Assembly: GCA_963805085.1 (NCBI GenBank)
Contig: CAWDTA010000002.1
Coordinates: 2,074,207 to 2,138,206 of the forward strand
Reading direction: 5' to 3'
Length of the DNA stretch: 64,000 bases
Source of the DNA: an uncultured Veillonellaceae bacterium
Lineage (GTDB): Bacteria; Bacillota; Negativicutes; JARBTT01
This document shows positions 1 to 64,000 of this stretch, piece after piece; positions within the stretch are counted from its first letter, which is position 1; each line of letters begins with the position of its first letter. The notes under the pieces are model-generated. The model saw only the letters and a list, made by a program, of their open reading frames with translations, did no database searches and was not told the DNA's origin. Both the position numbers and the translations under genes were made by a program.

Positions 1-357
1 TTCAATAATAAGATTTTGAAGTATGCGCTGAAACTTTTAGGTATCGTAAATGTGGAAATGAGGAAACGTAGTGCATTATTTTATCCTAAGACCATTGATA
101 CCGCATACTATCGACTGTTTGAGAATAACAGTCAATACAGACATCCTGCTTCTGGGGAATTAATCGAAGCCTCTCTTGATACGATTTACAACAAGTGTAT
201 TACTGATATAGTATCAAGTTTTTCCAAACTCGACTGTTGCAGGACTCGAAATGAATATATTGAAACCATCCGTAGGTTTTCTGAGGTATCGTTAGAGAGT
301 GGAAAGGAATGTACAAGTCCTTCATTAATGAAATACTTTTCGGATAATTCTAGATAA
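1..357 (+). CDS. Hypothetical protein, 3' part (frame open from window start)
   Basis: Frame 1 has no stop from base 1 to TAG at 355-357; no recognisable motif. Confidence 0.5.
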   Translation, partial: FNNKILKYALKLLGIVNVEMRKRSALFYPKTIDTAYYRLFENNSQYRHPASGELIEASLDTIYNKCITDIVSSFSKLDCCRTRNEYIETIRRFSEVSLESGKECTSPSLMKYFSDNSR

Positions 358-626
358 AATCGGCAAAGTAGGTTTTTAGTTGCTGCCGAAACTTCACTTT
401 CTGGCAATATTCATGGAATGTCGGTAGCGGTGAGCTTAGGCAGTGGTCATGAACGATTGACGGTAATTGGAGGTACCGAAGCCAAGCTAGATCTAGGGGT
501 GTCAAGATTGAAATTCGGGATTTGGCCCCTGGGAGAAGAGTCTACTTTCCGCGATATAAATACTGCTTAAGCTAGCCTATAATATGTAATTTAATGCTAT
601 TTTGTTATTCAGAAAGGAGTAGCATC

Positions 627-1307
627 TTGAAAAAACTATTTATTGCGAGCCTCATTTTAAACTTGCTTATAATACCAACGTGTATAGTAATTTTAGTGAG
701 AAATCATTACCCAAAACAAACTACAACAACGATAATGGAATCAGACAATTATAAATACAGACTTGATATGTTTAACACTTTGCCAATGGAAAAGCAAAGT
801 ATTGTATTTTTAGGTGATAGTCATACAGAGCGTTGCGAGTGGGCAGAACTTTTTCAGAATTCAGATATAATTAACAGAGGAATTGATGGTGACACTACCG
901 AAGGTTTATTCAGTAGAGTCCATAATATAACAATATTAAAGCCTAATAAGATTTTTATTATGATTGGCGTTAATGATATTTTAGCTCATACCCCTTCAGT
1001 AACAACAATAGAAAATTACAGACAAGTGATAGAAGCGATTAGCTGGGAATCGCCTAATACTAAAATATACCTACAAAGCGTACTACCAATATCCGAATCT
1101 ATAAATAAAGAAGCAAACGCTGATATCGTAGCTTTCAATAACGAAATACAAAAATTGGCACAAACTTATAATGTCACATACATTAATCTGTATGATAAAT
1201 TTTATACACGAGACGGACTAAACGAAGCATTAAATTATGATGGACTACACCTAAATGGAAAAGGATATTTATTGTGGCGTGAACTTATAACAAATTATAT
1301 AGAATAA
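627..1307 (+). CDS. SGNH/GDSL-family hydrolase with N-terminal membrane anchor
   Basis: FLGDS, NRGIDGD, IGVND and DGLH blocks; TTG start 627 after AAGGAG; hydrophobic N-terminus. Confidence 0.9.
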   Translation: MKKLFIASLILNLLIIPTCIVILVRNHYPKQTTTTIMESDNYKYRLDMFNTLPMEKQSIVFLGDSHTERCEWAELFQNSDIINRGIDGDTTEGLFSRVHNITILKPNKIFIMIGVNDILAHTPSVTTIENYRQVIEAISWESPNTKIYLQSVLPISESINKEANADIVAFNNEIQKLAQTYNVTYINLYDKFYTRDGLNEALNYDGLHLNGKGYLLWRELITNYIE

Positions 1308-1515
1308 AAAACGGTTTTTTTTATACTTTATAAACACTCGTAGATGTAATTCCTTCGACACGTTATAGATTCTTCTAACAAGTCATTAAACTCGATTGTT
1401 ATATAAGAAAGTTCGATGATAAACACTAATAGGATGGAGCTCTAACTAAATGTTTCTTTTATAATCGATACGGAGAATCGTATATTGAAAAGGGGGGATT
1501 TTCAAGGTCGCGGAT

Positions 1516-1610
1516 CGCCTCCACCAAGTGAATATGAAATATGGAATATTGCTGGAATATATAAAGTGAGCCGTTAAGACTGATAAGGTCTTAACGGATT
1601 TTGACGTTTA
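1516..1610 (+). repeat. Ala-acceptor-like 3' end CGCCTCCACCA plus terminator module (family C, copy 1)
   Basis: cgcctccacca at 1516-1526, then aatattgctggaatat..aaagtgagccgttaagac-loop-gtcttaacgg, which recurs at ~30231 and ~40451. Confidence 0.8.
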
Positions 1611-1640
1611 TAGTACGCTTACATTGGAGGGGTATTTATT

Positions 1641-1748
1641 ATGGTAAAGAGTGTGTTTGATTTGTTGGCTTCTACGATGGAACATGAAAATTCGTTCATA
1701 CATGAACTGTTACAGTTTTTGTATGACCAAATGACGAAAATTTTATAA
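1641..1748 (+). CDS. Small hypothetical protein (35 aa, MVKSVFDLLASTMEHENSF...)
   Basis: GGAGGGG SD 8 nt before ATG; followed by a hairpin terminator. Confidence 0.5.
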   Translation: MVKSVFDLLASTMEHENSFIHELLQFLYDQMTKIL

Positions 1749-1753
1749 TAAGC

Positions 1754-1791
1754 AAAAAATCCAGCTGAACATAGAAGTTAGCTGGATTTTT
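1754..1791 (+). terminator. Intrinsic (probably bidirectional) terminator
   Basis: aaaaatccagct / agctggattttt inverted repeat; similar hairpin at ~52340-52374. Confidence 0.7.
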
Positions 1792-1974
1792 ATTATAATA
1801 CTTACTTTTTTTTGACACAAAATCATCGTTTTCTGACACCATCTTTACGGTAAATCATGTTAATATCAAGGTGAAAATAATTATGAAGGCGATGACGATG
1901 ATGGATTTTAAAAGCTCTTCACAGGCGAGTCATTCGATAGTCTTATTATCAATTTTAAAAGGAAGATGAATGTT

Positions 1975-2094
1975 GTGACAGAGGCCTTACCTCTCTTTAC
2001 ATTTTGTTTAGGATTTTGCATTGGCTTATTGTTGTGGCCAAAACTTATAGGATTTAAAAAAATAACCGCTACTCTCGTCGAAATAAAGTGTTAG
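1975..2094 (+). CDS. Putative type I toxin peptide (39 aa, one TM helix plus basic tail)
   Basis: AAGGAAG SD; MTEALPLFTFCLGFCIGLLLWPKLIGFKKITATLVEIKC; 3' end overlaps the aaaataaccgcta/tagcggttatttt hairpin. Confidence 0.55.
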   Translation: MTEALPLFTFCLGFCIGLLLWPKLIGFKKITATLVEIKC

Positions 2095-2160
2095 CGGTTA
2101 TTTTGATATAAATTTAGCCTAAGCCTTTGTCAGACGACCGTTTCCAGTACGTCTTTTTAT
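2056..2160 (-). ncRNA. Putative antisense antitoxin RNA
   Basis: Convergent sigma-A promoter at 2167-2195; hairpin 2059-2104 with a U-tract on the minus strand overlapping the peptide 3' end. Confidence 0.5.
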
Positions 2161-2166
2161 ATTTTT

Positions 2167-2195
2167 ATCTTATAACAGGCAAAGTATACTGTCAA
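2167..2195 (-). promoter_or_regulatory. Sigma-A promoter on the minus strand
   Basis: TTGACA-17 nt-TAAGAT read on the minus strand. Confidence 0.65.
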
Positions 2196-2270
2196 GAGGA
2201 TTTAGGATTTAGGCTTTAGACAGAGTGACGGTTCTTGTGTCTAAAATAAGGATACAAAAAAATGAATTAT

Positions 2271-2337
2271 TAAACAAATGGAGCATGTAAAATTCAAGAA
2301 TAACCTGAATTTCACATGCTCTATTTGTTTATTTCTG
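2271..2337 (+). repeat. Long palindromic repeat, family P, copy 1
   Basis: taaacaaatggagcatgt..ttcaag aataa cctgaa..acatgctctatttgttt atttctg; similarity to copy 2 continues to ~2372 (tttgtccg..taatcaagtgaa). Confidence 0.9.
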
Positions 2338-2408
2338 ATTTGTCCGTTCTACCAACGAGGTAATCAAGTGAAGAATGACATTTTTCGCGAATGAAAAGGC
2401 TTGAAGTA

Positions 2409-2570
2409 TTAATTATTTTTATGTTTGTTTTTTTTATATGCTAAAAACTAAATTCTAATGCCGTTTGTAGCTTAATCTTGTCCTCGGTATCAAGGTGATA
2501 AATCTCATCATCGAATATAATTTCTGCTTGATCAAGGAACATTGCCAAGTCCGATTCTGAAGATATAAAC
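2409..2570 (-). pseudogene. C-terminal remnant of an XRE/phage-repressor-like protein
   Basis: Minus strand reads SESDLAMFLDQAEIIFDDEIYHLDTEDKIKLQTALEF, then an interrupted Lys-rich tail; resembles Firmicute XRE regulator C-termini from recall; HTH part absent. Confidence 0.4.
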
Positions 2571-2595
2571 AGCTAGCTACCTGAAACGATTCAAG

Positions 2596-4638
2596 TTACT
2601 TGGACGGCGCGCAATCAAATAATTGTCGTGAGCGTAAGGCAAACATTGCAGTAGCAGGCTGCTGAACATCTGTATCTGTCGATGCATCAGTGGGCTGGGG
2701 CTCTTGCCAAAGTTCAGAAGGCACTTCTTTGCCATGAGAAGTAATCCAAGTATTTAATTCTGGCTGTGATTTAGTGAACATGGAAGAAATCAGAACGTAA
2801 CGTACTTTACCCTCGTTTACCATCTGCTCGAAATCCGCAGCAGAAAGAATATGTTCCATGCCCACAAATCCACCGATAGCCATAACAGCTTGGCCCGTAT
2901 CTAGGATAAATTGGGAAGCTTCGTTAGCATTGCTTACTGCTAAAAAAAACTTTTCCCCGTTCTTATTATCCATTAAGAACTTTTCAAGTTTAACTGTATC
3001 GGAATCCCTATTACTACTACTTGACAGCTTAGGCATAGCCATACCCCGGACGTTTTGTTGTACTACTTTGGGATCAAGGTCTGGGCCAGCGTAGGGAAGA
3101 ACCGAACTACCGCCGTAAATGATTGGGGTCAATGCCCAGACTACCTGAGGAATAAAGACTGTAATGACTGCAATCGCCATCGATGTACGCAGCAAAGTAG
3201 GTCGGCGCAGCGCGTATAGCAGCAAACTCAGAGCAATTATACTAGCGAATCCGAGCACTGGAAGTAGCCAGTATCGCCATTCATCAAACTGCCAGACCAT
3301 CGCTGCCTCAACCGCCAGATTTAACGTTAATGCTAACGGTATGAACCAGCGATTACGGCTACTTGGCTGAAATATGTCAAAGAGTTCTTTTAGCCCAATA
3401 CCAACTAAGGCTGCTAACGCTGGAGCCATCATTACAAGATAATATCGGTGATAATCCACTGCAATACTAAAGAAAATTAATTGTGGCAGCAACCATCCCC
3501 CCCAGAGAAGCAGGGAAATCGTCTTAGCTCGCCCATTAGAGGAATAATCAGACCGCCTCTGCATCGCGCCCGTAAAGAAACCGATTAGGCCCAAAGGCAA
3601 AAGCCAGCTGATTTGTCCACCGATTTGACGTTGAAATAACCTTAAGATACCCGGATTTCCAGTCTCAAAAGAGAAAGAGGCCACTCCGTCTCCAATTGAA
3701 CTCGGTCCACCAAAACCGTCAGCTATTGGCATTGGACCTGGTGTCCCCGGACCGCCTGCAGGATTCGATACTGTTGGTCCAGATGCAGTCCCACTTGTAT
3801 TTCCAGATACTGGTGCACGACTTTGTGGTGTAACTCCCGGTATCTGTACACCTTTGCCAAGGAAATGCATAAGACCATTGTAACCGGTTGCCAATTCCAA
3901 TTCAGAATTAGTTTCACTGCTGCCGACATAGGGACGCTGGCTTTCCGGAGTCAGATCAACTAATAGTGACCACGATAAGGCCACCACCACCAGCAGCACC
4001 GTAGCTCCCCCCAGATTCAATAATCTGTATATTACACTGCGTCCTCCAGCTACAAGGTAAACTAGCCATAAGGCTGGCAAAACAAGAAAAGCTTCCAACG
4101 TCTTGATATTATAGGCTAGCCCCAAGATAAACATGGAAAGATAAAGCCATCTGATCTCATTCCGTTCGACCGCGATAATCATGGCCCAGGCAGCGAACAG
4201 TACCGTCATTGTCAGAAGACTATCAATCGTATTATTACGATTGGCCGCTACTGCTATTGGCATCACTGCTAGGGTAAATGCTGCCGACAACCCGGCTTTG
4301 TTTCCCCAATGACGTTTCACAAGATAGTAGATAATCGCCACTGATAGTATCCCGGCCAGACCTTGTGGAAAAATAATACTCCATCCGTAAAAACCGAAAA
4401 AATAGGCGCTGAGGGTCTGTAGCCAAAAGCCCAATGGTGGTTTATCCACGGAAATGAAGCCCCCAGGATCAAAAGAGACAAAAAATAAATTGTGAGTATT
4501 CATCAGCATACTCTTAATACTTGCGGCGTAGTATAAATTGGCAAAGCCCTCTTGATTGATTCGCAAGAAATTCATTAATGCTGCTAATAACAGTATCGAA
4601 ATAAGCCATACTTTATCCTGAGATTCTCTTTTTATCAT
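2596..4638 (-). CDS. GT-C glycosyltransferase family 39 (ArnT/PMT_2, YkcB-like)
   Basis: YYAASIKSM, DKPPLGFW, NTIDSLL and RPYVGSSETNSELEL motifs; many TM helices; GG-rich loop. Confidence 0.9.
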   Translation of the reverse strand: MIKRESQDKVWLISILLLAALMNFLRINQEGFANLYYAASIKSMLMNTHNLFFVSFDPGGFISVDKPPLGFWLQTLSAYFFGFYGWSIIFPQGLAGILSVAIIYYLVKRHWGNKAGLSAAFTLAVMPIAVAANRNNTIDSLLTMTVLFAAWAMIIAVERNEIRWLYLSMFILGLAYNIKTLEAFLVLPALWLVYLVAGGRSVIYRLLNLGGATVLLVVVALSWSLLVDLTPESQRPYVGSSETNSELELATGYNGLMHFLGKGVQIPGVTPQSRAPVSGNTSGTASGPTVSNPAGGPGTPGPMPIADGFGGPSSIGDGVASFSFETGNPGILRLFQRQIGGQISWLLPLGLIGFFTGAMQRRSDYSSNGRAKTISLLLWGGWLLPQLIFFSIAVDYHRYYLVMMAPALAALVGIGLKELFDIFQPSSRNRWFIPLALTLNLAVEAAMVWQFDEWRYWLLPVLGFASIIALSLLLYALRRPTLLRTSMAIAVITVFIPQVVWALTPIIYGGSSVLPYAGPDLDPKVVQQNVRGMAMPKLSSSSNRDSDTVKLEKFLMDNKNGEKFFLAVSNANEASQFILDTGQAVMAIGGFVGMEHILSAADFEQMVNEGKVRYVLISSMFTKSQPELNTWITSHGKEVPSELWQEPQPTDASTDTDVQQPATAMFALRSRQLFDCAPSK

Positions 4639-4757
4639 ATTATTTGCCTCCTTTGTACATATATAGTGTTAGCAAAACCATTTATTTTACCCTAGTGATT
4701 TACAAAAACTTTAGATTAAAAACAAAAAATGTGCATACTAAATGCGTCAATATAAAT

Positions 4758-4800
4758 TAATCTGACCCCAAAAAGTTAGACAAAAATTTATTAAGCAACT
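4758..4800 (-). mobile_element. IS3-family (IS150-like) terminal inverted repeat remnant
   Basis: tctgaccccaaaaagttagaca, with agttgcttaa (VA-stop, orfB-end-like) on the minus strand. Confidence 0.6.
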
Positions 4801-5132
4801 ACTCTTCGGGAGATTCTAACTCTGAAGGTTGCCACTGTGAAGTATGGATTCTTGTCATTGAGAAAGAGTAGATGTAAAGGCTGATTTTTTGATTTGATTA
4901 GTACACATTAGATAAAGTATATTTCTATATTGACTTATTGTTGACAATCCATATGGTCTTTTAATGTATGATTGGTTCCTCGTGGCATTTGCCTATTTCT
5001 TAATGATTTAACAGTTATCCCTTTAACGTTTATGATGGTCTATCAATTCTCTGCATTATGAAAAATTTTTCCTGGAGCGTATAAGCACACCCGAACATAT
5101 AATACATGACTTGAGAGGGGGGATATTGTCAA

Positions 5133-6650
5133 ATGGAAAGATGGATGGAAGAATACCACAATAAGCCACCTGAATGCTATAAGAGATGCATTGACTCTTT
5201 TAATGTTGAACACCGTATATATGAAGAAGTATGTTGCTACCATATGGTTCGCGTCTGTCCTCGCTGCGGCTCCGAACATGAGTATTATCATCGCCGTTGT
5301 CCGCACTGCGGTTTGGAAATATTTGAGTTGATGAAGATGGAACATCATGAAGGATTCATGCCTGGGTGCAAGCATGAGATGATGGAATATAAAAATGAAA
5401 TTGATACACAACTGCTTCCTTCAACAACAAGCCAAAAGGGGGCTTCTGTCAGGGACTTCTTTTTCAAAGATACATCATTTAATTTCGAAACGTTGCGTGC
5501 AGCTGGATTCGCGGTTGACAACGGCGCCGATATCAACGAAGTGTTCTTGACCGTTGCTGCAATCACGGAGGGCGATGAAGAAGCATGGATGCGGGAGTGG
5601 AAAGCCACCGCAGACCGTATGTATGAACGGGGTAAATATTCCTTCGTACATGGAGACAAGATTAGCGCACGGGAGGCACTCTTGCGTGCTTCGGCCTACT
5701 ATCGCAGCGCTGAATTTTACCGTCGCAAGGATCCCCTAAACGATCCGTACGTTCCTGAGCTGTTCGGTCTTTCTCGCGAGGCTTTTGTGAAGGCGGGCAA
5801 ACTGCTGGATGGCCCCTTCGAGGAAATCTCCATACCTTACGGCAAAGGCAAGCTTCCCGGATACCTGCTCCTCGTGGACGACAGCGGCAAGCCCCGGCCG
5901 ACCCTTATCTATACCAATGGATTCGACTCGACGACTGAGGAAGGCTACTACGTTATTGGCGCAGCCGCGTTACGGCGCGGTTTCAACGTGATCATGTATG
6001 ACGGCCCCGGTACGGGTCGCATGATTCGCGAGAGGAATGTGCCCTACCGTCCGGACTGGGAAGCAGTGCTCGGTCCTGTCATGGATTTCGCTGAGACACG
6101 TCCTGAGGTCGATAAGTCCCAAATTGTGCTATTTGGGTATAGTTTGGGCGGATATCTTTGCGCTCGGACAGCGGCCTTTGATCATCGTCCGGCAGCCATC
6201 GTACTTGACGACGGTATGACGAGCTTTTTCGCGACGTATCCTCCGCTTCCGGAATTCCTCGTCGAGTGGATTAAAGCTGGACACGATGAGCAGGCGATAC
6301 CCGTACTTGAATGGATCAAGAAGCACGACACCTACGCCCGCTGGGCGCTGCAGAATGGTGTGTGGGTGTTTGGCACTTCGAACGAACCGGAATATATCCG
6401 TAAGAGCGAGCAGTTTACCCTCACAACTGAAGACATGCACAAGATCAAGTCCCCCGCTTTAATTCTTCAGGGAGAGAACGACCTTGTGTTCAAGGGGCAG
6501 GCAAGCAAGCTTGCGTCCGAACTAAAAGCTCCGCACAAGCATGTCGTGATGTGGAACGCTGATGGTGCAGGCGAGCACTGTCATATGGGCGCAATGCGTC
6601 TGCTTCATCAGACCATCTTCGACTGGCTCCACACGACACTGGGCGCATAG
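5133..6650 (+). CDS. Alpha/beta hydrolase (FrsA/DAP2-like) fused to an N-terminal His/Cys/Met-rich zinc-ribbon domain
   Basis: GYSLGG nucleophile elbow, NGFDS, GAGEHCH; N-terminus carries CPRC and CPHC; SD GAGGGGG. Confidence 0.85.
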   Translation: MERWMEEYHNKPPECYKRCIDSFNVEHRIYEEVCCYHMVRVCPRCGSEHEYYHRRCPHCGLEIFELMKMEHHEGFMPGCKHEMMEYKNEIDTQLLPSTTSQKGASVRDFFFKDTSFNFETLRAAGFAVDNGADINEVFLTVAAITEGDEEAWMREWKATADRMYERGKYSFVHGDKISAREALLRASAYYRSAEFYRRKDPLNDPYVPELFGLSREAFVKAGKLLDGPFEEISIPYGKGKLPGYLLLVDDSGKPRPTLIYTNGFDSTTEEGYYVIGAAALRRGFNVIMYDGPGTGRMIRERNVPYRPDWEAVLGPVMDFAETRPEVDKSQIVLFGYSLGGYLCARTAAFDHRPAAIVLDDGMTSFFATYPPLPEFLVEWIKAGHDEQAIPVLEWIKKHDTYARWALQNGVWVFGTSNEPEYIRKSEQFTLTTEDMHKIKSPALILQGENDLVFKGQASKLASELKAPHKHVVMWNADGAGEHCHMGAMRLLHQTIFDWLHTTLGA

Positions 6651-6765
6651 CACAAGAAATAGATGAAGCTGCATAGAAAAGACAATTTGACGATTCTATT
6701 TGCCTAAAATTACCATAGGTGAATATCTTATAAAAAGGCAACTCATTTAATCTACTTAATTGAGT

Positions 6766-6834
6766 TAAGCAAATAGGGCATGTACAAAATTCAAGAATAA
6801 CTTGAATAGTACATCCTCTATTTGTTTATTTCTG
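6766..6834 (+). repeat. Palindromic repeat, family P, copy 2
   Basis: aaatagggcatgtacaaaattcaag aataa cttgaatagtacatcctctatttgttt atttctg; followed by gatcgccctacaa (degenerate acceptor-like motif). Confidence 0.9.
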
Positions 6835-7047
6835 GTTTGTCCGATCGCCCTACAAAATAATCAAGTGAAACATAAAACAAGGGGAAGATCAAAACTTTAA
6901 TTGGATAAGAGGTCAATTAGCGAGATATCTGATAGCTGATTTTCGGGGATCAGGCTGGGAAATATATCGAGATAGTATCCGCGAAGCCTGTTTGTAGGGT
7001 ATTGATGCTTGTAAAAAAAAGATTTGAAAGTGAAAGCAGACAAGTTC

Positions 7048-7074
7048 ACATATCACATTGGGGATCATAAAATA
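7048..7074 (+). promoter_or_regulatory. Putative sigma-K promoter
   Basis: AC-16 nt-CATAaaaTA. Confidence 0.5.
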
Positions 7075-7115
7075 GATACTGAGTAAAAAATATATTAAAT
7101 GAAGGAATGATATAC

Positions 7116-7724
7116 ATGCCTGAAGTTAATTATGTTCAGAACATATTTTCCAAAATATATGAAAAAAATCTGTGGGGTAATGGCTCAGGATGGGGTTCGC
7201 TAGAGATTAACACAAGAAGCTATCGGGAGTTTTTGCAAAAATTCTTTGCTGAAAACTCCATAAAATCTGTTGTGGATATAGGTTGTGGCGACTGGCAAAT
7301 TGCAAAACTTATGAATTGGGACGGAATTAGTTATTTAGGTATTGATATAGTGGAATCAGTTATTAACGAAAATAAAAAGAGCTTTTCTAACACCAACATT
7401 GAATTTCGATGCTTAGATGTAGTACACGAAGAACAGCTACCGAAGGCAGATTTGATTATCGTAAAAGATGTCATACAGCATTGGCCTAATAAAGAAATTT
7501 TGGAATTTTTACCTAAACTATCTTCTTATAAATACGCATTAATTACAAATTGCGCATTAGGAAATTACATAAATTATGACATAAATTTTGGGTATTTCCG
7601 CCCTCTTGATTTATGTGCACCGCCTTTTAATTGTAATTGTAAGAGAGTATTCTCATTTCCAGACAAGGCTGAGCAAAGTAATTGGCAAAAGGTTGTCTAT
7701 TTGTTTCAATCAGCTAGAAAATAA
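7116..7724 (+). CDS. Class I SAM-dependent methyltransferase
   Basis: VVDIGCGD motif I, GSGWGS, DLIIVKDVIQH. Confidence 0.85.
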   Translation: MPEVNYVQNIFSKIYEKNLWGNGSGWGSLEINTRSYREFLQKFFAENSIKSVVDIGCGDWQIAKLMNWDGISYLGIDIVESVINENKKSFSNTNIEFRCLDVVHEEQLPKADLIIVKDVIQHWPNKEILEFLPKLSSYKYALITNCALGNYINYDINFGYFRPLDLCAPPFNCNCKRVFSFPDKAEQSNWQKVVYLFQSARK

Positions 7725-7803
7725 AAAAGTCCTTGCGTGTGAGAGTAAACTCAAGAGTGCATTACCATTGGAGTTGTAGGATCCCTTGGTAATGCACGCT
7801 TGA

Positions 7804-7855
7804 TGATGAATATAACTGTATGATGCTGATCTATTATCGGCAAGGCTTTTCCGTG
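7804..7855 (+). repeat. Direct repeat, family E, copy 1
   Basis: tgatgaatataactgtatgatgctga..tatcggcaaggcttttccg matches 19476-19540. Confidence 0.7.
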
Positions 7856-7930
7856 AAGTTCGGCTGATTATGGAGACTTTGACTTGGGCACCGACGAGGT
7901 GGTGAATTTTAGATAGTAAAGTATTATAAC

Positions 7931-7959
7931 TTGCATAATGTATATACGAAGTATATACT
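7931..7959 (+). promoter_or_regulatory. mazEF promoter with tandem palindromic operator
   Basis: TTGCAT-17-TATACT overlapping two GTATATAC palindromes (7940-7947, 7951-7958). Confidence 0.7.
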
Positions 7960-7991
7960 ATGGTTATAAAATAATTAGGCAGGTGTTTTCT

Positions 7992-8237
7992 ATGATTATT
8001 AGTCTTTCGAAATGGGGCAACAGTCATGCAATTCGTTTACCGAAAGAACTTATGGAAAAAGCGGAGCTTAGTGCAAATGATAAAATTGTAGTATCTGTTA
8101 ATGGCAAGGAAATTGTGTTAAAGAAATTAGAAGAAAGTCATAGTGCAAAGCTGGTTCAAAGATTTCAAAACTATGATGGTGATTATACGTGTCAAGAGCT
8201 AGAGTCTGGGAGCGACATTGGTAAAGAGGTGTTCTAA
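7992..8237 (+). CDS. mazE: AbrB/MazE-family antitoxin
   Basis: KWGNSHAIRLPK motif; stop overlaps the toxin start (TAATG). Confidence 0.9.
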   Translation: MIISLSKWGNSHAIRLPKELMEKAELSANDKIVVSVNGKEIVLKKLEESHSAKLVQRFQNYDGDYTCQELESGSDIGKEVF

Positions 8238-8572
8238 TGAAGCAGTATCCGCAAACGGGGGATATTATTTGGCTTGATTTTGATCCGCAGAGTGGTGTTG
8301 AGATTAAAAAGATGCGTCCTGCATTGGTTGTATCATGTAATTTCTTTAATGAAAAAATCGGCCTTACTATGGTTTGTCCGATTACTTCTACACAAAAGGT
8401 TTTTCCTTTACATGTAGCATTAGATTCTCGAACAGAGACACATGGCGATATTTTATGTGAACAGTTAAAATCCTTGGATTATCATGCACGTTCATGGGAT
8501 TTTATTGAGCGAGCACCAGATGATATCGTGGACTGTGTGCTTGAAATTATTGGTGACATTATCGGCAGATAA
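8237..8572 (+). CDS. mazF: PemK/MazF-family endoribonuclease toxin
   Basis: GDIIWLDFDPQSGVEIKKMRPALVVS, VCPITS, EQLKSLD. Confidence 0.92.
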   Translation: MKQYPQTGDIIWLDFDPQSGVEIKKMRPALVVSCNFFNEKIGLTMVCPITSTQKVFPLHVALDSRTETHGDILCEQLKSLDYHARSWDFIERAPDDIVDCVLEIIGDIIGR

Positions 8573-8581
8573 ATAGTGATA

Positions 8582-8626
8582 AATAGACTAAGTGGCGCTT
8601 CTCTTTGTCTCAATTTACCTCCACCA
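8582..8626 (+). repeat. Direct repeat, family D, copy 1, ending in TACCTCCACCA
   Basis: aatagactaagtggcgcttctctttgtctcaatttacc matches 10399-10438; runs into an Ala-acceptor-like end at 8616-8626. Confidence 0.85.
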
Positions 8627-8673
8627 TCTAAAATTGGATTTTTTACAATAATAAGATTAGTCAGGGAGAACCT

Positions 8674-10275
8674 TTACCTGAATGAAGTTATAAAAGAGTT
8701 AAATAATACTCTGGTATCATATTGGTATTGATTCATAGGAACGACTTCTTTGCTTAATTTGAGGAGAGAATAAACAGCCATTTGGGCTGATCGCACCGAA
8801 TATTCTACTGTAAAAACAACATCGTCAGGTATTTCAGCGAACTGCCCAAGGAATGCGAGATTTGTTGACCCTTTTGGTACGACATCAGGTCTATCACCTT
8901 TTGCTCTTGGCATAAACTGACTTGTTATGAATGGCATCATGCACGGAATACAGTTAGATGTCTTGAGGATTAACGGTAAGTCTTCATTGAATCTGAGATG
9001 AGAGCACAGCTCAGTAAGTATTTCTTCACCGGTGCATTCCGACATTTTTTTTGGTATATAGTTACCTATTTTATTAGGGAATAAGCTATATCCCCAAAAG
9101 ACTTTGATGTTTTCAGGCTGATTCATAAAATGCGGTTGATATGCCAAAACAATCGACATAAACCAATTTGAGTCTTTAAAAGTAACCAAAGCTCCTGTTC
9201 CAGGTGTATTACCAGAGAATTTTTCCATTAAATCAAAGAATATTGGATCTTTACAAGTAACCGTAAACGATTCCCATAGTGATTCAGCAATATGATCTGC
9301 GAAAGCAGAAGGATTGCCCAAATCAGGCTGTTTCTTTACGATATTCTCCCATAGCTTGAATGAAGCTCCCTTAGATCCAAGACTAGGAGCAGAGGTCATA
9401 GATCCGAGGCTGTAACCTTCTGTCATAGAACCATTGGTGACAAAAACCATGTCGGTATTTTTAATCTCAATGTCCTTTTGTTTTCCATCATTAATATAAT
9501 GAATACGTTCGACGGTCTTTTCATTTTGAGATGCTTTAAAATCTAGGTCAGTTACTCGACAATTCATTTCAAAGTTGACGCCTTGTGCTCCTAGCCATTT
9601 TATAAGAGGTAATATTATAGAATCATATTGGTTGTATGGCGTGCGGGTTACGCCTTCTAAAGTTTGAATACGAGGAAATTCATGTATAAATCTAAGCAGA
9701 TATCGTTTAAATTCTACTGCGCTATGCCAAGGTTGAAATGCAAAAGTGGTAGCCCACATATACCAAAAGGGTGTTTGGAAGAATGAGGGTGAAAAGCATT
9801 TGTCAATTGTTAATGTTCCTAGGACATCTTCAGGCGTTATTGTGAGTTTCATTAAATCGATCCGGTCTTTGTTGCTAAAACCCATAGAGGATACATTAAC
9901 TATTTTCCCATTTTCATCTACTAGCCTAGCTTTAGCTTGAGTTCTAACTTTTGTATCAAATTCAACGATTTCGTCTCTCACTGATTTTTGGGGATCGCTA
10001 ATGGAAGGAATGAATTTTAGCAGTTCCCAAGTACATTCATAAGCTTCGTCATTCAACATTCTGCCGCCACGAACGACATAACCCTTTTCAGGTGAGCCTA
10101 TACCATCACAACTTCCACCAGTTATTTTCATTTCTTCAAAAATGGTTATATTCTTTCCTGGAATATGACCATCTCTAATCAAATAGACAGCAGCAGCGAG
10201 TGAGCCAACGCCAGCTCCAACGAAATACGCGTTTATTTCATTCCTTACACCAGTTGTTTGGTAAGCATTTGTCAT
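8674..10275 (-). CDS. ohyA: Oleate hydratase (myosin-cross-reactive antigen family)
   Basis: GAGVGSLAAA FAD motif, RGGRM, YNQYDS, DVVFTVEYSVRSA. Confidence 0.92.
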   Translation of the reverse strand: MTNAYQTTGVRNEINAYFVGAGVGSLAAAVYLIRDGHIPGKNITIFEEMKITGGSCDGIGSPEKGYVVRGGRMLNDEAYECTWELLKFIPSISDPQKSVRDEIVEFDTKVRTQAKARLVDENGKIVNVSSMGFSNKDRIDLMKLTITPEDVLGTLTIDKCFSPSFFQTPFWYMWATTFAFQPWHSAVEFKRYLLRFIHEFPRIQTLEGVTRTPYNQYDSIILPLIKWLGAQGVNFEMNCRVTDLDFKASQNEKTVERIHYINDGKQKDIEIKNTDMVFVTNGSMTEGYSLGSMTSAPSLGSKGASFKLWENIVKKQPDLGNPSAFADHIAESLWESFTVTCKDPIFFDLMEKFSGNTPGTGALVTFKDSNWFMSIVLAYQPHFMNQPENIKVFWGYSLFPNKIGNYIPKKMSECTGEEILTELCSHLRFNEDLPLILKTSNCIPCMMPFITSQFMPRAKGDRPDVVPKGSTNLAFLGQFAEIPDDVVFTVEYSVRSAQMAVYSLLKLSKEVVPMNQYQYDTRVLFNSFITSFR

Positions 10276-10398
10276 TTTCGTGCCTCCTGTTTGTTTAACA
10301 TATAACTATTATGTGTACACGCCGATAATCCTATGCGCCATACATGCTCATAGACTGGTAGTACCTGAGGTAAGGAGGCTATTCAAATAATAATGGAT

Positions 10399-10438
10399 AA
10401 TAGACTAAGTGGCGCGCTTTTCCTTGTCTCAATTTACC
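10399..10438 (+). repeat. Direct repeat, family D, copy 2
   Basis: aatagactaagtggcgcgcttttccttgtctcaatttacc. Confidence 0.85.
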
Positions 10439-10471
10439 ATAAGCAAGCGCATTGTTTAGGAGGGAATTTGT

Positions 10472-10540
10472 TAAATAAATAGAGCATGTACAAAGCTCAA
10501 GAATAACTTGAATTGTACATGCTCTATTTGTTTATTTCTG
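10472..10540 (+). repeat. Palindromic repeat, family P, copy 3
   Basis: aaatagagcatgtacaaagctcaag aataa cttgaattgtacatgctctatttgttt atttctg. Confidence 0.9.
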
Positions 10541-10700
10541 GTTTCCCTTATTATTCAGAAAATGATAAATGAAAAGTAAAATTAGTCTGCTGCTTTTTAG
10601 GTCAACAATTTGAATTGATGCAGTCCGGATAATAAAGAATAGACTAGTGGTATAGCAAGTGAAAAAATAACCATAATAAAAAGTAAGTATATAGTGAAAG

Positions 10701-11933
10701 ATGATGATAAAAATAGCTAAAAAAATAGTCGTTATAGGTAGTGGGATTGCAGCAGTGACAGCAATCAAAGCAATTATAGAAATAGATTCAGATTCAGAGA
10801 TATGTTTAATTGGAGAAGAAAAATTCTATCCTTATAATCGAATAAGGTTGTCAAAAGGGATATTTGATGAGCTCAATGAAAATAATATCTTGCTTCAAAA
10901 GAAAGAATGGTATGAAGATAACAACGTCAAGGTATATCTTGATACCAGAGCAACAAGTGTTAGTGCAGATTGTCAGGAAGTAGTATTATCTAATGGCAGT
11001 AAGGTTACGTACGATAAATTGCTTTTGGCAAATGGGTCTGCGAATACTATACCGCCAATTGATGGTATAGGTAAGGATGGTATTTATACTTTAAGAGGGC
11101 TTAAGGATGCTTTAAATATAAAAAAAAGACTTGAGAAAAGTGAAAAGGTAGTGATTATTGGTGGTGGTATACAGGGATTAGAAATAGCCTGGATATTACA
11201 TCAACATGGTAAAAAAGTTATCATCGTTGAATTACTATCCAGAGTTATGTACAACCAAATAGATGATGAAGCATCAAAAATATTAAGAAATACAATAGAA
11301 AGTTACGGAATCAAAGTACTTACTGATAAAGCGGTAAAAAAAATCGTAGGTGGCGAAAGCGTTGAAAAAATTGTTATAGATGAAAATACAGAATTAAACT
11401 GTGATATTGCAATTTATTCAACGGGAATTAAGCCTAATATAGATTTAGTTGCAAATACTAGAATAGAAACAGCAAGAGGTATATTAGTAAATAATAAGAT
11501 GGAAACCAATATAAAAAACATTTATGCAGCAGGTGATATTGCCGAATTTAATCATAGAGTCCCAGGTCTATGGAATATAGCAATAGCACAAGGAAAAGTT
11601 GCTGGATACAATATTTGTGGTAAAGAAACACTATATGAAAATATTACTCCAGTGACTACATTAAATGCCTTTGGAATTTCTTTATTTTCGATGGGGCGCA
11701 TAGAGCAAACGCAGTTTACAAAAATGCTAATTAACCAAGGTTCTGGTACAGGTGATTATAAGAAAATATTTGTAAGTGATAATAAAATAGTAGGGGCAAT
11801 CGTAATAGGTGATACAAAAAAATCACCATTACTCAAATCAGCCATAGAACAAGAGGTAACATTTTCTGACGCAGAACTATCTGAACGATCTGCTGATGAA
11901 TTGTTAGAGCAGTTAAAAAATAGTTATAAATAA
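10701..11933 (+). CDS. FAD-dependent NAD(P)H oxidoreductase (NADH:rubredoxin oxidoreductase / NirB N-terminal-like)
   Basis: VIGSGIAA, YDKLLLANGS, IIGGGIQGLE, IYAAGDIAE. Confidence 0.88.
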   Translation: MMIKIAKKIVVIGSGIAAVTAIKAIIEIDSDSEICLIGEEKFYPYNRIRLSKGIFDELNENNILLQKKEWYEDNNVKVYLDTRATSVSADCQEVVLSNGSKVTYDKLLLANGSANTIPPIDGIGKDGIYTLRGLKDALNIKKRLEKSEKVVIIGGGIQGLEIAWILHQHGKKVIIVELLSRVMYNQIDDEASKILRNTIESYGIKVLTDKAVKKIVGGESVEKIVIDENTELNCDIAIYSTGIKPNIDLVANTRIETARGILVNNKMETNIKNIYAAGDIAEFNHRVPGLWNIAIAQGKVAGYNICGKETLYENITPVTTLNAFGISLFSMGRIEQTQFTKMLINQGSGTGDYKKIFVSDNKIVGAIVIGDTKKSPLLKSAIEQEVTFSDAELSERSADELLEQLKNSYK

Positions 11934-11946
11934 TGGAGGGTAAGTA

Positions 11947-12171
11947 ATGACAGAAATAAAATTTTGCGAGAACAACTTTAGCTTTAAAACAGAAGAAACA
12001 ATGAAAAAACTAAAGGAAAACTTTAGTGATGCCTCTATATCAGTCGAATCGTGTTTAGGGTATTGTGGAGATTGTGCAGTTGCCCCATATGCTTTAGTAA
12101 ATGATGAATTGGTACAGGCTGATACAGCTGATGAATTATTTGAAAAAATAAAAAAAGATATAAATAAGTAA
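11947..12171 (+). CDS. DUF1450/YuzB-family small Cys protein
   Basis: IKFCENN..CLGYCGDCAVAPYALVN. Confidence 0.8.
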   Translation: MTEIKFCENNFSFKTEETMKKLKENFSDASISVESCLGYCGDCAVAPYALVNDELVQADTADELFEKIKKDINK

Positions 12172-12237
12172 ATCTGATTAAGTTTAGTTGAATTTCAGAG
12201 TTATCATTTTTAAATAAACAAAAATGGAGGAGATAGT

Positions 12238-12444
12238 ATGATAAGAGTTTGCCCAACTTGTTCAAATGTGGATGTTGATAAATTAGAGGAATTGGTGCCA
12301 GACAATGTAGAGGTGGAATGTATTGGTGAGTGCGGCCAGCATGAAGGTAAAAGTTTTGGCTATATAAATGATGAATTGGTGATAAAAGATAGCGAGCAAG
12401 AAATTTTCGAAGCGGTGAAATCGATGCAGGAGTTTTCAAAATAA
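12238..12444 (+). CDS. DUF1450-family small Cys protein
   Basis: IRVCPTC..CIGECG; SD GGAGG. Confidence 0.75.
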   Translation: MIRVCPTCSNVDVDKLEELVPDNVEVECIGECGQHEGKSFGYINDELVIKDSEQEIFEAVKSMQEFSK

Positions 12445-12482
12445 CGAAGGAGCAGTATACGTGATGCAGGGGGAATGATAAA

Positions 12483-12980
12483 GTGGATTGTAAAAAAATT
12501 CAAGATTCTGCAGTAATTATGTCGATTGTTATGCTTCCTCATCAAGCAAATGTGGCGGGTAATGTCCATGGCGGTGAAATTATGAAGCTTATGGATAATG
12601 CAGCTTATGTGGTTGCTCATAGACATGCTCGTGCTAACGTTGTAACAGCAAGGGTCGACGAATTAACCTTCCACCATCCTATACTTGTGGGAAATTTAGT
12701 GATTTGCCATGCCAATCTCACCTTTGCCGGAACATCTTCTATGGAAGTGTCTGTCGTAGTTGAGGTTGAAGATTTGTATAAAGATTCTTCACGCAAATGT
12801 GCCTTATCGGCATACTTTACGATGGTTGCGTTGAATGCAGGTGGACACTCAATGAAAGTTCCTTCTTTAGAATTGATCACAGAAGAAGAAAAAATCCATT
12901 TTGCTGAAGGTAAAAAAAGATACGAGGAACACAAAGGTAAAGTAAAAGACTGTCATGTGCCACAATACTATCAGCCTTAG
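12483..12980 (+). CDS. Acyl-CoA thioesterase (hotdog fold, YciA-like)
   Basis: ANVAGNVHGGEIMKLMD, VVTARVD, GTSSMEV. Confidence 0.9.
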   Translation: MDCKKIQDSAVIMSIVMLPHQANVAGNVHGGEIMKLMDNAAYVVAHRHARANVVTARVDELTFHHPILVGNLVICHANLTFAGTSSMEVSVVVEVEDLYKDSSRKCALSAYFTMVALNAGGHSMKVPSLELITEEEKIHFAEGKKRYEEHKGKVKDCHVPQYYQP

Positions 12981-13110
12981 GATTGGTTGTTTTACTTTGA
13001 AAAGTACATGGATATATAATTTCTATTTGTAATAGCTGAAATAAATTCATTTAAGTATGCTCAAAATAATGCAGATAACTCTGGTATATATATATAATTT
13101 GGAGGTACGT

Positions 13111-14337
13111 ATGAGTGAACTAATTAAGAATCGGGAATATAGACACAAAGTTTTGAAAGAAATTATTTTGGAACTTCACCAGGGAAAGTCAGTACAGGAA
13201 GTTAAGAGTAAATTTAATGAGATCGCTAAAGGCCTGGATCCAGCTGAACTTTCACTAGTTGAACAGGGGTTAATCAATGAGGGGCTGCCGGTGGAAGAAG
13301 TTCAGCGATTATGCGATGTTCATGCTGAAGTATTCCGGGATGCATTAGAAAAAAATCCCGAAATATCTGCAGAGCCCGGACATCCAGTAGAAATTTTCAT
13401 ATCAGAGAATCAGGCGTTAATGACACTAATGGATAAAGAAATTAAACCGATATTGGACAAGTTGAAACAAGCAATTGAAGCTGTAGAAAAATCAGTTGTT
13501 TTACAGTTGACTGAAAAATTGAATTTGCTGTGGGATATTGACAAACATTACCAGCGAAAGGAGAATTTGATATTTCCGTTTTTGGAAAAATACGAGATTA
13601 CTGGTCCACCCAAGGTGATGTGGGGCGTTGATGATAAAATTAGGAGTTTGTTGAAAGTGACAAAAGAAATGGCTGCTAACTATCAGTCATCTCAAAAGCA
13701 GCCATTAATTAGCAAGATGGAAGAAACATTGGCGCAAATCGAAGAAATGATCTTTAAAGAAGAAAAAATATTTCTGCCGATGGCGATGGAGACACTTTCT
13801 GAGGATGAATGGGGCCAAGTTTTAATGGATAGTGATGAAATTGGTTATTGCTTGATTGAACCAAAACAAAGTTGGAAACCATATCGAGAAAATATAAACA
13901 AAGAGGTCATAAACGGTGCCGATGGGCATTCGGGAGGAAATGTTAAATTTGATACTGGGGTTCTATCATCTGAGGAAATAGATTTGATTTTTAGACATTT
14001 ACCTGTTGATATAACTTTTGTTGATAGAAACGGCATCGTGAAATTTTTTTCTGCTGCTAAGGATCGAATTTTTCCACGCACCAGGACTGTTATAGGTCGT
14101 AAAGTTGAGAACTGTCATCCGCCAGCTAGTGCCCATGTGGTAGAAAAAATAGTGGAAGATTTTAAAAGTGGAAAGAAAGATCATGAAGACTTCTGGATTA
14201 AAATGGGGGAAAAATATGTGTATATTCGTTATCATGCGGTAAGGGACAAAGTGGGAAATTTCGCTGGGGTATTGGAGGTTACTCAGGATATTAAGCCTAT
14301 CCAGGCTATTTCCGGAGAAAAGCGAATTATGGATTAG
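13111..14337 (+). CDS. DUF438 / hemerythrin-like / PAS domain protein
   Basis: LCDVHA, GHPV, HYQRKENLIFP, MWGVDD, C-terminal PAS with NCHPP; start after GGAGG. Confidence 0.88.
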   Translation: MSELIKNREYRHKVLKEIILELHQGKSVQEVKSKFNEIAKGLDPAELSLVEQGLINEGLPVEEVQRLCDVHAEVFRDALEKNPEISAEPGHPVEIFISENQALMTLMDKEIKPILDKLKQAIEAVEKSVVLQLTEKLNLLWDIDKHYQRKENLIFPFLEKYEITGPPKVMWGVDDKIRSLLKVTKEMAANYQSSQKQPLISKMEETLAQIEEMIFKEEKIFLPMAMETLSEDEWGQVLMDSDEIGYCLIEPKQSWKPYRENINKEVINGADGHSGGNVKFDTGVLSSEEIDLIFRHLPVDITFVDRNGIVKFFSAAKDRIFPRTRTVIGRKVENCHPPASAHVVEKIVEDFKSGKKDHEDFWIKMGEKYVYIRYHAVRDKVGNFAGVLEVTQDIKPIQAISGEKRIMD

Positions 14338-14371
14338 AAAGAGTAGGGGGCTCTTTTATTAATATTAATGA

Positions 14372-14436
14372 TAAACAAATAGAGCATGCAGAAAACTCAA
14401 GAATAGCTTGAATTTTACATGCTCTATTTATTTCTG
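14372..14436 (+). repeat. Palindromic repeat, family P, copy 4 (between convergent genes)
   Basis: taaacaaatagagcatgcagaaaactcaag aatag cttgaattttacatgctctattt atttctg. Confidence 0.88.
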
Positions 14437-14462
14437 CTTATCTTAAAAGAGACAAAAAATTC

Positions 14463-15860
14463 TTATCTTATCTTAGTTGCTCCTAGCTTAAGTTCGGATA
14501 ATATCTTGTCTAAAAGATCTATTCGTAATATGTAATGACGACTAACAAGTGCACTTAAAAAGTAAGCAATAGCCGGGACGATGGTGAAAAGCATAACAAT
14601 TCCTTGTAATGCTGTCGCATCTTGTGTCGTAGCTCCTGCCTGATAATTTACGCTGGCCAATACCCAGCCAATTAAAGCTCCGCCAAATGCTAAACCAAGT
14701 TTAAGCACAAATAGCATACCAGCAAAGCTAATACCTGTTAAACGTTTGTTATATTTCCATTCACCATATTCAACAGTATCAGACATCATAACCCATTGAA
14801 TTGGTGTAATCATTTGATGAAGTATCCCAATGACAAAAACAAAAACAAACATTGTAACTATGGAATTCAGAGGAACCCAGAACATTCCTAAACTAATGGC
14901 GGCAAGAATTAAATTTGTCCAATAAAATACAGTAACTTTGCAAATATGGTCGGTAACTGGCTTAGCCAATGCGCTGCCTAAAAGATTACCTACTGAATAA
15001 GTACCTAAGAAGATGGCAAAGTATCCAAAATTACCTAAAATATAAGTAACATAATACATCATAGCACCACCACGAACGGATACAGCTAAAATATTTAAAA
15101 TGGTAAATCCAGCAACAAGCCGCCATTGGTCATTATGAAAAAGGTCCTTGAAGTCATCCCACATATTAGATTGGTAACTTGTAGGTACGGTCAATCGTTC
15201 TCTTGTGAAAACAAAACAAGCAATAAGCATGACGCAAGCAAGAATGGCTAAGATAGTGATACCGCCTTGATAACCTAAAGCACGGTTACTTCCACCAATA
15301 AATTCTGCCAGTGGGGTCATTAAAACGGTACTGAGCATTCCACCGGCTGTTGCTAATACAAAACGATAAGATTGCAGAGACATACGTTGTTTTGGATCTG
15401 CAGTGATTACACCACCTAAAGCGCAATAAGGTATATTTACTATAGTATACAGTAGCATAAGTAATACATAGGTAATCGTAGCAAAAATCATCTTACCTTC
15501 TGTGCCAAAGTTTGGTGTGCTATAAACCAAGATGCAAGATAGAGCAAAAGGAACCGCACCGAATAATAAATAAGGTCTAAATTGTCCCCAACGAGTGCGA
15601 GTTCGGTCTGCAATATGCCCCATGATGGGATCTACAACAGCGTCCAAAGTACGTGTTAATAGAAACATCGTTCCAACAAAGCCTGCAGAAATACCAAAAA
15701 TATCGGTGTAAAAAAACATCATATATAGCATTACATTATCAAACACAATATGACTGGCTGCATCTCCCAAGCCATAGCCGATTTTTTCGGTTCGTGATAA
15801 TAGATTGCCCGTATTATTCAATCTACAAGTTATTCCTTCAGTTCGCGATAGTACACTCAT
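14463..15860 (-). CDS. yicJ: GPH-family glycoside:cation symporter (YicJ-like)
   Basis: EKIGYGLGDAASHIVFDNVMLYMMFFYTD, DRTRTRWGQFRPY. Confidence 0.85.
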   Translation of the reverse strand: MSVLSRTEGITCRLNNTGNLLSRTEKIGYGLGDAASHIVFDNVMLYMMFFYTDIFGISAGFVGTMFLLTRTLDAVVDPIMGHIADRTRTRWGQFRPYLLFGAVPFALSCILVYSTPNFGTEGKMIFATITYVLLMLLYTIVNIPYCALGGVITADPKQRMSLQSYRFVLATAGGMLSTVLMTPLAEFIGGSNRALGYQGGITILAILACVMLIACFVFTRERLTVPTSYQSNMWDDFKDLFHNDQWRLVAGFTILNILAVSVRGGAMMYYVTYILGNFGYFAIFLGTYSVGNLLGSALAKPVTDHICKVTVFYWTNLILAAISLGMFWVPLNSIVTMFVFVFVIGILHQMITPIQWVMMSDTVEYGEWKYNKRLTGISFAGMLFVLKLGLAFGGALIGWVLASVNYQAGATTQDATALQGIVMLFTIVPAIAYFLSALVSRHYILRIDLLDKILSELKLGATKIR

Positions 15861-15970
15861 TTTATATCCTCCCTTATAAATCAGGCATTTTTAAAAAATA
15901 GTATTTCTAGCGTTTTAGATAAAAACTAAATCCAATTTAATTTTCTGCTAGTAGTCATTATAAATATCAT

Positions 15971-18313
15971 TTATTTAAATCGAAACGATATTTGTTCCGA
16001 ACCAGGTTGAATGGTAATTCGTGTTCCCAAAGTTTCCTGAACGCCAATCATTTCATCAGTGGAAGTGATGATTGACCTTTTGTTGCCACGTAGCACTAAT
16101 GAACAGGGTTTTGTTAGTTTGGATAGAAGTATATGTAGCTGATTGCCCTGTCTAGTAATACGAGCAGTCAAAACAATCTTACCCTGCAAGTCGCGAATCA
16201 TTGTCGAAGCACTATGTCCATCCTGCAAGGCAAATAAATGGAATTCAAGTCCATCGATATAATTATAGTCTGGACGCTGATCATTGCTTCCAATCGCCAG
16301 CAGTGTATTTTGGCGAACGTAAATTGGTAGACTCATAAAGTTGTGATGCTCTTTACGCCAGCCTTCACCACAGACTTCTGTATTGGTAAATAAATGTGTC
16401 CACTGTCCGCGTGGTAAATAAACAGAAACCGTTCCATCTTCACTGAATACAGGAGCGACTAAAATCGAATCACCTAACATATATTGCCTGTCTAAACATT
16501 CACTACCAAGGTCATCAGGAAATTCAATCAGCATTGCTCTCATCATAGGGAGTCCTTGTTCGGCAGATAACGTAGCCATATGATAAAGATAAGGCATTAA
16601 ACGGCATTTCCAGTTTGTGAAAAATCGTAAAACATTAACAGCTTCCTCATCATACAGCCAAGGAACACGATAAGATTTACTGCCATGCAATCGACTGTGA
16701 CTAGATAATAGACCAAAAGCGCACCAACGTTTATAAATATGGGCAGGGGCTGTATTTTCAAAACCTCCAATATCATGACTCCAAAAACCAAATCCTGATA
16801 ATCCAAGAGAAAGTCCTCCACGCAAACTTTCTGCCATAGATTCGTAAGTTGCAGAACAATCGCCACCCCAATGTACAGGAAAAGCTTGACCACCCACCGT
16901 GGCAGAACGAGCGAATACGATTGCATTTTGATTTCCTTTTTTTTCTTTTAGCACTTGGAATACTGTTTGGTTATATAAATAAGTATAATAATTATGCATT
17001 TTTTGTGGATCTGAGCCGTCATAATAAGCAACATCTGTAGGAATTCGCTCACCGAAGTCTGTTTTGAAACAGTCTACTCCCATATCCACGAGTCGCCGTA
17101 AATGATTGGCGTACCATTGGCAGGCTGATGGATTGGTGAAATCAACAATTGCTTGCCCAGGCTGCCATCTATCCCATTGCCAGACATTTCCTTGCAAATT
17201 TTTGATAAAATAGCCATTCTCCATTCCTTCTTTAAACAAAGCAGATTGTTGGCTGATATAAGGATTAATCCATACACATATTTTCAAATTTTTATTTTTT
17301 AACCGCTCAAGCATTCCTTGGGGATCGGGAAAAGTAGAAGCATCCCACTCAAAATCGCACCAATGAAACGCTTTCATCCAAAAGCAATCAAAATGAAATA
17401 CACTGAGAGGAAGGGAACGCTCGTGCATACCGGCAATGAAACTGTTTACTGTTTCCTCATCGTAATTGGTAGTAAAAGAAGTTGATAACCATAGTCCAAA
17501 GGACCATGCAGGTGGTAAAGGTGGTCGTCCAGTTAACAAGGTGTAACGTTGCAGTACCTGTTTTATCGTAGGACCATCAACAATATAATATTCTAATGCT
17601 TCACCAGATACGCTAAATTGTACCTTTGAGACCTTTTCTGAAGCCACCTCAAAAGAAACCATTTCTGGATGATTAACCAAGACACCATATCCATGATTTG
17701 TTAGATAAAATGGAATGTTTTTGTAGGCTTGTTCTGTATTTGTTCCACCATCGCAATTCCAAGTATTGATCGTTTGACCATTTTTTATAAATGATGTAAA
17801 ACGTTCGCCTAATCCGTAGACATTTTCCCCTATCCCCAGATCTAGCCGCTCAAACATATACGTTTTATTATCGGTCGTATTTTTTACGTATCCTGCTGAC
17901 TTATAATTGCTGCCAGTAATGCGCTTTTCGTCATGCAGAAAGTCAATTTTCCATAGATCAGACTTGCTGATACATACAGATAATTGGCCACTTTGTAAAA
18001 TTGCTTTATCGGTTTCACTGATACATTTAATATCTTGTCGATGATCATAGTTTAATGCAAACTCAGGTGTTACCGGATACATTCCTTTAAAATGTTCCAT
18101 ACGAACACCAATGATGCCTGATTGTGGTGAAAAAAAACGTATGGTAAACAATGGAGTATCTAATTGATTTTCTCTATCAGACACATTACATGGTGCCACA
18201 TAAACAAGTAATTCTTCCTCCGTTACTTGTATGTCGTGTACATAATATGGGGATATAACATTTAAATTTTCTTGAATTAGCCAATTTCCATCACTAATTT
18301 TCATTTTGCTCAA
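15971..18313 (-). CDS. yicI: Alpha-xylosidase, GH31
   Basis: [28 protein letters not shown] nucleophile, [12 protein letters not shown]. Confidence 0.95.
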
Positions 18314-18590
18314 TGTCCCTCCTCATTTTACTTATTACAAATTTTATAATATTGTAAATTTTCTTAAAATAATATTATCACTCATTATTATAGGTATATT
18401 TGCACTTGTGGTCTTGCACTATATTGACTACTATTAACAAGATTTTGATATTCAAAGAAATATTTAACAGGCTTTCATTTGGATAATAATTGAATTATAA
18501 TTAGGAATAGAAATGGTCTATAGCCTACTTCGACTAAAGCTAAGTTATGATGGCTTCCTGATATTATTTTATAAGTAAGGGGAAATCAAT

Positions 18591-19478
18591 TTGAATAGAC
18601 TAACATTAAAAGAAAATCGAATTCATGGAACTGGTATGTTTCCGCTGGCAACTTATACAATCAATCGTAATAGTGGTGAAAAAATTCTTGATTGTCACTG
18701 GCATGATGAATGGGAGTTTTTATTGGTTACAGCAGGAAAAGCAATTTTTCAGATTGAAGCATCTTACTATGAAGTACATTCAGGACAGGCCGTTTTTATA
18801 AATGGAGGGAACATTCACGCTGGTTATCCTCAACAAAATTCTTCTTGTACATATTGTGCCATTGTTTTTGATCCGATTCTTTTTTGCAGCAGTTCTTTTG
18901 ATGTCCTACAAACTAAATTCATTGATCCCTTAATTAAAGGACAATATGTGTTACCTGAATTTATTTCAGGTAATTGCGAATGGGAAAAAACAGTAATTCA
19001 GTACTTTTTAAAAATTTTAAATACCTGCATGGATGGTCAACAAGCATTTGAGTTAGTGGTAAAAGCAGAACTGTTGCTAACATTATCCGAATTTGTAAAA
19101 AACAACACATTTCCCATAGACAGTAAATCCTACTTAACAAGCTATAAATCAAATCAGATGAAAAAGATACTCAGTTATATTCATTCAAATTACAATAAAA
19201 AAATAAAAACAAAAAATCTCTGCGAGCAAATAAGTATGAGTGAAGGTTACTTCTGTCGTTTTTTCAAACAAATGATGCGGCAGACTACCGTTGAATATAT
19301 CAATAGATATCGAATCAATATTGCAACGAACCTTCTTCATGAAACGGATCAAAAAATATTGGAGGTTGCATTAGGGGTTGGTTTTGATAATCTCAGTTAC
19401 TTTCACAGTATTTTCAAAAAATACATGAATTGTACTCCTTTAGAGTATCGTAACAAGAAAAAAGTATTTTTGAATTGA
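18591..19478 (+). CDS. AraC-family regulator with cupin sensor domain
   Basis: HWHDEWE; C-terminal HTH VGFDNLSYFHSIFKK; divergent from yicI. Confidence 0.9.
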   Translation: MNRLTLKENRIHGTGMFPLATYTINRNSGEKILDCHWHDEWEFLLVTAGKAIFQIEASYYEVHSGQAVFINGGNIHAGYPQQNSSCTYCAIVFDPILFCSSSFDVLQTKFIDPLIKGQYVLPEFISGNCEWEKTVIQYFLKILNTCMDGQQAFELVVKAELLLTLSEFVKNNTFPIDSKSYLTSYKSNQMKKILSYIHSNYNKKIKTKNLCEQISMSEGYFCRFFKQMMRQTTVEYINRYRINIATNLLHETDQKILEVALGVGFDNLSYFHSIFKKYMNCTPLEYRNKKKVFLN

Positions 19479-19540
19479 TGAATATAACTGTATGCTGCTG
19501 AGCGGGATGGACGTATAGTATCGACAAAGATTTTCCGATG
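19476..19540 (+). repeat. Direct repeat, family E, copy 2 (overlaps the AraC stop codon)
   Basis: tgatgaatataactgtatgctgctga..tatcgacaaagattttccg. Confidence 0.7.
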
Positions 19541-19565
19541 CAGTCCAACGCAGAGCTGAGAGACC

Positions 19566-19594
19566 ACATATATGCAATCTGTTTGGTAATACTA
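19566..19594 (+). promoter_or_regulatory. Putative forespore sigma-F/G promoter
   Basis: ACATA..GGTAATACTA (14 nt spacer); homologous to 24405-24434 and 31509-31538. Confidence 0.5.
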
Positions 19595-19627
19595 TAGCAT
19601 TATCTAACAGATAGGAGGGGCTTAAGA

Positions 19628-19855
19628 ATGACTGAAAATTATTATTCCGGAGATGATTTAGATGCATCGATTCCAGATAAACATGAGGTTGCTAAAGATC
19701 TCGGAATACCACTAGTCAATGGCTATAACGGAAACCTGACAACTAAGGATGTGGGACGGATTGGTGGTAGAATGGGCGGTAAAATCGGTGGAGAAAAAGT
19801 GAGGAAAATGATCCAAGCAGCTGAAGACCAAATGGCAAGAGAGGATACTCATTGA
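19628..19855 (+). CDS. Alpha/beta-type small acid-soluble spore protein
   Basis: KHEVAKDLG..NGNLTTKDVGRIGG..VRKMIQAAE. Confidence 0.88.
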   Translation: MTENYYSGDDLDASIPDKHEVAKDLGIPLVNGYNGNLTTKDVGRIGGRMGGKIGGEKVRKMIQAAEDQMAREDTH

Positions 19856-19876
19856 ATTTTGCGAGAAAAATTCAAT

Positions 19877-19974
19877 GTAATGTTTCTCTTTGTCTTAACT
19901 TTGATATAAGCAAATGATAAAGAATATAAGAAAGTAAAAACTCCAACTGATTTTGGTGTCAGTTGGAGTTTTTA
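19877..19974 (+). repeat. ~100 bp direct repeat, family F, copy 1 (ends in a terminator hairpin)
   Basis: atgtttctctttgt..gataaagaatataagaaag.aaaaactccaactga..cagttggagttttta matches 24268-24366. Confidence 0.9.
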
Positions 19975-20044
19975 TGTAGAAGCATATAATGCTATAATTA
20001 TCTTGTATATTTTTAGAATATGAGACAGAAAGAGGGGCTTTATC

Positions 20045-20662
20045 ATTCGAAATATAATATTTGACGTTGACGGGACATTATGGGATACGACGGAAGTGGT
20101 AGCAAAGGCCTGGAATAAGGCAATTTCTGAAGTCGGAGGAACTGCGGCAGTGGTAAGCGCCACTGTGTTAAAGAAAGAATTTGGTAAGACGATGAAGGTC
20201 ATCGCCGATGATTTGTTTTATGATGCCGATGAGAGAACGAAAGAATTACTAATGAAAAAGTGCTGTATATGTGAGCATGAGGCATTGGAAGAAAATGAGG
20301 ATAACCTGTTGTTTCCCGATGTAGTAGAAACCATAAAAAAACTTGCAGGGAAATATCGTTTATTTATTGTTAGTAATTGTCAAGCGGGCTATATTGAATT
20401 GTTCATGAAAAAGGCAGGGCTTGAGCCGTATATTGAGGACTGGGAATGCTTTGGTAATACTGACAAAGGAAAAGGCGAAAACATCATGCTGCTCACGAAA
20501 AGAAACCAATTAACTGATGCTGTATATGTTGGCGATACACAGGGAGATTATGAGGCAACACAAATGGCTCAGATTCCTTTTATCTTTGCAAAGTATGGTT
20601 TTGGTCATGTGGAAAACTGTGAAAGCGCAATCAGCGGAATAACAGAGCTACTAAATTTGTAG
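20045..20662 (+). CDS. HAD-superfamily hydrolase (start codon non-canonical or mutated)
   Basis: Frame upstream of the called GTG reads IRNIIFDVDGTLWD (motif I); VSNC, YVGDTQGD; SD AGAGGGG followed by ATC/ATT. Confidence 0.8.
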   Translation: MRNIIFDVDGTLWDTTEVVAKAWNKAISEVGGTAAVVSATVLKKEFGKTMKVIADDLFYDADERTKELLMKKCCICEHEALEENEDNLLFPDVVETIKKLAGKYRLFIVSNCQAGYIELFMKKAGLEPYIEDWECFGNTDKGKGENIMLLTKRNQLTDAVYVGDTQGDYEATQMAQIPFIFAKYGFGHVENCESAISGITELLNL

Positions 20663-20670
20663 GAGATACT

Positions 20671-20737
20671 CGACTCCACCATTCAACCGTTCAAATCTAG
20701 AATGCTTATGAAGCCACAAATTTCGTGGCTTTTTTGC
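20671..20737 (+). repeat. Ala-acceptor-like end CGACTCCACCA followed by a terminator
   Basis: cgactccacca 20671-20681; aagccac..gtggcttttt hairpin similar to 54822-54850. Confidence 0.55.
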
Positions 20738-21027
20738 TATATGTGTTTTTAAAAGATCATGGGTCATTGAGCGAGAAGTGTCATAGTGATAAATTAGTAA
20801 AAAAATGCAGGAAATATGACTTAATATGTTGAAATATGACACAATATATTGAAACATCCATAAATTACTTTGAAAGTAGATTATGAATATTTTTAGTAAG
20901 ATCACCTTAATGTACAAGTTATGGTTTATTTATTAGTAGGCGCTTTAGTGGTTGCTTATTAGCGAAAAATAACAGTTGAAACTCGGAGTGGCAATTTTAA
21001 GGCAGAGAAATGGATAGGTGGTGTAAA

Positions 21028-22101
21028 ATGATTAATATTAAATCACAAGCAGTGAAGAAAATAATCGAACAAAAAGTAGAATATTTAGTACCTGGGATGG
21101 AGGTAGCCCGTGAGATCTATACAGATGATGGTTCAGTATTGGCAATTGAGAGTACCATTATTAATAAGTCTCTTATAGAAAAACTGAAAAATTGGAAGAT
21201 TGAGAAAGTAGACATTATTGCTGAAATAACAGATAATCCGATTACTGATCCTAAAATCCAACAGTTCCTGAATAGTTATAATCAATCAGTGACAGTTGTG
21301 CAACAAGCTTTTGATAATATCCGCCAAAGCCAAGAAGTCCCTATTGAAACTTTTACACAAACTGCTGATGAGATCGTAGATAATGTATCTGATAGTAGTG
21401 ATTTGATTGATCAAATGTATAACTTACCTAACTGTGATGATTATACTTTTCGCCATAGTGTTAATGTAAGTGCCATTGCGGCCCTTATTGCTACATGGCT
21501 CAAGTTTCCTCAGGAGAGTATCAGTGCCATTGCTCTAGCAGGGCTTTTACATGATGTAGGTAAATCGCAATTGCCGCCAGAGATATTAAATAAACCGTAT
21601 AGGCTTGCCCCTAAGGACTATGAACTATACCAAACACATACTGCAATTGGTTATGACTTAGTTAATAAAATACCCAACATAGCACAAAGTATATTGTCAG
21701 GGATCATGGACCATCATGAACGCGAAGATGGATCTGGTTATCCTAAACAATTACGATCAGACGACATTCATCCTTATGCTAAAATTATCGCTGTGGCTGA
21801 TATGTTTGATGAATCTTTGACGATTAATTGTGATACTCCAGGTGCGATAAGCCCTTATTTAAGTTTAGGAAAACTGCGCAAGGAAATATACCTCGTTGAT
21901 GCTAAAGCTTGCATTACTTTTACGGAAAATATGATGAATTTTCTCTCTGGTAATCGAGTAATGCTCACGAATAATCAACAAGGGAGAGTCGTTTTTGTAA
22001 ATAAAGATAAACCATCTCATTCTATTGTGCAGCAAGATGATGGTACTGTTATTGATTTATCGGCAACCAAGGATATCTCTATTCACTATGTTGTTAAGTA
22101 A
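21028..22101 (+). CDS. HD-GYP domain c-di-GMP phosphodiesterase
   Basis: HSVNV, LLHDVGK, HHEREDGSGYP, IIAVAD. Confidence 0.92.
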   Translation: MINIKSQAVKKIIEQKVEYLVPGMEVAREIYTDDGSVLAIESTIINKSLIEKLKNWKIEKVDIIAEITDNPITDPKIQQFLNSYNQSVTVVQQAFDNIRQSQEVPIETFTQTADEIVDNVSDSSDLIDQMYNLPNCDDYTFRHSVNVSAIAALIATWLKFPQESISAIALAGLLHDVGKSQLPPEILNKPYRLAPKDYELYQTHTAIGYDLVNKIPNIAQSILSGIMDHHEREDGSGYPKQLRSDDIHPYAKIIAVADMFDESLTINCDTPGAISPYLSLGKLRKEIYLVDAKACITFTENMMNFLSGNRVMLTNNQQGRVVFVNKDKPSHSIVQQDDGTVIDLSATKDISIHYVVK

Positions 22102-22413
22102 TATAAGACAACCATACAAGGTGGCGGTTTGCAGTGATTTAAATTGTCATGAGCGGGAATATGCCATAGTATAATAGTAAAATTTTTCTGCTTTTTAGTT
22201 ATTTGTTAATCGTGCTCGGGGATAGCAAGCCCATAATAATTAAGAGTAATTTCAACTAATTGGGCGATAGCTTTGTTTTTTAGTGAAAAACATAGTGGAA
22301 AATAAAGGGAAATTGGTATTGGGGGCGAAATAATTATCTTGGATAAGCATTAGCAGTCATATAACGATATTTATTGCTTATTGAAACTTTAATTTAGTGT
22401 AGGAGGGGCTTGT

Positions 22414-23214
22414 GTGGAAAAACTTTTGTCAAAGGTATCATTAGGTATAATAATAGCGGCTTTTTTTATTTTATGTCGTACTGGAAGCGCTGATGCAGCT
22501 AATGTCACCAAAACCTTGGATGAGAATACTAAAATAACGCCACCTGGGGTTATAGTGACAACATGGGATGAAATACCGAGGTTTAAGAAAGGAACCGTTG
22601 TTACACTTAACGAGTATGGTGAGGTTCTTGAAGGGACATTAGATGAAAATATAAGCTTGCCATATGAAAGTGGCAAAGCTCAGGATTCTAATAACACATC
22701 AGCAATGGCGTTCACGCCTCCACCGTTTTATATGTGCACTTACAATACAGAGACTGTGTTAAAATATAGAGTTCTTTCGTTTAAGGGTGGCACAAAAGTT
22801 GTGTTCAATAATAGAGGTGAAGTGATCAAAGGTACAATAAATACTTCTAGTGAATGTATTAATTTAAATCAAACAAATCATATTTTTGTAACTAAAGAGA
22901 TAAGCTTTAATAAAAATGGGATGCCAGTAACTTGTACCTTAGCCGCTGCTTCTTTTCTCCGCCCAGTCGGTTGGTCAGAAATTTTAACTGCAAATTATAC
23001 AAATAATTCGATATGTTCAGGTCTTGTTGAATTTAAGTCTGGAAGTTCAATTGTGTTAAATGATAAAGGGGAAGTAGTCAAAGGGACACTAAACAAAGAT
23101 ACCCAGCTGCTTTCTGTGGGCACATTTAACATTACTGCGCCAAAGCTTTTTGAAGCTAATACCACGGTAGAATTTGATGACAAGGGTATTGTAATAAAGG
23201 CTTCGAAAGAATAA
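22414..23214 (+). CDS. Secreted hypothetical protein with internal beta-rich repeats
   Basis: Signal peptide ending ADA; four FKxGxxxxxNxxGEVxxGT-like repeats. Confidence 0.75.
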   Translation: MEKLLSKVSLGIIIAAFFILCRTGSADAANVTKTLDENTKITPPGVIVTTWDEIPRFKKGTVVTLNEYGEVLEGTLDENISLPYESGKAQDSNNTSAMAFTPPPFYMCTYNTETVLKYRVLSFKGGTKVVFNNRGEVIKGTINTSSECINLNQTNHIFVTKEISFNKNGMPVTCTLAAASFLRPVGWSEILTANYTNNSICSGLVEFKSGSSIVLNDKGEVVKGTLNKDTQLLSVGTFNITAPKLFEANTTVEFDDKGIVIKASKE

Positions 23215-23229
23215 AATCTAATTTAATAT

Positions 23230-23262
23230 GCTGCTTATCCTTCGGGATGAGCGGCTTTTTTA
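23230..23262 (+). terminator. Intrinsic terminator
   Basis: gctgcttatcc ttcg ggatgagcggc tttttt. Confidence 0.85.
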
Positions 23263-23560
23263 TCTTAAATGACTGTCAAGAAAGATTTATAAATAAATTA
23301 TTTTTTGTTGATATTGATTATTTATTAAGAGGGATTTTATGATGACTGGCGAATAAGTAAAATTAGTAAAAGTTGTCAGTCAAAGAAAAATAAAAAGAGA
23401 GTGTGAAATCGAAAAAACGGAAATTAATTAATATTATAATATAGACTCTATACTAGGATAAACATTTGATTATACGAATGATTTCAATAACCGATATTTA
23501 TTATCAATTATTTAAGTATTATAATAAAGCTGAATTTGAAAGTAGAAAGAAGATGGAAAG

Positions 23561-24259
23561 GTGAAAAAAATAGTTTTTATCAGACACGGTGAAAGTGTTT
23601 GGAATAAGAAAAATTTATTTACTGGATGGACTGATGTTGATCTAACAGAAAAAGGAATTGCTGATGCCAGATATGCTGGTAAAATTTTGCGGCAGGAAGG
23701 TTTTTCATTTGATATAGCATATACATCTTCGTTAAAGCGGGCTATTAAAACATTGCATAATGTTTTGGAGACGATGGATTTGTTATGGATTGCTGAGTGT
23801 AAAACGTGGGTACTCAATGAACGACATTATGGTGCTTTACAGGGATTGAATAAGGCGGAAACAGCTGAGAAATATGGTGCGGATCAGGTGGCAATCTGGC
23901 GTAGAAGTTATGATGTGAAGCCACCGCAATTGGATGAAACAGAAGCAAAGAAACAGGCACAGGAAGAAAAATATAGAAGTGTTTCACCTGAATTATTGCC
24001 ACGCGGGGAAAATCTCAAGGAAACAGTGGCTCGTGTCGTTCCGTTTTGGCAGGATACGATTGTACCGTTACTGGAGAAGGAAAAAAGAATCATTATTGCT
24101 GCTCATGGCAATAGTCTGCGGGCTTTAGTGAAATACATTGATAAGGTATCGGATGACGAGATTGTCAACTTAGAGATACCTACAGGGGTTCCCTTAGTTT
24201 ACGAATTTGATGATGAACTGCGGCCTTTGAAGCATTATTATCTGCAGAGAAATGTCTAA
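23561..24259 (+). CDS. gpmA: 2,3-bisphosphoglycerate-dependent phosphoglycerate mutase
   Basis: IRHGESVWN, FTGWTDVDL, LNERHYGALQG, AHGNSLR. Confidence 0.96.
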   Translation: MKKIVFIRHGESVWNKKNLFTGWTDVDLTEKGIADARYAGKILRQEGFSFDIAYTSSLKRAIKTLHNVLETMDLLWIAECKTWVLNERHYGALQGLNKAETAEKYGADQVAIWRRSYDVKPPQLDETEAKKQAQEEKYRSVSPELLPRGENLKETVARVVPFWQDTIVPLLEKEKRIIIAAHGNSLRALVKYIDKVSDDEIVNLEIPTGVPLVYEFDDELRPLKHYYLQRNV

Positions 24260-24267
24260 TATACAAA

Positions 24268-24366
24268 GTGATGTTTCTCCTTGTATAAACTTTCATCTAA
24301 ACAAACGATAAAGAATATAAGAAAGCAAAAACTCCAACTGATTTTGAGATGCAGTTGGAGTTTTTA
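24268..24366 (+). repeat. ~100 bp direct repeat, family F, copy 2
   Basis: Matches 19877-19974. Confidence 0.9.
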
Positions 24367-24404
24367 TTTAGACCAAGAGGCAATAGGATAGACTGTTTGC
24401 AAAT

Positions 24405-24434
24405 TCATAGATTGCAATCTGCTTGGTAATACTA
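24405..24434 (+). promoter_or_regulatory. Putative sigma-F/G promoter
   Basis: TCATA-15-GGTAATACTA; same context as the SASP promoters. Confidence 0.55.
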
Positions 24435-24512
24435 AGCCTAATCTACATAATAGAGGAAATCAAAAAATAGATTTTATTAAAACTTGACTACCTATTCATA
24501 GAGGTGATAATA

Positions 24513-25436
24513 ATGGATGGACGAGGACCAACTGTAATTTCTCCAGAAGATCTATTGTTGCTCGTTGTGGCGATAATTATGGGAACTATGGCGCGGATTC
24601 TTGTTTTAAAGGTAGATTATAAGCAATATCCATCCTATCCCAACGGATATTTGATTCATATTGTTTTGGCCTTTATAGCAGCTTCGATAGGTGCTGCCGC
24701 AATTCCCGCAATTAAATCGAATAATTATACTGCGGTAACATTTCTTGCTTTAGCAGTACAACACTTTAGAGATGTAAGAAGAACTGAACGTGAAAGTCTT
24801 AAGGGATTAGAAGCGACGGAATATACGCCGAGAGGCGATGCCTATATAGATGGAATTGCTAAAACATTTGAGGCACGAAATTATTTTGCGCTAGTCGTTT
24901 CGTTTATTTCAGCAGCTTCTATGGAGATTGTAGTATTTTTACATTTAGGAATGATTGTACAGGCAGGTGCAGGTGTTCTCACAGGATTAATAATGTATCG
25001 AATCATAAGTGATTTTTCAAAAGGAAAAACAGTTGGCGATGTTGCGACGGTACGACTTGGCGAAATAACAGTAGAAGGATCAGAGGTATCTGTTGAAGGT
25101 ACTTTTGTTACAAATCTGGCAGGTACCAAAAATGCTCAAAAAATGATATTGGAAGAAGGAGTGGCTATTATTATAAAAGCAAATGAAGAGCATACTGCAA
25201 TAGCTCTTCATAATTTTGGTCAGCGGAAAGCGATCCTATTTGAAGCTACTCGTTCTTTAGGGGCAAAACGTTACAATTTTACACGGAAAGATTATCAAAC
25301 GGGGGAAATAATAATCCTTTTTGTACCAATCGTTAGAGATATCGAAAAAATAATTGATATTGTTAAAAATACCCCATTACTTGAATCTGTGAAAAAAAGT
25401 CATGTAGTACTGAAAGGCAAAGTCAAGGGAGGCTAA
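24513..25436 (+). CDS. YIEGIA-family membrane protein
   Basis: DYKQYPSYP, FRDVRRTER, PRGDAYIDGIAKTFEARNY, PLLES. Confidence 0.9.
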   Translation: MDGRGPTVISPEDLLLLVVAIIMGTMARILVLKVDYKQYPSYPNGYLIHIVLAFIAASIGAAAIPAIKSNNYTAVTFLALAVQHFRDVRRTERESLKGLEATEYTPRGDAYIDGIAKTFEARNYFALVVSFISAASMEIVVFLHLGMIVQAGAGVLTGLIMYRIISDFSKGKTVGDVATVRLGEITVEGSEVSVEGTFVTNLAGTKNAQKMILEEGVAIIIKANEEHTAIALHNFGQRKAILFEATRSLGAKRYNFTRKDYQTGEIIILFVPIVRDIEKIIDIVKNTPLLESVKKSHVVLKGKVKGG

Positions 25437-25440
25437 ATAA

Positions 25441-25647
25441 ATGGGAAATGAGTATGCACAGGTGCAAACGTCAGGAATCATAGCAGCTATAATTTTATCA
25501 TGCCATAAGGTTGTGGGAAGTGCAGCATTAATAATTGAAGCTCAAGATGAAAAAGAACAAGAAAAATTGACTGTGGAAATTTCCAAGGCTGTTAAAGGAG
25601 ATGTCATGCTACTAAGTAATGGAATCTATTTAGTTCTACGTGGTTAA
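25441..25647 (+). CDS. Putative YIEGIA capping-complex subunit
   Basis: Small protein directly downstream of the YIEGIA gene, ending LSNGIYLVL. Confidence 0.7.
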   Translation: MGNEYAQVQTSGIIAAIILSCHKVVGSAALIIEAQDEKEQEKLTVEISKAVKGDVMLLSNGIYLVLRG

Positions 25648-25780
25648 GGCATAAATTTAATTAGGTTTGTTTAAAACCTTTTCAAAAATATTCTCACTTT
25701 TAATCGTATTGTTTGTAATGAGATACTATTAAAAGTGAAGGTTTTCTTTGTCTACAACTCAATGATTTCAGCCCTTATAG

Positions 25781-26518
25781 TTAGTCTATATCAAAACCTT
25801 TACTCGCTAAAAATGTTTTCATATGTGGACGTAATTTTGTCTTCATCATACTGGTGACTCCTTGGGTCCAAGTATTGCTTCGTTTGCCAGCTGTTCTCTC
25901 TCTGTAATATTCTGAAATAATGCGATCGTATTCCAGCAAGGCTGCGTCATCACCTTCGGTGGTATAGAACTCTTCTTTGAGTACCAGAGATAGTGGTAAG
26001 CGTGGCTTAACTGCATTTCGTTTCTCAGGATACCCAAGGCACATTCCAAATACTGGATAGACATGTTGCGGAATTTTTAGAAGTTCACAGACTTGCTGTG
26101 GATTATTTCTAATCCCGCCAATGTAGACACCACCGAGACCTACCGCTTCTGCAGCTACCATGATATTTTGTGCCACCAAGGCGGTATCTACTGTGGACAA
26201 TAAGAAGGCTTCACTTGATCCGGCATTCATACTTTCTTGATTCATACTGCAGGCTGTTTTGAGTCTAAGCAAATCAGCACAAAAAACCAGAAACACTGGA
26301 CAATTTTTTACATATTCCTGGTCACCACACAGCTGGGCCAATACTTCCTTTTGCTTATGATTACGCACCCGGATAATAGTATATGCCTGAATATGGTTGG
26401 AGGTAGAAGCGTGCTGTCCAGCCTGCACTAGCTCGGCAACAAGACTATCTTCAACCGGTTCCGCTATAAATTTTCGCACTGAACTATGACTTTTCATTAG
26501 TGTAATTACTTCATTCAT
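25781..26518 (-). CDS. nfsA: Oxygen-insensitive NADPH nitroreductase (NfsA/NfrA1)
   Basis: HSSVRKF, ASTSNHIQAY, GVYIGGIRN, KPRLP. Confidence 0.9.
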   Translation of the reverse strand: MNEVITLMKSHSSVRKFIAEPVEDSLVAELVQAGQHASTSNHIQAYTIIRVRNHKQKEVLAQLCGDQEYVKNCPVFLVFCADLLRLKTACSMNQESMNAGSSEAFLLSTVDTALVAQNIMVAAEAVGLGGVYIGGIRNNPQQVCELLKIPQHVYPVFGMCLGYPEKRNAVKPRLPLSLVLKEEFYTTEGDDAALLEYDRIISEYYRERTAGKRSNTWTQGVTSMMKTKLRPHMKTFLASKGFDID

Positions 26519-26724
26519 TTTGAACCCTCCAGATTTAGCTAATTTATTTACCTTATTTAACGTTTCCAACAAAAAAATAAAACTCCTGCCGCCTTTTCAT
26601 TGAAAATACAATGTGCTTGTTTTTTATGTCTTAAATTATAGCTATGGAATTATCCTGTCGAGCACGTTTTTTGTTGATAATTATATAAGTCTAATTAAAG
26701 CGTTATCTAATGTAAGAATGTTTT

Positions 26725-27327
26725 TTATAGTCTATACACTGAAAAACTATTACGACGATCTTTGTCATATAAATAGGGTGATTTTATTTCATTCAAAAAC
26801 ATAAAGGGAGTACTGTTTTCTATAAAGTATATATAATCATATGTTGGATAATACAATATAATATCTACTGTTCTTTCATAGCCTTCTACAGAAATCAAAA
26901 TATTCCCGATAACCTTTGTAAATATTTGTATAGAAAAAGGGTTAAAGAAGTAGAATTTATTATCTGAGGGATTTATATTATATTCTTCTGCGAAGCAATT
27001 TAAAAAAATTATTTTATTTGATTTCTTTTTATGTTTCTTTAAATAATCTTTTTTATTATCAATAGCTTGTCTGTAGAAGAAGGTATTCATTTCTATACCT
27101 GTAACAGTGGAATCAAAAAAATGATTTATGTAAAAATTAAGCCTTCCTTTGCCACATCCAAAGTCAACTATATTATCTTCTGCTGTGAAGTTATACTGTT
27201 TAGATAATATTTCTAATACGGAGTAGGAGGTTGGTTCATATCTGTTGTAATGAGGTGAATCATTACATATTTTTTGTTCTCCTGAGGTTTTTATATTTAA
27301 TAGCTTTTCATAATCTTGTTCGTCCAT
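26725..27327 (-). CDS. Class I SAM-dependent methyltransferase
   Basis: YEPTSY, VDFGCGKGR, FYFFNPF. Confidence 0.85.
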   Translation of the reverse strand: MDEQDYEKLLNIKTSGEQKICNDSPHYNRYEPTSYSVLEILSKQYNFTAEDNIVDFGCGKGRLNFYINHFFDSTVTGIEMNTFFYRQAIDNKKDYLKKHKKKSNKIIFLNCFAEEYNINPSDNKFYFFNPFSIQIFTKVIGNILISVEGYERTVDIILYYPTYDYIYFIENSTPFMFLNEIKSPYLYDKDRRNSFSVYRL

Positions 27328-27515
27328 TATAAATCCCTTCTGATTTTAAATTTTACGTAAGCTTGAATAACTACTTTAAAGTATATAATGATGAAATACA
27401 TAGCGCAAATAAGACAACTATTGACTCAAACCACAATTATCTGGTGGTTAAAAATATTTTAATCAAAATTTTACAGTAATAGCCCCTTGTAAGACTTGTG
27501 TGTGTGATATAATAT

Positions 27516-27797
27516 ATGGAAAATGGCAAAGGTTGGTTGTATCTTGCGGATGTTATAGACTTGTATAGCGATAAATTTGTAGATAGCTCCATGTCTGCAA
27601 GCCTTTTTGGTACGTTCAAAACTGAGTTGATTTATCATGGAAAATATAGAACCAGGAATCAGGCAGGAGCTGCTATCTTAGATTATGCTGAATCATTCTA
27701 TAATAGAATCCAACATCAGGCAAGGCTTGGATACAATTTTCCAGAAAATTATGAAAAACTTAGAATTTCAGCGTATGGATGTATCTGGCTGAGCTGA
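27516..27797 (+). pseudogene. IS3-family transposase (orfB) remnant with internal deletion
   Basis: GWLYLADVIDLYS joined directly to FGTFKTELIY..FYNR..RLGY; HSDQG region missing. Confidence 0.8.
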
Positions 27798-27841
27798 TCT
27801 GGGACAAATAAAAGTATTGGATATGTCAGGGGGAAGGATTT

Positions 27842-29542
27842 TTGGCAATTAAAGCTACTCTGCAAAAATTAATAATACAACTATGGGCAGGATTTAGCTT
27901 ACGCAAAAAGTTAAGCATTGCATTTGTAACTATGACCGTAATGCCGATTATCCTTATAACTGTAATAACATGGCAACCGCAAGAGCAAGTTATGAAGAAT
28001 TCTATCAGTGAAAGAAATAGAATGTTAGCTGAGTACATTGCTAGCGACATTAATGATATGTTTACAGAAAGAATAAGGGTTTTGAACAATGCTATTAATA
28101 ATGAAAAGATTAAATCTATGGTTCCAGATCAGCAAATATCTATACTGAGTGACATTGTCACTCAGTACCCAGATATGCAACTCGCTGTTGTATCGGATCT
28201 TGCTGGCAGGCAGATTGCTCGCTGGGATGGAAAAGAGGCTGATCATGCTATTAGTTATACCGATCGTGAATATTTTAATACTGTACTAAAAACAGGTGAA
28301 ATGGCCATTTCAGGTGTTATTGTGGCCAAAAGTACGCAGAAATTAGGAATTGTGATTGCTGAACCAATTAAGAAGGATGAAAGTTTGGTTGGTGTACTAA
28401 TTATTAACATTGAATTAAGCAAGTTGATTCAACGTGTTGGTGACACAAAAGTTGGCAAAAGGGGATATGCTTATATTGTTAACAGGGAAGGTAAAGTTAT
28501 TATCCATCCTGACCTGGGACTAATCGATAACGGTGCGGATCAATCTTCTTTGTTTTACATAAAGGCGGCTATTAGTGGGCAGACGGGCTGGATGGAATAT
28601 GATTATAACAATGAGAAACGAATCGCTGCTTATAGCTATGTGCCAATCACTAAATGGGGAGTGATTGCTCAGCAACCATTGGATGAAGCTATGGGAAATG
28701 CAATGAATATAAAAATAAAAAGTATCTTAGTCATGGGCTGGACCGTTGCTATTGCTATACTAATGGCACTTGTTATAGCGGAAGCGTTGGCTAGGCCCAT
28801 TGCAGATATATCTGAGGCGACCAACCGCCTGGCAGAAGGAGACCTAACTGTAAAGTTGGAGGTTAAGTCCTTGGATGAAATTGGACAGTTGGCAACTAAT
28901 TTTAATAATATGACAAATCAACTAGTGAAAAGAGATGAAGCGCTGCGTTTGGCTCAAGAAGAACTTGAGAACCAAGTGAAAAAAAGGACCGAGGAATTGA
29001 TGACCGTAAATGAAGAGTTACGGCGTATTTCTTTTTTTGATGGCTTAACTGGCATTGCCAATCGACGCTATTTTGATGAGTTTTTAGAAAGAGAATGGCA
29101 ACGGGCAAAGCGAGAGAATACACCATTGGCATTGATTATGTTAGATGTGGATTTCTTTAAGAATTATAATGATACCTATGGTCACATCGCTGGTGACGAA
29201 TGTTTGAAAAAGATTGCAGACATATTGAAAACTACAACGAAACGGTCTACGGATCTTGTTGCTCGTTATGGTGGTGAAGAGTTCGCTATTATTTTACCAG
29301 ATACAAATGTACAAGGTGCTAGAACGGTGGGAGAAAGAGTACGAAGTGGTGTTGAAAAATTAGGAAGCAGACACAAAAAGCCGCCAATTTACGGGTTTGT
29401 TACTGTTAGTATAGGTATATCGGTTGCTATGTTAGCAAAGGAGACTCTGCCTATTACTATTATTGCTGATGCTGATGAAGCTCTTTACCAAGCAAAGCAG
29501 AGTGGACGTAACCAAATAAAAGTAGCTGAAAATAGTATGTAA
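27842..29542 (+). CDS. Cache-HAMP-GGDEF diguanylate cyclase
   Basis: Two TMs, Cache region (DREYF, YAYIVN), HAMP (DEIGQLA), DGLTGIANRR, RSTD I-site, GGEEF. Confidence 0.93.
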   Translation: MAIKATLQKLIIQLWAGFSLRKKLSIAFVTMTVMPIILITVITWQPQEQVMKNSISERNRMLAEYIASDINDMFTERIRVLNNAINNEKIKSMVPDQQISILSDIVTQYPDMQLAVVSDLAGRQIARWDGKEADHAISYTDREYFNTVLKTGEMAISGVIVAKSTQKLGIVIAEPIKKDESLVGVLIINIELSKLIQRVGDTKVGKRGYAYIVNREGKVIIHPDLGLIDNGADQSSLFYIKAAISGQTGWMEYDYNNEKRIAAYSYVPITKWGVIAQQPLDEAMGNAMNIKIKSILVMGWTVAIAILMALVIAEALARPIADISEATNRLAEGDLTVKLEVKSLDEIGQLATNFNNMTNQLVKRDEALRLAQEELENQVKKRTEELMTVNEELRRISFFDGLTGIANRRYFDEFLEREWQRAKRENTPLALIMLDVDFFKNYNDTYGHIAGDECLKKIADILKTTTKRSTDLVARYGGEEFAIILPDTNVQGARTVGERVRSGVEKLGSRHKKPPIYGFVTVSIGISVAMLAKETLPITIIADADEALYQAKQSGRNQIKVAENSM

Positions 29543-29748
29543 CAAGCTAGCGGTGACAGTACATTTTGACGACTTAAATATTATTTCGAACAGGCCCGAT
29601 GAAACAATTGGGTGATTCGCCTCCGTTGATTAAATACTGCAATTAATTGAATCCGCCAGTTTCGCGTTTTTTTGCTTTGATGATGAAAAATTTAAAGTTG
29701 AATTGGGAATTAGGCTTTAGTTACAACGAGTGTTTTGCATATTGAAGC

Positions 29749-29815
29749 AGGAGTACCTTGCTTATGATTAGCAAAGTACTCCTATTTTTTTAGGTGTTTG
29801 GATGATTTGGTCGGT
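29749..29815. repeat. Repeat family G, copy 1 (terminator plus 3' end of a small gene)
   Basis: aggagtaccttgc..gcaaagtactcct..ttaggtgtttggatgatttgg matches 45881-45946. Confidence 0.85.
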
Positions 29816-29924
29816 CTACTCCAGCAATAAACTTAGCATTTTTTATATCTTGTTTTTTTTCTTCAGTACTTCTTCCTTTTTTGCTTTGCTGTTTTTCCAA
29901 GTCGCTGCTTTTTGTGTGAGTCAT
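29790..29924 (-). CDS. Unannotated 44-aa basic protein, probable small spore protein
   Basis: GGAGGTG SD; MTHTKSSDLEKQQSKKGRSTEEKKQDIKNAKFIAGVDRPNHPNT; upstream ACATA-15-GTAAACACTA sigma-F/G-like promoter; own terminator. Confidence 0.7.
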   Translation of the reverse strand: MTHTKSSDLEKQQSKKGRSTEEKKQDIKNAKFIAGVDRPNHPNT

Positions 29925-30060
29925 ACAATCACCTCCCGATTATAGTGTTTACGTTTAGCAATTGAGATATGTAATCGAAGGATATTGTTAAGTATTGTTA
30001 ATATCGCGACTTAGATTTGTTTTTTATATAGCAAATTGAAAGAAATTTAATGAAAAAATA

Positions 30061-30228
30061 TTATTCAAAAAAGTCTGCACGCATTGGTATAAATGCATCG
30101 AAGATGATAGAATCATCTTCAAGTGCTACAACTCCATGAATTACATTTTTGGCTGCGTGATAGGAGTCGCCCTTTTTAACAATTTTTTTCTCGTCTCCAA
30201 AGATAAGCTCGAAGATCGATTCCATCAT
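30061..30228 (-). pseudogene. C-terminal half of a KdgF-like cupin, 5'-truncated
   Basis: FELIFGDEKKIVKKGDSYHAAKNVIHGVVALEDDSIIFDAFIPMRADFFE; N-terminal HxH motif absent; break coincides with family C repeat. Confidence 0.7.
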
Positions 30229-30298
30229 GAAAATATTGCTGGAATATAAAGTGAGCCATTAAAACTGAAAAGGTCTTAATGGCTTTTTGCGTTTGTAG
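30217..30298 (+). repeat. Family C, copy 2 (degenerate acceptor end plus terminator module)
   Basis: cgattccatca then aaatattgctggaatataaagtgagccattaaaac..ggtcttaatggctttttg. Confidence 0.8.
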
Positions 30299-30419
30299 AC
30301 TGTCGATGATTGTAAAAAAGAAAATAATTTTAGAAATTAACAAATAAAAAAGATTTATTTGTTAATTAGTCTATACCTAGACCAAAATAACCGTCACTTT
30401 GTCGCACTTTTAGTCACTT

Positions 30420-31268
30420 CTATGCAATTTGCATGATAACAAGATGTGCTGAGACAGGTCTTGTTCCTCCAGCGAGAGGAGTGATGGTTAATGCCGTTGA
30501 ATTGCCAGCAGGATTCCGAACAGTCAGTATTGAATTGACTACGGTTGTCGTCACAAGAGCCATTTCTACTATCTGAGAAGTACCTGTTGCTCGCCCTACT
30601 ACCGTATAGGCTAGGTCAGCCCCATTGAGTGTTAAAATCAGTTGACCAGCTTCGGTCACACTTACCTGAAATAAGATCTGATAAGTGCCAATTGCAGACA
30701 AATTAAATGTGCTAGGCCCAGTACGGGCAATTGCAGTCCCACTAGTAGGTCCATCTTGTGGAAAACTTACGTCGGTACCAGGTGCAACTGTCGCTGCATT
30801 ATCAGGAGGCATCAAGGCAAAAAAGTCTGCAAAACTTAATATTCCTCCGGTAGCACCAGTAAGACCAGTGGCACCAGTGAGACCAGTAGCACCAGTTAAT
30901 CCAGTAGCACCAGTAAGACCAGTGGCGCCAGTCAATCCAGTAGCTCCAGAAGCACCAGTTAATCCGGTAGCACCAGTAAGACCAGTGGCGCCAGTCAATC
31001 CAGTAGCTCCAGTTAATCCAGTAGGACCAGTAGATCCAGTAGGACTACCTGCAGGTCCAGTTGCACCAGTGGCTCCTTGGGCACCTGGTTCCGGGATCAT
31101 AAAACATGTTGTCGGGAATTTATGGCACTTATGGCATTCATCATAATCTTTACATTTTTTACAATAGCGTTTTCTGTTTTTTTTATCATTATTTTGCAAT
31201 ATATCATTTGGTTTTGGGCTATTTATTGTACTTGTATCATTAGTGTCTGATGACTTATCTCTAGACAT
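30420..31268 (-). CDS. Collagen-like exosporium protein (BclA/BclB-like)
   Basis: Cys/Lys-rich N-terminus, GAT/GLT triplet tract, beta-rich C-terminal domain; sigma-K-like promoter. Confidence 0.88.
30848..31085 (-). repeat. Collagen G-X-T tandem repeat (9/18-bp period)
   Basis: Alternating GAT-GLT codon triplets. Confidence 0.9.
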
Positions 31269-31309
31269 GCTATCAATAGCCTCCTTTAAAAATATTAGTG
31301 TTACATAAA

Positions 31310-31338
31310 TATAGTATGTATAATTCGTATTTAATGTG
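31310..31338 (-). promoter_or_regulatory. Putative sigma-K promoter
   Basis: CACA-16-CATActaTA on the minus strand. Confidence 0.6.
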
Positions 31339-31508
31339 TTTGCAAATGGATTATATTAAATAACAGCGATTAGAGTTTTTATCAAATAGATTTTGAACGT
31401 AGGTGAGATTGTATAGAATGCGTGGTTCGTCTGGTAGGAAGAAAAGACACTATTTTGCTATGCTTGAAGTTCGTGTCTACTTTGCGACCAACGAGAAGTT
31501 GATACACT

Positions 31509-31538
31509 ACATAGATGACAATCTGGTTGGTAATACTA
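31509..31538 (+). promoter_or_regulatory. Putative sigma-F/G promoter
   Basis: ACATA-15-GGTAATACTA. Confidence 0.6.
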
Positions 31539-31571
31539 TAGCATTATCTTGCATATTGAAGGAGATTAAAA

Positions 31572-31787
31572 ATGACTGAAAATTATGATTCAATGGATGA
31601 ATTGGATGCATCACTTCCTGATAAACATGAGATTGCTAAAGATCTTGGAATACCACTAGACAAGGGGGATAACGGAGACTTGACGACCGAGGAAGTAGGG
31701 AAGATTGGTGGCAGAATCGGTGGAGAAAAAGTAAAAAAAATGATCCAGGCAGCTGAAGACCAGATGGCACAAAGAGATAGTCATTAA
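31572..31787 (+). CDS. Alpha/beta-type SASP, paralogue of 19628-19855
   Basis: KHEIAKDLG..NGDLTTEEVGKIGG..VKKMIQAAE. Confidence 0.88.
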   Translation: MTENYDSMDELDASLPDKHEIAKDLGIPLDKGDNGDLTTEEVGKIGGRIGGEKVKKMIQAAEDQMAQRDSH

Positions 31788-31980
31788 ATCTTTGACAAAT
31801 AAGAAATATCCTTTTTAGCAGTAATCATCGCTCTTGCATCGTTTCCACAAGCATTCGATAATTGAGTGGACATTTTTTAGATACCAGCGAATGCGTAGTA
31901 GTATAATCTCAGATTCGAAATGCTTCTATTTAAATAAATTCTATGACATTTTTTACACCATAAACTGATCAATAATATGA

Positions 31981-32012
31981 AAATCCACATGACTAAAGTG
32001 TCATGTGGATTT
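31981..32012. terminator. Bidirectional terminator
   Basis: aaatccacatgac / gtcatgtggattt between convergent genes. Confidence 0.75.
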
Positions 32013-32074
32013 TCAATTTAATTTCATCTATATATTTTTGAGGCTAAATAATAAATAGATATAATGTCAATAAG

Positions 32075-33316
32075 TTATATCCAATTTCGGAGCAATCGCC
32101 AGAGAAAGCTTGGAGGATTGATTTGCTCTGAATTTTGAAGAGGAATTTGCTGAATAGATTGACCATGCTCAACTTTTAAAGTTGCTATATTAGAGCCACT
32201 CGGAATCGGTAATTGAGTATCCTGAACGTCAACCAGAAGAGAAGCAGTCATACCAGGATATCCCCAAATTTGTACCGGTTTATCAGAAATCAAATCACTG
32301 TTGCTATTCCACGGATCTATTATCTGTCCATAACCATTTGCCGAAGGAGGTAGTGGATATAATTTTATCTGTGAACGAACCTGATCCAAAATTTGTGCAT
32401 TTGCGTCTAATGCGTCTTGCAAGGATTGGGCAGTCTTTTGACCAAGAACAGCTCCAATAATATAATGCTTATCCGCTCCAACACCTATAGGTGTTGCCGA
32501 TACAAAGCAACCGCCAGCGGCTAAAGTAGACCCTGTCTTAATTCCCACAATTCCATGCTGTCCAAGCATATTATCCACATTATAAATAATACCAGCGGTC
32601 TGAAAGGTAGCTTGCGGCATGGAAACGATTTCACGGAAAGTCGGATCTTGCATGGCAGCCTGCGCAATTTTAATTTGATCGACTGCGCTACTAACTGTCG
32701 CTTCGCTTACACCACTAACGTCCGCATAGTGAGTCGAAGTCATTCCAAGGGATTGAGCAGTTTCATTCATTTTTGCAATAAACGCATCATCAGATCCAGC
32801 GACCCATCGTGCTAAATTAGTTGCGATGTTGTCTGCTGAAGGAAGTAAGAGAGCTTCCAAGAGCTGCTTCTCGGTTAATTGTTCGCCCTCTTTAATCTCC
32901 ATTACAGAGTAATCCAGCGCTAAGTCATTTTTGTAATTTGTAACATCTTCTGCTGTCATGGTTAAAGTGGGTCCAACTTCTCCAGGCTTTAAAGGATGAG
33001 CCTGTAATACTAAATAAGCCGTCATGATTTTCGTTACGCTAGCAATGGGAACGGGAGCTTGATCGGGTGAAGAAGCAATTACACTCAAGTTGTCAGTACC
33101 AACAGCCGACTCCCCTTGTTGTGGAAATGTAACGGCGAATTGACCGGGTAAGGTAATAGTAGTGGTCGTCGGTTTTCCCTCGATTTTTGAGTAATTTCTA
33201 ACAAAATGGAAAATACCTATAGTGCAAATTAAGACAATAAGTAATATTAAAATTCTGCTTGAGGAGAAAAAGGAATTAGCAGAACTAGATGAGGATTGTT
33301 GCGATTTGAAAGCCAT
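32075..33316 (-). CDS. D-alanyl-D-alanine carboxypeptidase (S11)
   Basis: IASVTK (SxxK), LLPSADN, KTG; N-terminal TM. Confidence 0.88.
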   Translation of the reverse strand: MAFKSQQSSSSSANSFFSSSRILILLIVLICTIGIFHFVRNYSKIEGKPTTTTITLPGQFAVTFPQQGESAVGTDNLSVIASSPDQAPVPIASVTKIMTAYLVLQAHPLKPGEVGPTLTMTAEDVTNYKNDLALDYSVMEIKEGEQLTEKQLLEALLLPSADNIATNLARWVAGSDDAFIAKMNETAQSLGMTSTHYADVSGVSEATVSSAVDQIKIAQAAMQDPTFREIVSMPQATFQTAGIIYNVDNMLGQHGIVGIKTGSTLAAGGCFVSATPIGVGADKHYIIGAVLGQKTAQSLQDALDANAQILDQVRSQIKLYPLPPSANGYGQIIDPWNSNSDLISDKPVQIWGYPGMTASLLVDVQDTQLPIPSGSNIATLKVEHGQSIQQIPLQNSEQINPPSFLWRLLRNWI

Positions 33317-33710
33317 AATTTAACCTCCTTAAAAGAAATAGAAATACTTATTTACTGCAATTTATTATACAGGAGTGCTAAAAATTCTACAATGGGCATC
33401 ATTTGGCATATATGGTGACCTAAACCAACGTAATCTATACTTAAAATTGTACACGTTGCTCACTACCACTGGACTATAGTGAGTTAAATCGGGCATTATT
33501 TCATTTGAAAAATATGATTACTAGTGCTATTTGATGCAATGGACACTCGTTACATAATTATGCCATATAATGAACTGTAATAATTTATTATGCTGGATGG
33601 TGATTATTATTCTTAAGAGACGTCATTTTATAAGGCCAATGAATGCATTCTCCTTAGGTAATTTGTGCGTGGCGCTGAAAAAAGCAATCAAAGTATGGGC
33701 AGAGCGGCCA

Positions 33711-33833
33711 TTGTTATTCTTTTTTGTTACATATATAATAACACTATAATAATTTAGCGATAAAACTGTATGGCAATGACGCCTGAGCTTGCGGAGAATT
33801 CCGGCAAGGAGGCGCAGGCTATGCAGTTTTTTG
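33711..33833 (+). promoter_or_regulatory. Promoter plus leader with ANTAR-type hairpin overlapping a terminator
   Basis: TTGTTA-17-TATAAT; GGC-AATGAC-GCC (33772-33783) overlaps the 5' arm of aaaactgtatggc / gctatgcagtttttt. Confidence 0.6.
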
Positions 33834-33855
33834 TATTTAATTGAGGGGGATTACT

Positions 33856-34704
33856 ATGACTTATGTAAAAAATGCAACCAATACATTAAAAAAAGTTTTG
33901 TTATGTCCACCCACGTATTTTGAATTTGAACCCATCAATGTGATTACTGAGGATTGGCTAAAGAAGGGTGAAATGGTCAATAAGGTGGAATGCCTGCGTG
34001 AGCATGCAGATTTTGTACAGGCGTATCAAGAAAACGGCGTAGAAGTCGTTCTGATGGATCCGACACCGGGACTTACCTACGAAGTTTTTGCCAGGGATTT
34101 TGGTGGATGTGTTGACGAAGGGTATATTATGGGGAAATTTAGAGAGCCTTGCCGCGATGGAGAAACAGCAAAATATGAAGCGAAGATGAAAGAATTGGGA
34201 ATACCGGTCATTGCACGTTGTACAGCAGGTGCCTTTGAAGGTGGAGATTTCTGGATGCTAGATGAATATACAATTGCGCATGGTATTATTGCCAGAACCG
34301 ACCAAGATGGTTATGATAATGTGGCTCGTCAAATGCAGGAATTGGGCTATAACATGGTGGGAATTCCGTGTCATCGGGAAAATTTGCATTTAGATATGTG
34401 CTTTAATATTGTCGCAGATAAAGTGGCGGTAGTGTGTAAAGCGGCTTTACCGGACTTTTTCTTAAAAATGTTAGAAAAACGAAAGTTTACTCTAATTGAT
34501 GTACCGCAGGAAGGGGTTTTTCGTCATTACTGTAATTTGCAGTCATTAGGTGACGATAGGGTAATTTCTTTTACCAATAATAAGCTTGTCAATGAAAAGA
34601 TGCATTCGCTTGGGTTAACAGTCATTGCCATTGAACTTGTGGAAATTCTCAAAGGCGGAGGCGGACCGCATTGTATGACCTTCCCGTTGCAAAGAGCAGA
34701 ATAA
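33856..34704 (+). CDS. Amidinotransferase/deiminase (pentein) family enzyme, DDAH/ADI-like
   Basis: FARD, FEGGD, HLD and GGGPHCMT catalytic motifs. Confidence 0.88.
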   Translation: MTYVKNATNTLKKVLLCPPTYFEFEPINVITEDWLKKGEMVNKVECLREHADFVQAYQENGVEVVLMDPTPGLTYEVFARDFGGCVDEGYIMGKFREPCRDGETAKYEAKMKELGIPVIARCTAGAFEGGDFWMLDEYTIAHGIIARTDQDGYDNVARQMQELGYNMVGIPCHRENLHLDMCFNIVADKVAVVCKAALPDFFLKMLEKRKFTLIDVPQEGVFRHYCNLQSLGDDRVISFTNNKLVNEKMHSLGLTVIAIELVEILKGGGGPHCMTFPLQRAE

Positions 34705-34726
34705 TATAGTTTCGTATCGAATGATT

Positions 34727-34772
34727 AGGCAAAGGCGCTTAAAAAAATTTAAGCTGCTTTTTGCCTTTTTTT
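34727..34772 (+). promoter_or_regulatory. Internal terminator with overlapping ANTAR-type hairpin
   Basis: AGGC-AAAGGC-GCTT forms the 5' arm of aggcaaaggcgcttaaa / tttaagctgctttttgcct plus T-tract. Confidence 0.6.
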
Positions 34773-34849
34773 AATAAATATGTGGCTCTACCAGGAGAAG
34801 TAAAGCGGTTATCCGCAGCGTCATGAAATGCCATGCAGGGGGAGAAAGA

Positions 34850-35644
34850 ATGAAAAATGATTTTAGATTGCGTCAAGATATCTGCAAGCAGACATATTTT
34901 CTAATTACGGTTGCCACCTTTGCCTTTATCATTGGCTGTTGGACACTGGCTACGGTCAGTGGAATGGTAAAACCCATGTTTTTGCCGCAACTTTCTAGTG
35001 TCTTTATTAATATTATTGAAGGAATTAAGGACAACAGTCTATGTGAGAATGCAGCGGTCAGTATTTATCGTGTTACGATGGGATTTTTGGCAGCGGCAGC
35101 TTTAGGTATACCGCTAGGCATTTTATGTGGTTCATTTAAAAAAGTCGAAGCGGTAATCGGACCATTGTGTGAATTTATCCGTTACATGCCAGTACCAGCA
35201 TTCGTTCCTTTAGTCATGGTTTGGGCGGGGATTGATGAAGTGGCTAAGATTGTCGTGGTGTTTATTGGAACATTTTTTCAAATGGCTTTAATGATTGCCG
35301 ATGATGCTAGGTCGGTGCCAGAAGATTTGCTATCAGCGAGTTATACACTGGGGACAAAACGCTGGAGTACTATTTTTAAAGTTTTGATTCCGGCGATGGG
35401 ACCTAGAATTATGCTTACATTACGGATTACGATTGGCTGGGCATGGACATATTTGGTTGTTGCCGAACTGGTGGCTTCAAATTCTGGTCTTGGTTATACG
35501 ATTTTGAGGGCGCAACGCTTTTTCAATACAGATGCTATTTTTGCCGGTATTTTGATTATTGGGATATTGGGATTGATTACTGATAGGCTGTTTGCAATAA
35601 CCATCAAAAAAATGTTTCCATGGGATGAAAGGAGCAGTTCATGA
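34850..35644 (+). CDS. ABC transporter permease, NitT/TauT family
   Basis: FIRYMPVPAF, LRITIGWAWTYLVVAEL. Confidence 0.92.
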   Translation: MKNDFRLRQDICKQTYFLITVATFAFIIGCWTLATVSGMVKPMFLPQLSSVFINIIEGIKDNSLCENAAVSIYRVTMGFLAAAALGIPLGILCGSFKKVEAVIGPLCEFIRYMPVPAFVPLVMVWAGIDEVAKIVVVFIGTFFQMALMIADDARSVPEDLLSASYTLGTKRWSTIFKVLIPAMGPRIMLTLRITIGWAWTYLVVAELVASNSGLGYTILRAQRFFNTDAIFAGILIIGILGLITDRLFAITIKKMFPWDERSSS

Positions 35645-36471
35645 TGGAGATACAACCAGAGTGTGCTGTTCAACAGACTACTGCATTAGAAGAAAGTGCG
35701 GCAAAAAGTAAGATTAGGCTTTGCAATATTGACAAGGTATATAAAACGAAAAAAACAACGTTTACGGCGATCAAGGATGTAACTATAAATATTGAGGATA
35801 ATGATTTTGTCTGCATTATTGGTCCATCTGGCTGCGGAAAGTCTACTTTACTGCACATGCTTGCCGGGCTTGATTTTCCAACTCAAGGCGAGATTCTGAT
35901 TAATAATCAGCGGGTAACCTGCCCAGGGGCTGATCGTGGTATGGTTTTTCAAACATACACGCTTTTTCCGTGGATGACTGTCGAAGAAAATATAAAATTT
36001 GGCTTAAAGCTAAAGAAAATGCCAGTTGATCAGATGAATGAAATCGTGGATAAATATCTGCAAAGTATTCAACTAACTAAATTTCGTCATAGTTATCCAC
36101 GAGAGCTATCGGGTGGGATGAAGCAACGCGTAGCCATAGCCCGGGCGCTGGCCAATCAGCCAGAAGTGCTCTTGATGGACGAACCCTTCGGGGCGCTAGA
36201 TCAGCATACGAAAAGCAATATGCAATTATTGCTGCGTGAAATTTGGCAGAAAGAACGACCAACCATTATATTTGTAACGCATGATATCGATGAAGCTGTG
36301 TTTCTAGCGAATAAAATTTTTGTAATGGTAACGCACCCTGGCACGCTTAAACAAGTTGTCAATGTTGAGATGGGGCAAAACCGTAGTTTGGACATAAAAG
36401 ATACCATGGAATTTATTAATTTCCGTAAATATATTAATCAATTGTTATATGCTGAGAGTGCAGGAGAATAA
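35641..36471 (+). CDS. ABC transporter ATP-binding protein, NitT/TauT family
   Basis: GPSGCGKST, LSGGMKQR, MDEPFGALD. Confidence 0.95.
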   Translation: MMEIQPECAVQQTTALEESAAKSKIRLCNIDKVYKTKKTTFTAIKDVTINIEDNDFVCIIGPSGCGKSTLLHMLAGLDFPTQGEILINNQRVTCPGADRGMVFQTYTLFPWMTVEENIKFGLKLKKMPVDQMNEIVDKYLQSIQLTKFRHSYPRELSGGMKQRVAIARALANQPEVLLMDEPFGALDQHTKSNMQLLLREIWQKERPTIIFVTHDIDEAVFLANKIFVMVTHPGTLKQVVNVEMGQNRSLDIKDTMEFINFRKYINQLLYAESAGE

Positions 36472-36501
36472 AACAATTAAAAAAATGAGGGGGAAATAGT
36501 T

Positions 36502-37518
36502 ATGAGTAAGAAAAATATAATGAGTTTCTTGTTAGCTGGGTTACTTCTGACATTTTTAGTTTCAGGTTGTGGTGGAGCAAAATCTGCGGAAAAAGCTGAA
36601 AACTCGAAAGAACCTATGAAAGTAAGGATTGGTTTTACATCCTGGCCGACGAATATGCTCGCTTATGTTGCACAAGAAAAGGGGATATTTCAGAAAAATG
36701 GCTTGGAGGTCTCTCTGAAAGAATTTCCTTCTACTACGGAAAGCAGTAACGCATTTTTATCGGGAAATTTGGATATGTGTACGTATCCAGCTCCAGATAC
36801 CATTCCACCAGTAAGTGAAGGAGCTAAATTCAAAGTCATTATGATGACAGATAAATCTCTAGGATCAGATGGTCTAGTGTCTAAACCAGAAATCCAAAGT
36901 ATTAAGGATCTAAAAGGCAAGACAATAGCGACTCAGCTTTACAGCGTAGATCATATGTATTTACTGACTTTGCTTGATAATGCCGGAATGTCGGCAGATG
37001 ATGTAAAAATTGTGGATATGAGTATGGCGGATGCTGGCAATGCTTTTTTGGCAGGTAAAGTGGATGCTGCTTCTATTTGGGAACCTTATTTAGGTAAAGC
37101 TGTAAATGGTGGTGGAAAACTATTATATTCCACTAAGGATAATCCAGATTTGATTACCGATTGTATTGCTGCTTCAGCAGATATGATCAAAGAGCATCCA
37201 GAGACTGTTACAGCTTTTGTGAAAAGTTGGAATGAAACCGTATTATATTGGCAAAGCAATCGTGATGAAGTAGAAGCTATTATGGCCAAAAAGATGAATG
37301 TTTCACCCAAAGAATGTCATGAGATGATGGATACATTGGTTATTACAACGGCTAAAGATAGCATTGCAGGTTTTACTAAGGCAGACAAGGCTACGTATTG
37401 GGGATATACACAACAGAAAATTGCTTCCTTCCTAAAGGATTTGAAAGTAATCAAAAAAGATGTTGATGCTGCTACAATTATTGATGATACTTTTGTAAAA
37501 AAAGTGGCTAATGAATAA
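36502..37518 (+). CDS. ABC substrate-binding lipoprotein (SsuA/TauA-like)
   Basis: Lipobox VSGC, DLKGKTIA, VDAASIWEP. Confidence 0.9.
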   Translation: MSKKNIMSFLLAGLLLTFLVSGCGGAKSAEKAENSKEPMKVRIGFTSWPTNMLAYVAQEKGIFQKNGLEVSLKEFPSTTESSNAFLSGNLDMCTYPAPDTIPPVSEGAKFKVIMMTDKSLGSDGLVSKPEIQSIKDLKGKTIATQLYSVDHMYLLTLLDNAGMSADDVKIVDMSMADAGNAFLAGKVDAASIWEPYLGKAVNGGGKLLYSTKDNPDLITDCIAASADMIKEHPETVTAFVKSWNETVLYWQSNRDEVEAIMAKKMNVSPKECHEMMDTLVITTAKDSIAGFTKADKATYWGYTQQKIASFLKDLKVIKKDVDAATIIDDTFVKKVANE

Positions 37519-37614
37519 TAAAAATAGCTCTGGCTGTTGGCAAGAAAATTTATAGACAAGCTGTCAGAGCACCTATATTCATCGTTGTGGAGTTTCAAGA
37601 AAAGAGGTTTTCTT

Positions 37615-38850
37615 ATGGAGTTTGATTTGCAGCAGGCGGCAAGAACAGTGATCAGTGAGTTAAGAGAATTAGCTCAGCTTACCTCGAATGAAGATGGGGC
37701 GCAACGGGTAGCCTGGACGCCTATATGGGATCGGTCTGTAGAATGGTTTAAAGGAAAAATGAAGGCAGAAGGTGCAGAAATATTTATTGATGCGGCACAT
37801 AATGTATGGGCCAAAATCCAAGGTGAAAGTGATGATGCCATCGTCATCGGTAGTCATTTGGATTGTGTTCCAAATGGCGGGTGGTTAGACGGTGCATTAG
37901 GCGTTGTGGCCGGTATGGGAATTCTCAGACGTTATGGAAAGAATGGTGTAAAGCCAAAGCATACCCTTTATGTGGTGAACTGGGCTGATGAAGAGGGCGC
38001 GCGCTTTGGCTACAGTTGTGTTGGTTCAGCGGCCGTGAGTGGAGCCATAGATGTGAAAACTATCGAAAGCCTTCGAGACAATAACGATATTTGTTTTGCT
38101 GATGCGTTAAAAATGTATTGTTTAGAGATAAACGATCTTATCAACGCGAGAAAAGAATTTTTGGATAAACCTATGAAAAGCTATCTCGAACTGCATATTG
38201 AGCAGGCACCTTTGCTTGAACAACAGGGGAAAGCGGTTGCCTGTGTGTATGGGATTACGGGATGTCAGCGACAATATATAACTTTCAAGGGGCAGCCGTC
38301 ACATTCCGGTTCTCCGATTGCTATGCGCCATGATGCATTTCTGGCTGCAGCGCAGGCTTCTCTTGGCTTTCGTGAGCTTGGTCTCAAATATGATGCGTAT
38401 TGTACCGTGGGGAAGGTTGAGGTATGGCCAAATGTCGTGACGATATTTCCGGGAACGTGCCGCATTTCTTTGGATCAGCGCTCAATTGACGAGGATGTTT
38501 TAGCGAAGATAGTACAAGAAGCCAAGGTAATCGCCGAAAAAGTAGCAGCTGAGCATGGAGTGGAGGTAACCTTTGAATCAGTCTGGAGTAATCCACCGAC
38601 AATATTTCCCGAAAAGCTAGTGACGCTTTGTCAGGAAGCGGTAGCAGAGGAAACTGGGGACCAGACAAGTATGTTTTCTGGACCGTTGCATGATGCGGCC
38701 GAAATTGCAAAAATTGTTCCGTCGGTTATGATGTTTGCCATGTCTACCAAGGGGGTATCACACTGTAAGGAAGAGGATACACCTGATCGAGAGCTGGAGT
38801 CGGCAATTTGTGCCTTTTTCCGTTTGGCTGATAAGGTGGTACAGGCTTAA
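37615..38850 (+). CDS. Zn-dependent N-carbamoyl-amino-acid amidohydrolase (M20, hydantoinase/carbamoylase family)
   Basis: GSHLDCVPNGGWLDGALG, DEEGARF, ELHIEQ, SGPLHDA, GVSHCKEE. Confidence 0.9.
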   Translation: MEFDLQQAARTVISELRELAQLTSNEDGAQRVAWTPIWDRSVEWFKGKMKAEGAEIFIDAAHNVWAKIQGESDDAIVIGSHLDCVPNGGWLDGALGVVAGMGILRRYGKNGVKPKHTLYVVNWADEEGARFGYSCVGSAAVSGAIDVKTIESLRDNNDICFADALKMYCLEINDLINARKEFLDKPMKSYLELHIEQAPLLEQQGKAVACVYGITGCQRQYITFKGQPSHSGSPIAMRHDAFLAAAQASLGFRELGLKYDAYCTVGKVEVWPNVVTIFPGTCRISLDQRSIDEDVLAKIVQEAKVIAEKVAAEHGVEVTFESVWSNPPTIFPEKLVTLCQEAVAEETGDQTSMFSGPLHDAAEIAKIVPSVMMFAMSTKGVSHCKEEDTPDRELESAICAFFRLADKVVQA

Positions 38851-38855
38851 AAGAG

Positions 38856-38897
38856 ATCCGGTCAAAAAGGCTCCAAGTCATTTTGACCGGGATTTTT
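38856..38897 (+). terminator. Intrinsic terminator
   Basis: tccggtcaaaa / ttttgaccggga plus T-tract. Confidence 0.7.
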
Positions 38898-38989
38898 GGG
38901 CTGAACGCACTCTTTAATAGCTTTTAACTGTGTTATAATAAAATATACTAGACGCTGCCTTATTTATGTTTTTTGGGAGGCCGATAAAA

Positions 38990-40243
38990 ATGTTTTATTC
39001 AGATATAATGAAAATCCCTCAATTAAAAGATCTTACATTATTGGGCGGGAAAGATGGTATGCATCGGCCTATTCGCTGGATATACTTTGCTGATTGTATA
39101 GAATGTCTAGATGATTCCGAAAATTTGGGTGACTGGATTCATGGTGGCGAGCTTATTATTGTAACGCATACCAGTATTACACAAAATATCGCTAAGCTAA
39201 AGCAGTTCATGTATGCGGCAAATGAAAAGAATGCGGCAGGCTTTATTATTCATGTGGGCCGTATTTCATCGGAAATCATACAAACAGCCGACGAGCTTTC
39301 TCTACCGTTATTTGAGCTTTCTCTATCTATAAAATTAGTGGATTTATCACAGATTATTTGCAAAAAGTTAATTGAAGAGGAAAACAAGCAGAGTACCCTT
39401 GAACGAATATTTACTGATCTATTATTTAAAGAATGGAAGAGCAATAGAGATTTATTGTATCAGACTCAGTTTTATGGAATTGATTTCTTGAAATTATTTT
39501 GTATTGCAAGTTTTACAATAGTTTTTCCTGAAAATCAATGGCCAGAAGAGCGCCAATTGGATATATATATAACTAATTTAAATAAATTTATTCAATATGA
39601 ATTTTATAGTATTGACATTCCTAATTTATTGAAATTAGATCAAAATAACAATATTATCGTAATGATCCCTTTACATAAAATTAAGGATAATCTTGCGCAT
39701 ATACTAAAGCGGATAGAGGCACACTTCTGGCAGTTTTATGATTTGAGCTTGAGGGTAGGCATTAGTAATTCTTACAATTCGGCGGAAGATTTGAAAACTG
39801 CTTTTGATGAAGCAGTTATGGCAGTACAAGTTGCTGGATCTATAAAAAATAAGGATAATGTTATTTTTTATAAAAATATCGGTATTTTTTCTATTTTAGC
39901 GGGTGTAGAGAATGAAAAGCTGCTGGATAATTATTATAAATCTTGGTTGGAGCCATTGATGAAGTGCGATGCCCAGCAGGGAAAAACTTTGTGTGGTACG
40001 CTGGAAATGTATTTACAGTGCAACTGCAAGATAGCCGAAACAGCAAATGCACTGTTTATGCATCGCAATACTTTACGCTATCGGCTCGACAAAATAGAAA
40101 GTGTTTTTGGGCGATCACTATCGGACCTTTCCTTCTGCATGGAACTACAGTTTGCCTTTAAAGTGAAAAGTTATCGGGAACGGGTCAAATTAAGCACTGA
40201 ATGGACTCGTAGGGATGGTTCAAAACTGCAGAATAAACCTTGA
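38990..40243 (+). CDS. PucR-family transcriptional regulator
   Basis: N-terminal PucR ligand domain (GGKDGMHRPIRW, GGELII); C-terminal TANALFMHRNTLRYRLDKI HTH. Confidence 0.92.
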   Translation: MFYSDIMKIPQLKDLTLLGGKDGMHRPIRWIYFADCIECLDDSENLGDWIHGGELIIVTHTSITQNIAKLKQFMYAANEKNAAGFIIHVGRISSEIIQTADELSLPLFELSLSIKLVDLSQIICKKLIEEENKQSTLERIFTDLLFKEWKSNRDLLYQTQFYGIDFLKLFCIASFTIVFPENQWPEERQLDIYITNLNKFIQYEFYSIDIPNLLKLDQNNNIIVMIPLHKIKDNLAHILKRIEAHFWQFYDLSLRVGISNSYNSAEDLKTAFDEAVMAVQVAGSIKNKDNVIFYKNIGIFSILAGVENEKLLDNYYKSWLEPLMKCDAQQGKTLCGTLEMYLQCNCKIAETANALFMHRNTLRYRLDKIESVFGRSLSDLSFCMELQFAFKVKSYRERVKLSTEWTRRDGSKLQNKP

Positions 40244-40307
40244 TTTTCCACAGAATACTCAGTGGATTTTATGAATGAGTGAAAGCTAAAATAGCATTAA
40301 TCCATAT

Positions 40308-40376
40308 TAAACAAATAGAGCATGTACAAATTTCAAGATTAACTTGAAGTGTACATGCTCTATTTGTTTATTTCTG
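40308..40376 (+). repeat. Palindromic repeat, family P, copy 5
   Basis: taaacaaatagagcatgtacaaatttcaag attaa cttgaagtgtacatgctctatttgttt atttctg. Confidence 0.9.
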
Positions 40377-40420
40377 TTTTTTTTGTGTGAAAAAGGTTTT
40401 GTGCTTGAATGGTTACGATT

Positions 40421-40512
40421 CGCCTCCACCATGCAAATATCCAGTATGGAAAATATTGCTGGAATATAAAGTGAGCCGCTCACTGATAGGGTCTTAACGG
40501 TTTTTTGCATTT
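40421..40512 (+). repeat. Family C, copy 3 (CGCCTCCACCA plus terminator module)
   Basis: ggttacgatt cgcctccacca then aaatattgctggaatataaagtgagccg..ggtcttaacggtttttt. Confidence 0.85.
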
Positions 40513-40627
40513 GATGATATTTAGGAAAGCGAGATTATTGGCGATAGCGAAAGAACGAAAATAGTGTTAAACTATATATTATTTGCAGAATATAGATAGT
40601 AGAACAAATATTTATAAGGAGATGCGC

Positions 40628-41953
40628 ATGAATAAAATACGAATGGCTATTGTTGGACCGGCTGATTCAGTTTCGTTAATCTACCAGGTAGCGCTTGAGC
40701 GGAGCAACGTTTTATTACCGCAGCCTCTAGTATATCAAGATGCAGCGCAAGTAGCCGATCTTGTTTTAGCATATAAGGGGCAATTTGATATGTGGCTGTT
40801 TTCCGGAGTTGTGCCATATCAGCATGCTTTAAAAGCAGTCGTTGATAAACCACTGTTTTATATTCCGCATACTGGATCAAGTTTATACCGGGCTTTGTTT
40901 GAGATTACTTATATTGAAAAAAGAGAGCTCAATAGTATTAGCTTTGATACCTTTAGTTCTCAGGAAGTGGAAGAAGCCTTTCGTGACATCAATTTGCCGT
41001 TGCCTGAAATTTATGTGAAAGACTATGAAGGCGTGGCTTCTGCAACGGAAATTACAAAATACCATTATGATTTATGGAAACAGGGGAAGACCAATATTGC
41101 TATTACTTGTTTTTTAGCAACTTATGAAAAATTGAAAGAGCTTGGGATACCAGCTGTACGTATATGGCCTACTAGGAGTAACATTCGGACAACGTTGGAG
41201 GTTGCTGTAAATGTTGTCATTGCACAGGCGTTTAAGGGCAGTCAACTGGCCATTTTTCAGATTGCCATTCATAAGTATGATGATATCGTGCGGGCTAGTT
41301 CGAGCTATGATGTTAAACGAATTGAACTTTGCTTATATCAGATATTACTAGGATATGCCGAAGCGGTGGAAGGTTCACTTGTACTCCGGGGCGACGGACA
41401 GTACACAATTTATTCTACGCGCGGTATGCTTGAAAGGAGCACCAAGGGTCTAACGTTTATACCTATTTTGGAGGAAATCACCTGCAAGGTAAAAGCGGCA
41501 GTGGACGGAGGCATTGGTTTTGGCAAGACTGCATATGCCGCTGAACAAAATGCTTTTCACGCATTGGGGCTTGCGGAGCAAAAAGGACAAGGTTTTTGGA
41601 TGGCAGTAAATGATAAACGAGAAGTCATCGGCCCGCTTAGTTCTGCTGTTCATCTTAAGTATTCGGTACAAGCTAATTATGAGGCCAGTAAAAGGTTTGC
41701 TGATAAAGTGAGCTTAAGTGTGACAACAGTAAATCGCCTGCTTGCGGTTCTGGATAAGCTAGATAATACTACAATCGGTGCGGATGAACTTGCTGTTTAT
41801 CTAAGTATTACCCCGCGCAGTGCACGAAGGATTTTAGCTGTTTTGGCAGAGAATGGATTTGCCAAAGTAGCAGGAGAAGAAATGCTTGTTAAAGGACGGC
41901 CGCGTAAACTATATGAAGTGCTTGTGCAGCCCTTAATTGCGAGTATTTCGTAA
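40628..41953 (+). CDS. Putative transcriptional regulator (cyclase-like middle domain, C-terminal HTH)
   Basis: LFSGVVPY, GIGFGKTAYAAE, ITPRSARRIL, KGRPRKLY; family often found beside amidohydrolase/transporter operons. Confidence 0.75.
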   Translation: MNKIRMAIVGPADSVSLIYQVALERSNVLLPQPLVYQDAAQVADLVLAYKGQFDMWLFSGVVPYQHALKAVVDKPLFYIPHTGSSLYRALFEITYIEKRELNSISFDTFSSQEVEEAFRDINLPLPEIYVKDYEGVASATEITKYHYDLWKQGKTNIAITCFLATYEKLKELGIPAVRIWPTRSNIRTTLEVAVNVVIAQAFKGSQLAIFQIAIHKYDDIVRASSSYDVKRIELCLYQILLGYAEAVEGSLVLRGDGQYTIYSTRGMLERSTKGLTFIPILEEITCKVKAAVDGGIGFGKTAYAAEQNAFHALGLAEQKGQGFWMAVNDKREVIGPLSSAVHLKYSVQANYEASKRFADKVSLSVTTVNRLLAVLDKLDNTTIGADELAVYLSITPRSARRILAVLAENGFAKVAGEEMLVKGRPRKLYEVLVQPLIASIS

Positions 41954-41960
41954 AATTATA

Positions 41961-42030
41961 TTGACAAAGGGCGTAATTTTGACTATATTATAAATAAGCA
42001 ATGGAGCTCTCAATTATGAGGGCTCTTTTC
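41961..42030 (+). promoter_or_regulatory. Sigma-A promoter followed by an ANTAR consensus hairpin overlapping a terminator
   Basis: TTGACA-17-TATATT; AGCAATGGAGCTC (41997-42009) matches AGCAANGRRGCUY; overlaps gagctctca / tgagggctc plus tttt. Confidence 0.7.
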
Positions 42031-42043
42031 TATTTTCAAATAG

Positions 42044-42172
42044 TTTTAAGCGTTTTAGGAAATATCTTTAAATAGTCCATAACTTTGCTATAGTGGTAGG
42101 TGATTTTTATTGTTGGGCAACTTTTAGTGTTTTTGGAAATGTCTCTAGATAGTCCATAAAGTTTACTATACT
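42044..42172 (+). repeat. Tandem ~50 bp imperfect duplication upstream of the amidohydrolase
   Basis: ttttaagcgttttaggaaatatctttaaatagtccataactttgctata vs ttttagtgtttttggaaatgtctctagatagtccataaagtttactata. Confidence 0.7.
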
Positions 42173-42216
42173 AGCAATTGGTAGGTAATTTTATTGGGAT
42201 AGGTAGGTGCTTAATT

Positions 42217-43389
42217 ATGATACTAACAGAAGAAATCAAACAAAAAATAATTTTATGGCGGCGCACGTTACATAGTTTTCCGGAATTAAGCTGGGAAGAG
42301 GCAAAAACATCAAGTACGATAGTAAAAGTACTCCAAGAAATTGGAAATGTAGACATACAAACTTTTGATAAACATTTTGGTGTATGCGCTACGATAACAG
42401 GCAGTCAGCCAGGGCCTGTTATTGCCTTCCGGGCGGATATGGATGCTTTGCCAATACAAGAAGAAACGGCGGCTGCATATGAATCTAAAAATCTTGGCGT
42501 TATGCATGCCTGTGGTCACGATGCCCATATGGCAATTATGCTGGGGATAGCATCGATATTTACGAAGCACAAGGAAAATCTTAATGGTACGGTAAAGATA
42601 CTTTTTCAGCCAGCAGAAGAAGCTTCACCGTTAGGTGGCGCCCAAGCGATGATGAAAGAGGGGCTTTTGGATGGCGTATCCGCTATCTTTGGCTTACACG
42701 TTTGGCCTGAAATACCCTGTGGAGAAATATGTATCCGTAGCGGTGAACTAATGGCAGCCTCTGATCGATTTAAAATTAATATACTAGGGCAAGGGGCGCA
42801 TGCAGGACAGCCGCAGAATGGAGTTGATGCCATGGGGATGGCAGCCGATATTCTACAGGGCCTAGGACGCCTTAGAGATCGTCAGATAGATCCATTGGAG
42901 ACAGCAACCATTTCTGTCGGGACTATCCATGGCGGGGATAGATACAATGTTATAGCGCGCGAGATCGTTCTTGAAGGGACGGTACGCACTTTAGGGGAGA
43001 AAGTTAGGCACGACATACCAAAGAAAATACAAAGGCTTCTTGAGGGAATGACCGCAGCACAGGGGGGGCAGTACAAGCTCGACTACCAGTATGGTTACCC
43101 GATGCTTACAAATTGGGAGGAGCCTACCAATATTGTAATTCAAGCAGCCGGACAAATCCTGCCCGCGCAGGCTATTCATACAAATGTGAAACCTGTATTA
43201 GCAGCTGAAGATTTCGGTAGGTATCTCACAAAGTATCCCGGAGCCTTTTTTTGGCTAGGTTGTGCCAAAGAAAATGGCCCGTTTTATAAATTGCATAATG
43301 CTTGTTTCGATATAGATGAAGATGCATTAAGCGTTGGGGTGGAAATTCTTTATCAAACTGGCCTTAAAGCACTAAGTAATTATAAATAA
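42217..43389 (+). CDS. M20D amidohydrolase (hippuricase/AbgB-like)
   Basis: LHSFPELS, RADMDAL, MHACGHDAH, QPAEE, AEDF. Confidence 0.92.
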   Translation: MILTEEIKQKIILWRRTLHSFPELSWEEAKTSSTIVKVLQEIGNVDIQTFDKHFGVCATITGSQPGPVIAFRADMDALPIQEETAAAYESKNLGVMHACGHDAHMAIMLGIASIFTKHKENLNGTVKILFQPAEEASPLGGAQAMMKEGLLDGVSAIFGLHVWPEIPCGEICIRSGELMAASDRFKINILGQGAHAGQPQNGVDAMGMAADILQGLGRLRDRQIDPLETATISVGTIHGGDRYNVIAREIVLEGTVRTLGEKVRHDIPKKIQRLLEGMTAAQGGQYKLDYQYGYPMLTNWEEPTNIVIQAAGQILPAQAIHTNVKPVLAAEDFGRYLTKYPGAFFWLGCAKENGPFYKLHNACFDIDEDALSVGVEILYQTGLKALSNYK

Positions 43390-43404
43390 AAGGGGGCAAT
43401 GTTA

Positions 43405-44934
43405 ATGAGTCAGAATGTAGATGTCATTGAAGAGAACAACAAAATGGGGATTTTGCGAAAAATTGAACAGTTTGGCAATAAGCTTCCGAATCCAGCTATT
43501 CTATTTTTGTTATTAATTGTTTTGCTTGCCTGTATTTCACTGGTTCTATCAGCAATGCATGTAAGCGCAATACATCCTTCAACTCATGCGGTTATCTATG
43601 TAAAGAGTTTGATTAGCCAAGAAGGTTTACAGTGGATATTTACCAACATGATTCAAAACTATATTAACTTTCCTCCGCTGGGGATGATTATGGTTTTAAC
43701 ATTAGGCATAGGTCTTGTGGAAAAGACCGGTCTTATGGAGACCGTTCTCAAGACATCCATTCATTCTATTCCTAAAAAATATATAACCTTTGCGGTCGTA
43801 TTTTTTAGCTTTATGAGTCATTTAGCCTCTGATGCAGCAATGGTAGTCGTACCGCCGCTTGCTGCTATGGTTTTTTACTCTGTGGGACGTCATCCCTTTG
43901 TTGGTTTTGCTGCTTCGCTTGCGGCCATTTATTCAGGGTTTACAGCCAACGTTTTAATTGTAACAACGGATGTTTTATTATCTGGAATTACCACACAGGC
44001 AGCAAAAATTATTGATCCAAACATGGTTGTTACCCCAATTGACAATTGGTATTTTATGTGTTTTGCTGTATTTTATCTTTCCCTGTTAACAACGTTTGTA
44101 ACGGAAAAATTTGTTGAGCCGCGCCTTGGCGTTTATCACGGGACACAAATTGTAAATATGGATATACCTGGGCAGAAACAGGTTGTTGCTATGCGTGCAT
44201 CTGGCATCGCGGTGCTTGTGTTTATTGGTATTTTATTATTACTCGTTGTACCAGAAGGAGCTATGTTAAGAAATCCAGAGACAGGCGGTATTCCGGGCTC
44301 TCCATTTATTCGTGGTATTGTTCCGATGCTCTTTTTATTTTTTCTGACCGTCGGTCTTACCTATGGTATTAAAGTAGGCTCCATTAAAAGCGGAGATGAT
44401 GTAATCCATATGATGACGGATTGCACGCGCGATCTTGCTGGATTTTTAGTTATGGCATTTGCGATTGCACAGTTTATTGCGGCTTTTACTTGGACAAATA
44501 TTGCAACGCTACTTGCTACATCAGGCGCCGAATTTTTAAAGAGCATTCACATGACAGGGTTGCCTGCCTTATTATGTTTTATGTTATTCGGGCAGTTTAT
44601 GGGACTCTTTATTGCCAGTGGTTCTGCGATATGGTCACTCTTGTCACCAGTATTTGTGCCTATGTTTATGCTGCTTGGTTATCATCCGGCATTTATTCAG
44701 GTGGCGTTTCGTGCAGGCGATGGAGCCTTAAACAGCGTACAGATTGTTAATCCATTTCTTCCTTTATTTCTAGAAACATTAAAAAAATATAAAGAAGAGT
44801 CGGGGATTGGTACCTACTTATCCTTAATGATGCCCTATGCAATCGCTTTTTTAATCATGTGGTATATACTCTTTATATTCTGGTACCTCTCAGGATTTCC
44901 AGTTGGCCCGGGTGTCCCACAACGTTTATGGTAG
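43405..44934 (+). CDS. AbgT-family transporter
   Basis: IEQFGNKLPNPAILF, NWYF, ASGSAIW, GIGTYLSLMMPY. Confidence 0.9.
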   Translation: MSQNVDVIEENNKMGILRKIEQFGNKLPNPAILFLLLIVLLACISLVLSAMHVSAIHPSTHAVIYVKSLISQEGLQWIFTNMIQNYINFPPLGMIMVLTLGIGLVEKTGLMETVLKTSIHSIPKKYITFAVVFFSFMSHLASDAAMVVVPPLAAMVFYSVGRHPFVGFAASLAAIYSGFTANVLIVTTDVLLSGITTQAAKIIDPNMVVTPIDNWYFMCFAVFYLSLLTTFVTEKFVEPRLGVYHGTQIVNMDIPGQKQVVAMRASGIAVLVFIGILLLLVVPEGAMLRNPETGGIPGSPFIRGIVPMLFLFFLTVGLTYGIKVGSIKSGDDVIHMMTDCTRDLAGFLVMAFAIAQFIAAFTWTNIATLLATSGAEFLKSIHMTGLPALLCFMLFGQFMGLFIASGSAIWSLLSPVFVPMFMLLGYHPAFIQVAFRAGDGALNSVQIVNPFLPLFLETLKKYKEESGIGTYLSLMMPYAIAFLIMWYILFIFWYLSGFPVGPGVPQRLW

Positions 44935-44977
44935 TCGGATACCTTGGCTGATATAATCTAAATATATAGACGAAATC

Positions 44978-45027
44978 AAATCTTCCTATACTCATGGTGC
45001 ATAGATACATGAGTATAGGAAGATTTC
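44978..45027. terminator. Long-stem terminator
   Basis: aaatcttcctatactcatg / catgagtataggaagattt perfect inverted repeat. Confidence 0.8.
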
Positions 45028-45278
45028 TTTATGCGAAGAAATGGTGGCAGGATACGTTGTTAACTTGATAGTATGAATTGACGTTAAATACATAAGCAAG
45101 TGAACCTATTGCTGATTCGAATAATATCTTGTCGTTTTTTGTATACATAAACAAAAGTTATACCATGGGAGTTGACAATGAAATAATTCCTATGATATCT
45201 TAAATCGTATTAAAATGGATGTCTTATAAGCAATAAGGCTTATAAAGTCAATATTTTAGAAGGTAGGAAAGAGTCGGT

Positions 45279-45794
45279 ATGAAACAACAATCCTTAGGTC
45301 ATACAAAACAACTGGTTTATGCAGCATTGGGCATTGCCCTCGTTTTTATTTGTACGTCATTTTTAAATCTTCGTCTTCCCATTGCCGCTAATGGCGGTCT
45401 AGTTCATTTGGGAAATGTGCCCCTCTTTGTGATTGCCATTCTTTACGGACGCCGGTTTGGTGCTTTGGCCGGAGGAATCGGTATGGCTCTTTTTGATGTG
45501 GTGGGCGGCTGGTTTTTATGGGCGCCTTTTACGTTGGTCATCGTAGGTCTCATGGGGTATACGGTCGGCGCTATCTGTGAAGAACGCCGCACCATGAAGG
45601 CTTATGTCCTAGCCTTTATGGCGGCTTGTCTCATTAAGGTGGCTGGTTATTATGGTGCCGAGGGACTTATTTACGGCAATTGGCTGGTGCCGATGACGTC
45701 GATTCCCGGTAATCTTGTCCAGATCGGTGTGGCGGCAATTATCGTGTTGCCTATCGTGAACAAGTTAAGAAAGCGTTTGGATGCTTCTTACTAA
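45279..45794 (+). CDS. ECF transporter S component (possibly vitamin B6 type)
   Basis: GGLVHLGN, GGIGMALFD, WAPFT, SIPGN; specificity is inference. Confidence 0.85.
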   Translation: MKQQSLGHTKQLVYAALGIALVFICTSFLNLRLPIAANGGLVHLGNVPLFVIAILYGRRFGALAGGIGMALFDVVGGWFLWAPFTLVIVGLMGYTVGAICEERRTMKAYVLAFMAACLIKVAGYYGAEGLIYGNWLVPMTSIPGNLVQIGVAAIIVLPIVNKLRKRLDASY

Positions 45795-45880
45795 TTAGGA
45801 GACTGCAAAAAAATGATCTCAGCCACTTCCTCGAAATTCCTGCATATTTTCGTTGATATTTACAAAATTGATGATGAAAT

Positions 45881-45946
45881 AGGAGTTCTTTGCTTATGAT
45901 TCGCAAAGTACTCCTGTTTTTAGGTGTTGGGGTGATTTGGCTGGTT
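45881..45946. repeat. Repeat family G, copy 2 (relic of the small spore gene 3' end plus terminator)
   Basis: Minus strand reads NQPNHPNT-stop with no upstream start. Confidence 0.8.
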
Positions 45947-46161
45947 CAATCTAATTAATTTGAAGCGGTGAAAGCAATAGGTACAGTGATGATTGATTTA
46001 CGATAAATTGTTTATTTTGTTAGGATTATTTTGACTGATAGATTGTTTTATGCTAAAATTACATATGGTTATTAATCTCAATAAAGGAAAAAATTAAATA
46101 ACTAGGATGTTTTGTTATTACATTGGTAGCTACTTGTAAACAAAATTTATAAAATATCGAA

Positions 46162-46218
46162 TTTTTATATGACTTCATAGTCATATAAAAAAAATTTCTC
46201 TAAATGACTATGTAGTCA
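46162..46218. promoter_or_regulatory. Two TGACT-N4-AGTCA palindromic operators
   Basis: tttttatatgact tcat agtcatataaaaa and tgacta tg tagtca upstream of 46249. Confidence 0.6.
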
Positions 46219-46248
46219 ATTGGATAAATTTTCAAGGGAGGTTGTAAG

Positions 46249-46911
46249 GTGAAGCAATGTAAATATTTTTTGCTATTAGGTGTAGTTTTGTCGTATTTCA
46301 TTAGTAATTACTTACCAGTTGAGTGGGGCTGGGAAAATAGTCTGTTAGAATGGCTACAAATTGTCATATTAGCAGTAGGCTTGATGTTAAACTATACATG
46401 GTGGCGAGAGGCTAAATCGATGCCACAAAATATTAACAATGCACGCTTTCTGTTCTGGGCGATACCATTGTGGTTATTGATTATCGCTAGGGAGTTGAGC
46501 TGGGGTAGAGTGTTCTATCTCAGAGGTTTTGATGCTGTAGATGGTCCTTCTTTTCTTCCACTGTCCCAGCTATCCTATGGTCCAATTGTTTACCCATTGC
46601 TTACAATCATAATCGTAGTATGGTTGTATGTGGTCGTAAAGTACAGGTTATATAAAATTCCTTATGAATTGCTAAAAGAACGCCGATTTCCTGTTGTAGA
46701 GCTTATAATTACGGTTTTCGCATTTATAGATGCAGATATAGGTGAACACAAATTACATCTTCAAAATATGGAAGAGTTTGATGAGTGTCTGGCCTATCTG
46801 GGCTTAATTTTAGTTGCTTACTATGTAAAAAAAGCATTGAGAGAAGAAGCAGAAAATGTTATAAGAGAGGCAAGGGATAGTTCGCTGGATTCTGGTGCAA
46901 AATTTTTGTAG
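46249..46911 (+). CDS. Hypothetical multi-pass membrane protein
   Basis: WENSLLEWLQ, RELSWGR, MEEFDE; several TM segments. Confidence 0.8.
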   Translation: MKQCKYFLLLGVVLSYFISNYLPVEWGWENSLLEWLQIVILAVGLMLNYTWWREAKSMPQNINNARFLFWAIPLWLLIIARELSWGRVFYLRGFDAVDGPSFLPLSQLSYGPIVYPLLTIIIVVWLYVVVKYRLYKIPYELLKERRFPVVELIITVFAFIDADIGEHKLHLQNMEEFDECLAYLGLILVAYYVKKALREEAENVIREARDSSLDSGAKFL

Positions 46912-47075
46912 ATTGATACAATCTGGCAGTTTGTAATGCTTCAAAAAGTTGATCTGTGATAGATATTAGATTTTAACTTTACATAGGTCTTGTGTGTACA
47001 GTGACGATTATTGTTCATAGCAGTATTTTGTGTATTTTGTTATAATGAAACTGTATATATAGGGAGGGGAGCACA

Positions 47076-47756
47076 TTGGATTTTGCATATTTAAAAAGTG
47101 TCCCGGTATTTGAAGAGTTGCCGTCGGGAGATTTAGCAATCATTGATAAAGTAACCATTGAACGTAAATATAATAAAAATGATGTGATTTTTCGGGAAGG
47201 GGAACCTGGTGAAGGTTTTCATTATGTGAAGACGGGAAAAATTAAAATTGTAAAATTATCAGCAGACGGGCGGGAACATATCATCAATGTTCTAGGACCA
47301 AGTGACGTTTTTGCGGAAGTGCTGCTCTTTAATAAAGGCCCTTATCCCGCTACCGCTGTTGCAGTGGAAGAATCTTGTGTAGGCGTAATACGAAACAGTG
47401 AACTGGAAAACGTCATTATCAGTCACCCGCATGTTGCGATGAATATTATCCAAGTGATGAGTAAAAAACTGCTGTTTGTTCAGCAGAAAATAAAATCGTT
47501 GGCATTTTCCGATAGCTATGCCAAGGTAGCACAGTCGCTAGAAAATTTAGCTTACCGCTATGGCGAAAAAACGCAGAGAGGCCTAGAAATTGATATTGAT
47601 TTTACTAGGCAGGATGTTGCCAACCTTGCTGGAACAACCAGAGAAACGGTGAGTCGAATCTTTAGTGTAATGAAAAAAGAAAAAGTGCTGGACTGGGATG
47701 AGCGAAGGATGATTGTCCTCGATCTTGTCGGTTTACGCCAGTACTATGAAACTTAA
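47076..47756 (+). CDS. Crp/Fnr-family regulator (HcpR-like)
   Basis: cNMP domain IFREGEPG; HTH TRQDVANLAGTTRETVSR; adjacent to the hcp cluster. Confidence 0.9.
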   Translation: MDFAYLKSVPVFEELPSGDLAIIDKVTIERKYNKNDVIFREGEPGEGFHYVKTGKIKIVKLSADGREHIINVLGPSDVFAEVLLFNKGPYPATAVAVEESCVGVIRNSELENVIISHPHVAMNIIQVMSKKLLFVQQKIKSLAFSDSYAKVAQSLENLAYRYGEKTQRGLEIDIDFTRQDVANLAGTTRETVSRIFSVMKKEKVLDWDERRMIVLDLVGLRQYYET

Positions 47757-47828
47757 TATAAATGAAAATGGTGCCTGCTTTTTAACTTGATGTTAAAGAG
47801 CAGGTTTTTCTTTTGAAAAATTGGGCTA

Positions 47829-47871
47829 TGTGACGCAGATCATAGTAAGGCATTTTTTTATAGAGTAATAT
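47829..47871 (+). promoter_or_regulatory. Crp/HcpR box plus -10 (class II geometry)
   Basis: TGTGA-cgcaga-TCATA; TAATAT at 47866. Confidence 0.7.
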
Positions 47872-47914
47872 AAAGTCAAGAGTTAACGAAAGCGAACGGT
47901 AAGGAGGAAAAATC

Positions 47915-48883
47915 ATGTTACCTAAAGGAGCCAATTTACAAAAAATCCGCAACGGGAAAAAAACATATGGTATCACACCGCATTTGCCGGGTGGGTTTAT
48001 CAAGCCAGAGGTGCTAGAGAAATATGCACATGTTGCCCGGAAATATAATGGGATACTAAAGCTAACCTCAGCCCAACGTATTATGGTTACCGGGTTAAAT
48101 GCTGAAGATATTGATCCTATTTGGGATGAACTAGGCATGAAGCCAGCAATTGGGTTTGCTAATTGTGTTCGCAGTGTAAAAATTTGTCCAGGCATAGCCT
48201 TTTGTAAACGCGGCAAGCAAGATAGCCTCAAACTAGGCTTGGAACTTGATCGTAGATACATAAAAAAAGAAATGCCGTCTCGTATGAAAATGGGCGTTTC
48301 CGGTTGCCCGAATTCATGCTCAGAAAGCATTATCAAAGATATTGGTGTCATTGGCACCGATGATGGCTGGGATGTTTATATGGGCGGAAGTGCCGGTTCA
48401 CACCCTAGACTTGGTGATCAGCTGATTACAGGGCTCAATTATGACGAAGCACTTAAAATAATCGATATTGTCGTAAGGTACTATCAGAAAAATGCTGAAA
48501 TAGAGCGGATCGGTCAGTTTATTGATCGGATTGGTTTGGAAAAGTTTAAAAACGATGTTTTAGCAGAGTTTGAAAATAGTACACTTTCAGAAGAGACGGC
48601 TAAATCATATGCAGAACTAGAAAAGATTGCACCACAACCTAGTGTTTTGACGGCAGGAAAGCTTGCGACTGGTGCCAGCATTGATGAAGACAGTATTATT
48701 GCTGATATCATCAAGGTATATCCTCAAACCATTCCGGTACTTCGGACTTTTGGTATGGGATGTCTCGGTTGTCCATCCGCTACGGGCGAGGCTTTAAAGA
48801 AGGCTGCTGATATTCATGGAATTGATGTGAAAGAGCTTGTTACAGAATTAAATAAAAGTTGTCAGGAAGGGGAAAAAATATGA
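47915..48883 (+). CDS. Nitrite/sulfite-reductase 4Fe-4S domain protein fused to a C-terminal DUF1858 (Hcp-associated CxxC) domain
   Basis: KLTSAQR, CPGIAFC, SGCPNSC; C-terminal GMGCLGCPSATGEAL. Confidence 0.85.
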   Translation: MLPKGANLQKIRNGKKTYGITPHLPGGFIKPEVLEKYAHVARKYNGILKLTSAQRIMVTGLNAEDIDPIWDELGMKPAIGFANCVRSVKICPGIAFCKRGKQDSLKLGLELDRRYIKKEMPSRMKMGVSGCPNSCSESIIKDIGVIGTDDGWDVYMGGSAGSHPRLGDQLITGLNYDEALKIIDIVVRYYQKNAEIERIGQFIDRIGLEKFKNDVLAEFENSTLSEETAKSYAELEKIAPQPSVLTAGKLATGASIDEDSIIADIIKVYPQTIPVLRTFGMGCLGCPSATGEALKKAADIHGIDVKELVTELNKSCQEGEKI

Positions 48884-49539
48884 GCGCATTTATTGGTCCA
48901 GTTCATTATTGGTTATATGGGAAAATTAAAGTAGTGAGTGAGCGGGAGGAATATATTTTTAATAAGGCTCATGAAATGTGCGGTTCTACCGCTGAAGAAC
49001 TAAGAGAAACAGTTTGGCAAACCTATGGGGCACCACTACCGGATACTGATCTTGGTGATTTGATTGACCATGACAATATCCATGGGTGGCTACATCGTCA
49101 GATTCAGATTGCTGAATCTCGGGAAGCCGCTTTTATCAAAGAATTGGTTGATCTATGTGGTGTTCAGAGTATGATTGAGCAGAGCTTTGTTGAACATGGA
49201 AAAATTACAGGTGAGCTAGCTAAAGCATCTGGAAAACAGGCAGTAAGTGATGCTCTTGGTATCTACCAAGCCTTAGGTGACTATTATTTAAACGGCATGC
49301 CTTGTGATCAAGGCGATATGATTGTGTTATCAGAGGAAGCAAAGGTTGTTTGGGAAGTCAGTGACTGCTTGCAGGAACCAAACTGGAAACGCGCAGGAGT
49401 TGACCTTGCTTTGATGATGAAGCTTTATCAAAGTTGGGTGCAAGCCTTTGTGAATGGAGTCAATGCAGCGTATAGTTTTAGGCAAGTAAAGCAGGCTGAT
49501 GAGCGTGTTGTAAGATACGAAATTTATAAGATAGGTTAA
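48880..49539 (+). CDS. Conserved hypothetical protein of hcp neighbourhoods
   Basis: MSAFIGPVHYWLYGKI, IDHDNIHGWL, LNGMPCD; ATGA overlap with upstream gene. Confidence 0.75.
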   Translation: MSAFIGPVHYWLYGKIKVVSEREEYIFNKAHEMCGSTAEELRETVWQTYGAPLPDTDLGDLIDHDNIHGWLHRQIQIAESREAAFIKELVDLCGVQSMIEQSFVEHGKITGELAKASGKQAVSDALGIYQALGDYYLNGMPCDQGDMIVLSEEAKVVWEVSDCLQEPNWKRAGVDLALMMKLYQSWVQAFVNGVNAAYSFRQVKQADERVVRYEIYKIG

Positions 49540-49588
49540 GTTTAATCATGTTGGAAGATATGAATCTGATGCCAGAAAAATACGACGC

Positions 49589-49631
49589 TGTGATGGCGGT
49601 CACATGCAATAGCTTCCGTTCTTGTTAAAAT
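49589..49631 (+). promoter_or_regulatory. Crp/HcpR box plus -10 for hcp
   Basis: Perfect TGTGA-N6-TCACA; TAAAAT at 49626, same spacing as the 47829 site. Confidence 0.8.
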
Positions 49632-49676
49632 GAAATCAAATAAATTTAATGATGCTTTAATGCAAAGGAGATAAAT

Positions 49677-51395
49677 ATGTCAATGTTTTGTTATCAATGT
49701 CAAGAAACAGCTAAAGGTACTGGTTGCACCATGCGCGGTGTTTGTGGAAAAACGGCTGATGTGGCCAATCTCCAAGACCTGCTGATTTATACACTTAAAG
49801 GAATCTCAGTTTATACACTTGAGGCGCATAAGGCTGGTATTGCTACACCGAAAGCTGATAAGTTCATTATGGAAGGCTTGTTTGTTACCATTACCAATGC
49901 TAATTTTGATAAGGAGCACTTTATTGGACTGATTAAACAGGCGTTAGAAGTGCGTGAAGAGGTCAAGGACGCTTTACTAAAAGCTGGCAAGAAAGTGGAT
50001 GCCGCTGATGAAAGTAGTAAATCAGTATGGCAGAAGCTAACTGGATGGTTGACTGCCGGAGAAGAGAAAGAAGCTTTTCATGACAGCACGCAATGGTTTG
50101 CCAATCATGGCGCAGCGTTTGAAGAAAAGGCTGCCAAAGTTGGAATTTTAGCGACTGTCAATGAAGATGTTCGTTCACTTCGTGAGCTTCTTACGTATGG
50201 GGTAAAAGGGATGGCTGCTTATGCTGAGCACGCTTTTACACTAGGGTATAAGGATGATGCTATTTTTGCCTTTATCGAAAAAGCGCTGGCTGCTACACTC
50301 AATGATAAGCTAAGTGCTGATGAATTGGTGGCACTCGTAATGGAATGTGGAAAATACGGTGTGGATGTTATGGCTATGCTTGATAAAGCCAATACTACCA
50401 CTTATGGAAATCCGGAAATTACTAAGGTCAATATTGGTGTGAGAAACAACCCAGGTATTCTGATCAGTGGTCATGATTTAAAAGATCTGGAAGAATTGCT
50501 TGAACAAACAAAGGGCAGTGGCGTAGATGTATATACCCACGGGGAAATGCTGCCAGCTCATTACTATCCAGCCTTTAAGAAATATGAAAACTTTGCGGGC
50601 AATTACGGTAATGCTTGGTGGTTGCAGGACAAAGAATTTGAAACTTTCAACGGCCCGATTCTGATGACTACAAACTGTTTGGTACCACCAAAGGACAGCT
50701 ATAAAGACCGTGTGTATGTGACTGGTGTAGTTGGCTTTGCAGGTCTGAAAAAAATCGGTGAACGGACAAACGGCAAACCGAAAGATTTTTCCGCACTAAT
50801 TGCTCACGCGAAACAGCGCCCATCGCCTAAGTCTTTGGAGCAAGGCGAGATTGTCGGCGGATTTGCACACAACCAGGTTTTAGCTCTGGCTGATAAGGTT
50901 GTAGCTGCAGTGAAAAGTGGCGCGATTAAACGTTTCTTTGTTATGGCTGGCTGTGATGGCCGGATGAAGGGCAGAGATTATTATGCTGAATTTGCTGAAA
51001 AACTGCCTAAAGATACGATAATATTGACAGCGGGCTGCGCAAAATATCGCTATAATAAACTTCAGTTAGGTGATATCGGCGGTATTCCACGCGTACTTGA
51101 TGCGGGTCAATGTAATGACTCCTATTCATTGGCTGTTATTGCCTTAAAATTAAAAGAGGTTTTCGGTTTGGATGATGTCAATGAATTACCGATATCATAC
51201 AATATTGCTTGGTATGAACAAAAAGCTGTTATCGTGCTTTTAGCACTGTTATATCTTGGTGTGAAAAATATCCACCTTGGTCCAACGTTACCTGCCTTTC
51301 TTTCACCAAATGTTGCCAAAGTCCTTATAGAAAAATTCGGCATTGGCGGCATCACTACTCCTGATGAAGATATCAAGATGTTCATGACGAAATAA
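49677..51395 (+). CDS. hcp: Hybrid cluster protein (hydroxylamine/NO reductase)
   Basis: [53 protein letters not shown]. Confidence 0.97.
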
Positions 51396-51416
51396 TGATT
51401 AAGATTTAACATATAA

Positions 51417-51457
51417 AGAGTTCGCCTAAACGTAATGTTTAGGCGAACTCTTTTTTG
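51417..51457 (+). terminator. Intrinsic terminator
   Basis: agagttcgcctaaac / gtttaggcgaactct plus T-tract. Confidence 0.85.
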
Positions 51458-51554
51458 AGATAAAGTAACGTTTCTTCCCAAGAGAAGATATTGTATAATA
51501 TTTCATTAAATGTTACTATAGGGTAGTTATTTTACGCTATTAGGGGGATATAGA

Positions 51555-52307
51555 ATGAGAATTAAAAAATATGTTGTTGTGTGTGCAGTAGTAATGATGG
51601 TCTTTGGCTCGATGATAGGTACAACCTATGGTGCGCCAAGCGAAGAAGGAAAGAAAGATTGGAATATTTCATTTTTGGGGACCATGCAAGTTCCAGATCA
51701 ATTGGAAATTGTGGATGGCAAAGATGTTATTGTAGAAATGGTGAAGATAGATGAAAAAGCGAAGAAAGCTCATCCAGTAGAAGCGACGACTCCTAAGGCT
51801 AAGACTTTCTCACCGCAAGATATTACGGAAGCCTTTGAAAAGAATAATATCGGTGTTTATCAGTTTGCCCTAAAAAATCATGGTAGCTATAATACTGCTT
51901 TTGTTTTTGTTGGTAAATTACCTGCGCAGTATAATACAAATGGTGTAACCTTCTTTGAAACATTGAAAAACATGAATCGGCAAAAGCAAGAAGAATTACA
52001 TAAAATGATTCTCAAGGGAATTGGTGACGTATATACCAAAGATCCTGAGTTAAAGAATGCCTTTGACTTGGAAATACTTGAATTTTATCCATTTAAACAG
52101 ATAGACAATGAAAATGCCAAAATTATCAGTGTTGGGGGCAGTTTAGCTGTGCGGACATTTAAACTGGTTCAGCCGTTTGCATTTAAAACTTATATAGTTA
52201 ATAGAAATTCCGAAATATATATTTTCACTATATTGAACTCGGGATCTGATCGCAAAATATGGGATGGAATGACGAAAGAAATGCTAAAAACAGCACAATG
52301 GAAGTGA
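51555..52307 (+). CDS. Secreted hypothetical protein
   Basis: Signal-peptide-like N-terminus; SD AGGGGG; terminator at 52340-52374. Confidence 0.75.
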   Translation: MRIKKYVVVCAVVMMVFGSMIGTTYGAPSEEGKKDWNISFLGTMQVPDQLEIVDGKDVIVEMVKIDEKAKKAHPVEATTPKAKTFSPQDITEAFEKNNIGVYQFALKNHGSYNTAFVFVGKLPAQYNTNGVTFFETLKNMNRQKQEELHKMILKGIGDVYTKDPELKNAFDLEILEFYPFKQIDNENAKIISVGGSLAVRTFKLVQPFAFKTYIVNRNSEIYIFTILNSGSDRKIWDGMTKEMLKTAQWK

Positions 52308-52436
52308 CGATAAAAAGATAAAATTTTATAATAGAGTGGAAAAGCCAGCTAAACTTAAAATTAGCTGGCTTTTCACTTCAAGTAAACAAAGAAATCCATC
52401 TGATATTAAAGCATTGGTTTTTTTTACTAAGCTTTA

Positions 52437-52501
52437 TTGACACAAATAATAAGGAATACTATAATATAACATATGAACAGTTGATAATATGTTCATATGT
52501 T
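52437..52501 (+). promoter_or_regulatory. Consensus sigma-A promoter with ArsR/SmtB-type operator
   Basis: TTGACA-17-TATAAT; aacatatgaaca-N10-tgttcatatgtt perfect 12-bp arms. Confidence 0.8.
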
Positions 52502-52596
52502 ATATTAACGAATAGGTAGTATTTATCGTATATTTAATCAAGGATTACTTCGTATAGGTGAAAAGAAATAAAGTAGTGATGGGAGCGATTGTGATT

Positions 52597-54737
52597 ATGG
52601 AAAAGGCGTTTGAAGAAAATATTAAGAAGGTATTCATTCTAGAAGGACTTGGCTGTGCTAATTGCGCTGCGAAGATAGAAAGAGAATCAAATAATATTGA
52701 TGGGGTAAAATCTGCTGTAGTAGATTTTGTTGCTACTAAACTTATCATGGAAATAAATAGCCTTGCTAAACAAGATGTAATTATTGAAAAAGTGAAAGAA
52801 ATAGTAAAAAGAATTGAACCAGATGTTAAAGTAATTGAAAATCAGAGTAAGATAGCAAGCAACAATACTCATGACCATGTTCATGGTGAATCTAACAAGG
52901 CGGATCTAATTAGGATTGCTATTGGTGCAGCAATCTTTGGAATAGCAACTGCTATACAAGTTTTCTAGTTCTATAGAACTAAGTCTTTATTTGATAAGCT
53001 ATGTACTTATAGGTGGAGAAGTAGTTTTAAGAGCTTTAAAGAATATAGGCAGAGGTCAAGTATTTGATGAAAATTTCCTTATGAGTATAGCAACTATTGG
53101 AGCTTTTGCTATTGGCCAATATCCAGAAGGTGTAGCAGTTATGCTTTTTTATCAGATAGGAGAAATGTTCCAAGAATTGCTGTGAATCATTCAAGAAAAT
53201 CTATTACAGCCCTTATGGATATAAGACCTGATTTTGCGAATTTAAAAATTGGTGACGATATGAAAAAAGTATTCCAGAAGAAGTTAGTATAGGTAGATAT
53301 TATAGTAGTAAAACCAGGGGAAAAAGTTCCGCTAGATGGTAAAGTAATTGAAGGAAATTCAATGGTAGATACTTCTGCTTTAACTGGTGAGTCAGTTCCT
53401 AGAGAAGTAGCGGTAGGAGATAATATTTTAGGTGGAGTTATTAATAAAAATGGACTTTTAACAATAGAAGTAGAAAAAGAGTTTGGAGATTCGACTGTTG
53501 CAAAGATATTGGATTTAGTTCAAAATGCAAGTAGTAAAAAAGCTCCAACAGAAAATTTTATAACAAAGTTTGCTAGATATTATACACCAATTGTTGTTTT
53601 TTCAGCATTAGCTATTAGCTATAATACCACCACTTGTTATAGAAGGAGCAACATTTTCACAGTGGATTATATAGAGCATTGGCATTTTTAGTAGTATCTT
53701 GTCCTTGTGCTTTAGTTGTATCTATACCACTTGGATTCTTTGGAGGAATAGGTGGAGCATCAAAAAATGGAATACTCGTTAAGGGTGGAAATTATCTTGA
53801 GGCATTAAATAATGTTGAAATTGTTGTATTTGATAAAACAGGAACACTTACAAAAGGTGTATTTAAAGTAACGGAAATAAACCCAGAAAATAATATTTCA
53901 AAGGATGAACTTATAACGTATGCAGCTTATGCAGAAAGTTATTCTAATCATCCGATAGCTACTTCTATATTAAAGGCTTATGGCAAAGAAATAGCTAAGG
54001 ATAAAGTAGAGAAATTATGAAGAAATATCAGGCCATGGGATTAAAGTTATTGTTGAAAGACAGAGAAGTACTAGCTGGTAATTATAAATTAATGGATAAA
54101 GAGAATATATGCTTATAACAGGTTGAGACTATAGGTACTGTAGTTCATGTTGCGATAGATAAAGAATATGCAGGGTATATAGTAATATCGGATGAGATAA
54201 AAGAAGATTCAGTAAAAGCAATTAAAGCTTTAAAATCCATGGGGGTTAAGAAAACAGTAATGCTTACAGGTGATAATAAAGCTGTTGGAACTAAGGTTGC
54301 TAAAGAATTAGGGATAGATGAAGTTTATGCGGAATTATTCCCAGATCAAAAGGTTGAAAAAGTAGAATCGCTAGATAAAGAAAAATCAACAAAAGGTAAG
54401 TTAATATTTGTAGGTGATGGAATAAATGATGCTCCTGTTTTAGCTAGAGCTGATATAGGTATAGCAATGGGCGGCGTTGGTTCTGATGCAGCAATTGAAG
54501 CTGCTGACGTAGTGATAATGACGGATGAACCTTCAAAGATTGCTACAGCTATAAAAATAGCGAAAAAAACAAGACGTATAGTAATGCAAAATATAGTCTT
54601 TGCATTAGGGATTAAACTTGTTTTATTAGTTTTTATAGCCATTGGTATTGGGTACTATGTGGGAAGCGGTATTTGGCGATGTTGGAGTAGCATTGCTTGC
54701 AGTACTAAACTCTATGCGAGCTATGAAAAATGATTAA
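52597..54737 (+). pseudogene. cadA: Heavy-metal (Zn/Cd/Pb) P1B ATPase, multiply frameshifted
   Basis: Fragments carry GLGCANCA HMA, TGES, SCPCAL, DKTGTLT, SNHP, MLTGD and GDGINDAP across several frames. Confidence 0.9.
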
Positions 54738-55065
54738 TATAAGCTTATGAGATTGTACTAAAAAACGGCAGGGTATCCATGGAGTTTGGTATGCCTGCGC
54801 CTTGTAACGGTATCATAAATTAGAACCCACGAATTTCGTGGGTTTTTTGCATTGTGTGGTTTTAGAAAGATAAAAATTCAGTACAGTAATTTTGGAAAAA
54901 TTTATCTGGTTGTAGATTTAAAATGGTTGGTATATACTGGATATATAGCGGAATATATTTAGATGATAAAGGAGTTGAGCTATGGAGGTATTGTATAGTG
55001 CATCCAAAAAGTTGACAATGGGGATGTTTGATCAAATTTGCATGACCTGAAGGGAAGGAGATAAC

Positions 55066-57084
55066 ATGAACTATTTTATGTACTCTATCGCCGCCGGAAT
55101 GATTGGATTAATTTTTGCATATTTTTTAGCGAATGGTATTACCAAAGAGTATCCCGGCAACGAACGTATGCGGGAGATTGCCTCTTATATACATGAAGGC
55201 GCGATGGCGTTTTTGCATCGGGAATACCGTTACTTGGTTGTATTCGTGGCAATCGTTTTTAGTGTTTTAACAATATGTATTGGCTGGAAAACTGCGATTT
55301 GTTTCCTTGGTGGGGCTTTATGTTCAGTTCTTGCAGGTTATTTTGGTATGCGGGTGGCAACCAAGGCTAACGTGCGTACTACTGAGGCTGCTAGACAGGG
55401 GATGAGCAAAGCAATTAAAATCGCGTTTTCTGGTGGTGCCGTTATGGGCATGTCGGTTGCAGGCCTAGGTGTAGTCGGTCTGGGAACGTTATTTATTTTA
55501 TTTAGTCAGGACATAACAGCAATTACTGGGTTCGGTCTTGGTGCTAGTTCAATTGCATTGTTTGCGCGTGTTGGTGGCGGCATTTATACCAAAGCTGCTG
55601 ACGTAGGCGCTGATTTGGTTGGTAAAATTGAGGCCGGAATCCCTGAGGATGATCCTCGTAATCCGGCAGTAATCGCCGATAATGTGGGAGATAATGTTGG
55701 TGATGTCGCTGGCATGGGGGCGGATTTGTTTGAGTCTTATGTGGGCGCGATCATCTCGGCACTTACCCTTGGAGCGATCCTTTATCAACATGGTGAAGGG
55801 ATTATCTTCCCGTTTGCACTGAGTGCGTGTGGAGTCCTAGCTTGTATCATTGGTGTTCTGATAGGCCGTGAAAGCAAAGGCGATAACCCGCAGGCAGCGC
55901 TAAATCTCGGAACCTATGTCGCGGGTGGAATTACGATGGTTGCTGCAGGTTTTCTCAGTCAGATGATTTTTGGTGATTTGAATGCTTTTTGGGCGCTCAC
56001 TGCTGGTTTGGTTGCTGGCATGGCGATTGGTAAAGTAACCGAAATTTATACTTCAGGTGACCATAGTCACGTCCGTAAAATTGCAAAGTCAGCTGAAACT
56101 GGACCTGCGACTACTATAATTTCTGGCCTTGCAGTCGGTATGTACTCGACGATGTGGCCAATGATCTTCATGGTTGTCGGTATGTTGGCCTCTTTCTATG
56201 CCATGGGCGGTGCGCAGGATGCGATGCTTGGTCTTTATGGGATTGCACTCGCAGCAGTGGGAATGCTCTCTACTACTGGTATTACGGTGGCAGTTGATGC
56301 TTATGGACCAATATCTGACAACGCCGGTGGTATTGCGGAGATGGCTGGACTGCCGCACTCCGTACGAGAAGTTACTGATAAACTGGATGCAGTCGGGAAT
56401 ACTACCGCTGCAATCGCCAAAGGATTCGCCATCGGGTCTGCAGCCTTAACCGCACTTGCACTGTTTGCATCTTATGCACAGGCTGTTGAACTGAAGACCA
56501 TTAATTTACTTGAGCCTACGACCCTTGCAGGTCTGCTGCTCGGTGCTATGATCCCCTTCGTGTTTGCAGCGATGACAATGGAAGCTGTGGGCGCAGCAGC
56601 CTTTGAAATGATTGAGGAGGTACGACGTCAGTTCCGGGAAATTCCAGGTCTACTGGAAGGCACAGCGAAGGCTGACTATAAGAAATGCGTGGATATTTCT
56701 ACCGGAGCTGCTTTAAATAAGATGCTAGTTCCAGGTGGTCTGGCGGTTGTTTTGCCAATTTTAGTTGGCCTTTTACTCGGTGCAGGTGCTCTCGCTGGCT
56801 TTATCGCTGGTGCGGTGGTAACAGGCGTGCTCGTAGCCATTTTTATGGCGAATGCCGGTGGTGCTTGGGACAACGCTAAAAAATATATTGAGGGTGGGGA
56901 GCATGGTGGTAAAGGCAGTTCAGCGCATATGGCGGCTGTCGTTGGCGACACCGTAGGTGACCCGTTCAAGGACACATCAGGTCCAGCGATGAATATCCTG
57001 ATCAAACTCATGACAATTGTCGCATTGGTATTTGCTCCGATAATTTTAAGCTATGGCGGTCTATTTCTGAAACTAATAAAATAG
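55066..57084 (+). CDS. hppA: K+-dependent (probably Na+-translocating) membrane pyrophosphatase
   Basis: [33 protein letters not shown] (Ala = K+-dependent), [14 protein letters not shown]. Confidence 0.95.
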
Positions 57085-57165
57085 TGAAGTGTGGGCTACT
57101 TATATTCTTTCTGGGCTTATTCGATAAAATTCGATTAAGAAATAAGGTAAGGTATTGCCTGGGAA

Positions 57166-57204
57166 ATAAAACTGGCACTATATACAGTGTCAGTTTTATT
57201 TTTT
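57166..57204 (+). terminator. Intrinsic terminator
   Basis: aaataaaactggcact / agtgtcagttttattt. Confidence 0.75.
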
Positions 57205-57489
57205 GATGTATTCATTCTTAGGATATAGTGGCCAGAAGGTCCTAAAAAATGAGCGTACGTTTAAGGAATCTTTTTAATTAGACTTTAGTTTCCAAAATAA
57301 GGAGAACATACAATGCAGGAAAAAAGGGGGCAGTTAACGAAACGATATATAGTATAAAATAAAATTTTCTATTTAAGTTGCATAAAAGATAGTGTATTAC
57401 ATAATTTTCCAATCAACAAGATAGAAAGAATACTTGATTAGGTAATTTTACGTATTCATTGCAACTTATGTATATTATGGGAGGAAACA

Positions 57490-58518
57490 ATGCTTGATTT
57501 TTTTACTGAAATAGGAATCAAAATCATAAACGGCGGCTTCAAAGTGCATTTGGTGGTTTACTTCATTAGTTTAGCGTTAGGCATCATCATACTCCGGTTG
57601 GTATTTTCTAAACTGCTTAAAATAATTGCAAGAAAAACAAATATCTCTTATTCCCTGCTGCAGCAAACATTTAGGGGAATACCTACGTTGTTGGGCATTC
57701 TCATTGGCCTCTACGCTGCTATGGAAATCCTGACAATTCCGCCGCGGCCGCTACTATTTCTCCAAAGGTTGTTCCACTCTATTGTCATTCTGTCCCTGAC
57801 CCTCATGGTCGCGCATCTGGGCTCCGGTTATCTTAAGCATAAGCTCGGGAAAACATCCGAAAACTTCGCTTCCACTTCGATCTTAGTCACAACAATTGAC
57901 CTGACCGTTTACGCCATCGGCATATTGTTTTTGCTTGAATCTTTCGGAGTTTCGATCTCTCCGTTGATCACCGCTTTGGGCGTTGGCGGCTTGGCTACCG
58001 CTTTGGCGCTGCAGGACACTTTGGCGAATTTATTTTCCGGCATCAACATTCTGGTGTCCAAACAAATCAAGATGGGTGACTTCGTTAAACTGTCGACCGG
58101 CGAAGAGGGCCATGTAGTGGACATGAACTGGCGCAATACCACAATAAAAACTCCCACTGAGAACATGGTGGTCGTACCCAACCAAAAAATTGCTTCATCT
58201 ATAATCACCAATTATGCACAACCGTTTGCTGAATGTTCCATCTCCATCCCCATAGGAGTCAGTTATGGAAGTGATTTGGATCATGTGGAAAAAGTTACTG
58301 CCGCGGTTGCAAAAGAAATTCTCCAAGAAACCGAGGGAGGCGTCAAAAGTTTTGAACCGTTTATCCGGTACGGCAGTTTTGCCGAGTCCAGTATTAACTT
58401 CAATGTTATCCTGCGGGTAAAGACCGTAACGGACCAGCACCTCATCCGCCACGAATTCATCAAGAGAATTTATGTGCGTTACCAACAGGAAGGAATAATA
58501 ATTTCGTTCCAGAAATGA
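57490..58518 (+). CDS. mscS: Small-conductance mechanosensitive channel (MscS family)
   Basis: LGVGGLATALALQDTLANLFSG, GDFV, VVVPN, GVSYGSD. Confidence 0.92.
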   Translation: MLDFFTEIGIKIINGGFKVHLVVYFISLALGIIILRLVFSKLLKIIARKTNISYSLLQQTFRGIPTLLGILIGLYAAMEILTIPPRPLLFLQRLFHSIVILSLTLMVAHLGSGYLKHKLGKTSENFASTSILVTTIDLTVYAIGILFLLESFGVSISPLITALGVGGLATALALQDTLANLFSGINILVSKQIKMGDFVKLSTGEEGHVVDMNWRNTTIKTPTENMVVVPNQKIASSIITNYAQPFAECSISIPIGVSYGSDLDHVEKVTAAVAKEILQETEGGVKSFEPFIRYGSFAESSINFNVILRVKTVTDQHLIRHEFIKRIYVRYQQEGIIISFQK

Positions 58519-58589
58519 ACGGTCAATTTGGAGCAGGTATAAACTGACGGTTTTCTTTAACTTAAATTATAATGAGTGTGTAGAGAATT

Positions 58590-58643
58590 AAAAAGACCTA
58601 TTGGATTTTTTATGGTTGAATAAAAAATCTAATAGGTCTTTTT
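58590..58643. terminator. Bidirectional terminator
   Basis: aaaaagacctattggatttttt / aaaaaatctaataggtcttttt. Confidence 0.8.
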
Positions 58644-58646
58644 ATG

Positions 58647-59867
58647 TTATGACATTTGTGGATGATAATCTGCTTTGATTTGTACAAATAAGATAACGAA
58701 AACAAATAAAAACAGGAGTGAAGTTACCCAGAAGATAGAGGATATACCAAAGAATATGGAGAAGAGTCCAGCACATAACGGGCCTAAGACGTTGCCCATG
58801 AGAGCGGCGCCACCAGTTATACCATAGGCTGCACCTCGTTTGGCTTCGGGAATCAGATAGGTAACGATTGTATTGGCACTGGGGATCATGGCACCGATAC
58901 ATAGACCATTGATCGCACGCATAATCCCTAAAGACAAGATGCTGTTTGCGGCAAGCTGTCCGATAAAAGTAACAGCGCATAAGATCGATGCTATTGTAAG
59001 AATTCGACGGTGGGAAAAATGTCTATTGATCAAGCCCATACTGGCTGAGGCTAAAGCCCTGGTAATCCCGCCGATCGCAATGATTGTACCTGAAATGCTG
59101 GCAAGGCTGCCTGTATTGGATACCATATTCTGAATGTAAATCGGTAAGATTGGACCGATGCTTTGCATCGCAAATTGTGCTAGAAATAAAACAATCAGCA
59201 TGACTTTTAAATCACCTAAAGACCAAATATAACGAAGCGTTTCTTTGATTGAAGGCTGTTCGCTTTTTGGTGTGGGGATGAAAGCTTCCGAAATGGCAAA
59301 ACGAATGATAATTAAAGTGACTAAACACAGGGCGCCGAAAATAATAAACGGCAGGCGGTAGCCAAATAAATCGGCAATGACACCGCCAATCATCGGACCT
59401 ACTGCGCCACCGACAATGAGTGCTGTCTGAAACATACCAACAATAAATGGGATCTTTTCTTTTGGCGCCATGCTTAGACCAAGTGCTGTCGCAGCAGCGA
59501 CAAAGCCACCACAAAGACCTTGGAATATGCGCAAGGCTAAAAGTTGATAGACATTGGTTACAAAAGCCATGACCATCATGATAAGTCCAAATAAAAATAA
59601 GACTTTTTCAACCATTGGTTTGCGCCCCTGGCGATCGGCCATAGCACCCCAATATGGATTCGAGAGTGCGGCAAAAAATGAAGTAGCGCCCATCAGGATT
59701 CCAGCCCAAAGGCCGAGGGAGGAAGTATTGGTGACACCGAGTTGCATTATATAGAGGGGGAGAAATGCAACTACACCTGTGATTGCACTCATACCAATAA
59801 ATTGCGCTGTCCACATGATATAAAAAGAGCGTTTCCATTGTGTTGTTATTTTGCTATTGCTTAACAT
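58647..59867 (-). CDS. MFS efflux transporter (DHA1, MdtG-like)
   Basis: WGAMADRQGRKPM, LRIFQGLCGG, GPMIGG. Confidence 0.9.
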   Translation of the reverse strand: MLSNSKITTQWKRSFYIMWTAQFIGMSAITGVVAFLPLYIMQLGVTNTSSLGLWAGILMGATSFFAALSNPYWGAMADRQGRKPMVEKVLFLFGLIMMVMAFVTNVYQLLALRIFQGLCGGFVAAATALGLSMAPKEKIPFIVGMFQTALIVGGAVGPMIGGVIADLFGYRLPFIIFGALCLVTLIIIRFAISEAFIPTPKSEQPSIKETLRYIWSLGDLKVMLIVLFLAQFAMQSIGPILPIYIQNMVSNTGSLASISGTIIAIGGITRALASASMGLINRHFSHRRILTIASILCAVTFIGQLAANSILSLGIMRAINGLCIGAMIPSANTIVTYLIPEAKRGAAYGITGGAALMGNVLGPLCAGLFSIFFGISSIFWVTSLLFLFVFVILFVQIKADYHPQMS

Positions 59868-60021
59868 TACAATACCTTCTTCTGTAATAAATTTAAAAAA
59901 TAAGTTTTTTTGACTAAAACTATTGATGATTCTTTAAAAGTATAGCACAATAGAAAGTATGGTAAAACTAGTAAGAAAGTATATGTAATATATAAATTAG
60001 GAATAGAAACGGAGGCACTAT

Positions 60022-60900
60022 ATGGAATTTAAAGATATGCACGCGTTTTATGCAGTGGTGGAAGAAGGCAATATAAGCCATGCCGCAAAACGTTTAGATG
60101 TTGCGCAGCCTGCGCTCAGCAAACAAATGAAAAAGCTCGAAGAATCGCTGGGGGTCCAGCTTTTTGAACGCGGCAGTCGGAGAATTAGACTGACGGAAGC
60201 GGGACAAGTTCTTTATACGAGAGTGGAACAAATCTTAGGAATGGTAGATGGGACGGTAAATGAAATTACAGCGATTGGATCGGGTGTTATGGGATCGTTG
60301 AAGATTGGAACAGTCACAACCTCAGGCGCTACACTACTTCCAGGGTTGATTAAAGAATTCCATAAACGGTATCCGAAAGTAACCTTTCAATTATGGGAAG
60401 GCGAAGGCAAACATATTTTAGAGCTTTTAGATAATCGGATTATTGAGATTGGCATTACAAGAACCCATGTTGATCGTACGATATATCAATCAATTACGCT
60501 ATCAAATGAACCGTTAGTTATGGTTATGCAGAAGAATCTTTGCTGTTGTGGGGAAAGTGCCGATAGTGTCAGTTTGTTAGAGTTAAAAGACCAGCCGCTT
60601 ATTATTCCACTGCGCTGGAAAACCATTTTTTTGGCGCAATGCAGTAAGTTAGGGTTTGTTCCTAAAATTGTTTGTGTAAGTGATGGGGTTTTGCAAAACA
60701 TCTTATGGACTAAAATGGGAATTGGTATGGCTTTAGTGCCGGAGTCTACAAAGGAACTGTTGTCGGAAGAAGAGCTCGTATATAAAACGATTGTCGACCC
60801 GGCGATATCAACCCAAACCGTGATTGCTTGGTTAAGAAATAGGACATTGTCACATAGTGGAAAGCATTTTTTGGCGTTGTTTAAAGAAATGTTTAAGTGA
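60022..60900 (+). CDS. LysR-family transcriptional regulator
   Basis: EEGNISHAAKRLDVAQPALSKQMKKLE; divergent from the MFS gene. Confidence 0.95.
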   Translation: MEFKDMHAFYAVVEEGNISHAAKRLDVAQPALSKQMKKLEESLGVQLFERGSRRIRLTEAGQVLYTRVEQILGMVDGTVNEITAIGSGVMGSLKIGTVTTSGATLLPGLIKEFHKRYPKVTFQLWEGEGKHILELLDNRIIEIGITRTHVDRTIYQSITLSNEPLVMVMQKNLCCCGESADSVSLLELKDQPLIIPLRWKTIFLAQCSKLGFVPKIVCVSDGVLQNILWTKMGIGMALVPESTKELLSEEELVYKTIVDPAISTQTVIAWLRNRTLSHSGKHFLALFKEMFK

Positions 60901-60974
60901 TAGGTGGCATAGATTTTGGATATATATGAATTTACAAATTGTTTACCAGCCGCGCGAAAGGAAGAATTACTATA

Positions 60975-62336
60975 ATGAATTTTCTAAGAACGAATAATAG
61001 CTTGAAAAATAGGCTTTTATCTTTCATCATGGTTGCCTTACTGAATTGCATATTTGGTGCAGCTACGGTAGATGCGAGTGCAGCTGATGATGTCAATCGT
61101 GTTGATTTTTGGCTCGGAAATTTACAAAATCCCGACGCAGTTATTATGAACACAAAGCAAATAAAGAAATATAACAAAGAAATGCTTAGCAAGCTTTCCA
61201 ATATAAATTATGACTTTAAAAAGTTCCCAAAGGTAGTTGCTAGCAAGGACTTGCAAAAACTTTTACAAGCCAATGAACTTCCTGAAGGATATGTGAATGG
61301 TCAAAAAATGTTGCTAGACTTTAAAGCTCGTACTTTAAGCAATATGAATTTAGCGGCAGTAAAGACGAAAAATTCTGTTCGCTGGGGGATCGCTGTAAGA
61401 CGTTCTTCTTTGCGGCTATACCCGACAGTAGATGGTATATTTGATGAGCCGAATGATAATGAGTTTGATTTATTGCAAGCTACAATACTGAATCCAGGCG
61501 AAGCGGTAGCAATCCTACATAAAAGTACTGATAATCAATGGTATTTCGTCCAAACCAATACTTACCGAGGTTGGATATTTGCTGATGATGTTGCTGAAAC
61601 GGGTTATAATGAATGGTCAAATTGGCAAAATCCCCCCAATTTTTTAGTGGTGGTTGCCGCTAAACTAAATATACAAACTGATTCTGAAAAATTGCTAGTA
61701 GAAATGGGTTCACATTTGCCTGTGATAGGCAAGCAGGGCGATACCTATATCGTAAAATTGCCCCGACGTCAGGAGGATGGACAAGTTCGTTTTATTGAGG
61801 CAGCAGTGCCTATTGATGGCAGTGTCAATTTAGGGAATCTGCCTTATACACGCGCTAATATTATTAAGCAAGCCTTTAATTTTTATGGACAGCCATATGG
61901 TTGGGGCGGTCTGAATGATAGTGTAGACTGTTCAAGTTTTACTATGGATATCTACCGGTGTTTTGGATTTATGATGCCACGAGATGCTGATACCCAAGAG
62001 GTTGGTGTAGGAAAAGTATGGGCGGTTACTCCAGCAAATGTAGAAAGTGTACTCAATAAAGTTCTTCCTGGTGCTACTTTGCATATGGATGGTCATGTAA
62101 TGCTATATCTTGGGCGCGTGGGTGATAGTTACTATGTTATAAATTCCTTGGGCTCTTATGGTGACAGTCGTAACGTTGGCAGCGATGGTCTGCTCGCACG
62201 AGTGCCTGTTATGCAGGTTGTAACAACTGATATTAAGAATACCTTGCGACGTAATGGCAAAAGTTTTATGGCGGAGTTGCATACGGTAAAACAGTGGGAA
62301 TACTATAAAAAAAATGCTGTGTACTTGATGAATTGA
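60975..62336 (+). CDS. SH3 + NlpC/P60 cell-wall endopeptidase (YkfC-like)
   Basis: Signal peptide; PYGWGG..DCS; GHVMLYLG. Confidence 0.9.
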   Translation: MNFLRTNNSLKNRLLSFIMVALLNCIFGAATVDASAADDVNRVDFWLGNLQNPDAVIMNTKQIKKYNKEMLSKLSNINYDFKKFPKVVASKDLQKLLQANELPEGYVNGQKMLLDFKARTLSNMNLAAVKTKNSVRWGIAVRRSSLRLYPTVDGIFDEPNDNEFDLLQATILNPGEAVAILHKSTDNQWYFVQTNTYRGWIFADDVAETGYNEWSNWQNPPNFLVVVAAKLNIQTDSEKLLVEMGSHLPVIGKQGDTYIVKLPRRQEDGQVRFIEAAVPIDGSVNLGNLPYTRANIIKQAFNFYGQPYGWGGLNDSVDCSSFTMDIYRCFGFMMPRDADTQEVGVGKVWAVTPANVESVLNKVLPGATLHMDGHVMLYLGRVGDSYYVINSLGSYGDSRNVGSDGLLARVPVMQVVTTDIKNTLRRNGKSFMAELHTVKQWEYYKKNAVYLMN

Positions 62337-62342
62337 AATGAA

Positions 62343-62384
62343 AATTGGCGAATAGATAGTGATGACGTATTCGCCAATTTTTTT
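62343..62384 (+). terminator. Intrinsic terminator
   Basis: aattggcgaata / tattcgccaatt plus T-tract. Confidence 0.75.
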
Positions 62385-62470
62385 GTATGTAAAATATCGT
62401 ATAATGGAATAATAGGAGACGGAATTGTAAGGTGACTATCAGATAAAATGATAGTTTTGGAGGTAATGTT

Positions 62471-63451
62471 ATGAGAGCGGCGATGTATCAACAGAAAGAG
62501 GAGAATCATAATGTTCGCTGTCTATTGTGTCCTCATCATTGCAGCATAAGTCCTGGGAATATAGGAAGATGTAGAGTGCGGGTCAATGTAGATGGAACTC
62601 TTTACGCTAAAAATTATGGGAAAGTGATTTCCTATGCCTATGATCCAATCGAAAAGAAACCGTTATATCATTTTTATCCTGGCAGTACAATCTTTTCCAT
62701 TGGAACGTTTGGGTGTAATTTAGCGTGTGATTTTTGTCAAAATGCGGAACTAGTCTATTATGATGAAGAAGCTGACGAAATCTCTGATGAAGATATAATG
62801 GAGCTAGCACGCCGGGAAAATTCAATAGGGATCGCATACACGTATAATGAATCGACAATATGGTATGAATATGTTCTTCACGTAGCAAAACTTGCCCGCA
62901 AAGAAGGGCTAAAAAATGTTTTGGTTACCAATGGCTATATCAATGAGGAACCTTTACGTGAATTACTCCCGTATGTTGATGCAATGAATATCGACTTAAA
63001 ATCTATGGAGGCTAGTTTTTATAAGAATATTTGTAAAGGAAGTCTGGAGCTTGTCTTAAATACAATTGAATTGAGCAGCAAATATACCCATATAGAAGTC
63101 ACCACCCTAGTGATTGAGGGAGAAAATAGTAAGTGCTCTACTATCGAAGCAGTCGCACAAAAAATAGCTTCGATCGATCCGTCGATCCCTCTTCACTTAA
63201 GCAGGTATCACCCGGCTTATAAGATGAAGCTGACGCCAACGCCTATTGATACGCTAGTACAGGCAGTGGACATTTCAAAGAAATATTTAGAGTATGTTTA
63301 TATGGGAAATGTCTTTGGGGCGGATCAAACAACGTATTGTAAGATATGCGGGAATCCTCTGATATTAAGGGAGCATCACACGAGTGTAGTTGGAATAAAA
63401 GATAAAAAATGTAATGCTTGTAAGAATGCGATTCAAGGGTTAATCATATAA
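62471..63451 (+). CDS. amrS: AmmeMemoRadiSam system radical SAM enzyme
   Basis: CLLCPHHC, DPIEKKPLYHFYPG, GCNLACDFCQN. Confidence 0.92.
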   Translation: MRAAMYQQKEENHNVRCLLCPHHCSISPGNIGRCRVRVNVDGTLYAKNYGKVISYAYDPIEKKPLYHFYPGSTIFSIGTFGCNLACDFCQNAELVYYDEEADEISDEDIMELARRENSIGIAYTYNESTIWYEYVLHVAKLARKEGLKNVLVTNGYINEEPLRELLPYVDAMNIDLKSMEASFYKNICKGSLELVLNTIELSSKYTHIEVTTLVIEGENSKCSTIEAVAQKIASIDPSIPLHLSRYHPAYKMKLTPTPIDTLVQAVDISKKYLEYVYMGNVFGADQTTYCKICGNPLILREHHTSVVGIKDKKCNACKNAIQGLII

Positions 63452-63466
63452 AAGGATGGTGCGATT

Positions 63467-64000
63467 ATGGGTAAATTATTAGGCGGATATTTATTTCCTC
63501 ATCCTCCCATTTTAATTGAAGAGATCGGCAGAGGGGAAGAACTCAAAGCGGCAAAAACGATTGCTGGTATTGATGGATTGGTTTTAGATATAAAGAATAG
63601 AGAACCTTCAACGATTATATTGATCACACCCCATGGACCAGTTTTTCGTGATGGGATTGCAATCTCTACAGAGAAGAAGTTAGCAGGAGATTTTAGTCGT
63701 TTTGGGTGCGGAAATTTAGAAATTTCCTTTCAAAATAATGTAGAAATGGTGCAAGCAATCGTAAGTGAGAGCTCGCGCGAAGATATTCCATTGGTGCAAA
63801 TCAGCAAAGAGTCTGCAACTAAAATGGATATTGAGGAAAAACTTGACCATGGCGCATTGGTGCCGTTACATTTTGTGAATAAAGAATATAACAATTATAA
63901 GCTGGTGCATCTTACTTATGGTTTACTAGCACCAAATCTGTTGGCTAAGTTCGGAAAATTGTTAGCTAAAGTAGTGGAGAAATCTGACGAGCAGGTTATC
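63467..64000 (+). CDS. amrA: AmmeMemoRadiSam system protein A with N-terminal LigB/Memo-like domain, runs off the window
   Basis: PHPPILIEEIGRG, ITPHGP, LDHGALVPL; directly after amrS. Confidence 0.8.
   Translation, partial: MGKLLGGYLFPHPPILIEEIGRGEELKAAKTIAGIDGLVLDIKNREPSTIILITPHGPVFRDGIAISTEKKLAGDFSRFGCGNLEISFQNNVEMVQAIVSESSREDIPLVQISKESATKMDIEEKLDHGALVPLHFVNKEYNNYKLVHLTYGLLAPNLLAKFGKLLAKVVEKSDEQVI

Follow-up and report, generated by a model that had tools for sequence, protein, structure and literature searches.

The variable zone downstream of ssrA

The window (the whole 64,000-nt stretch analyzed; positions upstream of it carry a minus sign) is the distal half of a hypervariable zone of about 85 kb that starts at ssrA, the tmRNA gene, and extends to conserved genes near 47 kb. 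A preliminary description of the window predicted an ssrA gene upstream, and this gene is found 38 kb upstream of the window, on the plus strand, at -38585..-38232. The left border (smpB-ssrA) and the right border, which consists of four genes at 47076-51395, are both syntenic with the related genome G004; the borders are separated by 85 kb in the source genome (G000) compared with 64 kb in G004, with few genes in common and a different gene order. A position immediately behind ssrA, where synteny is lost between two conserved flanks, is characteristic of tandem tmRNA islands.

The intervening blocks are 1-10 kb long and multi-gene, with their own regulators (AraC, PucR, GntR) and genes on both strands. 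All six repeat families listed in the preliminary description (P, C, D, E, F and G) are present where it placed them and are direct copies within the window; P, being a palindrome, matches itself on the opposite strand as well. Such recurrence goes far beyond chance. As proposed, P, E, F and G are local, not genome-wide, but D is scattered through the genome on both strands. An ARAGORN search of the window detects no tRNA or tmRNA. An Rfam search at gathering scores gives no match in the window and no tmRNA fragment above threshold; at E up to 1 over positions 1-47000, it yields five chance matches to microRNA families (three of them on P), one match to a Listeria sRNA, and nothing else. Apart from the repeats, the relevant features are as follows.

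27516..27797, plus strand: fragment of an IS3-type transposase (rve_2), a correction to the preliminary description
47076..51395, plus strand: conserved right flank of the variable zone, four genes, syntenic with G004 3125372-3130042

Fossil ssrA ends

The C family and related features that match ssrA or its flanks are the following.

1506..1613, plus strand: C copy 1, fossil ssrA 3' end, type II flank and terminator hairpin; exact TCGCCTCCACCA at 1515-1526
6901..6998, plus strand: copy of internal ssrA positions 162-259; 84.7% identity over 98 nt, E 2e-21
29590..29680, plus strand: decayed ssrA 3' end with type I flank and terminator; 81% identity over 64 nt, E 2e-8; absent from the preliminary description
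30229..30298, plus strand: C copy 2, type II flank and terminator without the ssrA core, identified by flank homology
40411..40516, plus strand: C copy 3, fossil ssrA 3' end, type II flank and terminator; exact 12-mer at 40420-40431

The C repeats had been described as three copies of an acceptor end followed by a terminator. Two copies contain the ssrA 3' end (1515 and 40420), but the copy placed at 30217 lacks the ssrA core, and an ORF on the minus strand begins in that stretch. The copies are 82-85% identical to one another. Positions 1515-1566 of copy 1 are 84.6% identical over 52 nt to the end of the active ssrA of G004 together with its flank, and the terminator hairpin of this copy has a dG of -16.3. 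A scan of both strands of the 4.2-Mb genome identifies the exact 12-mer of the ssrA 3' end at three sites, namely ssrA itself and window positions 1515 and 40420, all three in the zone and on the plus strand; these are the co-oriented direct repeats of the ssrA 3' end expected of a tandem tmRNA island. A second exact ssrA 12-mer in the relative G001 (contig C122) is a chance match in unrelated coding DNA.

The type II flank of the C copies corresponds to the one that follows the active ssrA of G004, and the flank type and terminator of the fossil at 29590-29680 are those of the active ssrA of the source genome itself. The two genomes have an identical ssrA 3' end with a different flank directly after it, and each flank type recurs downstream as a fossil; G004 also carries an ssrA fossil of its own, at 3074733. 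Given that the C repeats appear to be displaced ssrA 3' ends, polar site-specific insertion, as proposed in the preliminary description, probably contributed to the zone, but no single set of capture sites unites the six families. Separate events need not lie behind the three type II C copies, which could have been duplicated from one another.

The P hairpin and the xre/DUF6809 module

The P and E repeats and the associated gene remnants comprise the following features.

1623..2211, plus strand: N-terminal remnant of DUF6809 (1623-1688), then module segments X and Y; tblastn E 1e-6
2217..2374, plus strand: P module with a D/REP-like hairpin (2217-2247), the P hairpin (2271-2331) and a minus-strand xre C-terminal remnant (2324-2371; 16 aa, 94%); nhmmer E 9e-39; fold dG -31.3, z -8.4
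2417..2554, minus strand: remnant of a second HTH_3 gene ("ORF132"); tblastn, 46 aa, 74%, E 4e-18
6680..6872, plus strand: P module after a hydrolase gene, identified by profile; minus-strand xre remnant at 6821-6910 (30 aa, E 9e-7)
7720..7907, plus strand: E copy 1, a frameshifted DUF6809 pseudogene with internal stops; tblastn E 2e-8
10401..10563, plus strand: P module (D and P hairpins), flanked by the MCRA gene on the minus strand and the NADH oxidase gene on the plus strand, identified by profile; dG -35.6, z -8.5
14335..14451, plus strand: P module between convergent hemerythrin-PAS and MFS genes, identified by profile; orthologous in G001
19476..19548, plus strand: E copy 2, a DUF6809 pseudogene fragment; tblastn, 24 aa, 79%, E 3e-6
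40250..40390, plus strand: P module after a PucR-type regulator gene, identified by profile; dG -35.6, z -11.1

P is a terminator-like hairpin of 25-28 bp. It includes the stop codon of an xre gene on the minus strand and overlaps the 3' end of an intact xre ORF. A search with the P-module profile identifies nine copies in 4.2 Mb, eight of which are located on contig C2 within 55 kb, all on the plus strand, with 5 in the window; the ninth is on contig C4, and the reverse complement of that C4 end is syntenic with the G004 region that follows. Remnants of xre come after 4 further P copies in the source genome, and DUF6809 remnants are found at 1623, 7720 and 19477. With the xre stop codon inside it and xre remnants behind it, P is a gene end. 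The acceptor-like motif that had been noted after P at 6766-6855 (also at 2340-2372) is not tRNA-like and corresponds to the reverse complement of xre C-terminal codons. The module segment 1688-2066 is 93% identical to -13737..-13361, and 2056-2211 is 92% identical to -11266..-11114; multi-part collinear copies of the module are 88-94% identical, the long ones being 13-16 kb apart. P and E are remnants of a duplicated xre/DUF6809 gene module.

On either strand, the folding energy of the P hairpin is -31 to -36 kcal/mol, with z-scores of -8 to -11, and with T-rich tracts on both sides it has the stable hairpin and U-rich tract of an intrinsic terminator; it looks like a bidirectional terminator that persists where the genes are gone. 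The identity of P, 85-95% between genomes with core genes about 76% identical, is more than a plain terminator needs. P is absent in 38 of the 41 genomes of a sample of the class, and only 2 and 1 genomes, respectively, belong to the orders of G000 and G004; viral contigs give 0 matches, and in the genome collection only two G001 contigs match. An IS200/IS605 end was rejected, with no P-profile match near any Y1_Tnp locus, and so was a dif-like Xer site, the zone being about 1.25 Mb away from the skew-inferred origin and not evidently at the terminus. The strong conservation of P and its confinement to this locus merit follow-up. Homologs of DUF6809 occur in a few Negativicutes only; the domain has no PHROG match, and a literature search on it gave nothing. 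In G004, DUF6809 copies at 3.78 Mb adjoin a UvrD-type helicase and a RhuM fragment, neighbors that do not tell the function.

The D, F and G repeats and RAYT-like transposases

The remaining repeats are represented in the window by the following features.

8583..8619, plus strand: D/REP-like hairpin directly after the mazF stop codon, E 8e-6, with CCTCCACCA next, a match of 9 nt that is too short to carry weight
19867..19980, plus strand: F copy 1, D-like head and a separate terminator hairpin, upstream of a HAD gene; identified as a repeat family
24258..24372, plus strand: F copy 2, D-like head at 24260-24290; identified as a repeat family, E 6e-4
29743..29810, no strand assigned: G copy 1, terminator hairpin where a 44-aa ORF on the minus strand (29790-29924) ends, identified by repeat and fold
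45875..45946, no strand assigned: G copy 2, terminator hairpin and, as read by eye, a probable remnant of the 3' end of a small gene

G, and F in part, are predicted terminators or gene ends; G copy 1 has a homolog in G004 at 3123614-3123843.

D is an imperfect palindrome of about 30 nt, with the head GTAG in some copies and ATAG in others, that is located directly after stop codons. Short extragenic imperfect palindromes with a GTAG head that often supply a TAG stop codon are typical of REPs, and by this signature D is a REP-like element, which also explains its 11-6-11 appearance better than a dif-like site does. The preliminary description treated D as a two-copy family and a local capture site. 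Neither assignment holds: a search with a D profile, which is short and, being trained partly on zone copies, favors matches in the zone, identifies 31 matches in the genome at E 0.015 or better, 21 of them outside the zone and on both strands; the zone has at least 10 copies. This is the genome-wide distribution that the description itself took to speak against its model. With 31 matches, the copy number is in the tens, below the more than 100 per genome that is characteristic of REPs.

RAYT-like Y1_Tnp genes are multi-copy in this genome (24 matches), and all 24 are on the strand that fits their replichore, with the GC-skew sign of each contig as the guide. D is found upstream of 5 of the 21 Y1_Tnp loci examined, and inverted copies of D flank the gene at C4:178660, the arrangement typical of REPs around RAYT genes. 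The best NCBIfam match of the protein encoded at this locus is REP-associated tyrosine transposase (NF047646), with a score of 75.6 bits against a cut-off of 80. The zone itself contains a RAYT-like pseudogene and no intact RAYT-like gene. The presence of GTAG-headed REP-like D elements together with RAYT-like genes in a Bacillota genome merits follow-up.

Gene blocks and junctions in related genomes

The same blocks are present in G001, G004, the metagenome contig M47 and further metagenome contigs. In M47, all 24 retained matches are co-oriented while their order is permuted, and 7 of 7 P modules are on one strand. The P modules are co-oriented and confined to this neighborhood in G000, G004 and M47, and in the fragmented G001 they are on zone contigs.

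The prediction that the blocks break at the repeats in relatives is borne out for many junctions, which lie at D, P or gene remnants, but others lie at no repeat. For example, past the stop codon of the lactate permease gene, three genomes have D in common and then part ways at three separate points; G001 and G000 differ by indels that coincide precisely with the two edges of one P module; homology with G001 stops at 6672, 8 nt short of the P module at 6680..6872; and one deletion junction, read by eye, coincides with the short shared stretch ATAGA. The MCRA block (G000 and M47) ends 26-36 nt from its flanking D copies. The breakpoints of a 37-kb difference that separates G000 from G001 are at -32019 and 4959, with no repeat at either position; several M47 junctions are at no known repeat, and many are in P or gene remnants, not D. 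Outside the zone, on contig C269, G000 and G001 likewise differ by gene-level indels, with none of these repeats present. Logan contigs, among which no sequencing run holds more than 12% of the sampled words, contain the junctions 7853>10550 (3 runs), 1526>4763, 8575>10470 and 14461>16977, and one of these contigs joins 1526, the last base of the ssrA core, to other DNA; metagenome junctions at 85% likeness may derive from paralogous loci. Because the junction positions vary (inside DUF6809 remnants, at D, at P edges, at no repeat), homologous or illegitimate recombination fits better than one fixed crossover site. These comparisons document inversion-free block shuffling among natural strains of a little-studied Negativicute lineage.

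Proposed origin of the zone

A profile search for Phage_integrase and Resolvase from ssrA to the contig end (102 kb) gives no match and no integrase remnant, in agreement with the preliminary description, which reported no integrase in view. The recombinase that it anticipated upstream of the window does not materialize, the search back to ssrA finding no tyrosine or serine recombinase. PF00589 has no match on contig C2 from 2.03 Mb to the contig end and 3 matches elsewhere in the genome. The integrase next to the attachment site that is typical of tandem tmRNA islands is thus missing in the source genome's zone. G004 encodes one 182-aa tyrosine recombinase inside its own zone, not adjoining a repeat and with no counterpart among the 3 Phage_integrase matches of the source genome.

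Genuine, local and co-oriented as the repeats are, they do not form a single recombination-site system. The zone behind the tmRNA gene of this Massilibacillus-like Negativicute was probably formed by ssrA islands, module duplication and direct-repeat recombination combined. Under this scenario, islands would have integrated site-specifically into the ssrA 3' end, each bringing a new 3' end and flank and pushing the older end downstream, which would leave co-oriented fossils (the C family and the 29.6-kb fossil); the integrase genes would have been lost since. Given that the 102 kb contain no integrase or remnant, it is the fossils that argue for this step. A module of 1.2-2.3 kb, consisting, in this order, of the REP-like hairpin D, the terminator hairpin P, xre (minus strand), DUF6809 (plus strand) and small ORFs, was duplicated at least 8 times and later eroded; both the duplicates and the remnants are observed. 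Recombination between copies of D, P, the DUF6809/ORF132 remnants and F would delete, duplicate and transpose blocks without inversion. The permuted orders and the junctions are seen in the relatives, and recombination between direct repeats, the presumed pathway, would explain why the blocks shared by related strains are ordered differently.

Local segmental duplication and divergence could, in principle, account for all the repeats, C included, through unequal crossing-over, with no ssrA integration ever. The long collinear multi-part copies 13-16 kb apart, the 82-85% mutual identity of the C copies and the absence of an integrase are all compatible with this explanation, which we nevertheless consider unlikely: the different flanks after the identical ssrA 3' ends of G000 and G004, both fossilized downstream, count against it because flank replacement at ssrA is what integration does, and so does the contig that joins the last core base, 1526, to other DNA. 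A slightly less probable explanation is that RAYT-like Y1 (HUH) transposases act in trans on D and move D-bounded blocks as single strands, in which case block orientation would be tied to the direction of replication. The replichore-fitting strand of all 24 Y1_Tnp matches, the inverted D copies around a RAYT-like gene, the pseudogene in the zone and the divergence of three genomes inside or just past one D copy are consistent with such activity, but the MCRA block common to G000 and M47 leaves out its flanking D copies, many junctions are in P or gene remnants, not D, the zone lacks an intact RAYT-like gene, and the NCBIfam score is under the cut-off. Moreover, we know of no documented mobilization of kilobase cargo by RAYTs. 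The GTAG/ATAG head of D and the TAG stop that it supplies, as PMC3733652 describes for REPs, also fit this explanation. A broader version, in which D and the many RAYT-like Y1 proteins move gene blocks single-stranded with replication and P/xre are carried terminators, so that the zone would be an integrase-free, REP-bounded cassette system, appears improbable; if true, it would amount to a co-oriented, permutable gene-cassette array in a Negativicute.

The integron-like capture platform proposed in the preliminary description, with P (or D and P) as the dedicated site for inserting and excising integrase-less cassettes by means of a recombinase whose gene lies elsewhere, is very improbable. 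The P modules are confined to the neighborhood of the zone and co-oriented in G000, G004 and M47, homology with relatives often stops at module edges, the P sequence is unusually conserved, and the 182-aa recombinase is located within the G004 zone, all as this model would have it. The core motif of attC consists of the inverse core and core, RYYYAAC ... GTTRRRY. In contrast, the 14 aligned P copies end TTAAAC ... GTTTATT, with T in place of the required purines, and P is a gene end, with the xre stop codon inside and xre remnants after it. The families are of different origins (xre/DUF6809 remnants, REP-like hairpins, terminators); junctions lie at several positions, some of them inside DUF6809 remnants and one, a deletion, at ATAGA (read by eye); the G004 recombinase has no counterpart in G000; and there is no integrase at the array. 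Instead of single promoterless co-oriented ORF cassettes, the blocks are multi-gene, with their own regulators and genes on both strands. The preferred reading remains ssrA islands combined with module duplication and direct-repeat recombination.

Comparison with known systems

A close parallel is found with the ssrA islands of Dehalococcoides (McMurdie et al. 2011, PMC3146451), where co-oriented repeats of the ssrA 3' end are likewise found within about 100 kb downstream, in a strain-variable region. As described there, 16 islands have retained an integration module of six genes, a serine recombinase included, and islands without the module are discussed as cis-mobilizable or fixed elements; unlike these islands, the zone analyzed here yields no integration module, it has fewer repeats, in a more decayed state, and it alternates between two flank types. 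As in the tRNA/tmRNA-gene islands outlined in the Islander report (PMC4383910), the island would regenerate the target gene and the displaced fragment marks the far end, but here the ends are blurred by later rearrangement, and since there is no integrase, the Islander definition as given there cannot be fully applied. D resembles the REP/RAYT systems (PMC3733652, PMC2817692, PMC3337134) in its palindrome, GTAG/ATAG head, location after stop codons and inversion around a Y1 gene; it differs from these systems, as they are portrayed in those reports, in copies that number in the tens, not hundreds, and in multi-copy transposase-like genes (24 matches). The survey in PMC3733652 places GTAG repeats in Proteobacteria, Cyanobacteria, Chloroflexi and the PVC group, and its text does not contain the word Firmicutes.

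In general appearance, the zone recalls an integron. Integrons and integrase-less attC clusters consist of co-oriented blocks with imperfect palindromes between them, next to a fixed site. The zone resembles an integrase-less attC cluster in its co-oriented blocks with palindromes between and no integrase in view; unlike an integron, it has no intI and no attC-type core, its multi-gene blocks have promoters and regulators, and its palindrome is the 3' end of a gene. An integron-looking array can apparently arise from ordinary parts, namely attachment fossils of a tmRNA gene, REP-like hairpins, and an eroded module of genes and their terminator.

Location and gene content of the variable zone

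The window is the final 64 kb of contig C2 in a 4.2-Mb assembly of five contigs (coordinates count from the window start, negative ones lying upstream). Judged by GC skew, the origin of replication is at about 0.82 Mb of this contig and the window is on the right replichore, with the plus strand leading. ARAGORN identifies a single tmRNA gene (ssrA), on the plus strand at -38585..-38232, confirming the preliminary suggestion that ssrA might lie upstream. DNA and protein comparison with the related genome G004 reveals a conserved left border, smpB-ssrA, and a right border of four conserved genes (47076-51395), between which 85 kb are found here vs 64 kb in G004, with few genes in common and in a different order. 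Therefore, the interval 1516-45946, described previously as an integron-like platform, is the distal half of an ssrA-anchored variable zone.

A Pfam scan of about 70 zone proteins shows genes for metabolism, transport and regulation. Also detected are a MazEF pair, a collagen-like gene (30420-31268, minus strand, with at least 16 9-nt repeat units), two SASP genes, an rve_2 fragment, a split DDE transposase and a RAYT-like pseudogene; the scan yields no genes of phages or conjugation. The earlier remark that no integrase is in view extends to the whole stretch from ssrA to the contig end, which yields no Phage_integrase or Resolvase match. The entire genome yields just three Phage_integrase matches, and the 299-aa kind that scores highest in both G001 (the sole same-genus genome in the collection compared) and G004 is not among them; with the assembly 83% complete, such absences are weak evidence. 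In G004, a gene for a group II intron reverse transcriptase/maturase directly follows the ssrA terminator (C7:3062102-3063376; 12102-13376 in excerpt L004), and a Mutator-family transposase comes next.

Displaced ssrA 3' ends

A repeat finder reproduces all six families of the preliminary description (P, C, D, E, F and G), in position as well as in direct orientation. The C family is a displaced ssrA 3' end. The terminal 12 bases of ssrA occur exactly three times in the assembly, both strands searched: in ssrA, at 1515 and at 40420, all on the plus strand. A further exact 12-mer in G001, located in unrelated coding DNA, is a chance copy. Downstream of the CCA end, two kinds of flank are found, type I behind the active ssrA of this genome and G001, and type II behind that of G004. 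The zone contains:

1527-1613, type II flank
30229-30298, type II flank
40432-40516, type II flank
29590-29680, decayed type I fossil with terminator (81% over 64 nt)
6901-6998, internal piece of ssrA (positions 162-259)

The stretch 1515-1566 matches the ssrA end and flank of G004 at 84.6%, and G004 has an ssrA fossil of its own at 3074733. The copy at 30229 lost the ssrA core because a minus-strand ORF starts in this stretch. Integration into tmRNA genes exchanges the DNA that flanks the gene end, leaves the gene end itself unchanged and moves the old end downstream, according to the Islander paper (PMC4383910) and McMurdie et al. (PMC3146451). We infer at least three integration events at ssrA. 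The internal piece, which is 85-86% identical to the ssrA of this genome, G001 and G004 alike, would not be a product of attachment-site duplication.

A gene module of P, xre and DUF6809

In a genome-wide search for count and orientation, P, E, F and G are limited to this neighbourhood. Searched with a profile that covers the complete P module, the genome yields nine copies: eight plus-strand copies on C2 between -15075 and 40390, and one copy on contig C4. The ninth is probably also nearby and co-oriented with the others, because the C4 end that carries it is, as the reverse complement, syntenic with G004 DNA about 40 kb past the zone, and the skew sign of C4 is opposite. This copy lies in a 1.6-kb segment (C4:445836-447449; L020 8836-10449) that is missing in G004 between two conserved genes. 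Also in this segment are a 321-aa gene with a putative M23-peptidase-like motif and an 80-nt element, repeated in G001 and G004, that by eye looks like a candidate c-di-GMP riboswitch.

Intact units upstream of the window consist of P, one or two minus-strand genes for 73-76-aa HTH_3 (Xre-type) proteins, a plus-strand gene for a 110-aa DUF6809 protein, and small ORFs; the end of the xre ORF falls within the right arm of P. A tblastn search identifies remnants of these genes:

-12714, -1802, 2324 and 6821, C-terminal remnants of xre, each immediately following one of four further P copies
2417-2554, second HTH gene remnant
1623, 7720 (E1) and 19477 (E2), DUF6809 remnants, plus tandem partial copies

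Given the xre remnants directly 3' of P, the supposed acceptor-like motif in this position is xre coding sequence. P, this motif and E together form a single gene module, the multi-part copies of which are collinear and 88-94% identical in self-comparison. On either strand, P forms a hairpin of 25-28 bp (dG -31 to -36, z -8 to -11) with A-rich and T-rich tracts at its sides, and in the RNAalifold prediction 4 of the 25 pairs show compensatory change; P may be a bidirectional terminator that outlasts its genes.

D, a REP-like hairpin, and the F, G and SASP repeats

D is a 30-nt motif that precedes each P; it also occurs by itself at 8583, as the first part of F, and behind the lactate permease gene. 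It is a REP-like element: as in the REPs described in PMC3733652, it has a GTAG head and donates a TAG stop codon. A short profile, trained in part on zone copies, yields 31 hits with E 0.015 or better, 10 in the zone (9 on the plus strand, 1 on the minus strand) and 21 elsewhere on both strands; for D, this is the genome-wide scatter in both orientations by which the preliminary reading was to be refuted. A second cluster, at C1:312000-348000, comprises 11 of the 31 hits, on both strands, and flanks a long collagen-like repeat stretch (~316-332 kb).

Of 21 Y1_Tnp loci, 5 are immediately preceded by D, which there, judged by visual inspection, overlaps the probable -35 box. The gene at C4:178660 is flanked by inverted D copies, and the best NCBIfam match of its 250-aa product is the REP-associated tyrosine transposase (75.6 bits vs a cut-off of 80). 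Genome-wide, there are 24 Y1_Tnp (IS200/RAYT-like) matches (e.g., C4:178660-178992); those on C2 are all on the minus strand before 0.82 Mb, the GC-skew switch, and all on the plus strand after it, and those on other contigs agree with the skew sign of their own contig.

F combines a D-like head with another terminator hairpin. G1 is a terminator adjoining a 44-aa minus-strand ORF, and G2 is what remains of such a pair. A 210-nt repeat (19575/31519) is the pair of SASP genes, matched to SASP via the G004 homologue.

Junctions in relatives and origin of the zone

The expectation that blocks break at the repeats in relatives is often borne out, at module edges, D and P, but not always, and there is no single breakpoint. 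G001, 93-99% identical, joins -32019 directly to 4959 with a repeat at neither end; its homology stops at 6672, 8 nt ahead of a P module, and the P module at -12853 is bordered by indels on both sides, one of these junctions being, by eye, at a short common ATAGA stretch within a truncated ORF. An ORF with an ABC-ATPase-like N-terminus (by eye; -12939..-12820, L002 7061-7180) is truncated exactly at the D hairpin start here and is about 230 nt longer in G001 (L009). In G001, the hydrolase block lies between two direct ~75-nt copies (L013, C225, 1-330 and 1950-2100) that by eye look like a candidate nucleotidyltransferase-substrate-binding (HEPN-type) gene fragment. Behind the lactate permease stop, the first half of D is common to this genome, G001 and the 112-kb metagenome contig M47, after which they diverge at three different points.

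In the 35.4 kb of M47 compared, all 24 retained matches to the zone are co-oriented yet permuted, all seven P modules are on one strand, and junctions fall in D, P, DUF6809, ORF132 or F homology, some at no repeat. Logan contigs from four runs, with junctions called at 85% likeness so that paralogous loci may contribute, contain 7853>10550 (three runs), 1526>4763, which begins exactly after the ssrA core, 8575>10470 and 14461>16977. Past 47 kb, gene-level indels occur without these repeats; compared with G001, 51472-52233 and 57199-58602 show single-gene presence/absence and replacement, with no repeat family at the junctions.

Because the blocks are permuted without inversion and the junctions are spread across direct repeats of several kinds, the zone fits recombination between repeats, in which blocks could be deleted, duplicated, or looped out as circles and re-inserted, and which would be superimposed on older integrase-mediated accretion at ssrA. 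This combination does not explain the high conservation of P between genomes. Site-specific recombination at P by a dedicated system seems highly improbable. Mobilisation of D-bounded blocks by RAYTs is unlikely. Duplication alone, with no integration, is only slightly less unlikely. The closest known case is Dehalococcoides, in which islands stand in tandem at ssrA and some of them likewise have no integration modules (PMC3146451).

Follow-up and report, generated by a model that had tools for sequence, protein, structure and literature searches.

Copies of the ssrA 3′ end in a hypervariable region downstream of the tmRNA gene of an uncultured Veillonellaceae bacterium

The ssrA gene and the features downstream of it

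The window, which is the whole stretch of 64,000 nucleotides analysed here, covers the distal portion of a hypervariable region that begins at ssrA and extends over ~93 kb or more. This gene (C2:2035621-2035974), the sole tmRNA gene of the genome (G000), lies in the context rnr-smpB-ssrA on the same contig, on the + strand and 38.2 kb upstream of the window, a position that the initial annotation had named as a check on its proposal. It scores 181.7 bits against RF00023, and its tag according to ARAGORN is ANNEYALAA. Its 3′ terminus is exactly CGCCTCCACCA, which pairs with a 5′ GGGGGCG that includes the G3:U pair, and is identical to a motif that had been read, together with its variants, at seven places in the window as an ssrA or tRNA-Ala 3′ fragment. 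Each of the seven strings was found on the + strand at its stated coordinate and, in line with its description as intergenic or junctional, outside long ORFs. The four tRNA-Ala genes of the genome, located elsewhere, do not qualify as the alternative source, since all of them end in TGTCTCCACCA followed by a TTAAAACAACTT flank, and thus differ from the motif at 2 of 11 positions and in the sequence behind it.

The features of the window are the following:

1515..1526 (+): displaced ssrA 3′ end; 12 nt identical to the gene end, 13 counting the first flank base
1527..1613 (+): type II ssrA flank (initially called module C); repeat family D5, with copies at 30232 and 40436
2270..2332 (+): D2 hairpin, fourth of the eight locus copies; overlapped by the stop codon of an XRE remnant on the minus strand
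6764..6828 (+): D2 hairpin copy (repeat family)
6806..6886 (-): remnant, C-terminus of an XRE-family regulator; contains gatcgccctacaa at 6843
6901..6998 (+): internal ssrA pseudogene fragment; tmRNA positions 162-259, without the 3′ end
8616..8626 (+): TACCTCCACCA; unvalidated as an ssrA fragment
10471..10533 (+): D2 hairpin copy without XRE gene; -33.2 kcal/mol, z -9.3
14371..14433 (+): D2 hairpin copy without XRE gene (repeat family)
20671..20751 (+): displaced ssrA 3′ end (10/11) and type I flank; BLAST E 0.022, nhmmer E 1.5e-5
29614..29679 (+): displaced ssrA 3′ end (CCA damaged) and type I flank; BLAST E 5e-9
30232..30298 (+): type II flank/terminator copy; 86% to 1545-1613, E 2e-15
40307..40369 (+): D2 hairpin copy, with the scar at 40411-40431 following 42 nt downstream; -35.6 kcal/mol, z -9.1
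40411..40431 (+): T-loop-like stretch and displaced ssrA 3′ end, 12 nt exact by sequence match
40432..40511 (+): type II flank with degenerate terminator hairpin; fold not better than shuffles
54815..54865 (+): type I ssrA terminator copy; 80% over 51 nt, E 9.5e-5, nhmmer E 6.6e-4

Displaced gene ends and their two types of flank

The exact 11-mer occurs five times on both strands of the 4.21-Mb genome, namely in ssrA, at 1516 and 40421 of the window, and twice within ORFs elsewhere. The two copies in the window compare with 0.03 expected from the background rate (Poisson P ~5e-4), so that the exact motif is enriched, as the initial annotation had expected. With up to one mismatch, five sites are observed against 0.92 expected (P ~0.003), and with up to two mismatches, 21 against 12.6 from the genome-wide rate and 6.9 from shuffling (maximum 14), these last matches being mostly coding or minus-strand noise.

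The homology at 1516, 20671, 29614, and 40421 does not stop at the 11-mer but continues into an ssrA flank and terminator of one of two types. When ssrA plus 120 nt was used as a BLAST query, all window matches with E < 0.05 were on the + strand and downstream of ssrA, at 6901 (E 4e-24), 29617 (5e-9), 54815 (9.5e-5), and 20674 (0.02). A genome-wide nhmmer search with a profile made only from the ssrA ends of six other genera matched 20669 (E 1.5e-5) and 54817 (E 6.6e-4). Four of the seven strings thus hold as ssrA 3′ fragments, while 6843 and 8616 do not, and 30217 is ambiguous. It is extremely improbable that the motifs are chance occurrences or derive from tRNA-Ala. Weak sites such as 8616 and 22715 do behave like background (12.6 per 64 kb with up to two mismatches), but the enrichment of the exact copies, the significance of the flank homology (E down to 5e-9 and 4e-24), and the different ends and flank of the tRNA-Ala genes refute both origins for 1516, 20671, 29614, 40421, and 6901-6998.

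The two rejected strings have other sources. The one at 6843 is the reverse complement of codons at the C-terminus of the XRE-type regulator remnant, whose minus-strand translation ends in ...SLDYFVGRSDKPEINK before the stop, where intact XRE paralogues end in ...SLDYLVGRTDKPEINK. The string at 8616 opens with 4 nt of repeat D12, which also occurs at 6690 and 10414; the rest is TCCACCA alone, and a search for flank homology to ssrA found none.

Two copies had been overlooked, the 98-nt internal piece at 6901-6998 and the flank-only copy at 54815-54865. The former is 85% identical to ssrA over 98 nt (E 3.7e-24), is closest to the ssrA genes of G000, G001, and G004, and is also found in a close metagenome relative. 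The latter sits behind a broken P-type ATPase gene, and its core is just faintly recognisable.

Module C had been expected to match the terminator downstream of ssrA; however, the gene's own terminator is of the other type. Type I follows the genuine ssrA in 9 of the 30 loci of relatives listed, G000 and G001 counted in, whereas the match of module C to a genuine ssrA flank is restricted to its first ~40 nt and concerns the relative G004 (window 1515-1554 against the ssrA end plus flank of G004, 90% over 40 nt, E 3e-9). The displaced fragment of G004 itself, 13 kb from its ssrA, has the same flank type as that behind 1516. Each terminator type is also represented once far away from ssrA (C2:1594692 and C2:388136).

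Some of the displaced terminators have kept their fold and today terminate cargo genes, while others have decayed. Hairpins persist at 1571-1597, which is intact (-16.3 kcal/mol, z -5.3), at 20710-20732, maintained via compensatory changes (-10.8 kcal/mol), at 30253-30285 (-13.6 kcal/mol), and at 54822-54846 (-14.8 kcal/mol, z -4.5). The hairpin of the 29614 site, which is 81% identical to ssrA positions 343-406 over 64 nt (E 5e-9), has decayed, and its fold is not better than shuffles (z +0.8). The 1516 and 40421 units are homologous from the core onwards (82% over 90 nt, E 1e-16), a pattern that displaced gene ends should show when they lie behind unrelated island ends. The T-loop-like GGTTACGATT that had been noted before 40421 is indeed present, and resembles the ssrA T-loop GTTCGATTC with one base inserted, followed by a 5-nt deletion, a resemblance that is no more than suggestive. 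The core proposed at 30217-30227 is an unverified 8/11 match that overlaps the start of a minus-strand Cupin_2 remnant (ORF 30061-30228, Pfam match E 3e-4, below the cut-off), and the terminator module behind it is a true copy of that at 1559-1613.

In total, at least four repeats of the ssrA 3′ end lie 39.8-78.7 kb downstream of the intact gene, in its orientation and as direct repeats within ~100 kb, with flank-only copies out to 93 kb; the ssrA-end copies are spread across ~55 kb.

Recombinases, D2 hairpins and related genomes

No tyrosine or large serine recombinase was found from ssrA to the contig end (C2:2035621-2138206), where Pfam scans of 52 and 40 ORFs yielded no integrase or recombinase and a six-frame search for PF00589 (Phage_integrase) and PF07508 (Recombinase) yielded no fragment at E <= 0.001. 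Elsewhere, the genome encodes two large serine recombinases and two full-length tyrosine recombinases, the nearest of the latter on the contig being at C2:942668, so that none lies within ~1.09 Mb of the locus.

A second repeat, D2, is a locus-restricted 65-nt hairpin joined to an XRE/DUF6809 regulatory module. Eight of the nine copies in the genome lie in one 55-kb stretch in a single orientation, and the conservation of the copies devoid of XRE ends sharply 4-12 nt past the hairpin. This arrangement, together with exact cores that are both intact although their flanks differ by ~18%, the recombinases encoded elsewhere in the genome, and a cassette order that differs between genomes 95-97% identical in shared parts, would suit a still-active gene-capture platform, in which the cores, the hairpins, or both would be sites for a recombinase supplied by a helper element or from another locus, and the integrase-less blocks would be cis-mobilizable cassettes. 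Such activity is rather improbable, however, as no recombinase is linked to the locus and the remaining cores are mutated. In addition, D2 is explained more simply as a terminator overlapping the stop codon of the repeated XRE gene than as a recombination site, and only 3 of its 26 stem pairs exhibit compensatory change, so that the copies may just be young. Very unlikely, too, is a recombinase-less, ssrA-anchored cassette platform, whose blocks of 2-26 kb, with an XRE/DUF6809 switch at the start and D2 at the end, would leave and re-enter the chromosome at the hairpins or the conserved 12-nt cores, either by a recombinase in trans or with the hairpin DNA itself as the site. If true, it would represent a functionally integron-like gene-capture system of a new type.

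Two close relatives, both incomplete, were compared, the same-genus G001 and the metagenome contig Ga0316600_10000047. The latter is 95-97% identical in shared parts, yet its cassette order differs. Rearrangements with respect to both break at D2 hairpin modules or gene ends and not at scars, no block absent from these relatives ends at att repeats, and a search for ssrA-like sequence at either end of a 37-kb difference from G001 found none. With no recombinase in the array, such breakpoints make the scars look like fossils, and later reshuffling would have followed another route.

The relative G004 also complicates the history. The HAD and HD genes that flank the scar at 20671 are adjacent in this genome, with no scar between them, and the hemerythrin gene (13057-14337) and the crp-type gene (47076-47756), separated in G000 by 32.7 kb holding four of the listed sites, are neighbours, so that a simple history in which the oldest insertion is the farthest does not fit. 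Some cargo blocks are 87-91% identical to G004, compared to ~76% for flanking core genes, which, at the sequence level, suggests horizontal exchange.

These conflicts, the breakpoints at D2 modules or gene ends, the array without a recombinase, and the terminator copies elsewhere in the genome speak for a different origin, according to which the ssrA-end/terminator units would be passengers in gene blocks imported or duplicated by homologous or illegitimate recombination, and not local att scars. The blocks would come from the ssrA regions of other strains and would have recombined in via shared repeats such as D2/XRE. This origin is unlikely, though it merits consideration. The first creation of the units must still have taken place at an ssrA gene, as they contain 12-13 nt of its end and, for one unit, an internal stretch of 98 nt; moreover, every unit lies downstream of ssrA and in its orientation, and relatives bear recombinase-bearing islands at the same site. 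G014 has a large serine recombinase of 529 aa that adjoins the 3′ end of ssrA and overlaps it, with a displaced fragment 12 kb away, and in G021 and G034 defence-type islets of 16 kb and 8 kb lie between ssrA and a fragment. These three relatives show the process of island insertion at ssrA.

Proposed history and comparison with known systems

Serial insertion of foreign blocks behind the tmRNA gene is a well-known route by which bacteria gain accessory genes, and Williams (2003), "Traffic at the tmRNA gene", reportedly deals with islands integrated in such genes. The fragments are homologous to ssrA and its flanks, share its orientation, and are enriched; no integrase is present, and close relatives differ by reshuffling. 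These observations are best read, with reasonable though not high confidence, as a tandem array of islands that built up at ssrA and has since decayed, in which the ssrA-end copies are most likely leftovers of foreign DNA blocks inserted one after another. Foreign elements would have integrated site-specifically into the ssrA 3′ end, each carrying its own copy of at least the last 12 nt of the gene and a terminator of one of the two types, and each integration would have displaced the previous 3′ end with its terminator downstream. The sites at 1516, 20671, 29614, and 40421 would be surviving displaced ends, as probably would the flank-only copies at 30232 and 54815, and the internal piece at 6901-6998 would go back to an element with a longer ssrA segment. 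All recombinase genes would have been lost since, and the array would later have been reshuffled via recombination at the D2 hairpin and XRE/DUF6809 module. Of the serial att scars initially proposed, displaced ssrA ends with ssrA-type flanks stand at four of the seven sites; since the array holds no integrase and the indels do not end at scars, it is from anatomy and precedent that we infer serial integration. The same holds for site-specific integration as the source of the fragments, for the type of recombinase, and for the sequence in which the events took place.

The host is an anaerobic spore-former of a clostridial clade, and ~90 kb of accessory metabolism, regulators, a toxin-antitoxin pair, and spore-coat-type genes are gathered at this single chromosomal site. 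Integrase-dependent island finders would miss the entire array. The displaced ssrA terminators reused at cargo gene ends offer a small, clear example of exaptation, and the locus-restricted hairpin/XRE module marks breakpoints between near-identical genomes.

Chromosomal integrons hold cassette arrays with attC hairpins, whose ends follow the consensus RYYYAAC ... GTTRRRY. The present cassettes similarly end in an imperfect ~65-nt hairpin in one orientation, and a toxin-antitoxin pair (MazEF) lies inside the array. Unlike integrons, however, there is neither an integron integrase (or other tyrosine recombinase) nor an attI beside the array, the cassettes, 2-26 kb long, bring their own regulators and have genes on either strand, and the hairpin overlaps a gene's stop codon. 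The D2 ends, ATTAAAC ... GTTTATT, do not fit the R''/R' consensus, with 1 and 2 mismatches in a by-eye comparison.

In the accretion of CIMEs, tandem related elements are separated by att-like sites, and some members lack their own recombinase. Here as well there are att-like separators, no own recombinase, and phage-type XRE regulatory modules at element ends; in contrast to CIMEs, the locus lacks a functional, integrase-encoding partner element, and mobility is a candidate property only. The concept of such integrase-less cis-mobilizable elements is cited in PMC3146451.

Islander recognises islands in tmRNA genes by an intact gene and a displaced 3′ fragment, and found arrays of at least three in just 4 cases among 3919 islands (PMC4383910). 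The present locus shares with these islands the intact ssrA on the same replicon, 3′ fragments downstream in the same orientation (1516, 20671, 29614, and 40421), the sequence that formerly followed the gene behind the fragment, and accessory cargo in between. On the other hand, Islander requires an integrase per island, and none occurs here in ~100 kb; arrays of at least three are rare, compared to at least four scars here, and the present strain differences do not end at scars.

By analogy, the closest precedent is that of the ssrA islands of Dehalococcoides, described by McMurdie et al. 2011 (PMC3146451) as tandem islands that lie between 20-bp repeats, no more than 100 kb from ssrA, approximately half of them without an integration module. 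Both systems hold tandem blocks within ~100 kb downstream of ssrA, with direct repeats of its 3′ end as borders, many of them without an integration module and read as cis-mobilizable or fixed, in a high-plasticity zone of the genome. The phylum and the cargo differ, the present repeats fall short of the conserved 20 bp in both length and preservation (two retain 12-13 exact nt, and others are mutated), and the DsiB-type large serine recombinase, by attL and on the reverse strand, is absent from the array, the arrangement occurring only in the relative G014, where one abuts ssrA. The two alternating flank/terminator types and the internal ssrA piece are additional features of the present locus, which would add a clostridial clade to Dehalococcoides and enteric bacteria as lineages where ssrA has long served as a hotspot of accretion.

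The source gene and its displaced ends

The genome under study (G000) contains a single tmRNA gene (ssrA, C2:2035621-2035974, + strand), which is preceded by rnr and smpB. The window starts 38.2 kb downstream of this gene and extends to the end of the same contig. The gene starts with GGGGGCG and ends in ...GTTCGATTCTCCTCGCCTCCACCA, and the 11-mer that the initial annotation had ascribed to a tmRNA or tRNA-Ala 3' end matches this end exactly, with the G3:U pair present. Each of the four tRNA-Ala genes has TGTCTCCACCA at its end and a different flank, and they are sited on other contigs or 1.4 Mb off, which rules them out, so that ssrA is the source of the fragments. Within the window, ARAGORN found no tRNA or tmRNA genes, and no Rfam family reached the gathering thresholds; a lax Rfam search returned only chance microRNA-like matches, on hairpins.

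All seven strings that had been listed as serial att scars (1516, 6843, 8616, 20671, 29614, 30217, and 40421) are present on the + strand, outside long ORFs. Compared with the genome background, the exact 11-mer is enriched in the window (two copies vs 0.03 expected, P about 5e-4), as is the 11-mer with up to one mismatch (five vs 0.92, P about 0.003); with up to two mismatches, the signal (21 copies vs 12.6 expected from the genome-wide rate) is mostly noise. Genome-wide (4.21 Mb, both strands), the exact 11-mer occurs five times: in ssrA, at 1516, at 40421, and twice inside ORFs elsewhere.

Homology is not restricted to the motif. When ssrA with 120 nt of its flank was compared by BLAST with the whole genome, the matches within the window were found on the + strand only, and none was located between ssrA and the window.

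BLAST matches of ssrA plus flank in the window
1515-1541, + strand, query 343-370: 89% identity, E 1.7
6901-6998, + strand, query 162-259 (internal ssrA piece): 85% identity, E 3.7e-24
20674-20751, + strand, query 339-416: 64% identity, E 0.022
29617-29679, + strand, query 343-406: 81% identity, E 5e-9
54815-54865, + strand, query 368-417: 80% identity, E 9.5e-5

An independent profile, for which only ssrA ends from six other genera were used (G000 and G001, a genome of the same genus, being excluded), detects 20669-20748 at E 1.5e-5 and 54817-54857 at E 6.6e-4 in a genome-wide search. Between the 1516 and 40421 units, BLAST homology starts at the core and not upstream of it, the pattern to be expected if displaced gene ends lie downstream of island ends that are unrelated to each other. 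A 'P-arm' similarity upstream of both cores appeared in a MAFFT alignment and is not claimed, given this BLAST onset.

Other strings did not hold up as ssrA ends. The one at 6843 is the reverse complement of codons for ...SLDYFVGRSDKPEINK*, the C-terminus that remains of an XRE-type regulator, intact paralogues of which lie further upstream. The string at 8616 shares its first four bases with the small hairpin repeat D12, after which only TCCACCA is left, and flank homology is absent; a MazE/MazF (PemK) toxin-antitoxin pair (7938-8572, + strand) is found directly upstream, within the array. At 30217, the flank copy behind the string is secure, but its 8-of-11 'core' runs into the first part of a Cupin_2 remnant on the minus strand, whose Pfam match (E 3e-4) is below the cut-off. 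A 10-of-11 match at 22715, absent from the initial annotation, was discarded as well, being inside the ORF 22414-23214 and without flank homology. The tail of repeat D3 ('GTTCTACCAAC') was a candidate for a degenerate tmRNA end, since similar strings are found behind the ssrA terminator in three relatives, but was rejected: it belongs to the coding ends (...LVGRT...) of XRE genes that converge.

Two types of flank are associated with the displaced ends. Type I, the flank of the present ssrA, contains the hairpin AACCCGCGAATTTCGCGGGTT and, after it, a T-run. Of the 30 loci of relatives that were listed, G000 and G001 counted, 9 have it behind their genuine ssrA. In the window, two fragments (20671 and 29614) are followed by it, and it occurs without a fragment at 54815. 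The stems 20710-20732 and 54822-54846 hold paired changes relative to the ssrA stem that keep the folding, and the stem at 29650 folds no better than shuffles. Type II, named module C in the initial annotation, follows the cores at 1516 and 40421, with a further copy at 30232; its hairpins are intact at 1571-1597 and 30253-30285 and degenerate behind 40421. The proposed match of this module to the ssrA flank stands in part: its first ~40 nt match the genuine ssrA flank of a relative, G004 (window 1515-1554, 90% identity over 40 nt, E 3e-9), whereas the present ssrA of G000 has type I. The displaced ssrA fragment of G004, 13 kb from its ssrA, is also followed by type II. Exact scans for the type II flank pattern gave no hits in metagenome contigs and none in viral contigs, and the core plus 10 nt of this flank was found in one Oscillospiraceae MAG, as a genuine ssrA end whose likeness ceases after those 10 nt.

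Single copies of type I-like and type II terminator hairpins also occur far from ssrA (C2:1594692-1594749, + strand, and C2:388136-388179, - strand, respectively), each directly behind an ordinary gene; they may be relocated scars or products of convergence. The terminator copy at 54815-54865 is itself directly behind a broken heavy-metal P-type ATPase gene (52558-54733), now spread over four or more ORFs, with HMA, E1-E2_ATPase, and two Hydrolase pieces. Another two-copy terminator-like hairpin, D13 (29743-29789 and 45875-45921, 87% identity), lies in the 0.6-kb gap between the 29614 site and the 30232 flank copy, and behind an ECF riboflavin S-component gene.

Cargo, recombinases, and the D2/XRE module

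Pfam scans of 52 ORFs in the window and of 40 in the stretch that separates it from ssrA revealed accessory cargo: lipase, glycosyltransferase, hydrolases, MazEF, oleate hydratase, oxidoreductases, a GH31/MFS/AraC sugar block, a GGDEF protein, a collagen-like protein, transporters, a hybrid-cluster protein, a broken P-type ATPase, and IS remnants. None of these ORFs encodes an integrase. Six-frame searches of the whole genome located Phage_integrase only at C5:313363, C2:942668, and C4:2593, and large serine recombinases only at C2:199559 and C5:702106, with neither in C2:2035621-2138206.

The IS remnants, all inside the array, comprise an rve_2 fragment (27516-27797, + strand), a fragment of an IS200-like Y1 transposase, and a DDE transposase that is split (C2:2044282-2044884 and 2047735-2049159, respectively). 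The collagen-like protein (30420-31268, - strand), with ~25 GXX triplets encoded by a 9-nt tandem array (D1; Pfam Collagen), presumably resembles a BclA-type spore surface protein. Two paralogous genes for alpha/beta-type small acid-soluble spore proteins (19628-19855, + strand, Pfam SASP E 3e-16, and about 31519-31792) share 81% identity over ~300 nt (repeats D4 and D7), with a third related stretch near 24406 (D10).

The array also holds D2, a 65-nt near-perfect hairpin (-33 to -36 kcal/mol, z about -9) with nine copies in the genome, eight of which are in C2:2059180-2114575 in the same orientation, including five in the window (2270, 6764, 10471, 14371, and 40307). D2 extends over the stop codon of an XRE gene on the minus strand, which encodes a phrog_8-type regulator and is divergent to a DUF6809 gene and a small 58-aa ORF, with D12 upstream of the hairpin completing the repeated module. 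One such unit, 2.26 kb long (window -15026 to -12770), is entirely cargo-free. An alignment of 16 D2 copies is strongly conserved, with compensatory changes in 3 of 26 stem pairs, and exact scans for a D2 24-mer gave no hits in genome contigs or viral contigs. A comparison with integrons lent no support to D2 as an integron-type site; D2 is taken to be the terminator in a repeated regulatory module of phage type, which would mark where remnants of related elements end.

Comparison with relatives

G001, whose ssrA and flank are 99% identical to those of G000, runs from C2:2042187 directly to window position 4959, without 37 kb that include the 1516 site; ssrA-like sequence is absent at both ends of this indel. 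The metagenome contig Ga0316600_10000047 shares blocks with G000 (95-97% identity in most longer ones, 86-88% in some others) in a different order; for example, its lactate-utilisation block is joined via one D2 copy to the glycosyltransferase block, and its oleate-hydratase block precedes the one with the internal ssrA piece. Its breakpoints fall at D2 modules or where genes end (C2:2070033, for instance). G004 holds three D2 copies 21-48 kb downstream of its ssrA. There, the HAD and HD genes, which stand on either side of the 20671 site in G000, are adjacent, with no scar between them, and the hemerythrin gene (13057-14337) adjoins the crp-type gene (47076-47756), separated by 32.7 kb in G000. 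These comparisons, which for close relatives draw on two incomplete ones (G001 and Ga0316600_10000047), indicate that recent change runs via the D2/XRE repeats rather than the ssrA scars, and a simple history with the newest element next to ssrA does not hold. This reshuffling speaks for the main rival explanation, which is less likely than serial accretion at ssrA and in which the ssrA-end units would be mere passengers of blocks that homologous or illegitimate recombination has relocated.

More widely, 40 other genomes were searched, of which 35 matched the ssrA query, and 29 of those ssrA loci were fetched and read. Same-strand fragments covering the ssrA end within 20 kb downstream were found in G014, G021, and G034, and terminator-only copies in G036 and G040. 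In G014, a 529-aa large serine recombinase ORF (L068:11144-12733, + strand) overlaps head-on the last 73 nt of ssrA (L068:12661-13010, - strand); the displaced fragment is 12 kb away. The islets of G021 and G034 carry restriction/defence-type cargo, with no integrase among ORFs of at least 110 aa, and the 13-kb island of G004 holds a group II intron, an IS256-type transposase, and cargo, with no integrase. This intron (RVT_1 plus GIIM maturase; L018 from ~1925 onward, L057:7102-8376) begins ~5 nt past the genuine ssrA terminator. In this class, integration does take place at ssrA ends, and remnants that lack an integrase are common. A search of sequencing runs gave four, each with 5-6% of words, and no RNA run among the matches listed.

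Likeness to known tmRNA-integrated elements

According to PMC4383910, elements integrated in tmRNA genes are recognized by an intact gene accompanied by displaced 3' fragments in the same orientation, a signature matched by the anatomy of this array. Because of this fit, and of the Dehalococcoides precedent, we take the four validated sites (1516, 20671, 29614, and 40421) to be fossil att scars, left by serial accretion at ssrA; the flank-only copies (30232 and 54815) and the internal ssrA piece (6901-6998) are probably such scars too. The initial observation is confirmed in part, and the reading put on it is supported in part: it is retained for these four ends, reduced to the flank at 30217, and abandoned for 6843 and 8616. 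Homology, orientation, enrichment, the lack of recombinases, and the reshuffling at other places are direct results, and we infer the mechanism of integration, the class of recombinase, and the order of events; each arriving element would have brought one of the two ssrA-end/terminator types.

The closest precedent is provided by the tandem ssrA islands of Dehalococcoides, where, according to PMC3146451, many 20-bp ssrA-end repeats are located within 100 kb downstream of the gene. The only unusual features of the present array are its locus-restricted hairpin/XRE module and the total absence of recombinases. In the Dehalococcoides account, 16 of the 31 islands hold a serine-recombinase integration module, and those without it were interpreted as cis-mobilizable or fixed.
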